Assembly: GCA_029194535.1 (NCBI GenBank)
Contig: JARFXR010000001.1
Location: 874,721-938,720 of the forward strand
Direction of reading: 5' to 3'
DNA from: Nitrospira sp.
GTDB taxonomy: Bacteria > Nitrospirota > Nitrospiria > Nitrospirales > Nitrospiraceae
Length of the DNA stretch: 64,000 nt
Within the stretch, counting starts at the first letter, position 1, and every line of letters begins with the position of its first letter. A program made the translations under genes and the position numbers. Below are positions 1 through 64,000 of this stretch, piece by piece. The notes below the pieces were generated by a model, which saw only the letters and a program-made list of their open reading frames with translations, had not been told where the DNA came from and ran no database searches.

Positions 1-15
1 GGGAACGGATCGGTC

Positions 16-840
16 TCACTCCTCGGCATGAACGGAGTCGAAACCGTATTTGAGCAGGAGCCTTTGGACGCGGGGACTCATGATGAAATCAAAGAACTGT
101 TCCGCGGCGTCCAGGGATGAGTCGCGGCAAGTCCAGACGACTGCCTGACCGAATTGAACGGGGAGATGTGTGCCAGCCGGGGCCTCATCGATAATTCGGA
201 CTTGGCTGCTGTTGATCGCATCAACACGGTAGACGAGACCCACTTCGGCGCTTCCGATGCCGACCAAATTCACGACATCGTCACTGTGTTGCGCATGAAG
301 AAGCCGAGAGCGGTTTCTGGAAGCAGGATCGAGCTTGGCCAACACCCTGGCCGTCACCTCTCCCATTGCCGAGGTTTTGGGGTCGACGAGAGCGACGCGA
401 ATGGCTTGATTGGGAAGGGCTTCCCGAAAGGAAATCGAGGCGGCCGGTGAATTGGTGGGCATGACGAGCACGAGGGAGGTCTGTGCAAAGATACGAGCTC
501 CACCGTTGAGCGTCAGACCTTTCTTCTGCAGTTTCCTGACGTCTTCCACTCCTTCGGGAAGAAACACGTCGATCGGCGCTCCCTTCTCGATCTGCTGGCG
601 CAACGTTTGCGACGGTCCATATTGAACCTGAACGGTTACCCCATGCTCCTTCTCGAATATCGGCAGAATTTCGTGAAATACCGGCTTCAAACTGTGGGCT
701 GCTGCGACAGTCAGAGACTTGGCTTCCGCTTGAGTTGCCGCGGCCGTTTCGGCTCCAGCGGGACTTGCGGTGTTGCCGACACCGGCGAGTGTGGTCAGAA
801 TCGCGATCGCCAAGCCGCCTGTCCAATTTCTTGGCCCCAT
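16..840 (-). CDS. modA: Molybdate ABC transporter periplasmic substrate-binding protein
   Basis: Signal peptide, then AAHSLK, YGPSQTLRQQIEKGAPIDVF, DPKTSAMG and VYRVDA motifs typical of ModA. Start placed at ATG 840 rather than ORF-track 879. Confidence 0.85.
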   Translation of the reverse strand: MGPRNWTGGLAIAILTTLAGVGNTASPAGAETAAATQAEAKSLTVAAAHSLKPVFHEILPIFEKEHGVTVQVQYGPSQTLRQQIEKGAPIDVFLPEGVEDVRKLQKKGLTLNGGARIFAQTSLVLVMPTNSPAASISFREALPNQAIRVALVDPKTSAMGEVTARVLAKLDPASRNRSRLLHAQHSDDVVNLVGIGSAEVGLVYRVDAINSSQVRIIDEAPAGTHLPVQFGQAVVWTCRDSSLDAAEQFFDFIMSPRVQRLLLKYGFDSVHAEE

Positions 841-1029
841 GCTGTCCTCCGTCGAGTCCGATTGCCGCACGTGTCCCATGACCGGCCGCTGACGGTAGGA
901 ATTCGTCGCAAGATCAATACCAATGAACGGTTTCCGGAGATGAATGGAGGAAGTCCATCAAACTCTGTTCATTTCGAGAACAATTCGGTGGTGACTTCGC
1001 TTCGCCATAACCGGGCCGACCGGGCAAAA

Positions 1030-1045
1030 TGTGAGTTTTCGCACA
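1030..1045. promoter_or_regulatory. CRP/FNR-family-like box TGTGA-N6-GCACA
   Basis: tgtgagttttcgcaca lies between divergent modA and the RND gene; a matching box precedes the second RND copy. Confidence 0.45.
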
Positions 1046-1320
1046 ATGCGCCCAGTGCGTAATATCACAAATTCAGTCTTCGGGTCTCGCGACGAAGATG
1101 GTACTTGATAGGACCGACTGCCGGACTACGCTGATTATTGGGCCATATCCTGCGGCTATCGGAACGAGCGCCTCGATGAGACGCTCCTTCGACCGACGAC
1201 GAAAGCAGGTAAGCTGCTTGCTATATACCCTAGGAAGATCCCTGGACCGACCGGCTGGACAAGCTAGACAAGTGGTGGCTAAATGACGGACAATCAGCTC
1301 GCTTCAAGCAGACCTCGCAT

Positions 1321-2934
1321 ATGAACCAGATCGTCCTCATCGCTCTCCGCCGACCGTACACCTTCGTGGTCATGTCGATTCTTATCGTGCTGTGGGGCGT
1401 CAAGACGTTGCTTCACATGCCGACCGACGTGTTTCCGAACATCACGATTCCTGTCACCTCCGTGGTCTGGATCTACTCCGGTCTGCTGCCGCAGCAGGTG
1501 GAAGGGCGCATCACCTATCTGTTCGAGCGCTTCCTGACCTCGACGGTGGAAGGCATTAAGTACATCCACAGCCACTCCTACTACGGTAGCAGCATCACCA
1601 ATATTTTTCTCCAGGACGGGGTCGACGTGGGCCGGGCCGAAGCGGATATCGTGGGCATTGCGCAGAACGTCGTGAAGGCGCTGCCGCCGGATATTTCGCC
1701 TCCGATGGTGATGCGGCTTGCGCCGTCGTCCATCCCGGTGGCCATGATCCAAATCAGTTCAGAAAACCTGACGCCGGCGGAACTTTATAATCTCGCCTAC
1801 ATGCGCATCCGCCCCCTGCTCGTGACCGTGCCGGGAATCGTGCTGCCGCACCCTTACGGCGGTCAGGACATGCAGGTCATGGTCAACCTCGATCAGCAGA
1901 AATTGCTCGCGCGCCATCTTACGCCGAAGAATATTCACGATATCCTCATGCAGCAATACCTCGTGCTGCCGTCCGGGGACGTCAAAATCAAATCGACCGA
2001 CTGGATCGTCCAGACGAACGCCTCACCGTTGAACATCGAGCATTTCGCCGATATTCCGATCAAGCGGGAAGGCAACGCGTACGTCTATCTGCGCGACGTC
2101 GCAACGGTGCAGCTCATGGGCCGGGTGCAACAGAACGCGGTGCTGGTGAAGGGCAAACAGACCGTCATCATCGTCGCGATGAAGAGCACGGAAGCCTCGA
2201 CCTTGGATGTCGTCAACGGGATCAAGCAGATGATCCCGCGCGCCGAGCAAATCTCTCCGGAAGGTGTGAAGATCCGGCTTCTCGACGACGCCTCGACCTT
2301 CGTCAAGGATTCGATCTTCGACGTCGTGCACGAAATGGCGACCGCCGGCGCGCTGGTCGGGGTCATTGTTCTCCTGCTCCTCGGCTCCTGGCGGGCGACG
2401 GTCATCGTCTGGACGTCGATTCCGCTGTCGATCCTGACCGCCATTATCGGGCTTCATTGGCTCGAGGAGACGATCAATGTGATGACCTTGGGTGGGTTGG
2501 CGCTGGCCGTCGGCATCTTGGTCGACGATGCGACCGTGATGATTGAGAATATCGATCGCCATCTCGAAATGGGCAAGCCGCTTGAAACGGCCATCATCGA
2601 CGCCGCCAATCAAATCGTCGTGCCGACGCTCGTCGCGACGCTCTGCATCGCGATCGTCTGGCTCCCGCTCTTCGAACTCGGCGGGGTCGCCGGCTACCTG
2701 TTCAAGCCCATGGCGGAGGCGGTCATCATCGCGATGATCGCCTCCTTCATCCTGTCGCGCACACTGGTGCCGACCATGGCCAAATATCTCTTGAAGAGTC
2801 ACCATGTCGCAACCGCGCCGATCGGCTCGCAAGATGGGGAGCCGAATGGTCAGCCGAATGGTCGGCTGGATGGTCACCTGGATGCTGAGCTGCAGGTCCT
2901 TTTGAAAAATGAGCCGTCGCCGGTTAAGGGCTAG
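1321..2934 (+). pseudogene. AcrB/AcrD/AcrF-family RND transporter, N-terminal half only (copy 1), with a 38-aa unrelated tail
   Basis: TM1, porter domain and TM2-7 including GILVDDATVMIENI. Homology to copy 2 stops at HVATA (2816). Could be a functional half-subunit rather than a pseudogene. Confidence 0.75.
2839..2898 (+). repeat. Degenerate 12-bp tandem repeat x5 (EPNG/QPNG/RLDG/HLDA/ELQV)
   Basis: gagccgaatggt cagccgaatggt cggctggatggt cacctggatgct gagctgcaggtc. Confidence 0.7.
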
Positions 2935-3169
2935 GATCCGTGGCAGCCGTGGTGCACATAAGGAAAGAGGCGCTTGCGTCTATGCCCCTCCGGACACCGG
3001 CATCGCGGCGACGAGCCTGCGTCGCGGCGCCATCCGGCCGAATGAGATCTTGCATCCCAAGCCGAACGTTTCTGAGGGCCTCAGCGAGCTGTTGCCGCTC
3101 GACTCGGGGAAGACCCAGGGTCATCGTTTGGACCTCGATCCATCTGCACGATCCACGCGTCTTCGAACA

Positions 3170-3185
3170 TGTGAGGTTCCGCACA
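3170..3185. promoter_or_regulatory. CRP/FNR-family-like box TGTGA-N6-GCACA
   Basis: tgtgaggttccgcaca upstream of RND copy 2; the flanking context (atgtgag..cgcacaat) matches 1029-1047. Confidence 0.45.
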
Positions 3186-3371
3186 ATAGGTTCTGTGCGT
3201 AGCTGCACAACGGTCAGAGTCCGTCCCGCTTCCCTAGTCAACAAACTCTACAGATTACCCTCCGCCGCTGATAAACCCTGCAGCTTGACTCTGGTTCACG
3301 CTGGATATGGCGGATGCGCAAGAACGGGTAGGGGTTTTGCTAGATCTGCATGGTTAGGCCGGACTTCGCAT

Positions 3372-4871
3372 ATGAACCAGATCGTCCTCATCGCCCTCCG
3401 CCGACCGTACACCTTCGTGGTCATGTCCATCCTTATCTTCGTAATGGGGAGCCTCACGTTGCTCCACATGCCGACCGACGTGTTTCCGAACATCACGATT
3501 CCTGTCACCTCCGTGGTCTGGCTCTACTCCGGTCTGCTGCCGCAGCAGGTGGAAGGGCGCATCACCTATCTGTTCGAGCGCTTCCTGACCTCGACGGTGG
3601 AAGGCATTAAGTACATCCACAGCCACTCCTACTACGGCATCAGCATCACCAATATTTATCTGCAGGACGGAATCGACGTGGGCCGGGCCGAAGCGGATAT
3701 CGTGGGCATTGCGCAGAACGTCGTGAAGGCGCTGCCGCCGGATATTTCGCCTCCCATGGTGATGCGGCTTGCGCCGTCGTCCATCCCGGTGGCCATGCTC
3801 GAAATCAGCTCAGACCACCTGACGCCGGCGGAACTTTATAATCTCGCCTACATGCGCATCCGTACCCTGCTCGTGACGGTGAACGGGGCGATCCTGCCGG
3901 CGCCCTACGGCGGCCAGGCCATGCAGGTCATGGTCAACCTCGATCAGCAGAAATTGCTCGCGCGGCATCTTACGCCGTCGGATGTTCATAAGGTCCTCAT
4001 GCAGCAATACCTCGTGCTGCCGTCCGGGGACATCAAGATCAAACCGACCGACTGGATCGTCTTGACGAACGCGTCGCCGTTGCATATCGACCATTTCAGC
4101 GATATCCCGATCAAGCGGGAAGGCAACGCGTACGTCTATCTGCGCGACGTCGCCACGGTCCGCCTCATGGGCCGGGTGCAACAGAACGCGGTGCTGGTGA
4201 AGGGCAAACAGACCGTCATCGTCGTCGTGATGAAGAGCACGGAAGCCTCGACCTTGGATGTCGTCAACGGGATCAAGCAGATGATCCCACGCGCCGAGCA
4301 AATCTCTCCGGAAGGTGTGAAGATTCGGCTTCTCGACGACGCCTCGACCTTCGTCAAGGATTCGATCTTCGACGTCGTGCACGAAATGGCGACCGCCGGC
4401 GCGCTGGTCGGGGTCATTGTTCTCCTGCTCCTCGGCTCCTGGCGGGCGACGGTCATCGTCTGGACGTCGATTCCGCTGTCGATCCTGACCGCCATTATCG
4501 GGCTTCATTGGCTCGAGGAGACGATCAATGTGATGACCTTGGGTGGGTTGGCGCTGGCCGTCGGCATCTTGGTCGACGATGCGACCGTGATGATTGAGAA
4601 TATCGATCGCCATCTCGAAATGGGCAAGCCGCTTGAAACGGCCATCATCGACGCCGCCAATCAAATCGTCGTGCCGACGCTCGTCGCGACGCTCTGCATC
4701 GCGATCGTCTGGCTCCCGCTCTTCGAACTCGGCGGGGTCGCCGGCTACCTGTTCAAGCCCATGGCGGAGGCGGTCATCATCGCGATGATCGCCTCCTTCA
4801 TCCTGTCGCGCACACTGGTGCCGACCATGGCCAAATATCTCTTGAAGAGTCACCATGTCGCAACCGCCTGA
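3372..4871 (+). CDS. AcrB-family RND transporter, N-terminal half (copy 2)
   Basis: Starts MNQIVLIALRRPYTF at ATG 3372, as in copy 1 (offset 2051 bp). Ends HVATA* overlapping the C-half ORF. Confidence 0.85.
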   Translation: MNQIVLIALRRPYTFVVMSILIFVMGSLTLLHMPTDVFPNITIPVTSVVWLYSGLLPQQVEGRITYLFERFLTSTVEGIKYIHSHSYYGISITNIYLQDGIDVGRAEADIVGIAQNVVKALPPDISPPMVMRLAPSSIPVAMLEISSDHLTPAELYNLAYMRIRTLLVTVNGAILPAPYGGQAMQVMVNLDQQKLLARHLTPSDVHKVLMQQYLVLPSGDIKIKPTDWIVLTNASPLHIDHFSDIPIKREGNAYVYLRDVATVRLMGRVQQNAVLVKGKQTVIVVVMKSTEASTLDVVNGIKQMIPRAEQISPEGVKIRLLDDASTFVKDSIFDVVHEMATAGALVGVIVLLLLGSWRATVIVWTSIPLSILTAIIGLHWLEETINVMTLGGLALAVGILVDDATVMIENIDRHLEMGKPLETAIIDAANQIVVPTLVATLCIAIVWLPLFELGGVAGYLFKPMAEAVIIAMIASFILSRTLVPTMAKYLLKSHHVATA

Positions 4872-6555
4872 ACAGCACGGACACTCTGACGCGGAACCGT
4901 CGCGGAACATCTTTGTCCGCTTTCAGAAGGGGTTCGAGCGCCGGTTCGATCAATTTCGCGATGGTTATGGCCGGTGGCTCGAATGGGCGATTGCGCATCG
5001 CAATCCCTTCGTCGGCGTCTTGCTGGCGGTCGCGCTGGCCTCTCTGTCTCTCTTCTTCTTCCTCGGACGCGACTACTTCCCAGAAATTCCGTCGGGGGTC
5101 ATCCAGATGCACATGCGGGCGCCCCTCGGGACACGCATCGAGGTGTCGGGACGTCTAGCCACGCTGGTTTCCAGCAGCATCGAAGAACTGCTGCCGGGTC
5201 AGGTGGAAAACATCGTCAGCAACTGCGGCCTGCCGGTCGGGCCGCACAATCTGGCCTTCATTCCGACGCCGACGATCGGCTCTCAGGATTGCGATCTGAC
5301 GATCCTCCTGGAAAATGAAAAGTCCCCGGTGTGGGACTACCGGCGCACCTTGCGCAAGGGCCTGACGGAGCGCTATCCGGGAACCGAGTTCACATTTCAG
5401 CCGTCGGATCTCACTGCAAAGATTCTCAACTTCGGGGCGCCCGCGCCCATCGATGTACAGGTCAACGGCCCCGACATGTATCCCAACTATGAGTTCGCCC
5501 GTAAATTGGTCGGAAAGTTTCGCGACATCCCGGGCGCAGTGGACGTGGTGATCCAGCAGACGATGCGCACGCCGACCCTCATGGTCGAAGGCGACCGCAC
5601 CTTCGGACTCGGCGTCAATAGGACCCTGAAGGACATGGCCGACAATCTGCTCATGACCACCGCCGGAAGCCAACAGGTCGACCAGATCTATTGGCTCGAT
5701 CCCTCGACCGGCATGTCATACCTGATCAATGTGTACACCCCGCAAGCTCAGATCAACAGCGTCAATAGTCTCAAGACCGTCCCGGTCGATTCCTCGGACA
5801 ACGCCTCGACCGAGCGTGAAGTGCAGCTGCTCGGCAACTTGGCCGAGATTACGGCGGAAGGGACGCCGGGCGTGATCACGCACGGGAACATCATGCCGCT
5901 GTTCAACATCTATGTCTCGGCCGAAGGGCGAGACCTCGGCGGCGTGCTGACGGACGTGGAGCAGGTCGTCAAGGGTATGGAGCACGAGAAGCCTCGGAGC
6001 GCCGAGGTCGAAATTCATGGCCAGGCCTCGCTGATGCACGAGGCCTACTTCCAACTGATCTTTGGGTTGGTTGCCGCCATCGCGCTGGTCTATCTGTTGA
6101 TCGTCGTCAACTTCCAATCCTGGCTCGATCCGTTCATCATCATTACGGCCTTGCCGGGAGCATTGGCCGGCATCGCGTGGTCGTTGTTCCTGAGCCATAC
6201 CCGCCTTTCGGAGCCGGCGCTGACCGGGGCCATCATGACCATGGGCACGGCCACCGCGAATTCCATCCTGGTCGTATCCTACGCTCGCGAGCGGATTCAA
6301 GAACACGGCGACGCCCTGTTGGCCGCGATCGAGGCCGGGAAGACCCGCCTTCGCCCGGTGCTCATGACCGCCTCGGCGATGATCCTTGGGATGGTTCCCA
6401 TGGCGACAGGCTCTTCCACGAACGCGCCGCTGGGTCGGGCCGTCATCGGCGGTTTATTGGTCGCCACGTTGTTCACGCTGCTCTTCGTGCCCTGCGTGTA
6501 TGCGATCCTCTATACCAGGCAAACGGCTCGACAAAAGGGACGGACCTCATCATGA
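4855..6555 (+). CDS. AcrB-family RND transporter, C-terminal half
   Basis: TM7-12 region with GRDYFP, ANSILVVSYA, RLRPVLMTA and PLGRAVIGGL. In a different frame from the N-half, with 17-nt overlap. Confidence 0.85.
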   Translation: MSQPPEQHGHSDAEPSRNIFVRFQKGFERRFDQFRDGYGRWLEWAIAHRNPFVGVLLAVALASLSLFFFLGRDYFPEIPSGVIQMHMRAPLGTRIEVSGRLATLVSSSIEELLPGQVENIVSNCGLPVGPHNLAFIPTPTIGSQDCDLTILLENEKSPVWDYRRTLRKGLTERYPGTEFTFQPSDLTAKILNFGAPAPIDVQVNGPDMYPNYEFARKLVGKFRDIPGAVDVVIQQTMRTPTLMVEGDRTFGLGVNRTLKDMADNLLMTTAGSQQVDQIYWLDPSTGMSYLINVYTPQAQINSVNSLKTVPVDSSDNASTEREVQLLGNLAEITAEGTPGVITHGNIMPLFNIYVSAEGRDLGGVLTDVEQVVKGMEHEKPRSAEVEIHGQASLMHEAYFQLIFGLVAAIALVYLLIVVNFQSWLDPFIIITALPGALAGIAWSLFLSHTRLSEPALTGAIMTMGTATANSILVVSYARERIQEHGDALLAAIEAGKTRLRPVLMTASAMILGMVPMATGSSTNAPLGRAVIGGLLVATLFTLLFVPCVYAILYTRQTARQKGRTSS

Positions 6556-7823
6556 AGACGCTCAATAGAAAAGGCCTCGTCGTTTCAGCGATCCTGCTGT
6601 GCGCGCTCTATATCGGCTACCGAGTTTACGAAAGCAGAAGCGACGCCGCTCTGCTGCGCGAGAGGACGCTCGCAGACGCCGTCCCGACCGTCGCCGTCGT
6701 CAAGCCGAAGCCGAGACCGGCGACCGAGAGCATCACGCTTCCCGGAAATCTCGTGGGGTGGTACGAGGCTCCGATCTATGCGCGCGTCACGGGCTATGTG
6801 AAGATGTGGTACAAGGACTACGGAGACACGGTGAACCGAGGCGACATCCTCGCGGAGATCAACGCGCCGGATCTCGACGCGGAATATGCGCAGTCCAAGG
6901 CGGATCTGGACACGGAGCGCGCCCGGTACAAGCTTGCCGAGGTGACCGCAAAACGTTGGATCGCGCTCCGCCCCAATCATGCCGTCTCCGAGCAGTCGAT
7001 CACGGTGCAGGAACAGAACCTGAAAGCCGAGGCAGCGAAGGTCAAGGCGGCGGAACAAAAGGTCAGGAACATCGAGGCGTTCATCCGGTTCAAAACGATC
7101 GTCGCCCCCTTTGCCGGCGTGGTGATCCAGCGGAACATCAACGTCGGGGATTTGGTCAGTAAGGAGGGCACTCTCAGCACCCCCAATGCGAAAACCAACC
7201 TGTACACGGTGGCCGTGGTCGATATGTTGCGTCTCTTCGTCAACGTGCCTGAGGCGTTCGGGCCCTTCCTCCAGCCGGGCTTGACGGCCGACGTGACGGT
7301 TCCGCAATTGCCCAATCGTCACTTCCACGCCAAGTTCCTGACCAGCGCTCGTGGGTTCGATGTCGGTACACGGACGGCGGTCACCGTCTTCACGATCGAC
7401 AATGAAGACCATGCTCTCTGGCCAGGCTCCTACGCCCAAGTTGAGATCACCGCGCCCGTCGACAGACAAGTACACATGATTCCGTCCACCGCGTTGGTGT
7501 TCCAAGAGCACGGCACGCAAGTGGCCGTGGTGACGGAGGACGACCGCGTGCGCTTGCGACCCATCACCGTGAGCAAACTCATGGACAGCGTCGTCGAAGT
7601 GGCGAGCGGGCTCTCCGACGACGATCGCATCGTGAACAACCCCAGCGCCGCGTTGCTTGACGGCGACAAGGTGCGTGTCGTCACGCCGGCATCGGGCTAT
7701 GATCTCCTCAACAACACGGACTCGCCCGGGTCGATGCCACCGTCGTCCCCGAAGGACGTTCCACAACACGGACAATCGGCTAAAGAACAACAGACGGCCA
7801 CGCCGGCCTCGCAGGTGCCATGA
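6552..7823 (+). CDS. RND efflux membrane fusion protein (periplasmic adaptor)
   Basis: N-terminal TM, lipoyl halves (IYARVTGYVK..GDILAEI; IVAPFAGVVIQRNINVGDLV) and a helical hairpin. ATGA overlap with the upstream stop. Confidence 0.9.
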   Translation: MKTLNRKGLVVSAILLCALYIGYRVYESRSDAALLRERTLADAVPTVAVVKPKPRPATESITLPGNLVGWYEAPIYARVTGYVKMWYKDYGDTVNRGDILAEINAPDLDAEYAQSKADLDTERARYKLAEVTAKRWIALRPNHAVSEQSITVQEQNLKAEAAKVKAAEQKVRNIEAFIRFKTIVAPFAGVVIQRNINVGDLVSKEGTLSTPNAKTNLYTVAVVDMLRLFVNVPEAFGPFLQPGLTADVTVPQLPNRHFHAKFLTSARGFDVGTRTAVTVFTIDNEDHALWPGSYAQVEITAPVDRQVHMIPSTALVFQEHGTQVAVVTEDDRVRLRPITVSKLMDSVVEVASGLSDDDRIVNNPSAALLDGDKVRVVTPASGYDLLNNTDSPGSMPPSSPKDVPQHGQSAKEQQTATPASQVP

Positions 7824-9448
7824 CCGACTTCCGCACGCTCACGAAGCCGGCGGGGTCACCGAGCGCCCTCTCACGTCGATGGCGCAACGGCCTGCTCCTT
7901 CTCGCAATCAATCTCTCGGCCTGCAATAGCGATTGGTTGCCGCATGCCGATCTGGCGCCTGCGTATCAACCGCCTGAATATGTCGTCCCTGCTTCATGGC
8001 ATGGAGCGAGTCCTTTCGTCGAAGCGAAGCCGTCGGATGACGAGCTGCGTCCCGATTGGTGGCAGGTCTACGACGATCCGGTCCTCAACAGGCTCGAAGA
8101 GCAGGCCATGGCGGCCAACCCGGACCTGCAGGCCGCCGCCGAGCGATTCGTCCAAGCCCGCGATGTCATGATGCAAGTCCGCTCTCAGCGGATCCCTCAC
8201 GTCGGCGTAGGCGGAAAAGCCGCGGACAGTCATAACCATGTTGATCCGTTGGCCATCCCCGGCGATGTGACGCTTTCGGGGCCGGTCGGGGCCGCTGCGG
8301 GGCTCGCCTCGTGGGAGCCGGACTTCTGGTCGGCCATCCGAAACGCGACACGCGTTGAGATCTACCGCGCTGAGGAGCGGGCCGCCGACTGGGGCCTTGC
8401 TCGGCTCAGCCTGCAGGCGGAAATTGGGGCGGACTATTTCACCCTGCGCGGGCTCGATGCGCAGACGGCGATCTATACCGAATCGATCGCCCTCTACAAA
8501 CGATCGTTGGCTCTCGTCAAGTCCCAGTTCGCCGGCGCCATCGCGTCGGCGCTCGATGTCGCCCGCGTGGAATCGCTACTGTTCAGCACGGAAACGAAAC
8601 TCGCCCAGATTCAAGGCCGACGCCAGGTGACGGAACAGGCGATCGCCATCCTGGTCAACATGGCGCCGGCCAATTTCTCGGTCAAGCCGGTCGATGAGCT
8701 TCGCGTGGCGAATTTCAAAATCCCACAAACCATGCCATCGACCCTGCTCGAGCGCCGGCCCGACGTCGCCGGCATGGAGCGACGGATGGCGGAGGCGAAC
8801 CGCGCCATCGGCATCGCCCGGGCCGCCTTTTTCCCCAATGTCACGTTTGCAGCCGACGGAGGGATCGTGAGCGCCGGCTTCGATATCGCCAAGCTGACCG
8901 CCGCCATGTGGTCCTATGGCGCGTCCGCGTCCCTGCCGATCTTTCAGGGCGGCTATCGCCGCGCCCAACTGCAGCGGTCCTGGTCGGCTTATCGCGAGAC
9001 GGAAGATCGCTACCGCTCGACGGTGCTCAACGCCTTCCGGGAGGTCGAGAACAATTTGAGCCTGACGAATCGGTTGACCCTCGCGGCCAATCGGCAGGAC
9101 GCCGCCGTCGGCGCTTACTACAAGACGCAAGACTTGACGATGGAACTCTATCAGGGCGGGTTGGCGTCAAGCTTGGAACTTATTTATGCGCAGGTCCAAA
9201 CCCTCATCGCGCGCATCGAAGCCGTGCAGATCAAGGCCGAATTGCTGCGATCTTCGGTGGCGCTCCACCGCGCCCTCGGCGGAGGTTGGAATCGCAAGCA
9301 ACTGCCGACCGATGAGCAGATTCAGCCGTTCGGGACGTTTCAATACGTCAACCTCTCCAAGCCGTCGCCGGCCGGCGGTATCGACGTCAATGCGGACAAC
9401 AACTGGGTCCATAACGATCTCACCAGGCCCGCCATCCCGTATAAGTAG
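7820..9448 (+). CDS. RND efflux outer-membrane lipoprotein (NodT/OprM family)
   Basis: Lipobox LSAC; ANPDLQAAAER, SWEPDFW, LLERRPDVAGMERR and AAFFP motifs. Confidence 0.92.
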   Translation: MTDFRTLTKPAGSPSALSRRWRNGLLLLAINLSACNSDWLPHADLAPAYQPPEYVVPASWHGASPFVEAKPSDDELRPDWWQVYDDPVLNRLEEQAMAANPDLQAAAERFVQARDVMMQVRSQRIPHVGVGGKAADSHNHVDPLAIPGDVTLSGPVGAAAGLASWEPDFWSAIRNATRVEIYRAEERAADWGLARLSLQAEIGADYFTLRGLDAQTAIYTESIALYKRSLALVKSQFAGAIASALDVARVESLLFSTETKLAQIQGRRQVTEQAIAILVNMAPANFSVKPVDELRVANFKIPQTMPSTLLERRPDVAGMERRMAEANRAIGIARAAFFPNVTFAADGGIVSAGFDIAKLTAAMWSYGASASLPIFQGGYRRAQLQRSWSAYRETEDRYRSTVLNAFREVENNLSLTNRLTLAANRQDAAVGAYYKTQDLTMELYQGGLASSLELIYAQVQTLIARIEAVQIKAELLRSSVALHRALGGGWNRKQLPTDEQIQPFGTFQYVNLSKPSPAGGIDVNADNNWVHNDLTRPAIPYK

Positions 9449-9459
9449 ATACTCCTCCG

Positions 9460-9637
9460 GGTAGTGAGTCGGTTTCCTCCTGCGTCATGCCCGCCCCCGA
9501 TCGCAGTCGAGCGCAGGCGTCGGCGGGCATCCACGCCCCGATCAAGACTGAATGTTGAGGAGAAGGCCTTGACTGGATTCCCGCTTCCGTGGGAATGACA
9601 CACTTCAGTGCCTCTGACGACAAACAGACCCACCAGA
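9460..9637. mobile_element. MITE family A, degenerate copy (~178 bp)
   Basis: Highly similar to 33038-33216. Ends are degenerate (ggtagtgagtcggttt / aaacagacccaccaga) and no target-site duplication is recognisable. Confidence 0.75.
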
Positions 9638-9854
9638 CCTCGATGTTCCGCCTCACGGCCTCACCATACTTTAGGGTCATTTCGGTTTGGGTTCGATTGG
9701 GCGTACCCTCTGGCCGACATTCAGTGCCACACGCATTGAGCTGATCCCAGAAGGTGCCATGCGGCGCTGCGACCACGGCTTCGTCAGCTCCTCCTTCCTT
9801 CAACTCGTGTCCCTCAACAGCCGCCGGATGAACCCTTCAGACCTTGAGCCTGCG

Positions 9855-12800
9855 ATGGCTGCGCCGCAGGCCCGGCCTAAGTTCCGGACCAAGCGGTGTC
9901 GGGACGCCGTCAGCCTCGGCAGCAGGTTCATGATCGCCTCCATGCTGCTGATGGTCGCCGGGTGCGCCGTAGCGCCTTCCTTCGGGCGGAGCGGACCGAG
10001 CAGGGACGACGTTCAAGCTCCGAGCGAGGCGGACATGCAGCGGATGATGAAGCAGATGATGGGCCAGGCCCCGACCCGCCAGACGGCGGTCAGCACCGAC
10101 GGTGTACAGGTGGTCTTTCAGACCGGCCATGCGGGCGCGATCCAGGCCGTGGCGGTCAGCCCGAACGGGCGGTATATCGCGTCGAGCGGCAGCCAGGACG
10201 GGACCGTCAAGATCTGGGATGTCACGAGCGGACAGGAGGTTCGGAATTTTACGGGATTCGGCGGATTCGGTCAGGGGGCCGACCTTGTCGCGTTCAGCGA
10301 AGACAGCGCGCATGTGGTGACCCATGAGATGAGCGGAGCGGTCAAAGTCTTCGACGTGGCGTCAGGGCGGGAGATCCGCGCGGGAGGGTCGGGCCTGGAC
10401 GGCAGAGGGGCCGTGAGCGGGGACGCTCGCATTGCGGCGGTGAGCGAGACGGCCGAAGTCAAATTCAACGACCGGCCGTCACTCGGCGGGGCTCGGCCGT
10501 TGTCGGTCGTCGATCTCGGGACCGGTCGAACGATATGGACGATCCCTGACTCAGCCATGCAGCAGCCGCTCGTGTTCAGCAGAGACGGCCGGACATTGAT
10601 CACGGTCCGGACCGACACAGAAATGTCCTCCCAGAGCGTGATCGGGACCATCGGCTCGTCGCTCGGGGCGATGACCGGCCTGGGTGGTTTCTTCAGCGAG
10701 CCCTCCATCCCGACCATCAAGCAAGAATTGCTCGTCTGGGATGTGCCGGCAAAGAAGCTGCGGCGTTCGTGGCCCTTTACGCCGGCGTCGGACGGCATCG
10801 GCGGAGCGCTGAGCCCGGACGGACGCTATCTTGCGATGGAACAGCATGTCGAGCGATCGCTTCGCGTGCTGGATCTGGAGACGGGCAAGCCCACCGTGGC
10901 CATCTCGTTAGGAGAGGTCGGGATGAAGGGAATGGGCATGACCCATTCCCTCGCGTTTAGTCCGGATGGAAAGTTTCTCGCGATTGGAAGAGGCGACGGC
11001 ACCGCCAAGTTGTTCGAGTTCCCCTCCGGTCGGACGGTGCGGGAGTTCGAGGCCACGTCGCTCAACTTCAGTCCCGACGGTACAACCTGGGTGATCGGTG
11101 CGGCGAGCGGTGGGGCGCCCTATCTGCAAGAGGCGGCCGGCGGGAAGGAGACGCGATTGGCCGGCGGCGCGAGCGAAGTGTCCGATCTGGCCATGACGGC
11201 CGACGGACAATCGATCGTGGCCGGCATGCACGGGGGAAGCGCCAAGCTCTGGGATCTTCCCACCGGGCAACTGGTCCGCACCTTCGACTGCCCCGACGGG
11301 ATGGCGGTTTCTTCCGTCGCCGTCAACCGCGTCGGTTCCCGGTTGGCCACCGGTTGTGTGAACGGTTCGGCATGGCTGTGGGATCTCATCAGCGGCAAAC
11401 GATTGAACAGGCTGGCGCAGCCGCTTCCGCCGGATCAGTTCACGCCGGTTTATCTCCGCATCGCGCGAGACGACCGGACGATCGTCGTCGGTCGAGGCAA
11501 TCAACTGGTCGTCGCGGATCTCTCCTCCGGAAATGAACTTCGTCGGATAGTCCTGCCGAATGAATCGGTCAAGGCGCTCGCGTATCTGGAGAACCCCTCG
11601 AAGCAACCCTCCATCGATCGGGAAACCCTTGAACAGATGAAAGAGTCCGCCCAATGGGTTCGAACCCTTGCCGTCCATCCAAACGGGCAGCTGGTCGCCA
11701 TCGGAAGGTCCGAAAGCACGAGCCTGTGGGATGTACGGACCGGCAAGCTGGTCCGTGAACTCCGCGATGTGAGCCGATTGCAAGACAGAGCGCAGCAGCA
11801 ACGGCTGCGAGACGAAGAGAATCAACTGATGCTTGACGAGGCCGGGAGCCTCAAATCGCTGTTGCCCTTCGGCCTGGGAGCGCCGTCTCGATCGATGGCG
11901 ATGCCGCAGGGCGAGATCGTGACGCTGGACGACCCCTCGGAACTGTTCGACGGACTCGGTGACGAGATGCAGGGCGCGACGAGCCTGGCCTTCAGTCCCG
12001 ACGGGACGTTCCTCGTGACCGACGGCGTGAAAGGCAAGGCCGTGTGGGAGGTCGCAACGGGGAAGAAGGTGCGCCCGTCAAGAAAGAAGATGCCGGAGTC
12101 TCAGTTCGATCCATTGAGCCTCACCGAAAACATGGAACTGAACATCGGCGGAAGAGGCGCGGCGTTCAGCCCGGATGGCCGATGGGCGGCGCGAGGCCAC
12201 GGACAAATCATCAAGGTGTGGAATGTCTCGACCGGCCAGGATGTCCTCCAACTGGTCGGGCATACGGGAGCGGTCAGCTCCCTGGTCTTCAGCCCTGACG
12301 GCCGGTTCATCGTAAGCGCCGGCGGAGACGGCGCGATTCGCCTCTGGAACCTGCGCTCGGGCAAGGAAGTCGCCTCGCTCATCGCGCTCGGACGAGAGGA
12401 TTTCGTCGCGGTGACGCCGGATCAGTACTATCGGGCATCCAAGAGCCGGATCAAAGGCGTCGCCTTTCGTGTCAAAGATCAGCTGTACCCCTTCGAGCAG
12501 TTTGATTTGCGATTCAATCGGCCTGATATCGTGCTGGAACGTTTGGGCATGGCATCCCAGGATCTCGTCAGGAGCTATCGGCTCGCCTACGAAAAACGGC
12601 TCAAGAAAATGGGGCTCAGCGACCAGGCGCTCGGCATCGACTTTCACCTGCCGGAAATTCACATCCGGGGCGGCGACGTCCCGGTGTCGGTCACCCGCGG
12701 CATCCTGCCGCTCCGCGTCAAAGCCACCGATACCAAGTACCCGCTCGATCGCCTCCAGGTCTATGTCAACGACGTGCCAGTGTACGGCACGTCCGGTGTG

Positions 12801-13832
12801 CCGATCCTGAACCGGACGGCACAGACCTATGAGCGGGAGATCGAGGTGCCTCTCGTGTCGGGACGCAATAAGATCCAAGTCTCCGTGCTGAATCAGCGAG
12901 GAACCGAGTCGCTGCGCGAAACGGTCTATACGACATCCATGGCGGAGATGGCGCCTCCGGACGTCTATCTGGTGGGCATCGGTGTCAGCGAGTACAAGAA
13001 CCGAGCCTACAATCTGCGGTATGCGGCCAAGGATGCGAACGACCTGCTGGCCCTGTACAAATCGGTCGAGGAGCGTCCCGGCGTGAAGGGGAAAGTCCAT
13101 CTGTTGGACCTGACGAACGAGAAAGCGACCAGACCGGAAATCCTGAAGGCCAAGGATTGGCTCAAGCGATCCAGGGGCAACGATCTGGTGATCGTCTTCG
13201 CCGCGGGGCACGGGATGACCGATGAACAGTCCAACTACTATTTCGGCACGCACGACATCGATCCCAAACAGCCTGCCGCGAACGGCCTGCCCTATGAGGA
13301 ATTTGAACTCCTGCTCGACGGCATTCCCGCGCTCCAGAAAGTCTTACTGCTCGATACCTGTTTCTCCGGCGAAATTGACAAGGATCAGGCGGTGTTGGTG
13401 GCCAAAGCCGACGCGGGTGGTTCCGGCACGGTCACCATGCGGTCGTTTAAGGCAGCGCGGGGCGTCAGTCTGGTTGCGGACGTGGGCGATGGGCAGGGGA
13501 ACACACCGACTGAACCGCGGCTCCCCACAGACATGGTGAAGTTTCAACAGGATTGGTTCGCCGATCTGCGGCGCGGCACCGGCGCAGCGGTCATTTCCAG
13601 TTCCAGCGGCAACGAATACAGCCTGGAAGGGGAACAATGGAAGAACGGCGTGTTTACCTATGCCCTAATGAACGGCCTGAAGAACCACGGCGCCGATGCC
13701 AATAAGGACCGAACCATCACCGTGAGCGAACTGCAAGCCTACGTGATCGAACAAGTGCGCAAGCTCACGGAAGGAGGCCAGAATCCGACCGTGCGGCGGG
13801 AGAATCTGGAGCATGATTTCGTCGTGTATTGA
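9855..13832 (+). CDS. Exported lipoprotein: WD40 beta-propellers, Ig-like region and C-terminal caspase-like (peptidase C14) domain
   Basis: Lipobox MVAGC; WD repeats (GHAGAIQAVAVSPNG..KIWDV, GHTGAVSSLVFSPDG..RLWNL); catalytic FAAGHG and LLLDTCFSG. Start uncertain (9828/9855/9930). Confidence 0.88.
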   Translation: MAAPQARPKFRTKRCRDAVSLGSRFMIASMLLMVAGCAVAPSFGRSGPSRDDVQAPSEADMQRMMKQMMGQAPTRQTAVSTDGVQVVFQTGHAGAIQAVAVSPNGRYIASSGSQDGTVKIWDVTSGQEVRNFTGFGGFGQGADLVAFSEDSAHVVTHEMSGAVKVFDVASGREIRAGGSGLDGRGAVSGDARIAAVSETAEVKFNDRPSLGGARPLSVVDLGTGRTIWTIPDSAMQQPLVFSRDGRTLITVRTDTEMSSQSVIGTIGSSLGAMTGLGGFFSEPSIPTIKQELLVWDVPAKKLRRSWPFTPASDGIGGALSPDGRYLAMEQHVERSLRVLDLETGKPTVAISLGEVGMKGMGMTHSLAFSPDGKFLAIGRGDGTAKLFEFPSGRTVREFEATSLNFSPDGTTWVIGAASGGAPYLQEAAGGKETRLAGGASEVSDLAMTADGQSIVAGMHGGSAKLWDLPTGQLVRTFDCPDGMAVSSVAVNRVGSRLATGCVNGSAWLWDLISGKRLNRLAQPLPPDQFTPVYLRIARDDRTIVVGRGNQLVVADLSSGNELRRIVLPNESVKALAYLENPSKQPSIDRETLEQMKESAQWVRTLAVHPNGQLVAIGRSESTSLWDVRTGKLVRELRDVSRLQDRAQQQRLRDEENQLMLDEAGSLKSLLPFGLGAPSRSMAMPQGEIVTLDDPSELFDGLGDEMQGATSLAFSPDGTFLVTDGVKGKAVWEVATGKKVRPSRKKMPESQFDPLSLTENMELNIGGRGAAFSPDGRWAARGHGQIIKVWNVSTGQDVLQLVGHTGAVSSLVFSPDGRFIVSAGGDGAIRLWNLRSGKEVASLIALGREDFVAVTPDQYYRASKSRIKGVAFRVKDQLYPFEQFDLRFNRPDIVLERLGMASQDLVRSYRLAYEKRLKKMGLSDQALGIDFHLPEIHIRGGDVPVSVTRGILPLRVKATDTKYPLDRLQVYVNDVPVYGTSGVPILNRTAQTYEREIEVPLVSGRNKIQVSVLNQRGTESLRETVYTTSMAEMAPPDVYLVGIGVSEYKNRAYNLRYAAKDANDLLALYKSVEERPGVKGKVHLLDLTNEKATRPEILKAKDWLKRSRGNDLVIVFAAGHGMTDEQSNYYFGTHDIDPKQPAANGLPYEEFELLLDGIPALQKVLLLDTCFSGEIDKDQAVLVAKADAGGSGTVTMRSFKAARGVSLVADVGDGQGNTPTEPRLPTDMVKFQQDWFADLRRGTGAAVISSSSGNEYSLEGEQWKNGVFTYALMNGLKNHGADANKDRTITVSELQAYVIEQVRKLTEGGQNPTVRRENLEHDFVVY

Positions 13833-13901
13833 ACGGGCAGGAGCCCGATCCATTGAACCTTTTCGTCGATGGATCGACTGATGGGTTAGAGGAGGACCAA
13901 T

Positions 13902-15059
13902 ATGAGACACGTAAGGTGCCCATGGATAGTGGGGCTAGCTTTCGGAGGATTACTTACGGTTGCGATCGTGTATCTGGCCGTCGTCACCGGCGCGCTCGCA
14001 CCAGACACTGCTGAGGCGGCGGCAATGTCCGCCGATGACAGAACACCCACTCCCTCCGACGCCGCTCCGCACGAAGACGTCCAGCCGCGCGCCCTGAAAC
14101 CTCCCAGGGATCCCGCACGGCCCGATACGCTCGAAGAGCGTCTAGGTCGCGGCCATATTCCTATGGTGGCGCCACCGCCGTCGCTCGTTCAACAACCGGC
14201 AATCACCGGTGGCGCGTTCGCCTGCATGGCCGACGCGGCGAGTCGCGATCTCGCTGGTTCGTGGGTCATCGATTACACGCGCATGACGAATCAAGCCTGC
14301 CGCAGCTCGTGCGCACAGTATGGATTCGCCTTTGCCGCGACGCAGTACGGCAGCTCCTGTTTCTGCGGCAACACTTTCGGAAAGTACGGCGAAGCCGCCT
14401 CGGCCTCTCCGCCTAGAAGTTGCAACCTCGGATGCGCGGGCAATCCGAACGAGGTATGCGGCGGGGAATGGGCTAACAGCCTTTCGCTCACTGGCGCGCC
14501 GCCGCCCGCGCCCACGGATGGAGGCCAGTGTCTTGTCAAGGCGCAAGGAACCTACATGACGACGGGAGGCGCTGCGGGAACTTACAACGGCGTCGAGTTG
14601 CACCGCTGGAAGAAAGTGGCGACGATCTCGTCGACGCCGACGATGAAGACTTATCAGTTTCAATACACGATGAGCGTCAGCGGATTCATGGATCAGACAG
14701 GCGCGGGCGGACAGTGGCGTGGCACGTGGGGCGGGACGGCCACGCGCATGGAGACTTGGCAAGCGCCCGTGGTCACAAACCCTGCGACGGGACAGCCCGC
14801 GTTTCGGCTAACCACGACGCCGTCATTCTCTACCACCGTGCCCTATACAGGACACCTGCTGAATCCATTGCGGCCCGATCCGAGGATGTGGGCGACGGTG
14901 AGCGCATTCGCGCAGCCACAGCATTTGTTTTCATCGGGCACCTCGTTCGTCGTTGCGGCGTCGAACGGCTCAACAAGACAGGCGACCGGGGCCACATGGA
15001 TTTGGAACAACCCGCTGGGTGACGCGACGTTCACTTGTAGCTGGAATGTTTCCTTGTAG
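13902..15059 (+). CDS. Secreted or membrane-anchored WSC-domain protein
   Basis: GGAGG RBS and N-terminal hydrophobic helix. Cys pattern C..D...RDL..MT...CR..C...G..FAATQYG..CFCG..C...C.GN..E.CGG at about 14208-14492. Confidence 0.8.
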   Translation: MRHVRCPWIVGLAFGGLLTVAIVYLAVVTGALAPDTAEAAAMSADDRTPTPSDAAPHEDVQPRALKPPRDPARPDTLEERLGRGHIPMVAPPPSLVQQPAITGGAFACMADAASRDLAGSWVIDYTRMTNQACRSSCAQYGFAFAATQYGSSCFCGNTFGKYGEAASASPPRSCNLGCAGNPNEVCGGEWANSLSLTGAPPPAPTDGGQCLVKAQGTYMTTGGAAGTYNGVELHRWKKVATISSTPTMKTYQFQYTMSVSGFMDQTGAGGQWRGTWGGTATRMETWQAPVVTNPATGQPAFRLTTTPSFSTTVPYTGHLLNPLRPDPRMWATVSAFAQPQHLFSSGTSFVVAASNGSTRQATGATWIWNNPLGDATFTCSWNVSL

Positions 15060-15166
15060 TGGCGTCGACCCATCGGCGTGATCGAGGTAGGCAACATGGC
15101 GCTTAGCGATGATTCGCAGCGTTCGTTTTCCCGGAGAATTTCGCCAGCAGGGCTGATTGGTTAGCG

Positions 15167-15457
15167 ATGAGAAACGTCATATTGATGTTCGCCGTATTCC
15201 TGATCGGCGCGGCGGTCATTTCCAGTTCCAGCGGCAATGAATACAGCCTGGAAGGGGAGCAGTGGAAGAACGGCGTGTTTACGTATGCGCTATTGAACGG
15301 CTTGAAAAACCACGGCGCCGATGCCAATAAGGACCGGACGATCACTGTCAGCGAGTTGCAGGCCTATCTCATCGAGCAGGTGCGGACCCTCACCCAGGGC
15401 GGCCAGAACCCGACGGTGAGGCGGGAGAATCTGGAAAATGACTTTGTGGTGTATTGA
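15167..15457 (+). pseudogene. Diverged second copy of the caspase C-terminal 83 codons fused to a signal-peptide-like leader
   Basis: 15206-15457 aligns without gaps to 13581-13832. Manual comparison gives 28 synonymous and 5 non-synonymous codon differences. Confidence 0.8.
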
Positions 15458-15543
15458 AGATGAACCGTGAGGTATGAATTCAATGCCCGCGAGGCGTTCC
15501 ATGCGAAGCGGCGGCCATCCAAATGGCAGAACCCGGATTGAGT

Positions 15544-17565
15544 ATGAGAATCGCAGTTCGTGATGCCTTGCTCGTCCTGGGCTGCTCGCTGTCGGTCGCC
15601 TGTACCGCGAGCGATCGAGCGGAGAAACCGGAAGACGGCGTCGCGCAACAGACCGCTGCCGGCAGCGTGGCTGCTCCAGGCACGGACGGAGCAGCTTCGG
15701 AAATCGAGGGCATCGAATCGCGCGGCGTCCAAAATCCCGACCGTCCGATTCTCCCGCCGAAGGATCGATTCACACCGCTTCCTTCGAGCCCTCCATCAGG
15801 ACCGCAACTCACGCCGGTCACCCCGCCTCCGCCTCCACCCCCCACCGTTTCACCGGTCCTCGTCGTCCCGGAGTTCCTATCGGAACGATTCGCCATGCCG
15901 GTCCCCTGCGAGGGCCGGCCGTTCTGCTGGCTCAGTCGTCGCGGGGCTGGGTCGCTCGATGAATCCTTCGAATATTTTCGCAACCTCGGGCTTGCCAAAT
16001 GCAGCGATCGCTGGCTTTCATGCGTCGAACAATTCACCGACTCGCTGAATCAATTCAAGGTCCGCAACGGTTTTTCGGCCGGACAGGGAGAAGTCAGGGC
16101 TACGTACTTCAACAACATCGACCTGCGGATCGGCCGTGATATGCATTGCCGTCGGAACATGGGCGGGGTCGCCTGTTATGTCTCCAACTATGGGCCACCG
16201 GCATTTCTCAATGGAGGAGCGAATCCCGCCTATCCGGACCCTCATGCCGCGCTGATAGAAGCCGTCCAAGCCGCTGGAGGTCTCGTCACGCCCGGCTCTC
16301 TCCAACAGCCGGCGACCGGCGCCCTCAGTGCGCCCGGTACCTTGAAAAACGCTCGTCCTTCGACCGGAACCGGTTCAGCACCGGCATCGCCGAAGCCGTT
16401 GGCGACGGTGGCGATGGAATACCATCCGGCGCCCCCGCTCAAGACCGTGGTCGTCCGGGAGCGTGACGGGTTGTTTACGCAGCCGAATCCCGAAGTCTGC
16501 GTCGGCAGCCGGAGTGAGGGACCTCCCAGCCGTCAGGATGTGGACACGGGTATCGATGTCATTCCGGGCGACGTGATCGAATTCTCGGCAAGTGGATCCA
16601 TCTGGGGCGGTGAATGTCTGACCGGCAACAACGGTCCTTCCGGATGGGGGCCGAGGCCGGACAATCCTAAACTGCCGATCAGGAATGCGTCGCCCTTCGG
16701 TTTGATCGCACGGATCGGTCAGCCGAACGACGCCGGAGCCTATCAGGACGTCGACTGCGTCGTCACGTACGATGAGTACGGCCAGACCCCTCCGTGCAAA
16801 CCTCGCCCTCCGTATTTTTTCATCGGCGACCGCCATACCCACACGATTCGCGCCGCCGGTGGGCGCTTGTATCTTCGTGTCAACGACGATCGGCCGGGAA
16901 ACGGAGTGGGGTCATTTGTGGTGTCGATCACGGTCCATCGGCAGGTGACGTTCTACGTCTACGACCAAAACGGTGGACTCGTTCCCAACGTGGCGCTGGA
17001 CCGAGAAGGGCCCAAATTCGCGCCCCACATGTGCCTCGCCTGCCACGGCGGCACCTACGATGAGCCGACCCACACGGTGCGCGGCGCCTCGTTCCTGCCA
17101 TTTGACGTCTACAACTTTCTCTACCATGAGATTCCGGGATTTCGCCGCGTGGATCAGGAAGTGAAGTTTCGCGACCTCAATCTCCTGGTGGCTGAAACGA
17201 GTCCTAGCAAGGAGAATCCAAACCGTCCGATCGCTCGCATGATCGACGGCATGTATCGGGCGCCGAGCGGGATGGCGAATGCGGCGGCCGTCCATTATGT
17301 TCCCGCAGGCTGGCGCGGCCACGAGGATCTCTATCGTGATTTCGTAGGGAAGTATTGCCGTCTCTGCCATATGGCGCAGCCCGCTCGCATCGATTTCGAG
17401 ACGTATGACAACTTCAAGCAGTCGAACCCTGGCGCGGCGATCTGTCGATTCGGCACCATGCCCCATGCGCAGGGACCCTATGACCATCTGGCGACCGGAC
17501 GTTATTCGACCAAGGTCGGAGATGAGCTTCGTGCGCTGGGAGTCGGATGCATCAAGAAATCATGA
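15544..17565 (+). CDS. Lipoprotein with two CxxCH heme-c motifs and a LecA/PA-IL-like beta-sandwich
   Basis: Lipobox LSVAC; CLACH (17032-17046), CRLCH (17356-17370) and MPH; segment DTGIDV.PGD.IEFSASGSIW..GPSG..LIARIG..GRLYLRVND..NG.GSF.V.I. Confidence 0.7.
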   Translation: MRIAVRDALLVLGCSLSVACTASDRAEKPEDGVAQQTAAGSVAAPGTDGAASEIEGIESRGVQNPDRPILPPKDRFTPLPSSPPSGPQLTPVTPPPPPPPTVSPVLVVPEFLSERFAMPVPCEGRPFCWLSRRGAGSLDESFEYFRNLGLAKCSDRWLSCVEQFTDSLNQFKVRNGFSAGQGEVRATYFNNIDLRIGRDMHCRRNMGGVACYVSNYGPPAFLNGGANPAYPDPHAALIEAVQAAGGLVTPGSLQQPATGALSAPGTLKNARPSTGTGSAPASPKPLATVAMEYHPAPPLKTVVVRERDGLFTQPNPEVCVGSRSEGPPSRQDVDTGIDVIPGDVIEFSASGSIWGGECLTGNNGPSGWGPRPDNPKLPIRNASPFGLIARIGQPNDAGAYQDVDCVVTYDEYGQTPPCKPRPPYFFIGDRHTHTIRAAGGRLYLRVNDDRPGNGVGSFVVSITVHRQVTFYVYDQNGGLVPNVALDREGPKFAPHMCLACHGGTYDEPTHTVRGASFLPFDVYNFLYHEIPGFRRVDQEVKFRDLNLLVAETSPSKENPNRPIARMIDGMYRAPSGMANAAAVHYVPAGWRGHEDLYRDFVGKYCRLCHMAQPARIDFETYDNFKQSNPGAAICRFGTMPHAQGPYDHLATGRYSTKVGDELRALGVGCIKKS

Positions 17566-17680
17566 AACCGCTTCGGACGAATGGAACGGTTCCACCGCAG
17601 TCAAGGTGGTCATGATGAACTGTCCGTCCCTTGCTTCAAGCACGTCACCTATCGGCACCGTGTCAAAAAGGAGAGAAGCT

Positions 17681-20600
17681 ATGAGACAGAACTTCCAACG
17701 TCAATGGACTCGCAGTGTGTTGATATGTGCCATCGTTGCGGTCCCCTGGCTTCTGCCTGGATTGGTCATGTCAGCGGATCGTCAAGCAGGCCAGCGTCAG
17801 CCGAAACCGGGAACCGCCGGCCAAACTGTCAAGCTGCCGACATTCCCGCAGAAATTCGATGTGCAGGGCCCGGAATCTGACTCATATGGATTTGCGGTCA
17901 CGCAGCCCGGTCCGATTGCCGTTGAGGTGCAAGCGCAGGGCACTCCGGTCGTCGTGACGCTCCAATCGGCCGGCGGTCAACCGATCATCCAGCGAGGCAC
18001 TGGTCTCCTCAAGATTTTCTACACGGCGACGCCGCAAGATGTGCAACGGAGCTTCCTTTGGCAGGTCCAAATTAAAGCTTGGTGTGAAGAGGATTGCCTC
18101 ACGGCCGGGAAACGGCCGCGGTCGACCGGGTCTGTCATGGTACAGCATCCGCCGGTGGACCAGGCGGCTGTGCAGAAGGCGGTTCAAGCCATGGTCGCCC
18201 AACAGAAGCAGCCGTCCCCCCAAGAGATCCAATCGGCGGGGGCCCGAGCGGCGGCGCAGATGGACCAGACCTTTCAGCAACGCAAAGCGCACTTTGAACA
18301 ACTCCAGCAGCAGCGACGTGCGGCGCTGTATGCGAAGATTCAACCACAAGTGGACCAACTTCGCGCGCGAGTAGGTATAACCTCACCGGTCAGATCGAGA
18401 GGATTGGACGAATCACCGGAACAAGATCAGGGCACGACGGAAGGGGAGATCGGCACGCGAGCGATGCCGCAAATGAGAGGCAAGGCGGGTCCGGGCGGAC
18501 AACCTGCTGCACAAATGCCGACGTTTCCGCAGCAGTTCACCGTGCAAGGTCCGGAGAGCGACTCGTTCGGCTTTGCCGTGACGCAGCCGGGGCCGATAGT
18601 GGTCGAGGTACAGTCGCAAGGCCCAGCGGTCGTCGTCACCCTTCAGCATCTACCCTCGGCTCCTTTGTCTCAGTCGGGCAGCGGGCAAGTCCGTCTGAAC
18701 TATGACGTTACGCTGCAGGACATTGCGAAAAGTGCCTTGTGGTTCGTGCGAGTGAGACTGGCCCAAACCGGTCCTCCAGTGAGCGGCACTATCAATGTGC
18801 AACATCCCCCGGCCGATCCTGCGATCGTTCAAGCGCAGACCGCCGCCGTGGCCGAGCAGGAACGCGCCAGCGGGGAGCGCGCGGCGGCGCAAGTGGAGGC
18901 GCAGAGCCGGGCCGAGTTCCAAGCATTCAAGGCCGGGATCGAGCAACAGTACCAGCAGCGACTGACGGCTGAGCGCGCGCAGAATCAAACACTCCTCAAC
19001 CGGCTGCAAGCCAAACCCGGAGGCATGATCCGGTCGCGCGGTCTCAATCCGGTGATTACCAAGATCAACAAGAGTGAAGGCCAGCCGGACACCCAAGTGA
19101 TCATCGAAGGCACGAACTTCGGCCCAGGAGGCGAGGTCGTTTTCCAGCTCGGTCCCAATATTGTGGGGACGGGCATTGTGGAAGCTTGGGCTGATACGGT
19201 CGTGGTCGCCAAGATCCATCCCGCCACTTCAGGACTGCTGCCCTATCAGGGCACAGTGGCAATCAAGGTGGGAGCATCGCTCAGCAACGCCGTGCCGTTC
19301 AAGTTCATCGCGGTCGAAGAGCCGCGTGAAATCCGCTTTGCGCAGGGCCAAGATGTCTCCCTTGCAGATCCAAGCATCCTGACCGGCTCGAAAATCGAAC
19401 ACCCCAACAATTCATTCGGCGGATTGAATGGATCGCAAGGCAACGACATCTTTTTCCCCTCGAAACAACTCAGCAACGGCTGGATAGTCAAAGACATTAG
19501 GCTAAAGATCGATCCCTGCTCCTATCCCGACTGTCGAGGGGCCTTTGTCGCAGATAGCCGCGTCGGGACCCCATTGCCCTTTTTCAATGTCCGGTGGGGA
19601 CACGGGCCCTTCGTGGGGGCTCGCTATTGGTTCACGCTTTATATCGTCGGGCCGCGTGGCGTGCCCGATGGAATCGCGGTCACCGGGCCGTTGAACCCCT
19701 ATGTGCCGCCGGGAACGCCCCCCCCGGCAACAACAGCTTCCTCTACACCGCCCGCGGAGAGAACCCCGCCGTCACAGCCACCATACACACCTCCGGCATC
19801 CTCACAACCCATAGAGATGACTGTCGTACCGGTCAATCCTGCTTTGTTAGGTTCATCATATCTGGCGCCCGGGTCCGGCTCCTCAACACCGAATCAACCT
19901 CCAGCAGGTCAATCAGGGACCAAGATGGCTGTCGACCCAAAGAACGCAATGAACCCGACGCTTCAGCAAGCTCCGCCGAACTCCGGCGCCTCAACGCCCA
20001 CACAAGGAAGCTCATCGACGGGAAGCGGGACAATGGCTCCACCACAACAGCCTGGGTCGACGACGCCGGTGATTACGTCGCTCAGCGTGACGCAAGGTCA
20101 GCCGGGCGATCCGGTCATGATCAACGGGAGTAATTTTGGACCAGGTCTCGGGGAGATCCATTTTGTCATCGCGAATGGGAAAGACGTGAAGGCGCCGGTC
20201 ACGATCTGGAGTGACGGGCAGATCTTTACGTCCGTGCCCGATGGGTCGGAGGCAACCGGCCTGCTCGGATTCAATGGAACAGTGTATGTAAAACGTACAG
20301 CTGACGCGAAGATGAGCAATCTTGTCGGCTTCCGATTTGAGCCTACGTTGAGGCACAGGGATATCGGTTGCAGTCCCGTCACCCCGGACCGCAGGATTCA
20401 AGGTGAGCATCAGTATACTTTTTTGGTCCCATGCGTTGAGCAAAATGGCGCAGGTGATTGGTTCGGTGCCAAAGGCAATGACGAGTTCTATCTGAGCACG
20501 AAACTTAGTAACGGGTGGGTCGTCAGTCTTGTCGACGTGAAGCAGACCTATAAATATGGCACGTCCGGCGCCTATACATGGGCTGATCGTGCCGGCAGCG

Positions 20601-20737
20601 ATTCTCCTTATGTCAACGTACGCTGGTGGAGAAACACATTTTCTTCAGTTGCGTACACTTTTACAGTCACGATCATTGGACCGAGAGGCGTACCAGACGG
20701 CATCGTCTGCAAGCAGGCCCCGTGTTCTGATTATTGA
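17681..20737 (+). CDS. Secreted modular protein: 2x (beta-sandwich + Gln-rich coiled coil), then 2x (IPT/TIG + unknown beta domain)
   Basis: AAGGAG RBS before ATG 17681 and a signal peptide. Repeats PTFPQ.F.VQGPESDS at 17837 and 18518; IPT starts PVITKI..GQP..V.I.G.NFG and PVITSL..GQPGD.V.I.GSNFG. Confidence 0.8.
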   Translation: MRQNFQRQWTRSVLICAIVAVPWLLPGLVMSADRQAGQRQPKPGTAGQTVKLPTFPQKFDVQGPESDSYGFAVTQPGPIAVEVQAQGTPVVVTLQSAGGQPIIQRGTGLLKIFYTATPQDVQRSFLWQVQIKAWCEEDCLTAGKRPRSTGSVMVQHPPVDQAAVQKAVQAMVAQQKQPSPQEIQSAGARAAAQMDQTFQQRKAHFEQLQQQRRAALYAKIQPQVDQLRARVGITSPVRSRGLDESPEQDQGTTEGEIGTRAMPQMRGKAGPGGQPAAQMPTFPQQFTVQGPESDSFGFAVTQPGPIVVEVQSQGPAVVVTLQHLPSAPLSQSGSGQVRLNYDVTLQDIAKSALWFVRVRLAQTGPPVSGTINVQHPPADPAIVQAQTAAVAEQERASGERAAAQVEAQSRAEFQAFKAGIEQQYQQRLTAERAQNQTLLNRLQAKPGGMIRSRGLNPVITKINKSEGQPDTQVIIEGTNFGPGGEVVFQLGPNIVGTGIVEAWADTVVVAKIHPATSGLLPYQGTVAIKVGASLSNAVPFKFIAVEEPREIRFAQGQDVSLADPSILTGSKIEHPNNSFGGLNGSQGNDIFFPSKQLSNGWIVKDIRLKIDPCSYPDCRGAFVADSRVGTPLPFFNVRWGHGPFVGARYWFTLYIVGPRGVPDGIAVTGPLNPYVPPGTPPPATTASSTPPAERTPPSQPPYTPPASSQPIEMTVVPVNPALLGSSYLAPGSGSSTPNQPPAGQSGTKMAVDPKNAMNPTLQQAPPNSGASTPTQGSSSTGSGTMAPPQQPGSTTPVITSLSVTQGQPGDPVMINGSNFGPGLGEIHFVIANGKDVKAPVTIWSDGQIFTSVPDGSEATGLLGFNGTVYVKRTADAKMSNLVGFRFEPTLRHRDIGCSPVTPDRRIQGEHQYTFLVPCVEQNGAGDWFGAKGNDEFYLSTKLSNGWVVSLVDVKQTYKYGTSGAYTWADRAGSDSPYVNVRWWRNTFSSVAYTFTVTIIGPRGVPDGIVCKQAPCSDY

Positions 20738-20959
20738 TAACGGCGACCCTGCTGGCAAAGAGAGGCTCGTTTCCAGTGAGCGGCTTGCTGATCGCCCGCT
20801 GCTGCACCGGGTGCTTGCTCCTCAGCCGACTGGGCGCAAGAACAGGCGACGGCGTCGTCGAAAGTGGCGGCGAGGAACAGTGCAGTGTCCCGTGAATGGC
20901 GTGCCGTTAAAGTTCGATGCGATCGAGCCTGGCGGGTGGGGAGGCAGGGCAGAGACCTC

Positions 20960-22228
20960 GTGCTGGCTTGCACAAAGAATTTACTTCTGTTGATTCTGTT
21001 GCTTGCCGGATCCGTCGCGGTTGCGCAAGAACGACTGCAGTTACCGCGCTACAGCCTTGAGGTGCCAGCCGGGTGGACCTCGCAGATCGACGGTGAGCGC
21101 TGGCTGATCCATCCCGTCGGCGCCGCGAACGAGTTGGCCATTGCGCCGGTGGGGACCGGCATGGTTGTCGGGGCGACAGTCACGCGAGTGGACGCACATC
21201 GGCAGCTCTGGGCCAGCGCCTTGGGCAGTCGTCATGTGGTTCAGGCCAATCCGACGCAACAGGACAAGGATGACGAGGGACGGACCTGGACCATCGACTC
21301 GGCGGCAATCGAAGAGGGAGGCGTCGTCTATCTGCTCGTGTTGAGCGTTGTCGAAATGAATGGCCGCATGGAGGGATTTCTTGTGCTCGGGACGCCGGGC
21401 GCAGTCGAGCGGAACCAGACGGCGATCGACGCGATTCTCAACTCGGTACGCCCCCGCCCTGTCACAAGTGCTACAGCGCGGACGCGTGACAAGACGCCCG
21501 TCTTTGGCCAGCCTAGCCCGCTCGGGACACCGGGCACCGGCCGCATGGCCGGAGTCTGGACCGCGACGACCCATGAACTGCGCTACGGGCTTGGTGGGCT
21601 TGCCAACAAACCCGTGGTCTCGGAACTGATCCTGTTTGCCGACGGCGCGGCGCTGTGGGGGATGCCGGGCGAGGGGCTGCTCGGTTTCGATCGCGCGGCG
21701 CACCGCGCGCAGTGGCCCGAGCGTTGGGGGACCTACCAGCTCAATAATAAGCGGCTCACAATCACCCGTGGCAAAGAAGCACGCCAGTATGTTGTGCTCC
21801 CGGATGGAGCGCTTGAGCATCGTTACACGGAAGGTGGCAAGGAGCGGACGGGCGAGCGGTTTCTTGCACGCCCCAGCCTGGATGGGATGCAGCTCGACGG
21901 CGAGGTACGGCGCAAGGACCATTGGCCGGCGCCGGGGAATACGAGTGGCATCGGCACCGTGCCGGGCTGCACGTTTCTGACGGACGGCACCTTCCGTGAT
22001 GAAAAGCTGATGTGGATTATGTTGCCGGAGCGAGCGGGCGACAGGAAGGACGCCCACGAGGCTCGCGTAGCTCCTGGTTCCGGACGCTACCGGCTCGAAC
22101 ATTGGACACTCGTGCTGGAATACGACGACGGGCGCGTGAACCAGGTCAGTTTCGTGGTCACGGACCGCGACCACCCGACCAAGGGCGCGATCCTGAATGG
22201 GTACCCGATTGAGGCCAATCCGCATTAG
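20960..22228 (+). CDS. Secreted hypothetical protein
   Basis: Long ORF with signal peptide LLLLILLLAGSVAVAQ. GTG start at 20960 chosen (ORF track begins 20864). Confidence 0.7.
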   Translation: MLACTKNLLLLILLLAGSVAVAQERLQLPRYSLEVPAGWTSQIDGERWLIHPVGAANELAIAPVGTGMVVGATVTRVDAHRQLWASALGSRHVVQANPTQQDKDDEGRTWTIDSAAIEEGGVVYLLVLSVVEMNGRMEGFLVLGTPGAVERNQTAIDAILNSVRPRPVTSATARTRDKTPVFGQPSPLGTPGTGRMAGVWTATTHELRYGLGGLANKPVVSELILFADGAALWGMPGEGLLGFDRAAHRAQWPERWGTYQLNNKRLTITRGKEARQYVVLPDGALEHRYTEGGKERTGERFLARPSLDGMQLDGEVRRKDHWPAPGNTSGIGTVPGCTFLTDGTFRDEKLMWIMLPERAGDRKDAHEARVAPGSGRYRLEHWTLVLEYDDGRVNQVSFVVTDRDHPTKGAILNGYPIEANPH

Positions 22229-22428
22229 GAACTGTGTTGAACCTTCCGACTGGCCGGACGACTAACGAGCGAGTGTGCAAAGGAGAGACCTATGCGAAAC
22301 CCAACACCATGCGTGTGGCAACGTCGGTGGGTGCCTGCACGCAGGACGCGTTGACCTCGTAGGCCTTCTTGATCGACAGCGTCGGCCTAGAAGGCGTATC
22401 GGATGGGATCGTGGTGCCGTAACAGGCT

Positions 22429-22734
22429 ATGAAGCGAACGGATCGTACCATGCGACTCGCAGGAATGACCTGGATCGTGTTAGTGGCGATGTTGGCGGCG
22501 CCGCTCGGCGGGGTCGCCGGAGCATCTCCGACAGGGAGACATCCGTCATCGGCACCTCAAAAGTCGGGCGCGGAGTCATCCTTTCAAGAGAAGGCAGCCG
22601 GCAAGGCCGACGGCAAAGAGGTCCAGTCGCGCGGGCTTTTTTCAAAGAAGAAGAAAAAGAAGTTGACAGGCGGCGGGGCGGCGGCGCAGTCACAACCATC
22701 TGAGCTGACCGATCCACCCGTCATGGACCGCTAG
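22429..22734 (+). CDS. Small secreted protein with a VQSRGL motif followed by a hexa-lysine tract
   Basis: Signal peptide (WIVLVAMLAAPLGGVAGA), then KEVQSRGLFSKKKKKKL. Confidence 0.65.
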   Translation: MKRTDRTMRLAGMTWIVLVAMLAAPLGGVAGASPTGRHPSSAPQKSGAESSFQEKAAGKADGKEVQSRGLFSKKKKKKLTGGGAAAQSQPSELTDPPVMDR

Positions 22735-22778
22735 CGATCGGGAGGCCGGTTACCGTCGATACGCAAGGCAGGTCATTC

Positions 22779-23492
22779 TTGAAGTCGCCGCTGCGTAACC
22801 TTCCTCTTGTCGGGCCGATAGAAGCCCGGTACGACCGGCAGAGCGCGTTTTCCTACGCCTGTCGCGCCTGCTGCCGCTGTTGCCACGATAAGATCATTCA
22901 CCTCAATCCGTATGAAGTCGGCCGGCTGGCCATGAACCGAGGGATCACGACGACCGAGTTTCTGTCCCGCCACACGGAATCCAACGGCACGTCGCTCCGA
23001 CGGGACGAGGAGGGTGCTTGCGTGTTTCTGGCTCCTCAGGGATGCGCCGTGCACGCCGATCGCCCCTTGGTCTGCCGACTCTATCCGCTGGGACGACGGG
23101 TGACGGCAGAGGGAGCGGAGCGGTTTCATGAGCTGATCCCTCATCCACAGACCGAAGGGGAATACGGGACGAGCGGAACGGTCGACGCGTTCCTGTCGCG
23201 GCAAGGAGCGCACCCGTTCATCGAAGCGGTCGACCGGTACATCGAGCTGGTCGCGCGCATGGCCGCCGCCTTGGTCGCCAAAACAGGCGGCGCCGGCGGA
23301 TCTCAGCGCGAGGTTGGTGATGTCATGAGCCAGTTGGCAAGCAGCGATGGGAAAGACATTCCCGACTGGCTGGATATGGACCTGGTCGTCGGCCGGTATT
23401 GCGAGCAGAACGGGCTGATCGGGCCGACACAGGTGGAACAGAAGTTGGCGCTGCACATCCAGGCTATCGTAGCCTGGATGGAAGCCGTCTAA
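22779..23492 (+). CDS. YkgJ/FliB-like CxxCxxCC Fe-S/Zn-cluster protein
   Basis: CRACCRCC, CVFL, C.VHADRPLVCRLYP; TTG start. Confidence 0.82.
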   Translation: MKSPLRNLPLVGPIEARYDRQSAFSYACRACCRCCHDKIIHLNPYEVGRLAMNRGITTTEFLSRHTESNGTSLRRDEEGACVFLAPQGCAVHADRPLVCRLYPLGRRVTAEGAERFHELIPHPQTEGEYGTSGTVDAFLSRQGAHPFIEAVDRYIELVARMAAALVAKTGGAGGSQREVGDVMSQLASSDGKDIPDWLDMDLVVGRYCEQNGLIGPTQVEQKLALHIQAIVAWMEAV

Positions 23493-23512
23493 CATTCGAC
23501 AAGGAGGCAATC

Positions 23513-23812
23513 ATGGATCGGAAGAAGAGGGCGGAGTCCGGACAGGAACAGTCACGCCGGCTGGCAGCGGCGCTTGCCCTGTTGAGCGTCTCGGTCGGTG
23601 TGGACGTTCAGACCGCGCTGGCCTCCTCGTCGCCATCACCGATGCCGCCGGAGGGCATGTCCAGACCGGGAGCCCGGATGAAACCGGACGCCACACAGCA
23701 GAAGTTCGATAAGACGCAGCAAGAATTCGACGCTACGCAAAGGAAGCTTCCTTCTGTACAGGATAAGGATCGGGTGATGCCCGGTATGAAGCCGGCCACG
23801 CCGGTACGATAG
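23513..23812 (+). CDS. Small precursor-like peptide with a hydrophobic leader and xxxQx[KE]x heptad repeats
   Basis: Strong AAGGAGG RBS; leader LAAALALLSVSVGV; repeats DATQQKF DKTQQEF DATQRKL PSVQDKD (23687-23770). Confidence 0.7.
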   Translation: MDRKKRAESGQEQSRRLAAALALLSVSVGVDVQTALASSSPSPMPPEGMSRPGARMKPDATQQKFDKTQQEFDATQRKLPSVQDKDRVMPGMKPATPVR

Positions 23813-23863
23813 GGAACGGGAGAGAAATGTGTCAGGACAGAAAGGAACGTTCACACAAATCTA

Positions 23864-23879
23864 CGTGAAATTATTCACA
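23864..23879. promoter_or_regulatory. CRP-like box CGTGA-N6-TCACA
   Basis: cgtgaaattattcaca, 54 bp upstream of ATG 23934 in an AT-rich spacer. Confidence 0.45.
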
Positions 23880-23933
23880 GGCTGGATGAGTGAAGGGGTA
23901 TGAAGACATGAGCGGTTCACAGGGGGGTGACCG

Positions 23934-25610
23934 ATGAAAAGCCTATGCAAGGGTGAACGGAAGAGAATAGGTTGGACCTGTGCGATGCTCGCAGCGGTCG
24001 GTATGCTGGCAGCCTGCTCATCGGCTGAGAATGTCTCGCAAACGGGCGAAGGCGGCATCGAGAGCAGAGGGGTTGGTCAGATGCAGAGGCCAGGGAAGGC
24101 GGGGATGCAACCGCCATCGAGCGGGATCGGCCAAGCCAACGCACAATTGCCGACCTTCCCGCAAAAGTTCGAAGTGCAAGGACCGGAATCGGACTCGTTC
24201 GGCTTCGCCGTGACGCAGCCTGGGTCGATTATTGTCGAAGTCCAAGGTCAGGGCGCGCCGGTTCTCGTGACATTGGAATCCCCTGGCGGCCAGTCGATCA
24301 CGAAGCAGGCTACGGGTAGTCTCCGGATGACCTACAACGTCACCTCGCAAGACGTCCAACGGAATCTCTTTTGGGCCATACAGATTCGCCTGGCTCAACC
24401 GATGCCACCGCAGCAGGGAGGCCGGGCTACGGGAACCGTGAATGTCCAGCATCCGCCAGCTAATTCATCGCAGGTCCGATCAGCGTTGGCCGCCCAGCAA
24501 CAGGCCGTGCAACAGCAAGCGGCCCAGCAACAAGCACAGGCACAACAGGTAGAGGCGCAAGCAATAGCTCAGGCGGATCAGGCATTCCAACAGCGTAAAG
24601 TGCAGTTTCAACAGCAGCTGGCAAGTCGACGGGCAGCCATGATCGCGCAGATCCAACCCCAGCTTAGTCAACTACAGAATCCGATGGGTGGGCAAGTGCG
24701 GCATCGGGGTGTTGAGGGGACCAGTCCAGCAGCCGACGATCCCGCGAGCGATGTCACTGACGAAATTGGGACTCGTGCGCTCAAACCCGCTGGTGGCTTA
24801 AAGGAAGCTGCAATCGGTGTACGGCCCCCGGTGATGTCCGCGATGCAAGAGCCTGTCAGTTCGCAACAGGCACTCGGTTCGGCCGGATCCGGTCCGCCTC
24901 CGCAGCAGGTGATGCCCAATCCGACAATCAACTCGTTGAGTGTGGGTGGACTTGGTCAACCGAGTGATCAGGTCATCATTAACGGGAGCGGATTTGGCAC
25001 CAACGGGGGAGAGGTGCATTTCATCCTCGGTCCGAATAAAGATGTTACCTATACAGGCCAGGCTTGGTGGTACGACAACCAAATCCTGGTCCATGTGCCG
25101 GACGAAGACAAGTTACGAGCCTACAACGGCTTCGTGTACGTGGTAAGAAATCCGGACAAGACCAAGTCCTCGCTCACGCCGTTTCATTTTGAACCGGCGG
25201 TAGATTTTAGGACGATCATCTATACACAAGATAGGAACATCGGGCAGCCGGGAGCTGATTACAAGATCATCGGTGGGAATAGTAATCTCGGCCATCAGGA
25301 AATACGGCACGGGAATGACAATCCCTTCGTCGGTTACAAGGGGAACGATGAATTTTTCACCAATGCGAGGCTGGCAAATGACTGGGTTCTCGACGAGGTG
25401 TTCCTCACGCCGACCCGCTTTAAGCGGGGAGGAGCATATTTTCAGGAGAAGAAGCTCGGAAGCAACTGGCCCTATTTTAATGTGAGATTCTGGGTGGATG
25501 GCTGTTTTGGAGATACGGAGTCATTCAGCAAATACATTTACATCGTTTCAATCAGAGGGCCCAAGGGTGTCCCCGATGGTCTCGTCTGCACTCAGGCGCC
25601 TTGCCCGTAA
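23934..25610 (+). CDS. Lipoprotein paralog of 17681-20737 with one copy of each module
   Basis: Lipobox LAAC; PTFPQKFEVQGPESDS at 24150; Gln-rich coil; IPT/TIG; C-terminal GPKGVPDGLVCTQAPCP. Confidence 0.82.
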   Translation: MKSLCKGERKRIGWTCAMLAAVGMLAACSSAENVSQTGEGGIESRGVGQMQRPGKAGMQPPSSGIGQANAQLPTFPQKFEVQGPESDSFGFAVTQPGSIIVEVQGQGAPVLVTLESPGGQSITKQATGSLRMTYNVTSQDVQRNLFWAIQIRLAQPMPPQQGGRATGTVNVQHPPANSSQVRSALAAQQQAVQQQAAQQQAQAQQVEAQAIAQADQAFQQRKVQFQQQLASRRAAMIAQIQPQLSQLQNPMGGQVRHRGVEGTSPAADDPASDVTDEIGTRALKPAGGLKEAAIGVRPPVMSAMQEPVSSQQALGSAGSGPPPQQVMPNPTINSLSVGGLGQPSDQVIINGSGFGTNGGEVHFILGPNKDVTYTGQAWWYDNQILVHVPDEDKLRAYNGFVYVVRNPDKTKSSLTPFHFEPAVDFRTIIYTQDRNIGQPGADYKIIGGNSNLGHQEIRHGNDNPFVGYKGNDEFFTNARLANDWVLDEVFLTPTRFKRGGAYFQEKKLGSNWPYFNVRFWVDGCFGDTESFSKYIYIVSIRGPKGVPDGLVCTQAPCP

Positions 25611-25611
25611 C

Positions 25612-25765
25612 TAGAACCTATCTCACAATGGGTGTTCCGGTCAGAACTGGTCATGCCCGCGAAAGCGGGCATCCAGAATGACCTGAAAAGGCTGGATTCC
25701 CGCCTGCGCGGGAATGACGACCACAGATCCCATCCCATCATGAATGAAATTTGAGATAGGTTCTA
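25612..25765. mobile_element. MITE family B (154 bp), copy 1
   Basis: 14-bp perfect terminal inverted repeats TAGAACCTATCTCA and an internal palindrome doublet. Inverted copy at 41871-42024 with about 4 mismatches. Confidence 0.88.
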
Positions 25766-25796
25766 ATTACATATTGGAGCAGCTCAATTACTTTTC

Positions 25797-27329
25797 TCAC
25801 TGGCTGACTCGGTCCAGTAGCTGCACCCCTCGCTTGAGCACGTCGGGGCTGCCGATCAACTGCGGCACCTGATCGTTGTTGTATTCTCGTCGTGCCACCC
25901 GTTCGACTTCCGGTTTCACATAGCCGTAGAGTTCCGAGATCTCGATCCTGCCGTCTTTATTCGTATCAGCCGCACCCTGCAGACCCTTGAGGAAGAAATA
26001 GGTAAACAGGCCGTGATTTTTTTGATCATAGGTGCTGGAAATCTGTGACGCGGAGCTGGCCGTCAGCACTACGATCTTGTCGCCGGTCAGGACCGGGTTC
26101 TCCATACTGATCACGAGCGGCCGAGCGCCCTTCGCAATCACCGATCGTCCTCCGGAGCCGGAGAAGCAGGAATCGAGCACGACCAGGATCTCTCGGGCCG
26201 GCAATTTTGCCAATTGTTCGTAGAGCCGTTTCAGCGGGTACCCGGTAATTTCCAGAAAAGTCGGGTCGCCGTCATACGGAACCAGGAATCCCTCTTGAGT
26301 TGCCGGATTCGGAGCGCCGTGACCGGAGTAGTAGATCAGCAGGCTGCTATCCTTGTCCACACGGTTGGGGAGCCAGCGCTCGATATACTTTTCCAAATCG
26401 CTCTTGGCGGCCCGTTCATTGACGACCATCACGACGTTCTCGTCAGGGTAGCCCAGAGACTTCGTCAGATATTCCCTCAGAATGTACGCGTCGTGCGAGG
26501 CGAATTCGACAGCCGGCAGGCTCTGGCGATATTGCTCGATCCCGATGATGACGGCGTAGCGCGTGCTTTGTCGTTTTCCCGCCCCCGGCGGAAGAATGTC
26601 CACATCGCTTGATCGTTCCGCGCGAGTCACAGTGGTCGTCGCTCGATCGGCCGGTTTTTGGGGAACGTTTCGCGCGTACGCAACCAACTGCGGCGAGTTG
26701 GCGAGCCCCCGCCCCATCTGTTGCAGGGCGTCGATGATCGATTCACGCAGAGCGATCGTGACCGCGCGGTCCTTGTCCGCGCTGGTTTGGAACAGGGCGT
26801 CTTGGTTATGGGTCTTGGATTTGAAGGTTTCCGTGATGATCGCTTGACCCTGCCGGTCCATCACGGTCACCGGCACTGCGGCGCGCCCTTCAAAACTGTC
26901 GGTCGGACTGGTGAATATGTAGAACGGGCCGAGGAGGTAGAGGAACCTTCTGGACAAGCAATGTCCATCCGCCGCCAGCTCCAGAGCTTTGGGCTCGACC
27001 ACCACGTCATAGTGGCCGACGGCCAGCCCCTTGTCGTTGACGACATCGACGGTTTCGAACAAGGGCGAGAGGGTCTCCGCCATTCCTGTTTCGAGCTCGT
27101 TTCCGATGGGAATCTCGTAATTCCCTGCGCAAGATACGTCGTACGTGGAGACCTGATTCCGAAGCTGGTCGGGAACCACCAGCGCGGCGCTGACCGGAAA
27201 CTTCTTCATCTTCATCGAAGGAACTGAGGTGTTCAACGGGAGCTTGGTCGGCGCGCAGGCTTGGATGCCTGTCGCCAAGGCCAGAAACATAAGGGCCAGC
27301 CAAGCCCTTTCCATCCGACAGGGTTTCAT
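25797..27329 (-). CDS. Lipoprotein with C-terminal caspase-like (C14) domain
   Basis: Lipobox IQAC; YAVIIGIEQY, YYSGHG, VLDSCFSG, HGLFTYFFLKGL..D.NKDG.I...EL; RBS before ATG 27329. Confidence 0.88.
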   Translation of the reverse strand: MKPCRMERAWLALMFLALATGIQACAPTKLPLNTSVPSMKMKKFPVSAALVVPDQLRNQVSTYDVSCAGNYEIPIGNELETGMAETLSPLFETVDVVNDKGLAVGHYDVVVEPKALELAADGHCLSRRFLYLLGPFYIFTSPTDSFEGRAAVPVTVMDRQGQAIITETFKSKTHNQDALFQTSADKDRAVTIALRESIIDALQQMGRGLANSPQLVAYARNVPQKPADRATTTVTRAERSSDVDILPPGAGKRQSTRYAVIIGIEQYRQSLPAVEFASHDAYILREYLTKSLGYPDENVVMVVNERAAKSDLEKYIERWLPNRVDKDSSLLIYYSGHGAPNPATQEGFLVPYDGDPTFLEITGYPLKRLYEQLAKLPAREILVVLDSCFSGSGGRSVIAKGARPLVISMENPVLTGDKIVVLTASSASQISSTYDQKNHGLFTYFFLKGLQGAADTNKDGRIEISELYGYVKPEVERVARREYNNDQVPQLIGSPDVLKRGVQLLDRVSQ

Positions 27330-27406
27330 GTCTGCTTCCTTCTTCACGCGAGCCTCGCGACGACGATCTTCGCCACTATACAGACTGACCATCTCACGGC
27401 AACTCT

Positions 27407-29329
27407 TCAGTGCTCATGAATGGTGAAGGCCTGGCCGTCCTCCACCCATGAGACCTTCGCACGATGAAGTTTTGCGACGAGATGGAAGTAGGTGCCCTGT
27501 CCCGGTTGATCCTTTCCGGTTGAAGCATCAGAACGGTCACGGTCATCCTGAGCCGGATCGAGGAGCGACGGCGAGACGGGTGTTTTGGTTGCGATGACCT
27601 TGATCATCTCGGCGGCGCTGGCGGACCCTGCCGGAAGGCGGGCTTTCAGCTTCAGGCCTTTTTGGCGCAGATCCTCGCTGGGAAAGATGAATTGCCGTTC
27701 CGCGCGAATCAGGTTCTCCTTCGCATAGTCATTCGGAAACAGAAGACTCGCATTCTGGTCCCGGTCAATACTGTAGATATGCACATAGGCATCTTTGGTC
27801 GCGCTCACATAGACGATGCCTTCGTCTCCGTCAAGGAAGGTGCTTCGATTCATCGCGAGCGAAACCCTGAAGTCCCGATCGCCACGGTCGGTGAACGGGA
27901 GGAGGCAATCTTTCAGCTTCACCTCGTACTCGCAACTCTGGCACCGGTCCCCGTTCTCCACGCGGGATGAGATGATCTCTTCCTTAAGAATGTGCCCTTC
28001 CTGAGTCATCCTCAACAGTTGGTCGGTGAGTGCAGCCTGCCCCTTGAGATCGTTCGCCTGCATGAAGTCCACAAAACTGTTTTGTACCTTGATGCCGAGA
28101 AAGTGGCGCATGGCTTTCGCTCTCGCCTGTGAGATCGCTTGCGCCTGCGCCTGGTGCCTGGTGTTGTGTTCTCCGAACGGGACCCGCGCCGTTGAACTCA
28201 CCCAGGTACAGCCGGCCGGATCACGATCGAGAACCAGAACCTCCGAAAGGTGAGCGGAGGCGGAACCGGAATGTTTTGGTTCCAATCGGTTGACTTTCGG
28301 CCTCATGGCGTACTGAGCGGCTCCCGCGCGGGAATCCTGCTCCACGGTCGTCGCTCGGCCCGGCCGGTCGGCGAGGCCGGTCTGCTCTGCCGACTGTTTC
28401 AGATCGGAAGCCGGTTCACCGGCAAGGCGGGACACCTTGCTTCTGTGGGTGAACACAAACTCTCCCTTTTCTGCCGCCAACGACCATAACTCGGGTCTCT
28501 GCGTATGCCCTTTGAGCTGGGCAGCGGCGTAGACCCGGCTGTCCAGATAGGTATAGAGTTCGGAGGCCGGGATGATGCCGTCGTTGTTGAGATCCGCCAA
28601 ACCTTCTTCGATGCCGTTCAAGAAGTAGTGCGTGAAGACGCTGTGCCCCCATTCAGGTGACTCCAAGGCCTCCTGATCCGCGCCACCTGCTGTAATGACC
28701 TGCCGTCCCCGCTCCCTGGTGATCAGTCGGACATAGTCTTCGGTCGTTTTCGACAGGCTCGCGCTTCGAAAGGATTGTCCGGCGATGCCCCCATAACAGG
28801 AATCGACGACGAACAGGACATGCTTGGACGGCAGCGCATCGGCCAGCTCTTTGATCAGTCCCATGCTGATACTCGTTCCGGCAAAGTCATCCATCTCGCC
28901 GTCCACCGGAAGGAGGTACCCCATGACCTTTCCACCCTCAACTTTCTGCTCGACCCCATGCCCGGCATAGTAGATCAGGACACGATCCCGCGGGGACACC
29001 CGCTTGACGAGTTTACCGCCCAATTCGCTGACGATGGCGCGACGGGTGGCCTGAGCGTCGTAGAGTACGGTGGTCTGGAAGCCCTGCGTCTCGAGCGCAT
29101 GCGCCACTGCCTTGGCATCGGAAACGGCATAGCGTAGCTTCGGGGCATATTGGTATCCATCTATGCCGATGACGACGGCCCAGGCCGCGCCGGTTTGCTC
29201 CGTGACATATGCGGCCGCATCGCGGCCGTCGATCGTGATGCCGGCCTTGGCGTGGATCGGGAAGAGAAGAAAAGGAAGGACGATGCGAAGGAGGAACCCG
29301 CTCACTACCCAGGTGAACGGCCGAAGCAT
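27407..29329 (-). CDS. Secreted caspase-like (C14) protein with an LPP20/FlgT-N-like middle domain and C-terminal DUF4384-like domain
   Basis: Signal peptide; AVVIGIDGY, YYAGHG, VVDSCYGG, HSVFT; C-terminal F.DGD....YV...KDAYVHIY.ID....SLLFPN..EMIKVIAT. Confidence 0.85.
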   Translation of the reverse strand: MLRPFTWVVSGFLLRIVLPFLLFPIHAKAGITIDGRDAAAYVTEQTGAAWAVVIGIDGYQYAPKLRYAVSDAKAVAHALETQGFQTTVLYDAQATRRAIVSELGGKLVKRVSPRDRVLIYYAGHGVEQKVEGGKVMGYLLPVDGEMDDFAGTSISMGLIKELADALPSKHVLFVVDSCYGGIAGQSFRSASLSKTTEDYVRLITRERGRQVITAGGADQEALESPEWGHSVFTHYFLNGIEEGLADLNNDGIIPASELYTYLDSRVYAAAQLKGHTQRPELWSLAAEKGEFVFTHRSKVSRLAGEPASDLKQSAEQTGLADRPGRATTVEQDSRAGAAQYAMRPKVNRLEPKHSGSASAHLSEVLVLDRDPAGCTWVSSTARVPFGEHNTRHQAQAQAISQARAKAMRHFLGIKVQNSFVDFMQANDLKGQAALTDQLLRMTQEGHILKEEIISSRVENGDRCQSCEYEVKLKDCLLPFTDRGDRDFRVSLAMNRSTFLDGDEGIVYVSATKDAYVHIYSIDRDQNASLLFPNDYAKENLIRAERQFIFPSEDLRQKGLKLKARLPAGSASAAEMIKVIATKTPVSPSLLDPAQDDRDRSDASTGKDQPGQGTYFHLVAKLHRAKVSWVEDGQAFTIHEH

Positions 29330-29589
29330 GGATTCACTCCTTGTGCCGGCCGGTTCCACGAGCATCCTTCGAGAATCGCCGGCAGAGGGTGGTTATGCAA
29401 ACCATTCGGACGCCCTTTCTGTGGCGGGCAAAGGGTACGCGCCGACCAGTCGAACTGTCAAGATTAAGTAGAGACATCACCTCCAGCGCCGCCGGACTAT
29501 TGGACTACTCGTTCGGCGGTGCGTATCGTAGGCCTGGTCGGGAGGACAGCGGATGGAAGCGTCGGGTACAGGAGAGAGGAGCGGCCACG

Positions 29590-29955
29590 ATGAATACCAC
29601 ACATGTCGGTATAGCCTATGCCGAGGTGTTTGCAGCCATGATGCTTCTTGCCGGTTGTGCCGGTGAGATCACCGATACGTCCGCCGCATCGGGCCAACCG
29701 GTCAGCCCGTGGTTGGTCTCACAAGATCAAGCTCGTCAGTTGACGGCGCAATACCGGAAGCAGGCTGCAGATCTTCGCTGTCTGGCCGATCGTATCGAGT
29801 GGGAGGCTCAGTGGTACGAGGCCCGATTCGGTGTGAACGATCAAGAGGCGACTCGGCGACGGGTCCAGGCCCGCCAACTTTGGGCCGAGGTGGAGCAGGC
29901 AGAACAGCTGGCCATCGACTACCGTCGCCAGGTCCCGCACGGGCAGATTCAATAA
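29590..29955 (+). CDS. Small helical lipoprotein
   Basis: GAGGAG RBS; lipobox LAGC; amphipathic helical body. Confidence 0.75.
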   Translation: MNTTHVGIAYAEVFAAMMLLAGCAGEITDTSAASGQPVSPWLVSQDQARQLTAQYRKQAADLRCLADRIEWEAQWYEARFGVNDQEATRRRVQARQLWAEVEQAEQLAIDYRRQVPHGQIQ

Positions 29956-30230
29956 CCAGAATCTGACGGTGCGGGGAGGAAGCAGCGATCGTTGATCAGA
30001 GCGGATCGTGCCGCGCTTGCCGGCGGAGTATTGTCGGTGTTCGCATGGGCCATGACCGGGCGGCGGAGACCGCCAAGGGGGGAGGCCGTCGACTTTCTCC
30101 GGTCGCTGAACGCCGAAGGCCGGCCGCGCGTCAAGGCGCCGAAGACGTTCCCTTGGTGGCCGACCGCATTTCGTCGGAAGGTCGAGGTCTCTCCGCGCGG
30201 TGGCCGTACGCTGAGGTCTCCGCGCGATCA

Positions 30231-30262
30231 CAGTCCCGCGGCAATTCCGCGGGACTGGTTTT
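30231..30262 (+). terminator. Putative intrinsic terminator
   Basis: 11-bp stem CAGTCCCGCGG/CCGCGGGACTG followed by GTTTT. Confidence 0.55.
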
Positions 30263-30335
30263 CTGTCCGGCGCCCTGTTAGCCTGCAGCCGTCCGGCTAT
30301 CGGTCTCCGATAGGGCGGCCGGCCGCAGGAGTCCT

Positions 30336-33008
30336 ATGGCTCGTTCACGCTCCCCGTCGCCTTCCGCGCAACTCGCCGAGCAGCAGCGTCTTGTCCAAGA
30401 CGCGCAACGCTTGGCTCATTGGAAGCGGTGGGGGCCCTACCTGAGCGAACGAGCGTGGGGAACCGTCCGGGAAGACTACAGCGCCGCCGGCACTCCATGG
30501 GAATCCTTCCCGCACGACCACGCCAGATCCCGCGCCTACCGCTGGAACGAGGACGGTCTCGCCGGCATCTGCGATCGACACCAGTACCTTTGCTTCGCTC
30601 TCGCTCTTTGGAACGGCCGCGATCCCATTTTGAAGGAGCGGCTGTTCGGTCTGAGCGGGCATGAGGGCAATCACGGCGAGGACGTGAAGGAATATTACTT
30701 CTACCTCGATTCGACGCCGACGCATTCCTACATGAAATTTCTGTACAAGTACCCTCAGGCCCCGTTTCCCTACGAGCGGCTCGTCGAGGAGAATCGCCGG
30801 CGCGGGCGCCGGGACCCTGAGTTCGAGCTGGTCGATACGGGCGTCTTCGACGGCCGACGCTACTTCGACGTCTTCGTCGAATATGCCAAGGCGGCGCCGG
30901 AGGACCTCTGTATCCGCATTCAGGTCGTGAATCGAGGGCCGGACCCGGCGGAGCTGACGGTGTTACCCACGCTCTGGTACCGCAACACCTGGTCCTGGGG
31001 ATCGGACGTGCGGCGTCCTCGTCTGACTCAGGCGGAGGGGAACGATCGCCTGAGCGCTATCGAAACGAACCACGACTACTATGGCCTTCGCAGGCTCCTT
31101 TGCGACAATCGCCCGTCGCTGCTGTTCGCGGAAAACGAGACCAACAGTCGCCTTCTCTTTGCGGATCAAGAGGGCGCGCGCTACGCCAAGGATAGTTTCC
31201 ATGATTATATCGTGCGGGGCGACAAGGATGCCGTCAATCCCGACCGGATCGGCAGCAAAGCCGCCGCGCATTACATCCTCACACTCGGGCCCGGCGCGAC
31301 CCACACCATCCGACTACGCTTCACGAACGAAGCGCGGATAGTCGAATTTTCCGAGCGAACCTTCGAGGCGGTCTTTCTGCAGCGTGTCGGGGAAGCGAAT
31401 GAATTCTACGAGAGCCTTGCCCCCGCCGGTCTTTCGGAGGACGCCCGGCGCGTGCAACGGCAGGCCTTTGCCGGGATGCTGTGGAACAAGCAATTTTATC
31501 ACTACGAAGTGAAACGCTGGCTGAAGGGCGATCCGGTTGGTCCTGAGCCGCCGAAAGAGCGGCTTCACGGCCGCAACTCGGAGTGGACGCATCTGTATAA
31601 CGCCGATGTCGTCTCCATGCCGGATAAATGGGAGTATCCCTGGTATGCGGCGTGGGATTCGGCGTTCCACTGTATCCCGCTTGCGCTCGTCGATCCGGCG
31701 TTTGCGAAAGAGCAACTCGTCCTGATGCTGCGCGAGTGGTACATGCATCCGAACGGGCAGATCCCCGCGTATGAATGGGCGCTGGGAGACGCGAATCCCC
31801 CGGTGCATGCCTGGGCGACCTGGCGCGTCTACAAGATCGACAAGAAGCGGACGGGGGTCGGCGACCGCCGGTTCCTGGAGCGGGTGTTTCACAAGCTGCT
31901 GCTGAACTTTACCTGGTGGGTCAACCGCAAGGACACCGAAGGCAAGAACATCTTCCAAGGCGGATTCCTGGGGCTCGACAACATCGGGGTGTTCGACCGA
32001 AGCGCGCCGGTTCCGACCGGCGGCCACATCGAACAATCCGATGCGACGAGTTGGATGGGCATGTACTGTCTGAACATGCTGGCGATCGCGCTGGAACTGG
32101 CGAGAGACAACGTCGCGTATGAAGACGTCGCCAGCAAGTTTTTCGAGCACTTCGTCTACATCTGCCGCGCGATGAACAACATCGGCGGAGCGAACATCGA
32201 GTTGTGGGACCGCGAGGACGGATTCTTCTACGACGTGCTTCACCTGCCGAACGGCGAAACGCGCCATTTGAAAGTACGCTCGATGGTGGGCCTCATCCCC
32301 CTCTTCGCGGTGGAGACATTGGATTCCGAACTGGTCGACCGGCTTCCGCGGTTCAAACATCGCATGCAGTGGTTTATCGAGAATCGTCCTGAGTTTGCCC
32401 AGCATGTCGAGACGCAAACGTACGACGGAGGCGTGCGACGGTTTCTCTCGCTCGTCCACCGGAAACGCCTGAGATCGGTGCTGCGCTACATGCTCGATGA
32501 GCAGGAGTTTCTATCCCCGTACGGCATCCGCGCCTTGTCCCGCTATCACAAGGACCATCCTTATATCCTCTCCGTGATGGGCCACGAGCATCGCGTGGAC
32601 TATGAGCCGGCCGAATCGAGCACCGACCTGTTCGGGGGCAACTCCAACTGGCGAGGGCCGGTCTGGTTCCCGGTGAACTATCTGCTGATCGAGTCGTTGC
32701 AAAAGTTTCATTACTATCTGGGCGATCAGTTCAAGGTGGAATATCCGACCGGGTCCGGCAACCAGGCGACTCTGTGGCAGATCGCCGGCGAACTGTCGCG
32801 CCGCTTGACCCATCTCTTTCTGAAGGACCGGGCGGGCAGGCGTCCGGTGTTAGGGATGATGAATGTGTTTCAGGAGGATCCCTTCTGGCAGGACCACGTC
32901 TTATTTCATGAATATTTCCATGGCGACAATGGGGCCGGGCTTGGAGCCAGTCACCAGACCGGATGGACGGGGCTTGTCGCGAAGCTGATTCAGCAGTCGG
33001 GGGAATAG
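30336..33008 (+). CDS. Glycoside hydrolase family 63 / MGH1-like glucosidase
   Basis: [68 protein letters not shown]. Confidence 0.9.
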
Positions 33009-33037
33009 CACAACGTAGCGTGATCTGCCTACGGGAT

Positions 33038-33216
33038 GGTAATGGGTCAGTTTCCTCTTGCGTCATGCCCACCCCCGATCGCAGTCGAGGGCAGGCTTCG
33101 GCGAGCATCCATGCCTCGATCAAGCCTAACTGCTGAAGAGAAGGCCTTGACTGGATTCCCGCTTCCGCGGGAATGACAGACTTCAGTGCGTCTGGATGGC
33201 AAACTGACCCACTACC
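33038..33216. mobile_element. MITE family A (179 bp) with 8-bp target-site duplication
   Basis: Inverted repeats GGTAATGGGTCAGTTT / AAACTGACCCACTACC; TACGGGAT at 33030-33037 and 33217-33224. Confidence 0.92.
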
Positions 33217-33366
33217 TACGGGATTCCTCGCTTTACTTTTTGCCGTCCGCGCGCTACCCTTCAACCCCAATTCCATCATTCTCTGCAATCATCCACTTGC
33301 GTGTCGTCCCAGAGCGAATTGAACGGGTCAGGAGATCCCGCGACTAATCTTGGGAAGGAGCTTGCC

Positions 33367-34176
33367 ATGTCACGTCTCTTCTTCATCGTCATGGTCCTCG
33401 TCAGTCTGATCGGCGTATCGCCGGCCAACGCGGCCCAAATGAGCCGTCCTCAGGCGGAATATTCGGCCGATGAGACGATTCAGAATGAGGAGGGCACGAT
33501 CCGGCAACGAGTCTACGTGACGCCGACCAAGGAGCGTAAGGAACTTCTGACCGGCGCCGGCGAGGGAGCGGTTCAGATCTTCCGGTACGACACCAGGGTG
33601 ATGTGGCAAGTCATGCCCTCGGAAAAAATGTACATGGAACATTCAATCTCAGGCGGCCGGGGACAGGGGAATGATCCGTCCCAATGGACGTATGAAGATA
33701 CGGCGATGGGCGAGGAGACGCTGAGCGGCGTGAGGGTGACAAAGTACAAGACGATTGCGACGAGCACGGACGGCAAAAAGTACGGGGGTTTTTCCTGGCG
33801 GACGAGCGAGGGAATTTCCATCAAACAGGATCTCCTCTACAAGGAAGGTAAGGAAACGAAGCGGATGTTCACCGAGCTCACGAACGTCCAGATCGGCAGG
33901 CAGGATCCGAAGCTCTTCGAGATCCCGGAAGGGTTCACGAAATTCGATATGGGCGGCATGATGGGTATGAGCGGCATGGGACGCCAGGAGATGGGACAGT
34001 CGATGGGTCGGCCGGATATGAGCGGGACGCCGCCACCGAGCACTCGAAGACCGGGCAGCAGGCCCGAGGTTGTGACACCGCAAGAGACTCAGCCGGCTCC
34101 TGAACCCGAAGCGCCGGCCGAGGAGTCGACCGCTGATAAGGCAGGCAATTTCATGAAGGGCCTGTTCGGTCGCTAG
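33367..34176 (+). CDS. Secreted DUF4412-like protein with Met/Gly- and Pro-rich tail
   Basis: GGAAGGAG RBS; signal peptide; GEETLSGVRVTKY and QDPKLFEIPEGF motifs. Confidence 0.7.
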   Translation: MSRLFFIVMVLVSLIGVSPANAAQMSRPQAEYSADETIQNEEGTIRQRVYVTPTKERKELLTGAGEGAVQIFRYDTRVMWQVMPSEKMYMEHSISGGRGQGNDPSQWTYEDTAMGEETLSGVRVTKYKTIATSTDGKKYGGFSWRTSEGISIKQDLLYKEGKETKRMFTELTNVQIGRQDPKLFEIPEGFTKFDMGGMMGMSGMGRQEMGQSMGRPDMSGTPPPSTRRPGSRPEVVTPQETQPAPEPEAPAEESTADKAGNFMKGLFGR

Positions 34177-34304
34177 CGTCCTGTCCCAGAAATTCGTTTG
34201 TGGTAAGCCTGTCCAACCATGAACGGAATTCAGTGCGAACCCTTCGACGGGTTCTGGGAGAACGGGTATGAACGCAATTTGTAGGACGCTATACTAGGCG
34301 CGGC

Positions 34305-35153
34305 ATGGACGGTTCGCTGCGCAGCCACCGGCGGATCGTGGCCCTCTCGCTGACGATCTTGTCGGTCTTGCCGAACAATCTTGTTGCGGCGGATCAGCCG
34401 TTCGCCATTCCGGATCGGCCGGTTATTAAGGCGGCGGCAGTCTACCTGATCGAACTTCAATCCGACCGGGTCCTGCTGGAAAAGAATGCGACCCGCCGGC
34501 TGCCGCCCGCCAGCCTCACCAAGATCATGACGGCGCTGGTCGCCTTGGAGTCTGCGCCGCTTCAACAAATCGTCAAGATCGATCGTCGCGCGCTGGTACA
34601 TCATTCGGCCTACAACTTTCGGCCCGGCGAAGAATTCCTCTTGCGAGATCTGATCACGGCCATGCTGGTGGCGAGCGCCAATGATGCCTGCGAAGCGGTT
34701 GCTTGGCATATCGGGAGGGATGACAAGCGGTTTGTCGCCATGATGAACGAGCGGGCCGACAAACTGGGATTGACAAACACCCATTTTGCCAACCCCTGCG
34801 GTTTCGACGCCCCTGGGCACTATTCGACGGCCGCCGACCTCGCGAAATTGACCGAGGAGGCGCTGCAGCAGCCGTTCTTCTCCATGATGGTTCGAACGCT
34901 CATGCGGGACATCTCTACAGTGGACGGCACCAGGACAATTGTGTTGCGCAGCACGAACGAGCTGTTAGTCGATCCGGACGTGAACGGGGTGAAGACCGGC
35001 TACACGAGCAAAGCGGGCCGCTGTCTTATCGCCAGCATGTTCAAGGACGGGCGCCGCTTGCTGCTTGTGGCCTTGAATCTCGCGGATCGATGGGAACAGG
35101 CTTCCCGGCTGCTTCGCTATGGTCACGCTGTCCTGGGGGGAGCGAGCGGGTGA
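34305..35153 (+). CDS. D-alanyl-D-alanine carboxypeptidase (peptidase S11)
   Basis: PASLTK (SxxK), SAND (SxN), F.NP.G.D..GHYSTA.DLA, VKTGYT..AG.CL. Confidence 0.92.
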   Translation: MDGSLRSHRRIVALSLTILSVLPNNLVAADQPFAIPDRPVIKAAAVYLIELQSDRVLLEKNATRRLPPASLTKIMTALVALESAPLQQIVKIDRRALVHHSAYNFRPGEEFLLRDLITAMLVASANDACEAVAWHIGRDDKRFVAMMNERADKLGLTNTHFANPCGFDAPGHYSTAADLAKLTEEALQQPFFSMMVRTLMRDISTVDGTRTIVLRSTNELLVDPDVNGVKTGYTSKAGRCLIASMFKDGRRLLLVALNLADRWEQASRLLRYGHAVLGGASG

Positions 35154-35241
35154 CGCACATGCCTATGGGCAGCCGCCTTTTCGTTTGGTGGCCGTCCCCT
35201 TCGAAGCCAGGGACAAGCGTCGGCTGCGCCGGAACCTGTCC

Positions 35242-36651
35242 CTATTGCCGCCCGACGTGGTGAAGATAGGCATCGCGAAGGTTCTGTTGCGCGATGAGGA
35301 AATCGGGATCGAGCCTGGCCGCCTTGCGAAATTCCTCGATGGCACGGTCCCAGTCGTCTCGAAGCGCATAGGCATAGCCGAGGTTATTGTGCGGTCTCGC
35401 TTTGTTGGGAGATTTCGCAACCGCGTCGGACCAGAGCAAGAGCCGGTCATGATAGAGCAGGTTGCGCTGGTAGGTGAGGAGGCCGAGACTGGCGATCATG
35501 GCTGTGGCGAGAATGGACGAGCCGACCCGAACGAGCGCCGGTCGCTCCATGGTCAACTGAATTCGGTGAATCAAGTACGAAACAAGCGCGACGCCGGCGA
35601 GCAGAAGGCCAATCGCGGGCAGGTAGAGATTGCGTTCGCTCAAGAGATCATTGCGCGGGATCAGGCTCGTCGGCAGGAACTGGACAAGAAACCACGCCAC
35701 GCCGAAGGTCGCCAGTGGGACTTGTCGCCGGGCGACGAATGCGCCGGCTGCCATGGCTGAGAGGAAAAGCAGATCGAGTGGCAGCGGCCATTGGGTGAGC
35801 GAACGGAATAGCGGGAGATCGTGATCGAAGTTTTGGTTCCAGGGGGTGAAGCATAACGCGATGGCATAGGCGGCGGTATGAACTTGGCTGAACACATGGT
35901 CTCGGAAGGGGCGGATGTCGAAACTGAATTGTGCAAGGGCGGCGTAGCGCGGGTGGCTCCAAGCCCATCCGGCAGCAAGGAGAAGCACGATCCAGAACGG
36001 TGAGTGGGAGGAGAGGAGTGCCGTGCGGAGCTGGGGACCTCTCAGCCGGCGGATCGAAATGTCCCAGAGCAGCAGCACGACCGGAAGCGTCACCGCTGTT
36101 TCCTTGGATCCGATCGCCAAGACAAATGACGCGACCGAGACTGACAGGTAGAGCCCGTGCGGTTTTCTAGGTCGGGTCTCTTGCGGCGCGGTGATGTAGA
36201 GGAAGAGGGCCAAGAGATAGAAGAAGGCCATGAGGCTCGACGCGCGCCCGGAAATATACGTGACGGATTCGGTAGCAATCGGGTGGAGCAGAAAAAGCAG
36301 CGCGGTCCAGAACGGGACGGAAGAGTGTTCATCCGTTATCGCGCTGCTGAGAATGCGATAGATCAGAAGCCCTGAACCAAGGTGCAGCAGGAGATTCAGT
36401 AGATGGTAGCCGATGGGATTCCCTCCGTAGAGGGAGCGATCGAACAGAAACGTCGCGTACAACACAGGCCTAACCATGTGATCAAGGTGGCCCATGAAGG
36501 TCTGCCAGCTGTCGAGATGGGAGTTTTGGAGAATCGAGAGGGAATCGTCGTAATGAAACCCGCCGCGGAATGCTCCAGCATAGGTTGTCGCTGCCGCAGC
36601 GCAGAGCGTGATGAGCGGCAGAAACGTGCGGAGATTCGTAACCACGAGCAA
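35242..36651 (-). CDS. TMTC-like GT-C glycosyltransferase with C-terminal TPR
   Basis: FHYDD, RP, YHLLNLLLH, LFLLHP..TESV.YI.GR, SKE, ER.LYLP, LW.D...K.P...R.HNNLG; multiple TM helices. TTG start. Confidence 0.85.
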   Translation of the reverse strand: MLVVTNLRTFLPLITLCAAAATTYAGAFRGGFHYDDSLSILQNSHLDSWQTFMGHLDHMVRPVLYATFLFDRSLYGGNPIGYHLLNLLLHLGSGLLIYRILSSAITDEHSSVPFWTALLFLLHPIATESVTYISGRASSLMAFFYLLALFLYITAPQETRPRKPHGLYLSVSVASFVLAIGSKETAVTLPVVLLLWDISIRRLRGPQLRTALLSSHSPFWIVLLLAAGWAWSHPRYAALAQFSFDIRPFRDHVFSQVHTAAYAIALCFTPWNQNFDHDLPLFRSLTQWPLPLDLLFLSAMAAGAFVARRQVPLATFGVAWFLVQFLPTSLIPRNDLLSERNLYLPAIGLLLAGVALVSYLIHRIQLTMERPALVRVGSSILATAMIASLGLLTYQRNLLYHDRLLLWSDAVAKSPNKARPHNNLGYAYALRDDWDRAIEEFRKAARLDPDFLIAQQNLRDAYLHHVGRQ

Positions 36652-36690
36652 CCTTATACTGCATCACGTTGACTGAGTATAGGAGGAACT

Positions 36691-37092
36691 ATGGCAAGTT
36701 TGCGGATGCTTCTCTCTGCGGTCTCACTGTCCATCAACATGCTCTTATGGCCTCCAGCGAGTCCAGCGGCGCCGAAATCATGCGCGGAACTCATGAAGGA
36801 GTTCTACGAGCAAGTGGCAAGGGCAGACTTCCATGACTACCTACAGAAAGAAATGGGAAAGGACTTCAGGACGGCTCAGGAATACATCAAGGAGAAACTG
36901 CCGGCATTGAAAGCGGCCTGCCCGACGGAAGCGAACAGCATTAGAGATATCGAGAATGGGAATTATCTCAAGAAGCTGGCGGCGAAACGTGAGAGAGATA
37001 AAAAGGCACATCGCCACATTAAGAGCGGTGCAGGAGTCACCGGCGAGGTCGCTCAAGATACTGACGGGGAAGACTTTGAAATCCAGCGGTAG
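36691..37092 (+). CDS. Secreted hypothetical protein (Cys pair, low GC)
   Basis: AGGAGG RBS; signal peptide. Confidence 0.65.
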   Translation: MASLRMLLSAVSLSINMLLWPPASPAAPKSCAELMKEFYEQVARADFHDYLQKEMGKDFRTAQEYIKEKLPALKAACPTEANSIRDIENGNYLKKLAAKRERDKKAHRHIKSGAGVTGEVAQDTDGEDFEIQR

Positions 37093-37149
37093 ATGATGTG
37101 AGGCGAGATAGTACAGGTCTTGTAGCTGGACGAGTAGATTGTAAGGAGG

Positions 37150-38394
37150 ATGCGTATGAGGCCAGGTCAAGCCCGTTCCGTCATCATGACAGGTTTAGTC
37201 ATAGCACTCGGGATCCCTTCGCACTCTCCCCCGCTTTGGGCGGCATCGCCACCGGCTGCGGGCCAGCAGCCAGCGACGGCTGCCGCATCGGCTGATGACC
37301 CAGAAGATCGAACAGTGGCGAGCTATCTACGGGACTGTGGAAGCAAGGCGCCGAAGAATGCCAGTTGCGACAAACTGGGGAACGATTTCGTCGCGATCTT
37401 GAAGGAAGATTTGTGGACGTTGGGTTCCACCGCTGATCGCAAGTACATCCCTGATATTGTTCGATTTTTTCGAAAGAGACCTGAGGTTGAGTTGCGCATT
37501 GCCGCCGCAGATGCGATCGGCATGATCGGACCGCAAGACAGCGATGTCGATAAACTCGCGCCTTTCACCAACGATCCGGTGCCGGATGTGAGACATGCGG
37601 TGTCCAACATGCTCACCCAAGGGAAGGGGAAAGCCATCAGCTTACTGAAACAGCGGACCGTGCCGCTGCGTAATGGCCGAGCCGTTGAAAAGCGTGAAGA
37701 TGCCGCGAAGTTTTCCATGCCGGTGGCGCCGGACAGCGTGTATCTTTTCGACTCCAGCGATGCGACGAAGGGTCGTCTCTCCTATGTGACAAGAGGTAAA
37801 AGCGACCCTGCTCAATTCTACAAATCCAAGGCGAAAAAGGGTCCGTATCAATGGGACCAATTCAAAGAGCAGTACCGTTACCAGTTGCAAGATGAGGAAG
37901 AAGCGCTCAATCAGGTGCAGCAGGCCGCGGCAAAGCAGCTGGAGAACGAGAAGCCTCCCGATCCTGCCAATATGCAAGCTTTTCTCGAGTACACACAACG
38001 AATGCAATCGGTGTCGATGCAAGGAAGTACGGGGAGGATGTATTTTGACTCCTACCAGGCGAATCTCTACGGCACCCCGACTGTGTATGTCTTAGAGGAA
38101 CGGCAGATCGGCCAGCGCAGCTATCCGACAAGGTATGTCGTGGTCTACCAGGAGTTGGCGTTCAAGCGGCCGGGCTATCGATTGGCCTGGACGACGGTAC
38201 CGGACAGCGCGCTGAAAGCCGCTCAGGCCACCTCGCTTGCCGAGGAAAAAGAAGAATTGGCCAACAAGGCCGAAAGTGAGGCCCTGAAGAAAAAGGCGGC
38301 CGAGTTCGAAGCGTTGACCAAAAAGAAAGACGCGGCTGAAAAGAAGCAGTTCAAGAAAGGGCAAGAAGATCTGGAGAAGGCGCTCGGTTTCTGA
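37150..38394 (+). CDS. Secreted HEAT-repeat-containing protein
   Basis: AAGGAGG RBS; signal peptide; ELRIAAADAIGMIG and DPVPDVRHAV HEAT-like repeats; charged C-terminal coil. Confidence 0.75.
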   Translation: MRMRPGQARSVIMTGLVIALGIPSHSPPLWAASPPAAGQQPATAAASADDPEDRTVASYLRDCGSKAPKNASCDKLGNDFVAILKEDLWTLGSTADRKYIPDIVRFFRKRPEVELRIAAADAIGMIGPQDSDVDKLAPFTNDPVPDVRHAVSNMLTQGKGKAISLLKQRTVPLRNGRAVEKREDAAKFSMPVAPDSVYLFDSSDATKGRLSYVTRGKSDPAQFYKSKAKKGPYQWDQFKEQYRYQLQDEEEALNQVQQAAAKQLENEKPPDPANMQAFLEYTQRMQSVSMQGSTGRMYFDSYQANLYGTPTVYVLEERQIGQRSYPTRYVVVYQELAFKRPGYRLAWTTVPDSALKAAQATSLAEEKEELANKAESEALKKKAAEFEALTKKKDAAEKKQFKKGQEDLEKALGF

Positions 38395-38420
38395 GCTGAC
38401 TCGATTTCATGAGGTATAGC

Positions 38421-38900
38421 ATGATCAAGACGTTCAAGGCTTCGTTCTTGGTAACGGTCGCGCTCGCGCTGCTGGCGCCGGCAGTGGCCCAGAGTCTGAC
38501 CGACCGCGACACGAAGGAAGTCGCCGATTACGTGCTGACCGACGCGGCGTTGGCCAAGTATAAGCAGGCCGTACGGAAGCTGGAGCCGTTGGCGGAACAA
38601 ATGCCGCACGAGTGCGATAGCGAGGAGGGCGCGAAGTCGCTCGATGAGCTGGCGGCGCGCCTGGACGGAGTCCCGGCAGTGAAGTCGGCGCTAAAAGCAG
38701 CCGGGTTGACATCGCGCGAGTATCTCCTGTTCTCCTTCTCGCTCTTCCAGAACGGCATGGCGTCTTGGGCGCTTGCGGAGCCTGGAGGCACGTTGCCGCC
38801 TGGTGTGAAAATGGCGAACGTCACCTTCTATCGCACTCATAAGGCCGAGTTGGAGAAGCTTGGCGAGCTGACCAAGCAGACGGATTGCGACAATCGATGA
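38421..38900 (+). CDS. Secreted hypothetical helical protein
   Basis: Signal peptide ending AVA; GAGG RBS. Start 38409 or 38421. Confidence 0.7.
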   Translation: MIKTFKASFLVTVALALLAPAVAQSLTDRDTKEVADYVLTDAALAKYKQAVRKLEPLAEQMPHECDSEEGAKSLDELAARLDGVPAVKSALKAAGLTSREYLLFSFSLFQNGMASWALAEPGGTLPPGVKMANVTFYRTHKAELEKLGELTKQTDCDNR

Positions 38901-39832
38901 CCTCGCCGGCGACGACATGGAAGATGATGCCGTCGATGCGACAACTGATTCAATGGTGCGCTTCCTCCCTCCTCCTTCTTGCGCCGAGCCTCGCGCTCGC
39001 TCAACAGCATTTGCTCGTGGCGGAGGAAAGCACGAGCGCGGTGGCCTTCCGGTCTCAAGTCGGTAGGGTCGTCACGTTCATCTGTCCCGCGAACATCCTC
39101 ACAAACCGAGAAATCTGGGGGACGGACGTCTATCACGTTGACTCTCCCGTCTGTACTGCGGCGGCTCACGCCGGGCTGTTCACGCCTGGCATATCCGGCC
39201 AGGTCACGATCGTCATCGGACAAGGCGCCAAGTTGTTTGAAGGAACGGGGCGCAATGGCGTAAAGAGTTCCAGCTACGGTCCCGGAGATTCCACATATTC
39301 CTTCATCAAAAGCGGCGAGCCGGGGCAAATTGACTGGTTCACGACTCTCGACCGCGTGCCTGACGACTTCCATGCACCTATCACGGTGGTCTGCCCTCCA
39401 AAAGGCACTGCAGATTGGTACGTGTGGGGTACAGATATCTATACCGCTTCCTCCGCGATCTGCGTGGCCGCGGTTCACGCCGGAGCCGTCACGCTGGAAA
39501 CGGGCGGCCGAGTCACGGTGGCTCTGCAGCCGAAGCAGGAGACCTTCATCGGGAGCGAGCGTAATAAGATCTTGTCCCAGAAATGGACAAATTGGGACTT
39601 CATGTCCTATGGACAACCGTACCGGCTTTCGGCCGCCAGCCTGAGCTTATCTGGTGGCGGTCCGCGCACGATCAGGTTGGCTGGATTCACGGCGGCCGGC
39701 TCGGCGCCAGTCATCGTTCCACGGAAGATTCAGTTGAGCGGTTTCACCGCTGTGGGCACCGCTACCCTCATTGTGCCACGCTCCATCAAGTTGCCTGGAT
39801 GGACCGGATCGGGAGATCTGAAAACCCCTTAG
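38897..39832 (+). CDS. Secreted protein with two LCCL domains and three C-terminal 19-aa repeats
   Basis: IWGTDVY..DS.VCTAAAHAG and VWGTDIY...S.ICVAAVHAG; repeats PRxIxLxG[FW]T[AG]xG. Start may be 38924 or 38936. Confidence 0.85.
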   Translation: MTSPATTWKMMPSMRQLIQWCASSLLLLAPSLALAQQHLLVAEESTSAVAFRSQVGRVVTFICPANILTNREIWGTDVYHVDSPVCTAAAHAGLFTPGISGQVTIVIGQGAKLFEGTGRNGVKSSSYGPGDSTYSFIKSGEPGQIDWFTTLDRVPDDFHAPITVVCPPKGTADWYVWGTDIYTASSAICVAAVHAGAVTLETGGRVTVALQPKQETFIGSERNKILSQKWTNWDFMSYGQPYRLSAASLSLSGGGPRTIRLAGFTAAGSAPVIVPRKIQLSGFTAVGTATLIVPRSIKLPGWTGSGDLKTP

Positions 39833-40039
39833 CCCGCATTATTCATGACGGTTCGTCGCGAAATCGCGGAGCTGCGTCGCGAGACCGGCGCGCGGAGCCG
39901 TGAGGGAGGAAGGCATACTCGTGCAGTATGTCGACCGACTGAGCGGCGAGCCCGCCGGCCTGCGTGGCGAAACTCCGCACGCAGGCTTGTCGCAGCAGCG
40001 GATCGGCGATTGCAGTAGAAGCGCCATGAATAATGCGGG
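39833..40039. mobile_element. MITE family C (207 bp) with TTAG target-site duplication
   Basis: Perfect 15-bp inverted repeats CCCGCATTATTCATG; TTAG at 39829-39832 and 40040-40043; internal hairpins. Confidence 0.82.
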
Positions 40040-40110
40040 TTAGCAGACAGGTCGCAGAGTACGACGTTGCGATCAACCAGTGCAAATAATCGATCGGAAG
40101 GAGGGTCGTT

Positions 40111-40620
40111 ATGCGAAACGTGGTAGTCGCCTTGGTCGTTCTCGCAACCGCTGCGGGGTGGCACCCCGCGGACGCAGCGCAAGCGGGCCGCTCTGATGGC
40201 GATGCTGTGGTTCAATGGAAGAGCATCCCCGGCGACGTCACCTTCGAGGTGCCGCTCAACCTAACCAGGTTGGCATCGGACATCACGAAGGTGATGGTCA
40301 GGTGTAGCATAACCAGTGACGCGTTTCCGATGCGCAAGGGCAAGGACTCCAAGGTCAAACAGGGAATCGGTGCCCAGGTTGAACTGCCGGTGTCGGCGGG
40401 CCAGCTCGTGACGACGGCACGCGTGATCGTTCCGATTACGGTCGACAAATTTCTGGACCCTGTCACGATGACCAGACAGGACCCGACGGGAAAATCTGCA
40501 GAGTATCAGTGCGACTTGATGGGATTCACAGGAGTTTGGCAGGTGCCCACGGAAAAGACTCCCAACCCTCTTCGTCTCTCACCCGCGCCTGCTCCTATTA
40601 CAGGCACTTTCACCTGGTAG
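40111..40620 (+). CDS. Secreted hypothetical beta-rich protein
   Basis: AAGGAGG RBS; signal peptide ending ADA; Cys pair; C-terminal ITGTFTW. Confidence 0.72.
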   Translation: MRNVVVALVVLATAAGWHPADAAQAGRSDGDAVVQWKSIPGDVTFEVPLNLTRLASDITKVMVRCSITSDAFPMRKGKDSKVKQGIGAQVELPVSAGQLVTTARVIVPITVDKFLDPVTMTRQDPTGKSAEYQCDLMGFTGVWQVPTEKTPNPLRLSPAPAPITGTFTW

Positions 40621-40693
40621 TCGAACGCGTGCGATCGACAGTCGCAGCTTGACGGGGCTGCGATGAGCGCCATCACCGCGGAGTAACTGAGCG

Positions 40694-41788
40694 TCACTGC
40701 GCTGATTGGAATACTGGAAGCAACTTCCACGTCCAGGTGTAGCGGAAGCTGGTGCCGGAGCCAGACGCCTGGAGTGCTCGGCGTGCCTCTTCCGGAATGG
40801 CCGCGCCTGGCGGGAGCAGATTCAGGAAATCGAGTGGGTTACCTTGGTCGTATTCCTGGTGCCCCTGGAAGATGACACGGCTATCCTCGCGTGTATTAGG
40901 TTGCGACAGAATGTGTAGGAGAAAACCGGCCTGGAAATTCTCCTCCGTGACCACCGGTGGATTGCCTGGGCAGGTCTTCTTGAGTCTCGCATCAGGATTA
41001 AAGGCTTTGATCACCACACTATGAAAGTCGCCTCCATCCGGCCCGACCACGTTCAGGTAGCCATAGGCGGGCTCGGTGATATTTCCGACCAAATCTCCGG
41101 TCGGGCTCCTGGTTGGAGGTTCAGTCGGATCCAAGTACATTGCCCCTCCTGGGGCAGTGGGCAACGTGACGACCGCTTTCCCTTTGACCGTGCATTCGAA
41201 CTCTCTCCCCTCAACCATCCAGATCACCTGCGTTTTGAACAACGGCTCTTCCTGAGGACCTGGTGGAATGTTGAATCGATTCGGAACCAAGATATATTGG
41301 GTGTTGCCGGGCATATCCTGGTTAACACGCTTAACGAATGTCAGCGGCACGTCGCCCGAGGTATAGACGATGTCGCGATCGTCGTCGTGAATGTGGAATG
41401 TGGCATTGGCCGCACCGGTGACAAAGAGGGGCAACTCTGGATCCTGCGGTCGTGTGGCCGGCGGTCTTCCTGACGGCGGCGTGATCGGGAGTGTCGTCGG
41501 TGGGGCAACCGGAGGTGTGACCGGCGGCATTGGCGGTTGGATTGGCGGTGTCACCGGCGGCGTTGAGGTGCTATTCGATCCTGGAGGGCTTCCCGGACTT
41601 CCCGGCAGGCAATGCCCGTCTGCTTGTCGCCCGGCAGGACAGTTGCCCGATTGTGGGACGGACCCACCGGAAGCTGTCGTGCCTCCAGCCGGCGGCGTAC
41701 CTTGCGCCATCGACACAGAAGCAAACACGCTGACAACGACGAGCGCCTTGACCACTATCGGAACTCTAAAGCGAAACCATGCTGTCAT
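40694..41788 (-). CDS. Secreted protein with Cys pair and Pro/Thr-rich N-terminal linker
   Basis: Signal peptide; PPVTPPIQPPMPPVTPP stalk; beta-rich C-terminal domain. Confidence 0.72.
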   Translation of the reverse strand: MTAWFRFRVPIVVKALVVVSVFASVSMAQGTPPAGGTTASGGSVPQSGNCPAGRQADGHCLPGSPGSPPGSNSTSTPPVTPPIQPPMPPVTPPVAPPTTLPITPPSGRPPATRPQDPELPLFVTGAANATFHIHDDDRDIVYTSGDVPLTFVKRVNQDMPGNTQYILVPNRFNIPPGPQEEPLFKTQVIWMVEGREFECTVKGKAVVTLPTAPGGAMYLDPTEPPTRSPTGDLVGNITEPAYGYLNVVGPDGGDFHSVVIKAFNPDARLKKTCPGNPPVVTEENFQAGFLLHILSQPNTREDSRVIFQGHQEYDQGNPLDFLNLLPPGAAIPEEARRALQASGSGTSFRYTWTWKLLPVFQSAQ

Positions 41789-41870
41789 GAACACAGCCGC
41801 CTATTTAGGAACGAAGGAAGGGCGTCTCCGGCCCGCGCGATTGTAAGGCCCGCTCATCACAAAAGCCAAT

Positions 41871-42024
41871 TAGAACCTATCTCAAATTTCATTCATGATG
41901 GGATGGCATCTGTTGTTGTCATTCCCGCGCAGGCGGGAATCCAGTCTTTTCAGGTCATTCTGGATGCCCGCTTTCGCGGGCATGACCAGTTCTGACCGGA
42001 ACACCCATTGTGAGATAGGTTCTA
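41871..42024. mobile_element. MITE family B (154 bp), copy 2, inverted relative to copy 1
   Basis: Reverse complement of 25612-25765 with about 4 substitutions; inverted repeats TAGAACCTATCTCA. Confidence 0.88.
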
Positions 42025-42184
42025 GCCGATACACGTATCTACCGGCCAGTGAACCTATCTTAATCAGCAATTGAGCCTCACGCTGAGGCGATATGGTCTG
42101 CAACCGGTACGAATCTCTAAGGAAAATGCGGAATCGACATCGTGAAATATTGGACTTCCGTCGCTTTGCCCATGCCGAATCCAA

Positions 42185-42200
42185 TGGCATCGCGATTGCT
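42185..42200 (+). promoter_or_regulatory. Sigma-54 (-24/-12) promoter
   Basis: TGGCATCGCGATTGCT fits TGGCAY-N5-TTGC (GG-N10-GC), 29 bp before ATG 42229. Confidence 0.7.
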
Positions 42201-42228
42201 TTGGCGGGCAGAGGTTTTTTGAATCCCG

Positions 42229-44460
42229 ATGTCACCGAAGCGGCAAGCGGTCGAGTTACGACTCACCCAAGTCTCCCTGGCAATCACGGCTCTTGCGGCG
42301 GCCATGCTTGTATGGTCGGTCGGGGCCGTGGTCTGGACTGCGATCGGGGAGCGGCGAGTCGACCGAGTGGTCGAGGCGGTGATATTCGCCGCGATCGCCG
42401 GGTACCTGGTTTACGGCAATCTGTGCTACGAGCTGGCGCGGCTCGGCCGGTTGACGAGAAGCAGCGGCGTGGCCGATCTATCGGCCGACTCGGCTGATTC
42501 GTGTTCCGCTGCCACGGCTCCCGCCCTCACCATTCTGGTTCCTTCCTATAAAGAGGAAATTCCCGTTATCCGCCAAACGCTGCTCTCGGCGGCATTGCAG
42601 GATTATCCGAACAAGCGGGTCGTGCTGCTGTTGGATGATCCGCCGTCGCCCAAGACCCATCCTGATCGGGCGGCGCTCTGGGCTGCTCGGTCGGTTCCCT
42701 TTGAACTGCAGACGCGCATGGACGAGCCGGCTGAGTTCATCGCTCAGGCTCGCCGCGAATTCCGGAACCGCCCCTCCTCCGAGGCCTGCTGGGAAACCGA
42801 ATGTGTTCGGCTCTCCGACTGTTTCTTGCGGGCGGCTGAGTGGTTTGAGGCGCAGGCCAAACACTGTCCGATCCAGTCGCACACGGATGTCTGGTTCGTC
42901 CGTGAAGTGCTGACGGTCCCGGCGGATGAGCTGCGCGATGCAGCCGGGCAATGGTTCGCGAGAGGACGGCAGCAATCGGACGTCGTGCCCGCCGACCTCG
43001 CGACCGAAATCGACGCCGTCTACGAACGTCTCGCCGCTCGCTTTGTGGTGCAGTTCGATGTCTTCGAACGAAAGCAATACTGCAATCTCTCGCACGAGCC
43101 CAACAAGGCGATGAACCTGAACAGTTACCTGGCCGTGATGGGGAAACGGGTCAAGCCCGTCCTGCGCGCGGACGGGGTTCACCTGGAAGATACCGCGGCG
43201 CTGATCGGGAGCCGCCTGATCCCCGACTCGCCCTATGTCATCACGCTGGATGCCGACAGTCTGCTGAAGCCCGACTATGCCGGCACGTTGGTCCGGATCA
43301 TGGAGCAGCCCGACCAGACGCGCATGGCGGTGGCCCAGACCCCGTACAGCGCCTTTCCGAATGCGCCGGGCGCGCTGGAACGGACGGCCGGGGCGACCAC
43401 CGATGTGCAGTATTTCGTGCATCAAGGATTCACACGGTTCGCCGCGACGTTCTGGGTGGGAGCCAATGCGCTGTTGCGGAAGTCTGCGTTGGAGGACATC
43501 TGCCAGGTTGAACGGATCGGGCACATCACCGTTCGTCGCTACATTCAGGACCGGACGGTGATCGAAGATACGGAATCCACGGTAGATCTGATGGCGAAGG
43601 GGTGGACCCTGTACAACCACCCGGAACGGCTGGCCTACAGCGCGACCCCGCCGGATTTCGGCTCGTTGGTGATCCAACGGGCTCGCTGGGCCAACGGCGG
43701 TTTGATCATCCTGCCGAAGCTTCTGGAGTTTCTGTGGCGAGCCCCCAAGCGGCCGGCCACTGCGGCACAGGCGCTGTTGCAGGCGCACTATTTGACGTCG
43801 CTCGCGCTGACTCCGCTCAGTGTGGTGCTCTTGCTGTCGATTCCATTCTCCCCGGACTTGATGACACCAGCCATGCCTCTGGCCGCGTTTCCGTACTTCG
43901 TCTTGTATGCCCGGGACCTGGCCTTAGCCGGCTATCGTCCGTTCCGTGATCTCATGCGCGCCTATGCGCTCAACCTCCTGCTGATCCCGGTCCACCTCAC
44001 GGGCGCCGTGACGTCCATCCGGCAACTGGTGGCGGGCACGAAGATTCCCTTCAGGCGCACGCCCAAGATCTCCGGGCGCACGAGAACCTCCGGGTTGGAT
44101 CTCATCCTGCAATTGACCATGATCATGGTGAGCGCGGGCCTCTCGCTCTATCACGGGCTCGGTGGACGCTGGATCCCCGCGACGTTCGCGCTTGCCAATG
44201 TGTTCCTTCTCTGCTACGGCGTCAGGCGTTTCATCGGCTTGGCGGAAGCTTACCGAGACCTCGCACTGAGCGCACGGGAAGCAATCGGCCGATACGCCAA
44301 GTCCGGCTGGTTCTCCGATCGTCCGCTTGCTCCGCTGTTCTCCCCGATGAACCTGTTCTTCGTCCTGATGCAACCCATGCGCAAGTCGAGAGCATTCTCT
44401 CGCCAGGCGCTCTGGGGTGTGTCCGCCTTCTTCGACATGATGGTCACGATTGTGGCGTAG
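42229..44460 (+). CDS. Cellulose-synthase-like membrane glycosyltransferase, family 2
   Basis: LVPSYKE, LLDD, NKAMNLN, LDAD, VAQTPY, IEDT and QRARWANG motifs; flanking TM helices; no PilZ domain seen. Confidence 0.85.
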   Translation: MSPKRQAVELRLTQVSLAITALAAAMLVWSVGAVVWTAIGERRVDRVVEAVIFAAIAGYLVYGNLCYELARLGRLTRSSGVADLSADSADSCSAATAPALTILVPSYKEEIPVIRQTLLSAALQDYPNKRVVLLLDDPPSPKTHPDRAALWAARSVPFELQTRMDEPAEFIAQARREFRNRPSSEACWETECVRLSDCFLRAAEWFEAQAKHCPIQSHTDVWFVREVLTVPADELRDAAGQWFARGRQQSDVVPADLATEIDAVYERLAARFVVQFDVFERKQYCNLSHEPNKAMNLNSYLAVMGKRVKPVLRADGVHLEDTAALIGSRLIPDSPYVITLDADSLLKPDYAGTLVRIMEQPDQTRMAVAQTPYSAFPNAPGALERTAGATTDVQYFVHQGFTRFAATFWVGANALLRKSALEDICQVERIGHITVRRYIQDRTVIEDTESTVDLMAKGWTLYNHPERLAYSATPPDFGSLVIQRARWANGGLIILPKLLEFLWRAPKRPATAAQALLQAHYLTSLALTPLSVVLLLSIPFSPDLMTPAMPLAAFPYFVLYARDLALAGYRPFRDLMRAYALNLLLIPVHLTGAVTSIRQLVAGTKIPFRRTPKISGRTRTSGLDLILQLTMIMVSAGLSLYHGLGGRWIPATFALANVFLLCYGVRRFIGLAEAYRDLALSAREAIGRYAKSGWFSDRPLAPLFSPMNLFFVLMQPMRKSRAFSRQALWGVSAFFDMMVTIVA

Positions 44461-44592
44461 AACCACCGCGCAGATTGCCGGTACGTCGACGTCCGTTCAC
44501 GTCGGGTGCGGGCGGAAGACTCGTTCAGCAGCGAGGTGCCTGAGAAGTCCTGAGGCGAACTTCCCAGACACCGACAGAAGAGAAACCCGGAT

Positions 44593-45054
44593 TCAGCGGT
44601 TTGCCTGGTCGCGCTGGCAGCTTTGCTCGGCCAACATCCGCTGTCCGACGCTGGCATCCTTCGGAATGCGGGCCATGCAGGCTTCCAATGTGTCGCCCTG
44701 AGTCCCGGATGCCACCCTGTCATTGCTCTTAGTGGCGGCCGTACCCCCGACGCTGGCCCGCGCGGCTTCGTCTCGTTTGCAGCTTTCCTCCGCCACCTGT
44801 TTGGCCCCGGGCGACGCATTCGACGGAATCATGGCTAGACAAGTGCGCAAGGTATCGGTCTGGACCGACTTGGCTGCCGCTTCGGCCGTAGCGAACTTCG
44901 GCGCCGTGGATGCGGTTCCGGCGCCGGAAGCCGGAGCAGCCGAACCTGTCGCGGATCCGTTCCCGGCTCCCATAGTCCCTTCACTCGCACACCCCCCGGC
45001 CATCAACCCCAACAATGCTACAAAAACAACGGCCCTCTGTTCTGGAATGCGCAT
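44593..45054 (-). CDS. Small lipoprotein with a duplicated Cys-paired helical hairpin
   Basis: Lipobox AGGC; DTLRTCLAMIP..A..EESCKRD and DTLEACMARIP..A..EQSCQRD. Confidence 0.8.
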   Translation of the reverse strand: MRIPEQRAVVFVALLGLMAGGCASEGTMGAGNGSATGSAAPASGAGTASTAPKFATAEAAAKSVQTDTLRTCLAMIPSNASPGAKQVAEESCKRDEAARASVGGTAATKSNDRVASGTQGDTLEACMARIPKDASVGQRMLAEQSCQRDQANR

Positions 45055-45401
45055 GCCCGTTTCCTCCCTGCTGCGTGGATAAGTAAAGCCGCTCGGCGGG
45101 GATGGTACCTGCTCATGGGAAAAAGCTCAAGCCTCATTCTTCCAGGTGAAGTCCGAGCAGCAGGCCGACCGGACGCGGTGCGCGACTGGCATTCTGGTGA
45201 TGTGGACAGGGACCCTGGTCTACAGTCTCCCGCTACGGAAGCACGCGACGAGCGCTGAAAAGATAAAAAGGAGAGGGTGAGAATGGGGTGGAGGTCCCTC
45301 CCAGGAAGAGCGGAGAGATCAATGCTGGTCGACAGGGGCAACTGCCGCCAGCGCCTCCACCTGTTTCCATCTCATTTAGGCGCGCAGGTTCGCCAACGTG
45401 C

Positions 45402-45620
45402 CTACGCGGGCTGCGGCCTCGACACACGGAGCGTCGTGACGAATCCCGACCCCGTTCTGGTCAGACGCAGCCGACCCGTACGACTGAGCTGATCGACTTC
45501 GAGAAAGATGTGCGACCAGTGAAAGTCCGGGAGACGTTGGACCAACTCATCCAACGTGCAATCGGGATGTTCGCTCACGGCTTCGAGGATCTGGTCAACG
45601 GCTACTTGTGTGGCCTGCAT
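45402..45620 (-). CDS. Small winged-helix-like hypothetical protein
   Basis: GGAGG RBS before ATG 45620; HPDCTLDELVQRLPDFHWSHIFLEVDQLSRTGRLRL. Confidence 0.7.
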   Translation of the reverse strand: MQATQVAVDQILEAVSEHPDCTLDELVQRLPDFHWSHIFLEVDQLSRTGRLRLTRTGSGFVTTLRVSRPQPA

Positions 45621-45949
45621 TGGGTCCTCCTGCTCGTTGAAGAGGGGCGTTCGATCCTGTGGTTGAGTACGAGGGCCGCGTGAACTCATGAGTCTGACGG
45701 CGGAGCAAGTCCCGTTCCCGTCTCATGGGCGGCTTGGGATGTCGTTGCGTGCGACGAGACGTTGCGAATCCTGGGGAAATAAGCGATTTGCGCTACGGGA
45801 TCGGCGCCCGTACCCCAAGGGGAACTGCAGGTGCTGCGGTCCTGCACAGTGCTCGGCGCGCGAAGCCGCTCATTTTCCCGTGGCTCAGTGCCTCGGACGA
45901 CCCCTGTCCACCACAGCGCCCGGCATGCTCCGCCTCTGGTGAGGACCTC

Positions 45950-46104
45950 GGTAGTGGGTCAGTTTGCCATCCAGACGCACTGAAGTCTGTCATTCCCGCG
46001 GAAGCGGGAATCCAGTCAAGGCCTTCTCCTCAGCAGTTAGGCTTGATCGAGGCGTGGATGCACGCCTTCGCGGGCATGACGCAAGAGGAAACTGACCCAT
46101 TACC
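45950..46104. mobile_element. MITE family A (155 bp, reverse orientation) with 9-bp target-site duplication
   Basis: Inverted repeats GGTAGTGGGTCAGTTT / AAACTGACCCATTACC; GAGGACCTC at 45941-45949 and 46105-46113; lacks a 24-bp internal insert found in the other copies. Confidence 0.93.
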
Positions 46105-46120
46105 GAGGACCTCAGCCCCA

Positions 46121-46149
46121 TTGACTATTTCATCCGTGATCGGTAGACA
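46121..46149 (+). promoter_or_regulatory. Putative sigma-70 promoter TTGACT-N17-TAGACA
   Basis: Consensus-like spacing just downstream of the MITE. Confidence 0.35.
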
Positions 46150-46470
46150 TACTCCTATGTCCCTAGGAGGTCGGACGGCGTTGCCGCAACTTGCGGGATG
46201 TCAAGCGGTCTCGCCAGGTCTACTCATGTATCCAGCCTATCGACATGGATGCGATCCTCCCTGGGAGCATCCGTTCCGTTGATGTCCGTTCTTCGGTGAG
46301 GCCCACGCCTCGCTTTCGATTCTCGTAGCAGGTGGATTGAGATCGTCAGGGTTGAGCCACGCGCCGACCTCCGGGCGGTTTCTCCTTAGTCCAGGCGGGC
46401 CCGCCGGCGCACCTACATCACTCGAAGGTTGGTTTCTCACGCTGACGATCTATTATTTTGGAGGTGCCGC

Positions 46471-47217
46471 ATGAACCATCGGGTCGGCTCCAGACCTCAA
46501 CCCGTCAAACAGCTCCAAATCAGGCCGGGAGGATTGCAGGTCAAGTATCCCTCTTCGTTGCGTCCGTCCCCTCTGAGGACCTGGAGTTGGCAAGCCGTTC
46601 GGGCGTGCGAAAGCGGATGTTATGCCTTCGCGGCCTGGCTCGGCCGGCAAAGCCGGACCGCCTGGCAGGCTTCCCTCAACGGCCTCCGGCGCATCGAGCT
46701 TGGGGCGCGAATGAGACGGTGCGGGATCATGCTGAAAGAGACGGGCGCGCGCGGAGCGGCCTGGGTGGGACAGGGTTTGGCCGTAGCCGGACAACGCGGA
46801 CTCGCGTTGGCACAGGATCTCGCTCGCAGGATGGTTCAACGGTTTCGGCGGCGGGCGGTGAAGCGCTCCAATCATGTACCGACCTCGGGATTTTCTCTGG
46901 GGCGCTTTGATCTCTACGGAGACTTCCATTTCCCCCAGCTTTCTGAAACGAAGCAGTCGTTTCGCCGTGAACTGGCACGATCGCACGCGCAACTGGTCGA
47001 GCAGCTACGGGCGGAAGAAGAAGATCTCGCGCGTGTGGCTGCGCGGGTCGTGCGCCTGCAGAGCCTGCTTCGCGCCCAACAGAGTCTCTTATTGGAGGTT
47101 ACCCGTGGAAGCGAGGCGGAACGCGCCTCCCTGAATGCCCCCTTTCAGCCTTTGGTCGGCGTGGGCATGCACTCGGACCGGGAGGCCGAACATCCTGATC
47201 TCTTCCGACCCAATTGA
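46471..47217 (+). CDS. Hypothetical protein with C-terminal coiled coil
   Basis: GGAGG RBS before ATG 46471; basic N-terminus; helical C-terminus. Confidence 0.6.
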   Translation: MNHRVGSRPQPVKQLQIRPGGLQVKYPSSLRPSPLRTWSWQAVRACESGCYAFAAWLGRQSRTAWQASLNGLRRIELGARMRRCGIMLKETGARGAAWVGQGLAVAGQRGLALAQDLARRMVQRFRRRAVKRSNHVPTSGFSLGRFDLYGDFHFPQLSETKQSFRRELARSHAQLVEQLRAEEEDLARVAARVVRLQSLLRAQQSLLLEVTRGSEAERASLNAPFQPLVGVGMHSDREAEHPDLFRPN

Positions 47218-47272
47218 CGCTTTCGCGTAGGACGTCGCGCGGCTCCGTCCGTCGCTCCGACCCCCGCCACGG

Positions 47273-48556
47273 TTACGGAGGTCGCTCATGGGGCGGTGTC
47301 TGGCGCGTCTGTTCGCGCCGGTGTGGCTGTTCGAACAGGAGTCGGGCCCCCGGTTTGAAAGTCAGGTAGAACCACATCCACTCCGACATCACGCGCACAC
47401 GGTTCCGGAATCCCACCAGAAAGAAAATGTGAACCAGGCACCAGAGCAGCCAGGCAAGGACGCCGGCGGCATGGACCGGGCCGAGTTGCGCCACCGCCCT
47501 GGCACGGCCGATGGTGGCCAGCATGCCGCGGTCCCGATAGACAAAGGGCCGGCGCCGTTCGGGAGGCATCCCGCCCGTGATCAGTTCAGCCACATAGCGA
47601 CCCTGCTGCATCGCTACGGGGGCGAGCCCCGGCAGCGGTCGCCCGTCTGTGCCCGGACAATGGGCCGCATCGCCGATGGCGAATATCCAAGGATCTCCGG
47701 GAATCGTCAGATCCGGTTCCACCTTGATCCGCCCTGACGGATCCAACGGGACGCCGACGGTGCCGAGCAGGGGCGAGGCCCGGTTGCCTGCGGCCCAGAT
47801 GATGTTAGCGGCGGGCAATACCTCTGCTCCAACGGTCACGCTGCCGCGGTCCACTGCCCGGACCGGACTGTTCAGCCGCACGGTGACGCCCATGCGGGTC
47901 AAGGCCGCCGCGGCCTTCGCCGAGAGATCGGGACTGAATGCCGGGAGCAGACGTGGGCCGCCCTCGACCAACACGATTGAGAGATCGTCGAGATGCAGGG
48001 CGGGAAAATCCGGTCCCATCGCTTTGCGTCCGATTTCCGCCAGCGCGCCGGCCAATTCCACCCCCGTCGGTCCTCCGCCCACGATCACGAAGATCAACCG
48101 CTCCCGTGAGCCGGCCTCGGCTCGGCGCTCCGCTTCTTCGAACGCCAGCAGCATGTTCTGACGCAGCAGCACGGCGTCGGTCATGGTCTTGAGTCCCGGG
48201 GCCGATGCCTCCCACTCGTCATGATCAAAGTAGGCATGCCGGGTGCCGGGCGCCAGAATGAGCACCTCAAACGCTATCGGCGGGCTGTGTTGCACATGCA
48301 CGACTCGGCCGATTCGATCGACCGACAGCACGTCATCCATGACCACCCGCACATTGGATTGGGAGCGAAAGACGGTGCGCAAGGGCCAGGCGATGTCGCT
48401 CGGCGACAAGGCGGCCGTGGCCACCTGATAGAGTAGGGGTTGAAAGAGATGGTGGTTGGTCCGGTCGATGAGCACGACCTGGTCGTGGCGGAGACGCCGG
48501 GCGGCCGATAAGCCGCCGAACCCGCCTCCGACAATCACGACGTGTTTCGGGGGCAT
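47273..48556 (-). CDS. ndh: Type II NADH:quinone oxidoreductase
   Basis: VIVGGGFGGL, FQPLLYQVAT, APGLKT..DA, VGGGPTGVELAG, AIGD, AMQQG, GMLATIGR. Confidence 0.92.
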   Translation of the reverse strand: MPPKHVVIVGGGFGGLSAARRLRHDQVVLIDRTNHHLFQPLLYQVATAALSPSDIAWPLRTVFRSQSNVRVVMDDVLSVDRIGRVVHVQHSPPIAFEVLILAPGTRHAYFDHDEWEASAPGLKTMTDAVLLRQNMLLAFEEAERRAEAGSRERLIFVIVGGGPTGVELAGALAEIGRKAMGPDFPALHLDDLSIVLVEGGPRLLPAFSPDLSAKAAAALTRMGVTVRLNSPVRAVDRGSVTVGAEVLPAANIIWAAGNRASPLLGTVGVPLDPSGRIKVEPDLTIPGDPWIFAIGDAAHCPGTDGRPLPGLAPVAMQQGRYVAELITGGMPPERRRPFVYRDRGMLATIGRARAVAQLGPVHAAGVLAWLLWCLVHIFFLVGFRNRVRVMSEWMWFYLTFKPGARLLFEQPHRREQTRQTPPHERPP

Positions 48557-48561
48557 GGTGC

Positions 48562-48684
48562 TCAGCTCCCGCGATAGGTCGTGTAGCCGAACGGGCCGAT
48601 CAGCGGCGGAATGTGATGGCGCCGTGCCGGGTACGGGACCCCGAACGTGATGGTGATCTCCGGATAGAAACTCGTGCCGTTCAA
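48562..48684 (-). CDS. Candidate 40-aa small protein or leader peptide upstream of ndh
   Basis: GAGGAG RBS, TTG start, MNGTSFYPEITITFGVPYPARRHHIPPLIGPFGYTTYRGS*; ends 5 nt before the ndh ATG. Confidence 0.4.
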   Translation of the reverse strand: MNGTSFYPEITITFGVPYPARRHHIPPLIGPFGYTTYRGS

Positions 48685-48786
48685 GTGCTTCTCCTCAGCA
48701 TTCAGTTTTGATCGAAGAAGAGTAGATGCCCGCCACAGCGGACATGACGCAAGAGGATACCGGCCAACGACCCGCTATCGTGTGGC

Positions 48787-49530
48787 TCAGGGCAGCTGCA
48801 GCCCCACTGCAAACGTCGCAGCATATCCCGCAGCCGTCGGAGTCGGGTCCACCATGAGTCGGTCGCCGCCTCGCCGGAAGATGCGGTCGTCCTGATTACG
48901 GGCTGTGCGCGGACCTCTGGACGCGTAGGGTGCGACGGCATACACGCGATCCGTGAAGGCGTCGTCGAAATACATCTGGGAGGTGAATTCAAAGCCGCGC
49001 CGGTCCCGAGGATCGGTGCGGACCTTCACATGAATGTGGACCGTTCGGCCTTCGTACCAGCCGGGATAGATGGTCAGAAATCTGGCTTCTCCCTTTGCAT
49101 CGGTGATCTGATAGCCTCGGAGAAACTTGTGGCCGGTCGTGTTGAACCGCGGATCCTCCACGTCGGAGTACAAACCCATGGCGTCGCAATGCCAGATATC
49201 TACGTGCGCGCCTTCAAGAGGACGACAGGCGTCGCCGCTGATGCGCGAAGCCATGACCGTCAGGGCCAACGGGGTCCCGGGCTTGATTGTCCCGTCCGTC
49301 GGATCCGAGCGAATATCCGATCGGTTCAGATGCTCATCGACGAAATACGGCCCCTCGGTCTGTGTCGGCCGGACGACGCAGAGCGGATCGGAACCGCTTG
49401 CCGCGGCGCGCCGAGGCCTCAGAAGACTCGCCGCGACCAGACAGATCGCGCCGTTCCCCAGCAGGGTGAGCGCGTCCCGACGGGACAGCCGTTGTCGGAG
49501 GGAGCTGGGCCACATCCAGGGATCGATCAT
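48787..49530 (-). CDS. Tat-exported intradiol ring-cleavage dioxygenase family protein
   Basis: LSRRDAL Tat motif; TEGPY, WHCDA.G.Y, LRGYQ.TD, PGWY.GRTVHIH.KV. Confidence 0.85.
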   Translation of the reverse strand: MIDPWMWPSSLRQRLSRRDALTLLGNGAICLVAASLLRPRRAAASGSDPLCVVRPTQTEGPYFVDEHLNRSDIRSDPTDGTIKPGTPLALTVMASRISGDACRPLEGAHVDIWHCDAMGLYSDVEDPRFNTTGHKFLRGYQITDAKGEARFLTIYPGWYEGRTVHIHVKVRTDPRDRRGFEFTSQMYFDDAFTDRVYAVAPYASRGPRTARNQDDRIFRRGGDRLMVDPTPTAAGYAATFAVGLQLP

Positions 49531-49556
49531 CGCGAGTCCTTTCGTGCTGAGGGTCT

Positions 49557-51485
49557 TTACGAGGAGCCGGGCAGTTCCTGGACCGCCCGCCAGGCCTGGT
49601 CGATCGCCGCATCCATATAGGCTCTGGCTCCGGCGTCCGAATTGGCGATCGTGATGCGCCCCAGCGAGCGCCGTCCCACGACGTGCGGGCCGCGTTCCCC
49701 CGTCACATCCGGGTCGTAGAGTGCGCTGCCTTGGTACGTATAGCCATGGGCCCACCGGTTCACCGTGATGGCCTGAATATCGCGGTCCGCATCGAATCCG
49801 CCCGGTCCCAACATGCCGTCGAGATGCTCCTTGACGGCGGTTTCGAATTGCGCGAAGGGCATGCTGAAGAGTTTGACGCGGCCTTGCCGGAACTGCTCGC
49901 GCGGCGGAGTGCCGTATTGATCCGCGAGCGGCACATGGATCATCGTCAGGATCATCGGATGCGCCGGATCATCCGACGATCCGTAGCCGCCCATCCGTAT
50001 CGGATAATCCAGCAGCACCGACTGATGAAAGCTTCCCGGGCACTCGGCCGCTCCGAGACCCAGTTCACGGATGGCGCGCCAGTTTCTGAGCGAGACGGCG
50101 GTGTACACCAAGGGAGCCTTCGCGGCCTGCCGGAGCGCGTCTTTCTGCTCCTGCGGCAGCTCCGGAACCAGGTGCGGAATCATGATGTTGTAGCAGGCCA
50201 GCACGCAATGTTTGGTCCGGACGCGATAGGTGCGGTTCTTGAGCACATAGGTGACCAACACGCGGTCCGCCTGATGCGGAGTCCCTTCGTGAGCGACGTG
50301 GACGACCGTGCTGTTCAATCGGAGTCGGACAGCGGAGTCGGGGCGGTCGAGCCGGCCGTAGTCGAACGGAGCCAGAATCACATCGTCCATCGTCGCGCCG
50401 GGGGCGACGCGCGGAATCAATCGTCGGACCAGAAGCCGAGCGATCGAGGCGTTGCCGTCAGGGAAGTGATGGATGTAGGGCTCCGACTCATCCGGCGTGA
50501 CAGGTCCTGATCTTGTGGGCGTCCGATCGGCGATCGCCCGCTCCGTGATCCCGGGCAACCCGAGCGCAAGCGCTTCCAGGGTCGATAACGTATCGGCCCC
50601 TTGGCCGGTGTATTCGGCCGGCAGGCTGCGAAGCATACGGAACACGTCCGGATCGTCCACCAGGAGCTGCTCGCGAAGAAACGTGAAATAGGGCGTGGCG
50701 CGGGCATAGCTGAACCGGGCCTCCGCGGTGATCCGGTCCAACGCCCCGTCGCCGCCGGTCAAGATCCGCAGGAGCTGCTCCTTCGCGCGTGATGCCAGCG
50801 GCATCCGCTCGACGGCCTGCTCTGGCGACAGTGTGGAACGCGCAATGCCGGGAACTCCCCAACTCACATCGGTCAAGGTGAAGGGAACCACCGACGCCTT
50901 GCCGTAGGTCTTGCCCTCGAAGAAGGTGGCGGGGCGAAGGGCGTGACGCTGGAAAAACGTCATGTCGTATGCCGACACGAACCGGTCGAGTTTCACCCCG
51001 AGGTCTCGCAGGAGGAAGACGGCGGTGCGGCTGTACCGGCCGGGGGTCTGCATCGTCTGTGAGCCTCCGTATGAGAGGCGGGTCTGTCCGTCGACGACGA
51101 ACTCGTTCCGTTTGGCATGTCCGCCGAAATCATCGTGGTTTTCGAGCAGGAGAATCCTGGCCTGCGGACCCTGTTGCTGCTGATAGAACCAGGCCGCCGC
51201 AAGCCCGCTGATCCCCGCGCCGACGATCACCAGGTCATAGTCTGCTCCATCGGGTTCCGTCACCGGTCCCCAGTCGCCCTTTCCGGTCCAGGCGAGTGCA
51301 TGGGCCGTTTCGAATGCTCCCGGATGGTTGCCTCGCAGTCCCGTACGTCTGGGCGGATAGTCGTCGTCCGCCAGCCATCGGTCGAGGTCATTCCCCAGCG
51401 CCAACGGCGGCAACAACGTAGAACCCAGCGCGAGGAGGGCTCCATTCAAAAAGTCTCGGCGGGTGATTCCGGAACGATCGGTCAT
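49557..51485 (-). CDS. Tat-exported FAD-dependent oxidoreductase, spermidine dehydrogenase (SpdH)-like
   Basis: ITRRDFL Tat motif; IVGAGISGLAAA, LENHDDFGGHAKRNEF, HFPDGNASIARLLV, NRWAHGY, ANSDAG. Confidence 0.8.
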   Translation of the reverse strand: MTDRSGITRRDFLNGALLALGSTLLPPLALGNDLDRWLADDDYPPRRTGLRGNHPGAFETAHALAWTGKGDWGPVTEPDGADYDLVIVGAGISGLAAAWFYQQQQGPQARILLLENHDDFGGHAKRNEFVVDGQTRLSYGGSQTMQTPGRYSRTAVFLLRDLGVKLDRFVSAYDMTFFQRHALRPATFFEGKTYGKASVVPFTLTDVSWGVPGIARSTLSPEQAVERMPLASRAKEQLLRILTGGDGALDRITAEARFSYARATPYFTFLREQLLVDDPDVFRMLRSLPAEYTGQGADTLSTLEALALGLPGITERAIADRTPTRSGPVTPDESEPYIHHFPDGNASIARLLVRRLIPRVAPGATMDDVILAPFDYGRLDRPDSAVRLRLNSTVVHVAHEGTPHQADRVLVTYVLKNRTYRVRTKHCVLACYNIMIPHLVPELPQEQKDALRQAAKAPLVYTAVSLRNWRAIRELGLGAAECPGSFHQSVLLDYPIRMGGYGSSDDPAHPMILTMIHVPLADQYGTPPREQFRQGRVKLFSMPFAQFETAVKEHLDGMLGPGGFDADRDIQAITVNRWAHGYTYQGSALYDPDVTGERGPHVVGRRSLGRITIANSDAGARAYMDAAIDQAWRAVQELPGSS

Positions 51486-51670
51486 CTGTGTCGCGGAGTC
51501 CTAAGCGGCGGCGGGCTCGTTCCCGACCAAGCCAGGCTACGGTGCGACGTCGGTACTGTCAACAGCTCTGTTGGAAGAATACGTTATCGAGAAGAAATCC
51601 GTGGGAGATGTGATGTATGGACGCAGGAGGAGGTCGAAGCTGAATCGCCCGGCGGTGGAACCGGAAGAAA

Positions 51671-51769
51671 CTACCCGTTCAGGTTGAGACCCAATACGAA
51701 GAGCGCGAGGAGGCCGATCAGCACCCACGCCAACCCTCGATCCCCGCATTTGCCGAGCAGCGCTTTCAT
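51671..51769 (-). CDS. Small single-TM protein (32 aa)
   Basis: GGAGGGAG RBS; MKALLGKCGDRGLAWVLIGLLALFVLGLNLNG*; below the ORF-track cutoff. Confidence 0.6.
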   Translation of the reverse strand: MKALLGKCGDRGLAWVLIGLLALFVLGLNLNG

Positions 51770-52013
51770 GCTCTCTCCCTCCTGAACGGGTTTGAACCGA
51801 GTCGTCGAGCTGGACGGCGTGCAAGTCTTGATCCGCCTTACCGGATGAGAAGGCTCGGAAGCGTCGCGCGAAAGTAGTTGTGCGATAAGGAAAAAGTTTC
51901 AACCTGCGACCGGTTCACAAGGATCGAATCAGACAGCTCGCTTGCCGCCGCCTCATTCGCACAGTGCGGACTGTGCGGGATCGCTCGTAGATGACACTTC
52001 CAGCTGAAACCTT

Positions 52014-52042
52014 TGTAACCTTGGACCTGTTCATCGCGACTA
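52014..52042 (+). promoter_or_regulatory. Putative ECF-sigma promoter TGTAACC-N16-CGACTA
   Basis: The AAC -35 and CGWC -10 pattern is typical of ECF promoters; it lies upstream of an operon encoding an ECF sigma. Confidence 0.5.
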
Positions 52043-52112
52043 GTAGATGCAGGGGACGGAACCACGACTGTGTCCAGTCCATACAAAGATTCATCACCAC
52101 GAGGAGGACTCT

Positions 52113-52712
52113 ATGAAACCGGCTACGTCGTTGATGCTGGGGTTGGCATTGGGCAGCGCCCTGATCGGTTCGTCGGTGGCCTGGGCCGACGGGGGAGACC
52201 GCTGCGCGGGCAAGACTCATCAGATGTCCTATCATCAGGGCGGCCATCGGCATGGAGGGTTCGCGCCCCATCTGTTCAAGCATCTCCTGAAGAACAGGGA
52301 GGAACTGCGGCTTACCGACGAGCAAGTCGCGAAACTGCGGACGATCGCCCTGGATGCGGATCGGGCTCGGATCAGGGCGGAGGCCGATGTGATGGTCAGT
52401 GAGCGGGAACTTCGTTCCATGATGTGGGATGATACAACGCAGCTGCCGGCGATCGAGGCCAAGATCAAGGAAGGGGAGGCGTACAAGGCCGCCGCTCGGA
52501 TCATAGGGATCAAGGCCGCACGGGAACTCATCGGCGTCCTGACGCCGGAGCAGCAGGCCAAACAGAAAACCTTGTGGAAACAGTACCGGCATCACCGCCA
52601 TCAAGGCGCAGAGGCGGATCAGCCTCCGAGCCTCTCATCGGGAATCGGAGGCGGGACGGGGGCTTCGGTGGTCGAAGAGAGCGCGCCGATGGGCGGACCG
52701 TCCGCGGGATAA
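52113..52712 (+). CDS. Spy/CpxP-like periplasmic protein, His-rich
   Basis: GAGGAGG RBS; signal peptide; L.LTDEQ..KL and VLTPEQQAK motifs. Confidence 0.8.
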   Translation: MKPATSLMLGLALGSALIGSSVAWADGGDRCAGKTHQMSYHQGGHRHGGFAPHLFKHLLKNREELRLTDEQVAKLRTIALDADRARIRAEADVMVSERELRSMMWDDTTQLPAIEAKIKEGEAYKAAARIIGIKAARELIGVLTPEQQAKQKTLWKQYRHHRHQGAEADQPPSLSSGIGGGTGASVVEESAPMGGPSAG

Positions 52713-52803
52713 CTCTCGCGTCCATGGAAGACCGTATGGTGCTATGATGGGCGACTGTTTCCCTGCGACCACCGCGCTGTCGTGGTCGGAACTCCGCCTG
52801 CCG

Positions 52804-53412
52804 ATGGCTGATGAGTCGTTGACCGTTTCCGAGACTGCCCCGGAAGACCGCGACCTCCTGCGGCGGATCCGAGAGGGGGACACCGAGCGTTTTGCGGAAC
52901 TGATCAGCCGATATCAGCAGCACGTCGTCCGGATCGTCACCCGGCGGGTGCCGGCTGACGAGGTCGAGACGACGGTTCACGACGTGTTCGTCCGGGCCTA
53001 TTTCGGGCTCGCGCAGTTTTCGGACTCCGTCTCGTTCGATCACTGGCTGGCGGGCATCGCGGTCCGGACCTGCTACGACTTCTGGCGATCGAGGCGTCGG
53101 GGCGAATGGCCCGTGAGCGCGCTGACCGACGCGCATCACCGCTGGATCGAGCAGGCACTCGCCGCCGCTTCCGACGAGGAGTTCAAGGACCATGCAAGGA
53201 GAGGAGAAGCGGCAGAGGTGCTGCGCTGGGCCTTGGGACGTCTGTCGCCGGAGCATCGAGCCGTCCTCACTCTGGTTCACCTCGAAGGCCGTTCCGTACG
53301 CGAGGCGGCGGAGCTGCTGGGCTGGAGTACGGTCAACGTCAAGGTCCGGGCCTTTCGGGCCAGGCGGGCGATTCGCGATATTCTGAACAAGAGCTCGCGA
53401 GGGGGTATCTGA
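52804..53412 (+). CDS. ECF (sigma-70 group 4) RNA polymerase sigma factor
   Basis: DLLRRIREGD..FAELISRY, DVFVRAY, FDHWL..IA, region 4 LSPEHRAVLTL..LEG.S..EAA..LG.S..NVKVR..RAR. Start 52804 or 52744. Confidence 0.92.
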   Translation: MADESLTVSETAPEDRDLLRRIREGDTERFAELISRYQQHVVRIVTRRVPADEVETTVHDVFVRAYFGLAQFSDSVSFDHWLAGIAVRTCYDFWRSRRRGEWPVSALTDAHHRWIEQALAAASDEEFKDHARRGEAAEVLRWALGRLSPEHRAVLTLVHLEGRSVREAAELLGWSTVNVKVRAFRARRAIRDILNKSSRGGI

Positions 53413-53732
53413 TGGGATATTCTGACGGCGAGCTGAAGAAGCTGGAGCGTGCGTTGACGGACGCATTCCGCGTTCCGGTCGATCATCCGGTCGATCACGG
53501 CGAGATGACGCGGCGGGTCATGCGGACGTTACGCCGGTCGGCGGACGCCGGCGCGCAAGGGCAAGGGAGCACCTCCGGTCTACTCGATCAGCTTGTCTGG
53601 CGCGTCGCCACCATTGCGGCGGCAGTCGTCCTGGCCTTTTCGGTGGTCACGGTTCAAGCGTTGCGCACTTCGACCGGAGAGAGCACGGTGCTGGCGGAGG
53701 AATTCGAAGCGACTCCGCTGTTTGGAGACTGA
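53412..53732 (+). CDS. Putative single-TM anti-sigma factor
   Basis: Overlaps the sigma stop codon; one TM near the C-terminus. Confidence 0.65.
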   Translation: MGYSDGELKKLERALTDAFRVPVDHPVDHGEMTRRVMRTLRRSADAGAQGQGSTSGLLDQLVWRVATIAAAVVLAFSVVTVQALRTSTGESTVLAEEFEATPLFGD

Positions 53733-53821
53733 TTCGCATGCAGCGCAACCGTCGGACGGTTTTCAGGGACGGGATGAGCGCAGGGCTCAACCGGGCGCGC
53801 GGAGCGTAAGGAGCGCGTAAG

Positions 53822-54241
53822 ATGTGGCGACCGAAACTGTGGGCGGGGCTGGCGGTCCTTTTTGCGGCCGGCGTGCTGACCGGTGTTGTCGGCATGTGGC
53901 TCTATGGAAACGCTGATCGGACGCACCGGGGCGACCGGGGCCCGGCGGCCCAACAGGAGCGGATCATGAAGCGGCTGACGCAAGAGCTGTCGCTGACAGC
54001 TCAGCAGCAGCTCGAGATTGAACCCATCGTGAGCCGGGCGCATCTGGCCGTCTTGGAGTTGCGATTCTCGCATCAGTCCGAAGTCGAACAGATCCTGGCC
54101 AAAGGAATGGCGGAGATCAAACCGACGCTGTCCCCCGAGCAGCAAGCCGGGTTGGATCACATGTACGCGGGGTTGCAGCAGCGCTGGCAAACGTCACGGA
54201 ACTACGTCCAGGCGCGGAAGCAAGCCGTACCCACGCCGTAG
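53822..54241 (+). CDS. Periplasmic Spy/heavy-metal-sensor-like helical protein
   Basis: N-terminal TM; [14 protein letters not shown] and LSPEQQ motifs. Confidence 0.7.
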
Positions 54242-54287
54242 AGGAAGACGGGGTGGCCGCATCGGAGCTGCGGAGCAGAAGGCGACC

Positions 54288-55505
54288 ATGGCGGAACCGA
54301 TTCCATTTGCGAGGATGCTGAAGCGCTGGCTCCTCGGCCTGACCGCGGCCTGCCTGCTGGCGCTGGGAGGCTACGCGCTGCTGGCCAAGTCCGGCGAAGA
54401 GCCCTCGCGCGCCGGCCAGATGCCCGGTGCCGCGCGGACGCTTCCCGTGCTCGTCGTCCCGGCGCGCACGGGCGACATCGGCATCTACCTCAACGGGCTC
54501 GGGTCTGTGGTGCCGCTGAATACGGTCAACGTCAAGAGTCGCGTCGATGGGCAGCTCATGCAGGTGCTCTTTCGAGAGGGACAGCTCGTCCGGTCGGGCG
54601 AGCTTCTGGCCCAAATCGACCCTCGTCCCTTCGAGGTGCAACTCAGCCAGGCCGAAGGGCAGATGGCGCGCGATCTGGCGCAGTTGAAGAACGCCAAGCT
54701 CGATCTGGAACGGTACAAGGGCCTGGTCAAGCAGGGTTATATCCCGAAGCAGCAATTGGATACGCAGGAAGCGATGGTGCGGCAGCTGGAAGGCGTCGTC
54801 AAGGCCGATCAAAGCCAGATCGACAACGCCAAACTCCAGCTGGCCTACAGCCGCATCACGGCGCCCATCAGCGGGCGCGTAGGATTGCGGCTGGTGGATC
54901 CGGGCAACATGGTGCGCGCCAACGACACGAACGGCCTGCTGGTGATCACGCAGCTCACGCCGATCACCGTGGTTTTTACCATTCCGGAGGACAGCCTTCC
55001 TCCGGTCCTTGAACGGCTCAACGCCGGCCGGCAACTTGCCGTCGACGCATTCGATCGGGAGCAGAAGAAGAAGTTGGCGTCTGGGACCCTGCTCACGGTC
55101 GACAATCAAATCGACCCGAATACGGGAACGGTGCGCCTGAAGGCGGTGTTCGCAAACGAGGACGGCTCCCTGTTCCCCAATCAGTTCGTCAATGCGCGGC
55201 TCTTGCTGGACGTGAAACACGGAGTCACGATCGTGCCGGCCGTGGCGGTCCAGCGTGGCGCCAAGGGCACGTTCGTCTATGTGGTGAAGGAAGACCGGAC
55301 GGTCGCGGTTCGAACGGTGGCCCTCGGCACGACCTACGGTGAGGACGCATCGATCGATTCCGGACTGGCCCCCGACGAGCTGGTCGTGGTGGACGGTACA
55401 GAAAAGCTCCGCGAAGGCAGCAAGGTCGAGGTGCGGAACCGGAACGAGCCGCCGGCTGCTGTCTCGCCGCCGTCCGGACCGGAGAAGCCGCAGCGGGAAC
55501 GATAA
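54288..55505 (+). CDS. mdtA: MdtA/MuxA-like RND membrane fusion protein
   Basis: [58 protein letters not shown]. Confidence 0.9.
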
Positions 55506-55507
55506 TC

Positions 55508-58500
55508 GTGAATCCGTCGCGCCTCTTCATCCTGCGGCCGGTGGCCACCGCCCTCCTCATGGTCGCCATCTTGCTGGGAGGCGCCCTGGCCTACCGCCAG
55601 TTACCGGTTGCGGCCCTTCCTCAAATCGACTACCCGACGATTCAGGTCTTGACGTTTTACCCGGGGGCCAGTCCAGACGTCATGGCGTCTTCGGTGACGG
55701 CACCGCTCGAGCGACAGTTCGGGCAAATGCCCGGCCTGAATCAGATGACCTCGACGAGCTCCGGCGGGAGTTCGGTCATCACGCTCCAGTTCGCGCTGGA
55801 TCTCGAGCTCGACGTCGCCGAGCAGCAGGTCCAGGCTGCCATCAATGCGGCCTCCACGTTTCTCCCCCGCGATCTGCCGAATCCGCCGGTGTACAGCAAA
55901 GTGAATCCGGCCGATGCGCCGATCCTGACGTTGGCCATGACGTCGGCGACGTTGGCGTTGTCGCAGGTGCAGGATCTGGCGGAAACGCGGTTCGCCCAGA
56001 AGATCTCGCAGCTGTCCGGGGTGGGACTGGTGAGCATCAGCGGTGGCCAACGGCCGGCCGTGCGGATCCGGGCCAACCCCAGGGCGCTGTCGGCCTATGG
56101 GCTGACCCTGGAAGATCTCCGCCAGACGGTCGCCGCGGCCAACGTCAATCAGGCGAAAGGAGCGTTCGACGGCCCGCGCCGGGCCTCCATCATCAACGCG
56201 ACCGACCAACTTTTGTCGAGCGGCGAGTATCGCCCGCTGATCGTCGCCTATCGCAACGGCGCGCCGGTTCATCTCTCCGACGTGGCGGAGGTCATCGACG
56301 GTGTGGAAGACGTCAAGCAGGCGGCGTGGCTGAACGAGAACCCGGCCATTCTCGTCAACATCCAGCGCCAACCCGGGGCGAACGTCATCGAGGTGGCGGA
56401 CCGCATCAAGAAGCTGCTGCCCCAGCTCCAGAGCGCGCTGCCGTCCTCCGTTCACGTCACCGTCCTGACCGACCGGACCGTGTCCATCCGGGCCTCGGTG
56501 CACGATGTCCAGTTCGAGTTGATGCTCGCCGTCGCGCTCGTGATTCTCGTCATCTTCTTGTTTCTGCGGACGCTCTCCGGCACCGTCATCCCCGCGGCGG
56601 CCGTCCCGTTGTCGCTGGTCGGCACGTTCGGGGCGATGTACCTCCTCGGATTCAGTCTCAACAACCTGACCTTGATGGCGCTCACGATTTCGACGGGATT
56701 CGTCGTCGACGACGCGATCGTCATGATCGAAAACATCTCCCGCTACATCGAGCGGGGCGATTCGCCGCTTCAGGCGGCGCTGAAGGGCTCGCAGCAGATC
56801 GCCTTCACGATTCTGTCGCTGTCGATTTCGCTCATCGCCGTGTTGATTCCGCTCCTGTTCATGGGAGACGTAGTCGGCCGGCTGTTCCGGGAGTTTGCCG
56901 TCACACTGAGCATGACGATCGTCATCTCCGCCGTCGTCTCGCTCACGCTGACACCGATGATGTGCGCCAGACTGCTCCGGCGCCAACGCGAGTCGGAACA
57001 GAGCACGTTCTACCGCAAGTCGCAGGAGCTGTTCGATCGAACGATCGAGGCCTATGGGCGCACCTTGCGCTGGGTGTTGAGCCGTCAATCGGCCACCTTG
57101 GCCGTCGCAGTCGGCACGCTCGCCGTCACCGTCCTGTTGTACATCGTCGTGCCCAAGGGTTTCTTTCCGGTGCAGGACACCGGGGTGATCCTCGGCATTT
57201 CCGAGGCGGCCCAGTCGATCTCCTTCAGCGCGATGGTGGAGCGACAGCAGGAACTGGCGAGGGTCATCCTCTCGGATCCGGCGGTTGCCGCCCTCTCGTC
57301 CTTCATCGGCGTGGACGGCACGAATACGACCCTCAACAGCGGCCGGATCCATATCAACTTGAAACCGCTGTCGGAACGCCGGCTCTCTGCGCAGGACGTC
57401 ATCCGCCGCCTACAGGCGCAGACGGCGGGCATCGAGGGCATGGCGCTATTCATGCAGCCTGTTCAGGACCTCACGGTCGAGGATCGGGTGAGCCGCACCC
57501 AATACCAGTACACGTTGGAGGACGCGGACACGGAGGAGTTGCTCGAATGGGCTCCGACGTTGTTGGAGGCGTTGCAGACGTTGCCCGAACTGCGTGACGT
57601 GAGCAGCGACCAGCAGGATGGAGGCCTTGCTTCCCTGATCGTCATCGACCGGAGCACGGCGTCCCGTCTCGGCATCGCGCCGCAGCTGATCGTCGATACC
57701 CTCTACGACGCGTTCGGGCAGCGTCAGGTGTCCACGATGTATACGCAGTTGAATCAGCATCGGGTCGTGCTGGAGGTCATGCCGGAATTTCAAAGCGGTC
57801 CGCAGGCGCTTCAGTTTCTCGACATCCGCTCCCTGACCGGCGGACAGGTCCCGCTGAGCGTGTTCACCCAGGTCTCGGAGACCACCACGCCGTTGGCCAT
57901 CAGCCGGCAAGGGCAATTTCCCGCCGTCACCCTGTCGTTCAATCTGGCGCCGGATACGTCTCTGGGCGGGGCCGTGACCGCCATCGAAGAGACGGCCCGG
58001 GCCATCGCCCTGCCGAGGAGCATCAAAGGAAGCTTTCAGGGAACCGCCCGCGCGTTCCAGAGCTCCTTAGCGAATCAGACCTGGCTGATCCTGGCCGCGC
58101 TCGTCACCGTCTATATCGTGCTCGGCATCCTGTACGAAAGCTACATCCACCCCTTGACCATCCTGTCGACCTTGCCGTCCGCAGGTGTCGGCGCGCTGCT
58201 GGCGCTCATGCTGTTCCGGACGGAATTCAGCGTCATCGCGCTGATCGGCATCATTCTGCTGATCGGCATCGTGAAAAAGAATGCGATCATGATGATCGAC
58301 TTCGCGTTGGAGGCGGAACGAACGGACGGCAAGCCGCCCGCGACGGCGATCTACGAGGCCTGTCTGCTGCGATTCCGGCCGATCATGATGACGACCATGG
58401 CCGCCCTGTTGGGGGCGTTACCGCTGGCCGTCGGATCGGGCGCCGGTTCGGAGCTCCGGCGACCTCTCGGTATCGCGATCATCGGGGGGTTGATTGTGAG

Positions 58501-58624
58501 CCAAGCGCTGACCCTGTACACCACGCCGGTCGTGTATCTGGCCTTCGACCGGCTGGCGCGCCGCGTTCGATCCCGCCGCGCCGCGGTACCCCGCTCCGAG
58601 GCCGTCACCTCCGAGACCCCATGA
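55508..58624 (+). CDS. mdtB: MdtB/MuxB-like RND transporter subunit
   Basis: [55 protein letters not shown]. Confidence 0.9.
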
Positions 58625-61600
58625 ACCTCTCCGCCGTCTGCATCGAACGTCCCGTCGCCACGACGTTGCTGACCGTCGGAGCGACGCTTCTGGGCCTCGT
58701 GGCGTTTCGGTTTCTTCCGGTCGCGGCATTGCCGGTAGTCGAGTTTCCCACGATCAATGTGTCGGCGACCCTGCCGGGCGCCAGTCCGGAGACCATGGCC
58801 ACATCGGTGGCGGCGCCGCTCGAGCATCAGTTCACCCGCATCGCGGGTGTGACCGAGATGACGTCCACGAGCACGCTGGGCTCGTCGAGCATCACGCTGC
58901 AGTTCGAACTCAGCCGCGACATCGACGGTGCCGCGCGGGACGTGCAGGCCGCGATCATGGCGGCCCGCAGCGAGCTGCCGCCCGATCTGCCGCGCCGGCC
59001 CACCTACCGAAAAATCAATCCGGCCGACGCACCGATCCTCATCCTTTCTCTGACGTCGGATCTCGTGAGCCGGGGCCGTATGTACGACGTGGCCTCCAGC
59101 ATCCTGCAGCAGAAGCTCTCGCAGATCGACGGCGTGGGACAGGTCTACGTCGGCGGCGGCTCGCTCCCCGCCGTGCGGGTCGATCTGAATCCTACGGCCT
59201 TGAATAAGTATGGGATCGGCCTGGGCGATGTCCGGCAGCTGCTGAGCAGCACAAACGTGAACCGGCCGAAAGGGCAGCTCTCGGACGGCACGAGAACGTG
59301 GGAAGTCCGGACGAACGACCAGCTGCACGCCGCGGAAGATTATCTGCCCTTGATCGTGAGCTATCGGTCGGGGCGCGCCGTCCGGCTTTCGGATGTTGCC
59401 ACGGTCGATCAGTCGGTCGAGGATCTGCGGACCATCGGAGTGGCGAACGGCATTCCCGCGGTCTTGATCATCATCAATCGGCAGCCGGGGGCCAACATCA
59501 TCGAAACCGTCGACCGGATCAACGCGATGATGCCGCAGCTGCAGGCCTCCGTCCCCGGCAGCATGACCCTCTCGGTCGTCGTGGATCGCACGCCGGTAAT
59601 CCGCGCTTCCCTGCACGACGTCGAACGGACGCTCCTTATCTCAGTGGCATTGGTAATCCTGGTCGTGTTCCTCTTCCTTCGGAACATCCGCGCCACGCTG
59701 ATTCCCTGCGTCGTCGTGCCGGTGTCGCTGATCACGACCTTCGCCGTGATGTACCTGTTCGGGTACAGCCTCGACAACCTCTCGTTGATGGCCCTGACCA
59801 TCGCCACCGGGTTCGTGGTCGACGACGCGATCGTCGTGCTGGAGAACATCAGCCGGTACCGCGAGCAGGGGATGCGGCCCTTTCAGGCGGCCATCCGCGG
59901 CGCGCGGGAGATCACCTTCACCGTCCTGTCGATGACGCTCTCGCTGGTCGCGGTCTTCGTGCCGATCCTCTTTATGGGCGGCATGATGGGACGATTGTTC
60001 CGTGAATTTGCCGTCACACTCACCGTCGCCATCCTCGTCTCCCTGGTGGTGTCCCTCACGACCACCCCCATGATGTCCGCCAGGATCTTGCGGCCGGAGG
60101 CCGGCGCGTCGCACGGGCGCTTCTACCGGCTCGCTGAGCGGGCCTTCGACGCCATGCGCGACGGGTACGCCGGCAGCTTGGCCTGGGTGCTCCGGCACCC
60201 CCGCGGCATGTTGGTGCTCACGCTGGCGACCATGGCGCTGAGCGTCTACCTCTACACGGTTGTACCGAAGGGCTTTTTCCCTCAGCAGGACACGGGGCGT
60301 ATGTTCGGGAACATCCAAGCCGCGCAGGATATTTCGTTCCAGGCGATGCGCCAGAAGCTGACCGAGGTGGTCGACATCGTCAAGAGCGATCCGGCGGTCG
60401 ACACTGTGACCGGATTCAGCGGAGGCGGCGGCAACACGAATGCGGGACGGATGTTCATCGGGTTGAAGCCGCTCCATGAACGGCGGATCGCCGTGGACCA
60501 GGTGATCGCGCGGCTGCGGCCCAAACTGGCCGTCGTGCCCGGTGCGCCGACGGTGCTGCAGGCGATTCAGGATCTCAGGATCGGCGGGCGGGCCAGCAGC
60601 GCCCAGTATCAGTACACCCTCCAGAGCGTCGATCTGGCGGAGTTGAACACCTGGGCGCCTCGAGTGGAGCACCGATTGCGCACGCTCACCGAGATCGTGG
60701 ATGTGAACAGCGATCAACAGGACAAGGGCCTGCAATCGCTGGTGGTCTTCGACCGGGGCACCGCGTCCAGGCTCGGGCTCAGCCCGCAGTTGATCGACGA
60801 CACGCTCTATGACGCGTTCGGGCAGCGCCAGGTGTCCATCCTGTACACTCCGCTCAATCAGTACCACGTGGTGATGGAAGTCGCACCGCAGTATTGGCAG
60901 GATCCCTCGACGCTCCACGACATCCATGTGCGATCTCCGTCGGGCACGCAGGTTCCGCTGAGCGCCGTCGCGCGGTTTGAGCCGACGAACACCTTGCTCC
61001 TGGTGAACCATCACGGGCAATTCCCCGGCGTCACGCTGTCGTTCAACATGGCGCCCGGCGTGTCGCTTGGGCAAGCCGTGGGGGCGATCGAGCAAGCGAT
61101 CGGCGAGTTGGGCCTGCCGGCCGGCGTCCGGGGCAGTTTCCAGGGAGCGGCGAAAGCCTTTCAAGCTTCGGTCGAGAACCAGCCGGTGCTCATCCTGGCG
61201 GCGCTGCTGACGATGTACATCGTGTTGGGGATTCTCTATGAGAGCTACATCCATCCGCTGACGATTCTCTCGACGCTGCCTTCGGCCGGTGTCGGCGCCT
61301 TGCTCGCATTGCTGCTGTTCAAGACCGAGCTCAGCATGATCGCGCTGATCGGCATCATGCTGCTGATCGGCATCGTGAAAAAGAACGCCATCATGATGAT
61401 CGATTTTGCGCTGGACGCGGAACGGAAGGAGCGCAAGCAGCCGGAAGAGGCCATCTTTGAAGCCTGTCTGCTTCGCTTCCGCCCCATCATGATGACGACG
61501 ATGGCGGCCCTCTTCGGAGCCTTGCCGTTGGCGCTCGGCACGGGGGTGGGGTCGGAATTGCGCCGGCCGCTCGGCATCGCCATCGTCGGCGGCCTGCTGG

Positions 61601-61719
61601 TCAGTCAACTGCTGACCCTGTACACCACGCCCGTCATCTATTTGTATCTGGATCGCCTGCGGTTGCGCGTCGCACGGCTGCGCGCGAGACGTCCGGAGGC
61701 CGGGCCCCTGCCGCAGTAA
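58621..61719 (+). CDS. mdtC: MdtC/MuxC-like RND transporter subunit
   Basis: [25 protein letters not shown], second tandem RND paralog with ATGA coupling. Confidence 0.9.
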
Positions 61720-61758
61720 CATCCCTGTCACGCCGTTCGCTGTGACGTCCATTAGCTA

Positions 61759-61787
61759 TTGACAGGCGCCCGCCGTCCCCGTAGTCT
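61759..61787 (+). promoter_or_regulatory. Sigma-70 promoter TTGACA-N17-TAGTCT
   Basis: Perfect -35 with 17-bp spacer, upstream of the lipoprotein pair. Confidence 0.6.
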
Positions 61788-61844
61788 CTCGGCGCACGCA
61801 CGGGGCCGCTCGCATGCTGATCCAAGGTGGGATGTAGATCGTCG

Positions 61845-62393
61845 ATGGTCCGAACGCCGCTGGGGAAAATGGCCGTCGTGCTGGCGGCCGCGCTGATGAC
61901 CGTCGGCTGTCCCCGCATTCTCTATCTCAACTACCAGCCGTCCACGTCCCTGAAGGGCCACGGTCCGGTCCAGGTCGATGCATTCGCCTATTCGGGTCAT
62001 CCGACCGGACTCGTCAAGATGAAGGAAGTGGAGTCGGGCTCGAAGGACGTCGAAGCGCTCTATCTCTCTCAGGACATCGGTGTGTTTTTTACCAACGCGC
62101 TCAGGGGCGAACTGGCCTTCGCCGGGTATGAGGTGCAGCCGGCGTCCGCGCGAATCGTGTCCGGCAAGATCGAGCAATTTTATCTGGATTACGTCGGCGA
62201 GCAGGACCAACTGTTCCAGATTATGGCCACCTTCTACGTGGCGGCGAAAAACGGTTCTTCCTTCACGTCGTCCTGTCGTTCGAGCCAGCAGCAGCCGAAG
62301 TACTGGATGAAGACCGGCCTGCTCATCAAGAGCGGCATTACGGAGTGCGTCGAACAGTTCATGAAAGCCGCTCAGGCTGCAGGAGCGCTGTAA
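61845..62393 (+). CDS. Lipoprotein of unknown function
   Basis: Lipobox TVGC; alpha/beta body. Start 61845 or 61869. Confidence 0.75.
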   Translation: MVRTPLGKMAVVLAAALMTVGCPRILYLNYQPSTSLKGHGPVQVDAFAYSGHPTGLVKMKEVESGSKDVEALYLSQDIGVFFTNALRGELAFAGYEVQPASARIVSGKIEQFYLDYVGEQDQLFQIMATFYVAAKNGSSFTSSCRSSQQQPKYWMKTGLLIKSGITECVEQFMKAAQAAGAL

Positions 62394-62465
62394 GCCGTGG
62401 TTGCCCTGACGAGGAGACCGGCGGCGCGGACCTGCGCGGCCTTGTTTGGTTTGAATCGGATACGA

Positions 62466-63008
62466 ATGCCGCGGAGATTCGTCGTCCGACGGCTTGTCGG
62501 CGGGCTGTCCCTGCTCGTGGTCGTGGGTGTCGCGTTCGGTTGCAGTCCGATTCCAAGAAAGTATTTGCGCGCGGCCGCTCCCAACGTCACGCTTGCCAAG
62601 CTGTCGGCGGCGCCTGAGGTCTATCGCGACCGGCTCGTCGTGATGGGTGCCGTGATTCTGGAGGAGGAAGCCAAGGACGGCAACTTGTGGCTGCACGTGA
62701 AGAACAGGCCGCTCGATCAGGACTACCGTCCGCAACTACCCCCCAGGGTGGATGATCCGGAAGCAGGATGGTATTGGGTCGTGGTCAGCAACCACCAGAG
62801 TTTTCCGGCTTCGTACCGCCACTGGGCGGACATCACGGTCGTCGGCCGCGCAAACGGGTTGGGGCCCGGCAAAGAACCGGTCCTGATGATGGTCTATGTG
62901 CGGGGATGGGGCTTGAAGTCCGGCCAGGGTGGTGTCTGGGAAAACCTCACGGACGCCAATTACACTCCGTTTGTTCCGGAGGAAGTCATCGGCGAGGGCA
63001 GCCGATAG
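62466..63008 (+). CDS. Slp-family outer-membrane lipoprotein
   Basis: Lipobox AFGC then SPIP; PE.Y....V..GAVIL, RPLD..YRP, ITVVG pattern. Confidence 0.75.
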   Translation: MPRRFVVRRLVGGLSLLVVVGVAFGCSPIPRKYLRAAAPNVTLAKLSAAPEVYRDRLVVMGAVILEEEAKDGNLWLHVKNRPLDQDYRPQLPPRVDDPEAGWYWVVVSNHQSFPASYRHWADITVVGRANGLGPGKEPVLMMVYVRGWGLKSGQGGVWENLTDANYTPFVPEEVIGEGSR

Positions 63009-63147
63009 CGCCTCCCGTATCTTGACCGTCCGCGCATACTGCGATCCGATCCTCCCTTCTCCATCGGGTCCGTTCGGGACCTGTACCATCCGCAGACGCT
63101 GTTGGCTTGCTCCAATCCCTCGGCGGGGTCGGGGGTGGGAAGGGATC

Positions 63148-64000
63148 CTAGTTCTGGTCGAAGAAGTACTTGAAGCTGATATTTGGGTAGATGGCACGGA
63201 TGTCGTCCTGTCCCGCAATCGTGAACATGACGCCGATGGCGCCGACGAGCTTGGCCCCCGATTCGTAGCGCGAAAAGGTGTATTCAAGTCCGGGTTGAAG
63301 CCCGAGGAGCCAGAAGCTTTCGGGCGTCGTATTGGTGGGATGGCCGTCCAGCCTGGTGGTGAGTTGGTTGAGCGTCGCAAGCTCCAGGAGATACCCGAAG
63401 CCGGTTCGTTCGTCGAGAACATGCTCCAGCGCCAAGTGAGCGCTGATCAAATCCCCTCCGTAGACGGTCATACCCGATGTCGAGCTCGGTCCAGGCAGAT
63501 TGTAGGAATAGTACAGGTTGCCGGTGATGCGGAAGGGCTCGAGATTTTTCCGGAACAGCAGCCCTTCCGTGACCGCGGCCGCCTCGAACCGGCTCGACGG
63601 CACGCGTGAGAGCGGCGTAAAGCCGCCGGGAATTTCCGGTGTGTCGAACCAGTGATTCGTCGGCAGCGACAGTTTGGTGTAGAGCGCGATCGACGGGCGC
63701 CAGGAATCCGGATTCTGGACGATCGGGCGGTACTTGAAGATCAGACTCGTCGGGCCGATGCCCCCTCCCGACGTCCGTCCCTCGGTATCCGGGTTATCCG
63801 CCCGCCAGTAGATCCATGAGAGACCCAGCGCCACGCTGACATGGCGGGTCAGCCCGTAATAGAGGATGGCGGCCGGCGCGACGGCGTCAGGACTGAACGG
63901 CGCGGCCGTACTGTTCGACGTCGGAGTGTTCTCGTATTGGCCGGAGCCGATTTGTCCCTGCACATAGGCTCGGACGTACCACTGTCCTTGCCTCGTCACG
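63148..64000 (-). CDS. Putative outer-membrane beta-barrel ('transporter'/MetA-pathway-like), 5'-truncated at the window edge
   Basis: Alternating beta-strand pattern; terminal ISFKYFF; the ORF runs off the window. Confidence 0.65.
   Translation of the reverse strand, partial: VTRQGQWYVRAYVQGQIGSGQYENTPTSNSTAAPFSPDAVAPAAILYYGLTRHVSVALGLSWIYWRADNPDTEGRTSGGGIGPTSLIFKYRPIVQNPDSWRPSIALYTKLSLPTNHWFDTPEIPGGFTPLSRVPSSRFEAAAVTEGLLFRKNLEPFRITGNLYYSYNLPGPSSTSGMTVYGGDLISAHLALEHVLDERTGFGYLLELATLNQLTTRLDGHPTNTTPESFWLLGLQPGLEYTFSRYESGAKLVGAIGVMFTIAGQDDIRAIYPNISFKYFFDQN

Follow-up and report, generated by a model that had tools for sequence, protein, structure and literature searches.

Caspase-like proteases and regulated proteolysis in bacteria

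Bacterial orthocaspases and metacaspases, including MaOC1 of Microcystis and GSU0716 (3BIJ), have the same fold, catalytic dyad, acidic S1 pocket and conserved Arg in the loop following the catalytic Cys as the three Nitrospira proteases described here. Characterised bacterial C14 members are cytoplasmic, whereas all three of the present proteases carry conserved predicted export signals, two of them as lipoproteins. In an earlier survey, the N-terminal helices of bacterial C14 homologues were considered likely signal peptides and extracellular localisation was discussed, the highest C14 density was found in Nitrospirae, and exported homologues with WD40 or DUF4384 fusions were catalogued (Asplund-Samuelsson, 2012; PMC3501461). 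Fusions to Sel1 and FGE-sulfatase are likewise on record. The proteases of this locus are therefore not a new kind of protein. One of them, P1, carries its WD40 repeats on the N-terminal side of C14, opposite to the C14-NACHT-WD40 arrangement. What is new is the gene order in Nitrospira, the adjacency of P1-type and C14-DUF4384 genes with an ECF operon, and a region-enriched arginine motif.

Eukaryotic metacaspases and MALT1 (Yca1, 4F6P; CgMCA1, 7QP0; AtMC9; MALT1, 3V4O) are the best structural matches to a model of the second protease, P2, although identity is only 14-19% and accessory domains and compartment differ. The Asp and His motifs align with those of metacaspase-1 and Ca2+ dependence is plausible; unlike in these enzymes, the candidate Ca2+ site is an EF-hand-like loop in the C-terminal part of the domain.

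The type III-E CRISPR "Craspase" consists of Cas7-11, the TPR-CHAT protein Csx29, the substrate Csx30, Csx31 and the ECF sigma factor RpoE. Some Csx30 substrates carry a C-terminal DUF4384 domain (bioRxiv 10.1101/2022.08.17.504292). The C14-DUF4384 operons found near P1-like genes are comparable in linking the gene of a caspase-like protease to those of an ECF sigma factor and its inhibitor. Unlike Craspase, the present locus has no CRISPR genes, its proteases are C14 rather than CHAT and are predicted to be exported, and the window has no adjacent sigma/anti-sigma pair. The two are alike in how they would work, but the present locus does not belong to the Craspase systems.

Anti-sigma factors undergo periplasmic site-1 proteolysis in the DegS/RseA and PrsW/RsiW systems and, by Prc, in cell-surface signalling. 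Sister clusters of the present locus are similar: their anti-sigma factor has a conserved Arg motif close to the membrane on its outer side, where site-1 cleavage usually occurs, and the operon includes the gene of a protease predicted to be exported. A site-1 role would apply to these sister clusters only and not to the window's own locus. CHAT proteins occur in an ECF54 context (PMC8999054), and no description of a C14 enzyme as an anti-sigma site-1 protease was found in the literature searched.

Three C14 proteases in a Nitrospira locus

The window (the whole stretch of DNA analysed, 64,000 nucleotides) comes from an activated-sludge Nitrospira related to N. japonica. Three protease genes were found:

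9855-13832 (+): P1, 1325 aa, predicted lipoprotein with WD40 repeats, putative beta-sandwich and Peptidase_C14
25797-27329 (-): P2, 510 aa, predicted lipoprotein with Peptidase_C14
27407-29329 (-): P3, 640 aa, predicted secreted protein with Peptidase_C14 and DUF4384

All three reading frames proposed in a first-pass annotation are present at these positions and on these strands, and the exact sequences, with the same start codons, are found in NCBI on a contig of 2.5 Mb. The assignment to C14 made there also holds, as Peptidase_C14 was matched in each protein (Pfam; P1 aa 1042-1322, 47 bits against a cut-off of 21.4; P2 aa 256-491, 65.8 bits; P3 aa 50-283, 67.9 bits). The His/Cys dyad, claimed from the GHG and D[ST]C motifs, is intact by sequence: AAGHG (His1119) and DTC (Cys1169) in P1, SGHG (His337) and DSC (Cys388) in P2, and AGHG (His124) and DSC (Cys178) in P3. 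Each protein further retains two acidic S1-pocket Asp residues, an EF-hand-like loop and, in the loop that follows the catalytic Cys, a conserved Arg. Pairwise identity among the three domains is only 24-29%; they are distinct family C14 cysteine peptidases of the metacaspase/orthocaspase side. Cleavage C-terminal to Arg or Lys is predicted from the pair of conserved Asp residues, and Ca2+ binding from the canonical DxNxDGxIxxxE loop within each domain; the Arg-containing loop is likely the site of (auto)processing.

The best Foldseek matches to the P2 model (pLDDT 80) were MALT1 paracaspase, yeast Yca1, AtMC9 and the C. glabrata metacaspase (E ~1e-10 to 1e-9), and Asp280 aligned to the "ND" Asp in the S1 pocket of metacaspase-1 (7QP0). 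In P3 the GHG and DSC motifs line up with those of GSU0716 (3BIJ); the P3 model reached a pLDDT of only 40, leaving the C-terminal half structurally uncharacterised. Metatranscriptome contigs partially cover P2 and P3 and none cover P1. The following features were located in P1, together with a partial copy of its 3' end that lies downstream of it:

9954-9965 (+): lipobox V-A-G-C37 (PROSITE lipobox pattern)
10110-12464 (+): WD40 beta-propeller region, aa ~86-870 (PF00400, 156.9 bits, and many beta-propeller families)
12492-12959 (+): linker or putative beta-sandwich ("Ig"), aa 880-1035 (weak Pfam matches)
12978-13820 (+): C14 domain (Pfam and motif positions), containing the loop motif VTMRSFKAARGV
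13020-13037 (+): S1 Asp in YAAKDA
13206-13214 (+): His1119 in GHG
13353-13361 (+): Asp1167 and Cys1169 in DTC
13695-13730 (+): EF-hand-like loop
15205-15457 (+): remnant copy of the P1 3' end, last ~83 codons, ~250 bp (phmmer E 2.4e-49 against the P1 C14 domain)

The first WD40 repeat contains the motif DGVQVVFQTGH, which is specific to the P1 clade (~1200-1310 aa), and the orthologue in Nitrospira sp. NFB02 is 84.5% identical across its whole length. The region previously called Ig gave sub-threshold beta-sandwich matches only (RSC4_Ig_like, E 0.079; Cadherin-like, E 0.093); it may be kept as a putative beta-sandwich, the Ig label being weakly supported, and is conserved even in relatives without WD40. 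The remnant, a fourth C14 piece overlooked in the first-pass annotation, shows 84% mean column identity to P1 DNA over the aligned windows, the similar stretch being approximately the last 250 bp, and is also present in NFB02.

The gene for P2 follows that for P3 after 77 bp, in the same orientation, and the features of the two are as follows:

27255-27266 (-): P2 lipobox IQA-C25
26664-27254 (-): P2 family-specific alpha/beta N-domain, aa 26-222
25857-26564 (-): P2 C14 domain, aa 256-491, with Asp280, His337 and Asp386/Cys388
25932-25967 (-): P2 EF-hand-like loop
29243-29329 (-): P3 predicted signal peptide, aa 1-29
28481-29182 (-): P3 C14 domain, aa 50-283, with Asp71, His124 and Asp176/Cys178
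28322-28339 (-): tag-like motif QDSRAG...MRP in the P3 inter-domain linker
27902-28240 (-): P3 middle domain without family assignment, aa 364-476
27578-27835 (-): P3 DUF4384, aa 499-584 (Pfam)

In P2 the loop Arg395 is invariant, and the N. japonica orthologue is annotated as "exported protein of unknown function". DUF4384 of P3 scored 56.8 bits against a cut-off of 27. An LPP20-like domain, also proposed for P3, had no Pfam match even at E<=10 and none in a PDB-sequence profile search.

Export signals

Export signals were scored with a hydrophobicity and lipobox heuristic, and lipoboxes were checked against PROSITE PS51257. The export suggested for all three proteases was recovered by this prediction: P1 (MLLMVAG-C37) and P2 (ATGIQA-C25) have conserved lipoboxes that match PS51257, and the hydrophobic N-terminus of P3, ending AKA/G, forms a conserved signal peptide of the AxA type. 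All three are predicted to leave the cytoplasm, P1 and P2 as lipoproteins and P3 through a Sec type-I signal. An N-terminal signal was found in 13/15 P1-clade representatives and a lipobox in ~10/15, with forms such as MLLMVAGC in NFB02, ALSGC in L019 and LLTAC in L020. A lipobox is present in 89 of the 115 P2-type matches, and the signal is kept in 12/12 P3 orthologues. Across orthologues these signals persist even as their sequences drift. As a control, the same heuristic scored 1/67 WD40-C14 relatives from other phyla. Of the genes from P1 through P3, 9/10 bear export signals.

Neighbouring genes and a recurrent arginine motif

The genes between P1 and P2 were found to encode the following proteins and motifs:

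13902-15059 (+): WSC-domain protein with N-terminal membrane anchor (Pfam WSC, 62.3 bits)
14079-14096 (+): motif variant VQPRAL in the WSC-domain protein
15523-17565 (+): g680, predicted lipoprotein (LSVA-C27)
15712-15729 (+): g680 tag IESRGV, kept in 5/5 orthologues
17032-17046 and 17356-17370 (+): two CXXCH motifs in g680
17681-20737 (+): g1110, predicted secreted repeat/TIG-like protein, paralogue of g558
18389, 18449 and 19028 (+): g1110 linker motifs VRSRGL, IGTRAM and IRSRGL
20864-22228 (+): g454, predicted exported protein, function unassigned (signal-like N-terminus; context only)
23934-25610 (+): g558, predicted lipoprotein (MLAA-C28), convergent with P2
24057-24074 (+): g558 tag IESRGV
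24765-24782 (+): g558 tag IGTRAL

The WSC-domain gene is an insertion between P1 and g680; it is absent there in L002 and L004, where g680 directly follows P1 (55-bp gap in L004). Judged by this gene order, g680 is the ancestral immediate downstream neighbour of P1. Relatives of g1110 adjoin P1-like genes in L019 and L020, in L026 a g558 homologue tagged GEVGTRGL is found downstream of the P1-like genes, and the g454 orthologue of N. japonica is 72% identical. No gasdermin, NLR/STAND NTPase, CRISPR or toxin partner was found near the proteases. An ECF/anti-sigma pair is absent from the window, where the sole sigma-like ORF lies 23 kb off.

The motif [VI]-x-[ST]-R-[GSA]-[VLIM] is ~15-fold enriched in the region, with 0.63 occurrences per 1000 aa in 9600-29400; the remainder of the window has 0.03, and 418,000 aa from unrelated loci gave 0.04. 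It is positioned in N-terminal linkers of the exported neighbours, 15-35 residues past the lipid-modified Cys or signal peptide in g680 and g558, and also in the g1110 linkers. Within the variable linkers of g680 and g558 orthologues and paralogues the motif is conserved, as it is in the protein downstream of the P1-like gene in L023. Relatives have it in the periplasmic juxtamembrane linker of an anti-sigma factor (Arg invariant in 5/5 aligned). In relatives the motif also marks the proteases' own loop behind the catalytic Cys: DIRTRS[VIL]P in 4/4 ECF-linked C14-DUF4384 proteins and MR[SA]FKAARG[VI] in the P1 family (RG[VIL] in 66/88 sequences), the loops of P2 and P3 being without the full motif. 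Six or more cluster proteins that are not homologous to one another share the motif, and it may mark a protease cleavage site in the adjoining exported proteins.

Conservation in relatives

Co-conservation was confirmed in that the P3-P2 adjacency and the entire block are kept in N. japonica and NFB02. Synteny in the three Nitrospira genomes may be simple inheritance because the proteins are 75-85% identical. Further analysis revealed five diverged metagenomic loci (L020, L023, L025, L026 and L029; 35-50% identity, otherwise different contexts) in which a P1-type gene adjoins a C14-DUF4384 (P3-type) gene, and in which genes for an ECF sigma factor and a zf-HC2 anti-sigma factor are part of the operon of the latter. 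P2-type genes are missing from all five. L013 has, at 57% identity, a P2-type gene next to the gene of a separate DUF4384 protein, which can be aligned with aa 413-581 of P3. The P1-like genes of L021 and L022, both short contigs, have unrelated neighbours, and a distant P2 homologue in L017 has no C14 or DUF4384 neighbour.

Proposed function and alternative explanations

The reading we favour, with a probability of roughly 0.55, is that envelope-located, Arg-specific C14 proteases process the motif-bearing exported proteins. P1, P2 and P3 would act in the periplasm or at the membrane surface on proteins tagged [VI]-x-[ST]-R/[GSA]-[VLIM] (slash, cleavage point), and cleavage would shed or mature g680, g558 and g1110; the DUF4384 module and the WD40 propellers of P1 would provide docking. 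Sister clusters have the motif in the anti-sigma juxtamembrane linker, and a C14 protease there could therefore make the site-1 cut by which the ECF sigma factor is released. The mechanism rests partly on relatives, because the window is without such a pair.

It is possible, with smaller odds, that the tag is real but serves in docking, in sorting or as a structural element, or is cut by some other protease, the C14 substrates being different. The extended tag, VESRG-x4-5-RP, exceeds a typical cleavage site in length, and WD40 propellers bind peptides without cutting them. However, the invariant central Arg fits the predicted S1 specificity, the motif fills the canonical processing loop of the ECF-linked C14-DUF4384 enzymes, and its anti-sigma position is typical of site-1 cleavage.

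More doubtful is that these are unrelated envelope proteases, brought close by C14 abundance and conserved gene order without a functional link. This would suit the C14 density reported for Nitrospirae, the paralogues with FGE-sulfatase, Sel1, Ank, PDZ or TPR fusions that number in the hundreds in Nitrospirota, the low mutual identity, and the loci (L017, L021, L022) in which the association is missing. It fits poorly with the recurrence of P1-type beside C14-DUF4384-type genes in five diverged loci, the P2-type/DUF4384 pairing, and a motif common to non-homologous cluster proteins.

Initiator caspases activate executioner caspases by cleavage, and an exported three-step cascade, in which one C14 enzyme senses through WD40 or DUF4384 and activates the next by cleavage, was considered as the reading of the first-pass annotation. 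The proteases are predicted to be exported, intact, co-located and co-conserved, and each has the loop Arg. The tag-like site in the P3 linker makes one trans-processing step between proteases possible. Nothing indicates order or dependence among the three, however. P1 forms a separate transcription unit, convergent to P3-P2 at 12 kb distance, the five ECF-linked clusters are without P2-type genes, autoprocessing explains the conserved loops equally well, and many Nitrospirota paralogues with other fusions occur singly. A full cascade is unlikely, and the evidence points to shared substrate-motif recognition over a demonstrated cascade.

Cytoplasmic cell-death or anti-phage effectors with start-codon artefacts for signal peptides are highly improbable: WD40-C14 relatives of other phyla (e.g., Nannocystis) are without signal peptides and the PADLOC generic "caspase" model matches P2 and P3, but P2 and P3 start downstream of good ribosome-binding sites, the signals persist across diverged orthologues, the partners expected of such effectors are not present, and nearly all neighbouring genes carry export signals.

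Three C14 peptidases with predicted export

The three open reading frames that the first-pass annotation had put forward as exported C14 proteases were confirmed, and the proteins read from these start codons are exact NCBI entries. Homologue names and sequencing runs point to a Nitrospira of activated sludge as the source. Their domains, as placed by Pfam, are as follows:

P1, 9855-13832 (+), WD40-C14 protein: Peptidase_C14 at aa 1042-1322, with many WD40 and beta-propeller matches
P2, 25797-27329 (-), C14 protein: Peptidase_C14 at aa 256-491, preceded by 250 residues without a known family
P3, 27407-29329 (-), C14-DUF4384 protein: Peptidase_C14 at aa 50-283 and DUF4384 (PF14326) at aa 499-584 (56.8 bits; gathering score 27)

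The Peptidase_C14 matches (PF00656) reach 47 bits in P1, 65.8 in P2 and 67.9 in P3, above the Pfam gathering score of 21.4. As had been stated, the catalytic dyad is intact in all three (P1 His1119/Cys1169, P2 His337/Cys388, P3 His124/Cys178), GHG holding the His and D-[ST]-C the Cys, and neither residue varies when the orthologues of P2 or of P3 are aligned. The alignment of P3 with the Geobacter C14 protein GSU0716 (3BIJ) takes in GHG as well as DSC. When P2 is aligned with metacaspase-1 (7QP0), Asp280 falls on the Asp of 'ND' and SGHG on SGHG. The best matches of the AlphaFold model of P2 (pLDDT 80) are MALT1 paracaspase, yeast Yca1, Arabidopsis MC9, and the C. glabrata metacaspase (E ~1e-10 to 1e-9).

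All three proteins were found to contain an acidic S1 pocket, made up of the Asp in 'xDA' after strand 1 and a second Asp two residues before the Cys (P1 YAAKDA/DTC, P2 FASHDA/DSC, P3 YAVSDA/DSC). In metacaspases and orthocaspases, an acidic pair of pocket residues leads to cleavage after Arg or Lys. From the two acidic pocket residues, P1-P3 are predicted to cleave after Arg or Lys as well. A canonical EF-hand-like loop is present within all three C14 proteins (DANKDRTITVSE, DTNKDGRIEISE, DLNNDGIIPASE), and the peptidases probably bind Ca2+. The loop following the Cys, which in caspase-family enzymes is the usual (auto)processing site, contains Arg residues that are conserved among the aligned P2 and P3 orthologues and in the P1 family. 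The Pfam match takes in 223-232 of the profile's 233 positions, and in the P2 model strands and helices continue beyond this loop; together these point to a possible p10-like part.

Two accessory labels of the first-pass annotation did not hold. The middle domain of P3 (aa ~355-478), described as LPP20-like, gave no Pfam match at E<=10, no match to the LPP20 lipoprotein profile (PF02169), and none in a profile search of PDB sequences; the P3 model built from 12 close orthologues (pLDDT 40) was too low in confidence for fold comparison of this domain or of DUF4384. The proposed Ig domain of P1 corresponds to sub-threshold beta-sandwich matches only. The N-terminal domain of P2 belongs to no Pfam or NCBIfam family, its profile search against PDB sequences returned noise only (DotZ E 0.07, LptE E 0.73), and the Foldseek list for the P2 model was filled by matches to the C14 half.

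Export signals

In agreement with the exported location claimed at first, signals were predicted in P1, P2, and P3 and are conserved in their orthologues, though the signal sequences drift. Export was called by a heuristic of hydrophobicity and lipobox, which scored 1 of 67 cytoplasmic-looking relatives used as a control. By the lipobox criterion, P1 (MAAPQARPKFRTKRCRDAVSLGSRFMIASMLLMVAG-C37) and P2 (MKPCRMERAWLALMFLALATGIQA-C25) qualify as putative lipoproteins, both matching the PROSITE PS51257 pattern. P3 has a Sec signal, MLRPFTWVVSGFLLRIVLPFLLFPIHAKA|G, with a positive n-region, a hydrophobic h-region, and an AxA site (AKA|G), and this pattern is kept in 12/12 orthologues. Among 115 P2-type matches, the N-terminus is hydrophobic in 102 and a lipobox is found in 89; the N. 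japonica P2 orthologue is itself annotated as 'exported protein of unknown function'. Shine-Dalgarno sequences are good before the P2 and P3 starts and weak before P1.

A full-library search with the N-terminal 700 residues of P1 retrieved about 15 collinear cluster representatives (1200-1310 aa), 13 of them with an N-terminal signal and about 10 with a lipobox. The P1 lipobox is kept in Nitrospira sp. NFB02 (MLLMVAGC) and in two related loci, L019 (ALSGC) and L020 (LLTAC). Because the signal is kept throughout most of this clade, P1 can be regarded as a member of a distinct exported clade within the WD40-C14 family. Relatives of the P1 C-terminal module from other phyla (Nannocystis, Bacteroidota, Calditrichota) are without a signal peptide. 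Judged from sequence, it is highly probable that P1-P3 are exported, active peptidases.

Gene linkage within and beyond Nitrospira

Export signals are predicted for nine of the ten genes that run from P1 to P3 inclusive; the one exception encodes a CxxCxxCC protein. The exported neighbours are:

WSC gene, 13902-15059 (+), WSC-domain protein
g680, 15523-17565 (+), lipoprotein with two CXXCH motifs
g1110, 17681-20737 (+), repeat/TIG-like protein
g558, 23934-25610 (+), lipoprotein, paralogous to g1110
g454 and g137, further exported proteins

P1 through g558 lie on the forward strand, while P3 and then P2, 77 bp apart, lie on the reverse strand and converge with g558. Owing to this opposite-strand, convergent layout, P1 and P3-P2 are separate transcription units. 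Metatranscriptome contigs were patchy on P2 and P3, with none on P1 and none across the P3-P2 junction, and a promoter and terminator scan performed no better than on shuffled sequence.

The cascade that the first-pass annotation proposed for the three proteases is hypothetical; the parts of its interpretation that find support are export, intact dyads, and co-conservation of the genes. The window block is kept in NFB02 (OEP-P1-WSC-g680-...-CxxC-g558-P2-P3-GH63), the g680-to-P3 part is syntenic in N. japonica, and the pairing of a P1-type gene with a C14-DUF4384 gene recurs in diverged loci. L019 has the order P1-WSC-...-g1110-g558-g454. Synteny among close Nitrospira genomes could be plain inheritance, and the diverged loci are stronger evidence of association. 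In five loci, a P1-like lipoprotein gene is divergent from an operon encoding an ECF sigma factor, a zf-HC2 anti-sigma factor, and a C14-DUF4384 protein; identity to the P1 N-terminus is 49% in L023, 50% in L026, ~41% in L020, 37% in L025, and 35% in L029. An additional DUF4384 lipoprotein gene is found in L023 and L026, and a g558-like lipoprotein is encoded downstream in L026. In L013, a stand-alone DUF4384 protein, alignable with P3 aa 413-581, is encoded ahead of a P2-type gene (57% identity).

Association with C14/DUF4384 partners was absent in L017 (P2 type, 43%) and in L021 and L022 (P1 types on short contigs). No ECF sigma and zf-HC2 anti-sigma genes adjoin P3 in the window, NFB02, or N. 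japonica; a LysR gene lies upstream of P3 in NFB02 and N. japonica, and none is there in the window. A metagenome scan returned mostly generic WD40 proteins, with the P1 clade represented only by L026-L029 and usable context only in L026 and L029.

A shared arginine motif and a proposed mechanism

The neighbouring exported proteins were found to contain a conserved short Arg motif, [VI]-x-[ST]-R-[GSA]-[VLIM], in variable linkers 15-35 residues past the signal peptide or lipobox Cys.

Arg motif in exported proteins encoded near P1-P3 or their relatives
g680: EGIESRGVQNPDRP; VESRG[IVL]P in 5/5 orthologues, down to 61% identity
g558 and paralogues: GGVESRGVGQMQRP, GEVESRGMPKIERP, AGVESRGAPQMPRP
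WSC protein of L019: ENIESRGL
Protein just downstream of the P1-like gene in L023: GADSRGVPMLKQP
g558-like protein of L026: GEVGTRGL

Inside g1110 and g558, further linkers contain the related sites [IV]R[SH]RG[VL] and IGTRA[LM]. The density of [VI]x[ST]R[GSA][VLIM] is 0.63 per 1000 aa within 9600-29400; elsewhere in the window it drops to 0.03, and a set of unrelated loci totalling 418,000 aa gives 0.04. Moreover, the five anti-sigma factors of the ECF-linked sister clusters carry the motif, with an invariant Arg, in their periplasmic juxtamembrane linker (HITSRSIG, EVASRSL, EVSTRSLG, GVASRGG, QVVARGL), and DIRTRS[VIL]P directly follows the catalytic Cys in 4/4 ECF-linked C14-DUF4384 proteins. 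Looser forms are found in the P1 family loop (MR[SA]FKAARG[VI], with RG[VIL] in 66/88 sequences) and in the P3 inter-domain linker (QDSR[AT]G...[MT]RP). A motif common to the post-Cys loop, the neighbouring exported proteins, and the anti-sigma factor is the pattern that a common cleavage specificity would be expected to leave.

The best-supported reading is that P1-P3 are envelope-located, Arg/Lys-specific C14 peptidases which would process tag-bearing exported proteins encoded alongside them. In its full form, this would be an extracytoplasmic, tag-directed caspase-like system in which lipoprotein WD40-C14 and C14-DUF4384 proteases recognise [VI]-x-[ST]-R|[GS]-hydrophobic, and it is given a probability of about 0.25. 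The substrate-tag mechanism itself is tentative and places the tag at three sites. In the N-terminal linkers of co-encoded exported lipoproteins, cleavage would shed the protein from its lipid anchor. In the sister clusters, cutting the cognate anti-sigma factor in its juxtamembrane linker on the periplasmic side would trigger release of the ECF sigma factor; a link between the C14 peptidases of these clusters and anti-sigma cleavage is likely. The third site would be the activation loops of the proteases themselves.

Relation to known systems

To our knowledge, the characterised bacterial enzymes (MaOC1, Craspase, and the gasdermin proteases) are all cytoplasmic, and we know of no exported bacterial caspase homologue that has been characterised so far. 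An earlier catalogue found the density of C14 homologues to be highest in Nitrospirae, listed WD40, Sel1, TPR, and FGE-sulfatase as the commonest fusions, and considered N-terminal helices to be probable signal peptides, with extracellular roles conceivable (Asplund-Samuelsson et al., 2012; PMC3501461). For cyanobacterial orthocaspases, too, fusions to DUF4384 and WD40 are on record. Against this background, P1-P3 add to a class that is already known but uncharacterised. No paper retrieved by literature searches tied ECF sigma factors to clusters with Peptidase_C14 or DUF4384, and none described a conserved exported WD40-C14 and C14-DUF4384 cluster (with the ECF pair in relatives) together with a shared Arg motif.

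The nearest working analogy is the type III-E Craspase, in which a caspase-like protease cleaves Csx30 and thereby modulates an ECF sigma factor; in some Csx30 proteins the C-terminal domain is a DUF4384 (bioRxiv 10.1101/2022.08.17.504292). The gene context of ECF54 sigma factors includes CHAT proteins (PMC8999054). These likenesses are of principle rather than membership. Pfam and PADLOC scans of the neighbouring genes identified no anti-phage or cell-death partners (gasdermin, CRISPR type III-E, NACHT/NB-ARC NTPase) near P1-P3, PADLOC giving generic domain matches only.

If true, the proposed system would be the first caspase-family-driven pathway of envelope signalling and maturation and an exported counterpart of Craspase-sigma control. 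Exported C14 genes are abundant in Nitrospira, the chief nitrite-oxidising bacteria in wastewater plants and soils. Should these enzymes act in shedding or maturing surface proteins that have TIG-, WSC-, or lectin-like regions, this could bear on the formation of Nitrospira microcolonies and flocs. The locus and its relatives offer a candidate cleavage motif, adjacent candidate substrates, and a possible link to ECF sigma-factor activation in the sister clusters, which makes the vague question of bacterial caspase roles beyond cell death directly testable.

Further features of the neighbourhood

A remnant of the P1 3'-end (~250 bp, 15205-15457, +), which like P1 ends in ...DFVVY and a stop, precedes g680 by 66 bp and is also found in NFB02 (L003 7699-7947), while in L004 and L002 g680 directly follows P1. 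The remnant and this direct order indicate that the WSC gene was inserted into an older P1-g680 junction. Over the stretches that were compared, no other gene of the block is as well conserved as g680 (82% identity with N. japonica and, varying by stretch, 84-90% with NFB02), which is without a Pfam family. With two CXXCH motifs (CLACH and CRLCH), it is a possible haem c protein. Relatives of its C-terminal part, at 28-32%, occur in Alphaproteobacteria, Steroidobacteraceae, and Cellvibrionaceae (L005-L010), and none of these has a C14 neighbour.

The paralogues g1110 and g558 match no Pfam family. Both combine repeats of a ~110-aa module (LPTFPQKF.VQGPESDS.GFAVTQPGP) with a Q-rich coiled stretch, a TIG-like domain, and a C-terminal domain common to the two; further paralogues are found in NFB02, N. 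japonica, L019, L020, and L026. Where g558 and P2 converge, the intergenic stretch at 25610-25770 shows a jump in assembler depth from ~200 to ~2270 and many loose ends (DNA run X1), so that it may hold a repeat element present in multiple copies. Between g454 and the CxxCxxCC gene, a small ORF (22423-22731) contains KEVQSRGL and a lysine run at 22621 (+); no called gene matches its place in N. japonica, and the sequence may be chance or a decayed tag.

An ORF similar to ECF sigma factors occupies 52744-53412 (+), 23 kb from P3, and matches the sigma of L023 with phmmer E 1.8e-11. Near the P2-type genes of more distant relatives, CsgG-like and GNA1162-like lipoprotein genes were observed in L013 (10454-13039) and L015 (14538-16373), and in L015 an Ank-C14 gene is divergent from the P2-type gene. 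Upstream of P1, an RND transporter (1321-6555, +) looks rearranged, the N-terminal half of ACR_tran occurring twice (1321-2934 and 2940-4871) before the C-terminal half (4855-6555), followed by HlyD-type and OEP genes. Lastly, the gene at 38885-39832 (+) codes for a protein with an LCCL domain (PF03815, 121 bits).

Follow-up and report, generated by a model that had tools for sequence, protein, structure and literature searches.

We found that five exported proteins encoded in a 64,000-nucleotide stretch of Nitrospira DNA (the window, meaning the whole stretch that was analysed) share a short Arg-containing motif, and that this motif is under strong purifying selection within linkers that otherwise drift freely and are predicted to be disordered. 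The conservation of the motif is the strongest line of evidence. Genes for exported peptidases of family C14 accompany the motif proteins, and together they probably form a dedicated extracytoplasmic protease-substrate system in which the motif would be the site of cleavage.

The motif was counted with the pattern [IV]-x-[STPH]-R-[GA]-[VLM]. The original prediction spoke of eight such hexapeptides and listed nine; all nine were present, in frame on the + strand in five exported proteins, and all nine lie in linkers, as had been proposed. The two similar decapeptides to which it drew attention, EDVQPRALKP and DEIGTRALKP, were also found. The five sets of linkers (466 aa) contained these 9 matches; shuffling within the linkers gave an expectation of 0.022 and, in 50,000 rounds, never more than two matches. 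Over the five whole proteins there were 11 matches against 0.12 expected from per-protein shuffles, and the window's other likely genes (16,122 aa) had none. Matches at 19646 and 20675 ('IVGPRGVPDG') are inside a confidently folded C-terminal domain and were set aside as a different thing. A chance origin of the motif copies is excluded. The codons for Arg, Ser and Gly vary among copies, so the motif is a feature of the peptide and not a DNA repeat. Because the copies at 18389 and 24696, and those at 18449 and 24765, occupy paralogous positions, the window holds approximately five to six independent occurrences rather than nine.

All of the motif-bearing genes are on the + strand. The WSC-domain protein (13902-15059; PF01822, E=5e-17) has VQPRAL at 14079-14096, a copy that was absent from 11 other WSC homologues, even one in a similar cluster, and is unique to the allele of this genome. 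Its gene lies in a variable slot bounded by an orphan duplicate (15205-15458, + strand) of the last 83 codons of the gene for a WD40-repeat C14 peptidase (WD40-C14). The duplicate is 86% identical in nucleotides and 94% in amino acids to 13580-13833, with homology stopping at the stop codon, and comparable orphans were present in loci L095, L096, L006 and L007. A lipoprotein with two CxxCH heme-binding motifs (15523-17565; CLACH at 17032, CRLCH at 17356) has IESRGV at 15712-15729, about 37 residues past the lipobox Cys. This site was found in all Nitrospira-type orthologues that have the N-terminal linker (P0121-P0125, P0127, P0128, P0130-P0133), down to 44% identity, and distant homologues without the linker did not have it.

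The remaining sites are in two IPT paralogues and a small secreted protein. The 1,018-aa secreted IPT protein (17681-20737; the reading frame opens at 17405, with 17681 the likely start) consists of two N-modules and two IPT + C-terminal modules. Its sites, VRSRGL (18389-18406), IGTRAM (18449-18466) and IRSRGL (19028-19045), are preserved in the orthologues of L002, L006, L010, L011 and L096. In the 101-aa secreted protein (22429-22734), VQSRGL (22621-22638) is followed directly by Phe-Ser and six Lys residues, and the pattern D/G-V-[QK]-S-R-G-L-F-[SK]-KKKK is kept at the syntenic position in other loci (L005:13926, L006:12674, L008:11745). The 558-aa IPT lipoprotein (23934-25610) is built from an N-terminal beta-sandwich, a coiled coil, an IPT domain and a C-terminal beta-sandwich, and has three sites: IESRGV (site 1, 24057-24074), VRHRGV (site 2, 24696-24713) and IGTRAL (site 3, 24765-24782). 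We found 136 homologues of this protein, and every named one is from Nitrospira or Nitrospirota.

We used 112 Nitrospira homologues of the 558-aa protein to measure conservation along the alignment. The Arg was kept in 89 of 91 sequences at site 1, 107 of 108 at site 2 and 105 of 108 at site 3; information content was maximal exactly at these sites, and the surrounding linker was poorly conserved. All three sites are in segments with AlphaFold2 pLDDT <50 (residues 1-69 and 251-321). At least the mid-linker site was present in essentially all of 120 IPT homologues, with identity as low as 32%, including some with variants missed by the strict pattern (GVRTRAI, GMSTRGL, GLNTRAI). The consensus of site 2 is [VI]-R-[PS]-R, also given as [VI]-R-P-R-G. 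Across 274 unique instances of the motif, P1 was Arg in 100%, P1' was Gly (66%) or Ala (34%), P2 was Ser (41%), Thr (38%) or Pro (21%), P4 was Val (67%) or Ile (33%), and P6 was Gly in 64%, giving the extended consensus G-[EQD]-[VI]-x-[STP]-R-[GA]-[LVIM]. The motif occurs in at least six families that are unrelated to each other, with up to four copies per protein. At least four further unrelated exported families carry it in related loci, again in N-terminal or inter-domain linkers: a TWDxLW family (L001, L002, L003, L010), a DUF4384 lipoprotein with one site on each side of the domain (L004, L016), an fn3 lipoprotein and a 431-aa protein (both L096), and P0174, encoded directly after a WD40-C14 gene.

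The window encodes three C14 peptidases. The WD40-C14 lipoprotein (9828-13832, + strand; WD40 E=7.6e-47, PF00656 E=3.7e-12) has a reading frame that opens at 9687, a likely start at the Met at 9828 or 9855, and the lipobox LMVAG-C. The other two are on the - strand: a lipoprotein (25797-27392; PF00656 E=6.8e-18; likely start at the Met at 27314, lipobox IQA-C) with its His in SGHG and Cys in DSCFSG, and a C14 + DUF4384 protein (27407-29365; PF00656 E=1.4e-18, PF14326 E=2.5e-15) with a signal peptide ending in AKA before Gly, His in AGHG and Cys in DSCYGG. We identified signal peptides and lipoboxes directly from the sequences. Each of the three proteins scores above the PF00656 threshold and combines a signal peptide with the His/Cys dyad and the two acidic S1 residues; in WD40-C14 the His is in AAGHG (13200), the Cys in LDTCFSG (13350) and the S1-pocket Asp of alpha1 in YAAKDA (13020).

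Across 15 C14 domains, the G-H-G and D-x-C sequences and the alpha1 Asp did not vary. A profile built from the 15 domains matched Yca1, AtMC4, TbMCA2, MALT1 and AtMC9, and the acidic S1 positions aligned with the 'GCINDA' and 'DSC' motifs of Yca1. We equate them with Asp95 and Asp211 of TbMCA2, which are described as S1 residues along with Asp365 and Asp462 of MALT1, on alpha1 and two residues ahead of the catalytic Cys (PMC4357240). The top 50 Foldseek matches comprised only GSU0716, AtMC9, MALT1, AtMC4 and Yca1, with no caspases. Because the enzymes carry acidic S1 residues, a basic P1 specificity is predicted. No other endopeptidase gene was found in the window. The NCBIfam model 'caspase, EACC1-associated type' gave 81-103 bits against a cut-off of 140, and PADLOC returned only a generic caspase-domain match in the window.

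The motif and the C14 genes are linked beyond this genome. In 12 of 12 genome loci with enough upstream DNA, a C14 gene, mostly a WD40-C14 orthologue, lay no more than about 7 kb from the IPT genes, and the same linkage was seen in L015, L016, L074, L095 and L096. Wherever a locus had enough flank, C14 genes stood beside the genes for motif proteins, in at least 14 species-level genomes. A PF03692 gene, encoding a CxxCxxCC protein with no signal peptide (22779-23492, + strand, E=1.5e-11 in the window), lay downstream of the IPT genes at nine of the 14 genome loci (55-59% identity) and serves as a synteny marker for the cluster, with no part in the proposed mechanism implied. The density of the motif was 11.7 per 10,000 aa within the clusters and 1.9 outside. 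In metagenome loci, which were picked by C14 similarity, it was 6.5 per 10,000 aa where the C14 domain was at least 70% identical and 0.57, the chance level, around distant C14s. Two di-heme homologues that lack the motif (P0135, P0136) had neither a C14 nor a WD40 gene within 6-10 kb. More distant WD40-C14 homologues, with C14 domains 57-67% identical to that of the window, mostly had no motif-bearing neighbours (L018, L020, L022, L026), so the link between the motif and C14 is limited to one Nitrospira lineage.

We infer from this arrangement that cleavage occurs, which enzymes would cut and what the physiological result would be. The extended consensus would serve as recognition and cleavage site, spanning P6 to P2', with the cut after Arg, and the cutter, or cutters, would be found among the C14 peptidases of the same Nitrospira cluster that are exported and lipid-anchored. 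WD40-C14 is the prime candidate, with the pair of C14s at 25797-29365 as alternatives. Because the sites are in disordered tethers, cutting would have three effects. Lipoproteins and secreted proteins would be freed from an N-terminal leader or lipid anchor (IPT-family site 1; the di-heme, fn3, TWDxLW and DUF4384 lipoproteins). Cutting at IPT sites 2 and 3 would part the N-terminal beta-sandwich/coiled-coil module from the IPT/C-terminal module and excise an acidic spacer of about 20-23 residues. The small secreted precursor would yield a C-terminal GLF-(Lys)6 peptide. Our guess is that surface proteins that bind carbohydrate or matrix might be matured or shed in this way.

The original prediction had interpreted the motif as the cleavage site of the neighbouring exported C14 enzymes, an interpretation that finds partial support. 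In its favor are the conserved motif in disordered linkers, its recurrence in unrelated exported families, the constant presence of C14 genes in the cluster, the catalytic dyad, the acidic S1 residues typical of the Arg/Lys-cleaving branch, and a P4-P1' pattern equivalent to VRPR of AtMC9 and LVSR of MALT1. Against it are the unconserved WSC copy, the distant WD40-C14s mostly without motif neighbours, and a misfit in WD40-C14 itself. The predicted KAARGV is present in this protein (13449-13466, + strand), 33 residues past the catalytic Cys in a disordered insert, and is a candidate autoprocessing site; all WD40-C14 orthologues that we examined keep 'MR[SA]FKAAR[GA]V'. In the AlphaFold2 model of the C14 domain, itself only moderate (mean pLDDT 58.9), this insert (domain residues 149-220) has pLDDT <50. 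With Lys at P4 and Ala at P2, FKAAR-G departs from the substrate motif. The alignment column that it occupies contains AFSSRGV, LFGTRAL or VIAKGA in other C14 paralogues. In several C14s of the clusters, the loop after the catalytic Cys, where autoprocessing usually takes place, holds a sequence resembling the motif (AFSSR-GV, LFGTR-AL). The near-absolute Arg at P1, with hardly any Lys, also counts against the C14 interpretation, being stricter than in many metacaspases, though MALT1-like.

Other functions of the motif have to be weighed against cleavage by the neighbouring C14s. It could be a docking motif that is not cut, its Arg entering the WD40 beta-propeller of WD40-C14 and tethering partners, with any proteolysis elsewhere. 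Such binding has a precedent in the 'WIN' motif of WDR5 partners (A-R-[AST]), in which an Arg between small residues inserts in the propeller. The most constant neighbour does have many WD40 repeats, the divergent C14 beside the IPT genes of L005 is also a WD40-C14, the motif is in disordered linkers like other short linear motifs, and prokaryotic C14s are paired more often with WD40 than with any other domain, WD40 being annotated as a mediator of protein-protein interaction (PMC3501461). However, the P4-P2' pattern (hydrophobic P4, Ser/Thr/Pro at P2, small P1') is that of the measured subsite preferences of AtMC9 and MALT1, the post-Cys loops of C14 paralogues hold motif-like sequences, and all sites are kept in L001, where just one C14 was seen in the 6.6 kb upstream and it lacks WD40. 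We consider docking in place of cleavage fairly unlikely; docking and cleavage are not mutually exclusive. The motif may instead be a general Nitrospira processing signal, read by a protease encoded elsewhere. An Arg-specific extracytoplasmic protease of another kind (trypsin-like S1, subtilisin/kexin-like S8, or a C11/C25 enzyme) would then do the cutting, and the adjacency of C14 genes would reflect coincidence or a shared regulon. Our view covered 64 kb and flanks of up to 10 kb, some motif genes lie just beyond the core cluster (7 matches outside), and WD40-C14 homologues occur without motif neighbours. This possibility is unlikely given the lack of a further endopeptidase in the window, the C14 genes at every locus with enough flank, and residues at P4, P2 and P1' that fit C14B preferences and are unlike the R-x-[KR]-R of furin/kexin.

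We regard as very unlikely a role in sorting or modification, such as surface exposure or vesicle targeting of (lipo)proteins, or modification of the Arg or of Ser/Thr. Many copies are 14-45 residues past the lipobox or signal-peptide cleavage site, where lipoprotein sorting signals of other phyla are found, and P2 is mostly Ser or Thr. An N-terminal sorting signal nevertheless misfits, because the most universal copy is internal, at the coiled coil-IPT junction 200-300 residues from the N-terminus, and there are up to four copies per protein; P2 is not an obligatory acceptor, because Pro replaces Ser/Thr in about a fifth of instances; and the cluster has no conserved transferase or sorting machinery. 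The motif might also be a non-functional by-product of paralogy and low-complexity composition, given that four of the nine copies are paralogous in pairs and the one in the WSC protein is unconserved. This extremely improbable reading is effectively refuted by the within-linker shuffles, the di-heme orthologues, and an Arg that stays fixed at three sites through 112 sequences amid drifting flanks, and the number of unrelated families and the varying codons also argue against it.

A C14 protease-substrate system of the kind we favor resembles several known systems in part. As in MALT1 (C14B), there is strict Arg at P1, aliphatic P4, Ser or Pro at P2 and acidic S1 residues, and MALT1 chains were among the best Foldseek and profile matches. 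Natural MALT1 sites mostly have Gly after them. For MALT1 the best sequence is LVSR, which places Leu at P4, and Ser or Pro is tolerated as P2 residue (PMC6207715); the conserved span of MALT1 substrates is P4-P1' (PMC9463181). In contrast, the motif here has Val/Ile at P4 and two added positions, a P5 that is acidic or Gln and a conserved P6 Gly, and enzymes and candidate substrates have signal peptides, whereas MALT1 is an animal cytosolic signalling protease activated by the CBM complex. The library-derived optimum of AtMC9 (AtMCA-IIf), Val-Arg-Pro-Arg, equals the site 2 consensus, and its S4 pocket is hydrophobic (PMC10235996). AtMC9 cleaves itself in the linker past the catalytic Cys, at an Arg that is buried in S1, and its structures 8a53 and 9n3d were top Foldseek matches; it is, however, a plant type II metacaspase (p20-linker-p10) without WD40, lipid anchor or dedicated neighbouring substrate genes.

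The logic proposed for site 1 is that of Arg-gingipain, another Arg-specific cysteine protease of clan CD, which cuts the Porphyromonas gingivalis type V pilin lipoprotein precursors FimA and Mfa1 at Arg46 and Arg49, tens of residues past the lipidated Cys, freeing the pilins from the membrane and permitting assembly (PMC8512630). Gingipains differ in belonging to family C25, and their substrates are pilins that polymerise by strand exchange, with no common extended motif described; the IPT proteins have generic Ig/IPT and beta-sandwich folds only and no pilin similarity. Bacterial gasdermin modules, Craspase and EACC1 similarly place a C14/CHAT-type protease gene beside a specifically cleaved protein, but these anti-phage modules are cytoplasmic and release toxic effectors, whereas here every component has a signal peptide. 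In LapG-LapA and fragipain-BFT, a periplasmic or lipoprotein cysteine protease cuts a short motif in a tether or pro-region and thereby releases or activates a secreted protein; LapG is a C93 BTLCP (motif TAAG) and fragipain a C11 enzyme (Arg-Ala in pro-BFT), each with one substrate. The proposed Nitrospira system differs from these in its protease family and in having one motif across many families. The orthocaspase MaOC1 of Microcystis, as of 2017 the only biochemically characterised bacterial C14, shares the acidic S1 pocket, basic P1 preference and autoprocessing after p20 (PMC5756287). It is cytoplasmic, with no known physiological substrates or linked substrate genes, unlike the exported enzymes here, which have candidate substrates next door.

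The motif proteins beside the three exported proteases provide a testable set of candidate extracellular substrates for bacterial "metacaspases".

The linker motif [IV]-x-[STPH]-R-[GA]-[VLM] lies in exported proteins from a co-directional block of genes for such proteins that spans 9.7-29.4 kb of the window. These limits take in a WD40-repeat lipoprotein with a peptidase family C14 (caspase-like) domain (WD40-C14; 9828-13832), a protein with a WSC domain (13902-15059), an orphan duplicate of the 3' end of the C14 gene (15205-15458), a lipoprotein in which CxxCH occurs twice (the di-heme lipoprotein; 15523-17565), a signal-peptide protein found in this genome alone (20864-22228), a secreted protein of 101 amino acids (22429-22734), a cytoplasmic CxxCxxCC protein (22779-23492), and two IPT-domain paralogues, one a secreted protein of 1,018 amino acids (17681-20737) and the other a lipoprotein of 558 amino acids (23934-25610). 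On the opposite strand are an exported C14 protein (25797-27392) and an exported C14 plus DUF4384 protein (27407-29365). The long open reading frame of the 1,018-residue protein overlaps the end of the di-heme gene (in its 17405-17680 part); the probable start is a Met codon at 17681 that precedes a signal peptide, which would leave the first 92 codons of the frame untranslated. The window has a G+C content of about 60%, and the named homologues of its proteins are all from Nitrospira or Nitrospirota metagenome-assembled genomes.

Two other features of the window were recorded. An RND efflux pump gene (ACR_tran) is broken into three open reading frames at 1321-6555; the N-terminal half of the model is matched twice, by 1321-2934 and again by 2940-4871, and the C-terminal half once, by 4855-6555. 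HlyD-type and OEP genes (6177-9448) come after the pump gene. The arrangement reflects either gene decay or an unusual splitting or duplication. The region 38885-39832 encodes a protein carrying two LCCL domains (PF03815, E=2e-35), a domain mostly met in eukaryotic extracellular proteins.

On translation of the window, every hexapeptide listed in the original prediction was in frame at the position assigned to it. Six-frame translation of the whole window gave 18 matches to the motif, 13 of them between 14 and 25 kb. The five motif proteins (the WSC protein, the di-heme lipoprotein, the two IPT paralogues and the 101-residue protein) contained 11 matches, compared to 0.12 expected from shuffles of the whole proteins, and their linkers had 9 matches in 466 residues, compared to 0.022 expected from within-linker shuffles. 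There were no matches in the 16,122 amino acids of the other likely genes in the window. The two kinds of shuffle rule out an artefact of composition or low complexity, and chance is excluded as the origin of the motif. Two pairs of copies are at paralogous positions, so the independent occurrences in the window number fewer than nine. The Arg codons differ among copies (CGC, AGA, CGA, CGG and CGT), as do the Ser and Gly codons, which rules out a DNA-level repeat or mobile mini-element and indicates that selection acts on the peptide. Checked by eye, Tat signals, lipoboxes, FGE sites (C/S-x-P-x-R) and furin-like sites (R-x-K/R-R) did not fit the pattern. Two extra regular-expression matches, IVGPRGVPDG at 19646-19663 and 20675-20692, are at the end of a folded C-terminal beta-sandwich domain and belong to an element, I[VI]GPRGVPDG, in which GP[KR]GVPDG is near-invariant across the IPT-protein family; this element is unrelated to the linker motif and is not a linker site.

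We regard conservation as the decisive evidence for the motif. Using the 558-residue lipoprotein as query, we found 136 homologues with identities down to 32%. In an alignment of 112 of these, the linkers were poorly conserved apart from three peaks of information content, which fall exactly at the copies at 24057 (site 1), 24696 (site 2) and 24765 (site 3). Site 1, directly after the lipobox, reads G-[EDG]-V-[EG]-[ST]-R-[GA]-[VLM], with Arg in 89 of 91 sequences; site 2 follows a coiled coil and reads G-G-Q-[VI]-R-[PS]-R-G-[LVI]-E (Arg in 107 of 108); and site 3, 20-23 residues past site 2, reads [ED]-[IV]-[GTA]-[TS]-R-[AG]-L (Arg in 105 of 108). Only a few homologues fall outside the strict pattern, and these have close variants (GVRTRAI, GMSTRGL and GLNTRAI), so that a site between the N-terminal and IPT modules is essentially universal. 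The spacing between sites 2 and 3 (24696-24782 in the window) is near-constant in the homologues, usually 23 residues and in some cases 20-21, despite weak conservation of the acidic sequence that separates them; past site 3, the linker is highly variable in length. In the AlphaFold2 model of the 558-residue protein (mean pLDDT 75), all three sites fall where pLDDT is below 50 (residues 1-69 and 251-321), and these disordered segments separate confidently folded beta-sandwich, coiled-coil and IPT modules. Pooling 274 unique instances gave the extended consensus G(P6)-[EQD](P5)-[VI](P4)-x-[STP](P2)-R(P1)-[GA](P1')-[LVIM](P2'), with Val 67% and Ile 33% at P4, Ser 41%, Thr 38% and Pro 21% at P2, Arg 100% at P1, and Gly 66% and Ala 34% at P1'.

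The motif was found well outside the IPT family when we compared 14 species-level Nitrospira genome loci and several metagenome loci. All Nitrospira-type di-heme orthologues with an N-terminal linker, down to 44% identity, keep V-[EK]-[SP]-R-[GA]-[VLI]; distant homologues from other phyla have neither the linker nor the motif. In three other species, the syntenic small protein has D-V-[QK]-S-R-G-L-F-[SK]-KKKK. In the window protein and its counterparts (L005:13572-14048, L006:12443-12772 and L008:11535-11843) F-[SK]-K5-6 follows the motif directly, and then comes a tail of Gly, Ala and Gln; the L005 version has three motif copies. Further carriers are a TWDxLW family (loci L001, L002, L003 and L010), an fn3 lipoprotein and a 431-residue protein in locus L096, the lipoprotein P0174 encoded directly downstream of a WD40-C14 gene, and a Pro/Gln-rich lipoprotein in loci L004 and L016, in which two motif sites flank a DUF4384 domain. 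The bracketing copies in the latter are GIYPRGLAAEP and PVIPRGVGATK (at 1971 and 2427 in L016). This lipoprotein (L004:871-2736, L016 and L099:3228-4877) has a DUF4384 domain and a long low-complexity region rich in Pro, Gln, Gly and Tyr; DUF4384 is also the C-terminal domain of the window C14 protein at 27407-29365. Pure paralogy is ruled out as an explanation, as at least six unrelated families have the motif and it is conserved in each of them but WSC. The WSC copy, which the original prediction had counted as a member of the shared set, is not conserved: 11 WSC homologues lack the motif, and one of these is in a comparable cluster. Judged from these sequence comparisons, the motif travels with the cluster and not with one protein family. 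A leader of the form ...YQSLPPEKKRSIAQGMATDDAG-[DS]-[IV]-ESRAVPG is common to large TWDxLW proteins (L001:15250-16923 and L003:7809-9911) and the small Lys-rich protein of another species (L005:13572-14048), and it seems that leader and linker cassettes, beyond the hexapeptide alone, have been shuffled between unrelated genes. For the candidate substrates, Pfam, NCBIfam and PADLOC searches returned only WSC and a weak TIG match, and Foldseek with the 558-residue protein returned only generic Ig/IPT, Fab and CBM-like matches that gave no functional lead.

The motif is strongly associated with C14 genes, but only within one Nitrospira lineage. Among the genome loci, 12 extend far enough upstream, and each of these has a C14 gene within about 7 kb of the IPT genes. 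This gene is usually an orthologue of the WD40-C14 gene (46-65% identity overall, and 72-82% for the catalytic domain); L005 instead has a shorter and divergent WD40-C14 gene, and L001 has a C14 gene that lacks WD40 repeats. We also scanned from the enzyme side, searching metagenome contigs with a C14 profile, which gave 80 loci. Motif density in open reading frames beside C14 domains at least 70% identical to those of the window was 6.5 per 10,000 amino acids, compared to 0.57, which is about chance, around domains of 57-67% or ≤44% identity. This difference confines the association to one lineage, and general enrichment near any bacterial C14 gene is ruled out by the chance-level density at the 64 distant-C14 loci. 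Density was 11.7 per 10,000 amino acids inside the clusters and 1.9 outside (7 matches in 37,265 amino acids of flanking open reading frames). A motif-bearing di-heme orthologue (P0128) has a WD40-C14 gene 2 kb away, whereas for two motif-less homologues (P0135 and P0136) the surrounding 6-10 kb contain neither a C14 nor a WD40 gene. More distant WD40-C14 homologues are in different gene neighbourhoods. In loci L018, L020 and L026 such homologues (C14 domain 57-67% identical to that of the window) adjoin open reading frames that by eye resemble ECF sigma factors and Ser/Thr kinases, with no motif-bearing exported proteins; this enzyme type is found there in a different setting, possibly a signalling one. 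In L001, a CsgG-like gene (5428-6033; curli secretion channel family, PF03783, E=6.5e-6) lies between a C14 gene and three tandem IPT-family paralogues.

The C14 proteins of the window appear suited to cleavage after Arg. Their PF00656 scores are 46.9, 65.6 and 67.9 bits (gathering score 21.4), and, with signal peptides read by eye, all three start with a lipobox or signal peptide, as do their orthologues. The catalytic dyad motifs G-H-G and D-x-C-x-[SG]-G are invariant in 15 of 15 aligned domains, the three window proteins included. A single-sequence phmmer search of the PDB with the WD40-C14 catalytic domain gave no match, and a profile of the 15 sequences was needed. The profile matched Yca1 (4f6o, E=3.2e-12), followed by AtMC4, GSU0716, TbMCA2, MALT1 and AtMC9, which are all Arg/Lys-specific relatives, and there were no caspases among the matches. 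Foldseek with a C14-domain AlphaFold2 model of moderate quality gave a probability of 1.00 to GSU0716, AtMC9 and MALT1. The acidic residues of the S1 pocket include Asp95 and Asp211 in TbMCA2 and Asp365 and Asp462 in MALT1 (PMC4357240); MALT1 has a third, Glu500. Both of the Asp positions, one in helix alpha1 and one two residues before the catalytic Cys, are an invariant Asp in 15 of 15 domains (D38 and D145). They align with GCINDA and DSC of Yca1, which we take to be equivalent to TbMCA2 Asp95 and Asp211. Given the invariant acidic S1 residues and the exclusively Arg/Lys-specific relatives, a basic P1 specificity is a well-founded prediction. The linker after the catalytic Cys is the usual place of autoprocessing, and WD40-C14 orthologues have, 33 residues past that Cys, a disordered insert with an invariant MR[SA]FKAAR[GA]V. 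Other cluster C14 proteins have AFSSRGV, LFGTRAL or VIAKGA at the alignment column of KAARGV; these are closely similar to the linker motif, and KAARGV fits it at P1-P2' alone. The conserved pair of a basic and a small residue in a disordered post-Cys loop offers candidate support for cleavage after Arg or Lys and for autoprocessing.

The motif resembles the substrates of characterized Arg-specific C14B enzymes. The combinatorial-library optimum of Arabidopsis metacaspase 9 (AtMC9), whose structure has a hydrophobic S4 pocket, is Val-Arg-Pro-Arg (PMC10235996), and this matches the site 2 consensus literally, as [VI]-R-P-R-G; sites 1 and 3 follow [VI]-x-[ST]-R-[GA]. For MALT1, the best substrate of natural residues is Leu-Val-Ser-Arg, with narrow P4 specificity and Pro tolerated at P2 (PMC6207715), and the conserved span in its known substrates is P4-P1' (PMC9463181). 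The shared features are an aliphatic P4, Ser or Pro at P2, Arg at P1, a small P1' and an accessible setting (here segments predicted to be disordered), a resemblance of sequence only. The closest functional precedent is Arg-gingipain, which cuts the FimA and Mfa1 lipoprotein precursors after Arg46 and Arg49 (PMC8512630). That system uses a C25 protease and pilin-fold substrates, whereas here the proteases are C14 and the candidate substrates give generic Ig/IPT and CBM-like beta-sandwich matches, so that the sole feature in common is the logic of a lipoprotein precursor cut after Arg. Defence-model searches and the export of the components rule out an anti-phage protease-effector module (gasdermin, EACC1 or CHAT): PADLOC gave a generic caspase-domain match for two of the C14 proteins and nothing for their neighbours, the NCBIfam EACC1-type caspase model scored below cut-off, and anti-phage modules have cytoplasmic components, in contrast to the signal peptides and lipoboxes on the enzymes and candidate substrates here. 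Among publications on Nitrospira metacaspases and secreted bacterial metacaspases we found no prior description of the motif, and in the searchable literature no description of substrates of exported bacterial C14 enzymes.

Our proposal is that the exported C14 peptidases of the cluster most probably recognize the motif, from P6 to P2', and cleave within it. A cut at site 1, or at its N-terminal counterparts in the other families, would free the protein from its lipid anchor or leader. Cuts at sites 2 and 3 would part the N-terminal and IPT modules and remove the acidic spacer of about 20-23 residues, and in the small protein a cut after Arg would set free a cationic GLF-Lys6 peptide. The same sites could be cut by another Arg-specific protease encoded elsewhere in the genome; within the 64-kb window, however, we found no endopeptidase other than the three C14 proteins, and the sole further peptidase is an S11 D-Ala-D-Ala carboxypeptidase (34305-35153). 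The WD40 repeats of the neighbouring C14 enzyme are compatible with a different role, in which the motif is a WIN-like short linear docking motif whose Arg peptide sits uncleaved in the propeller channel. A sorting or modification signal is a further alternative to cleavage by the C14 peptidases.

The region downstream of the WD40-C14 gene has signs of rearrangement. The orphan fragment at 15205-15458, downstream of the WSC gene, duplicates the last 83 WD40-C14 codons (13580-13833) with 86% nucleotide and 94% amino acid identity, and the homology ends at the stop codon. Similar p10-like fragments follow a variable gene downstream of WD40-C14 at L095:7650-7832, L096:5505-5966, L006:6477-6656 and L007:44-292. 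These fragments look like traces of recombination at the conserved 3' end of the protease gene that replaced one cassette by another, as in C-terminal displacement in polymorphic toxin loci. Such replacement would explain the varying content of the slot (WSC in the window, P0174 in L095).

A broader reading, to which we give a little less than an even chance, is that Nitrospira has a dedicated extracytoplasmic "orthocaspase" system in which lipid-anchored WD40-C14 proteins read a P6-P2' consensus grafted onto many unrelated exported proteins, combining shedding or activation, peptide release and cassette recruitment of substrates. In such a system, proteins that bind matrix or carbohydrates would be shed or activated by processing, and the freed acidic spacer of about 23 residues and the GLF-Lys6 peptide may themselves be active. 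New substrates would enter as gene cassettes, at a recombination slot located at the protease gene's 3' end, leaving orphan C14 3' fragments behind.

Bacterial C14 proteins (metacaspases and orthocaspases) are abundant, and physiological substrates are known essentially only for the recently described cytoplasmic defence modules. In a 2012 survey Nitrospirae had the highest C14 density of any phylum (PMC3501461), and by a 2017 review a single bacterial C14 enzyme had been biochemically characterized (PMC5756287). If the broader reading is true, the proteins described here would be the first natural substrate set, with a consensus, for an exported bacterial C14 protease. A defined candidate cleavage motif and candidate substrates encoded beside the enzymes make the role of exported bacterial caspase homologues experimentally approachable, and the motif offers a way into the annotation of over 100 "exported proteins of unknown function". 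Nitrospira are key nitrifiers of soils and wastewater plants and grow as dense aggregates, and the maturation or shedding of surface proteins containing WSC, IPT, fn3 or heme could bear on their aggregation and matrix biology.
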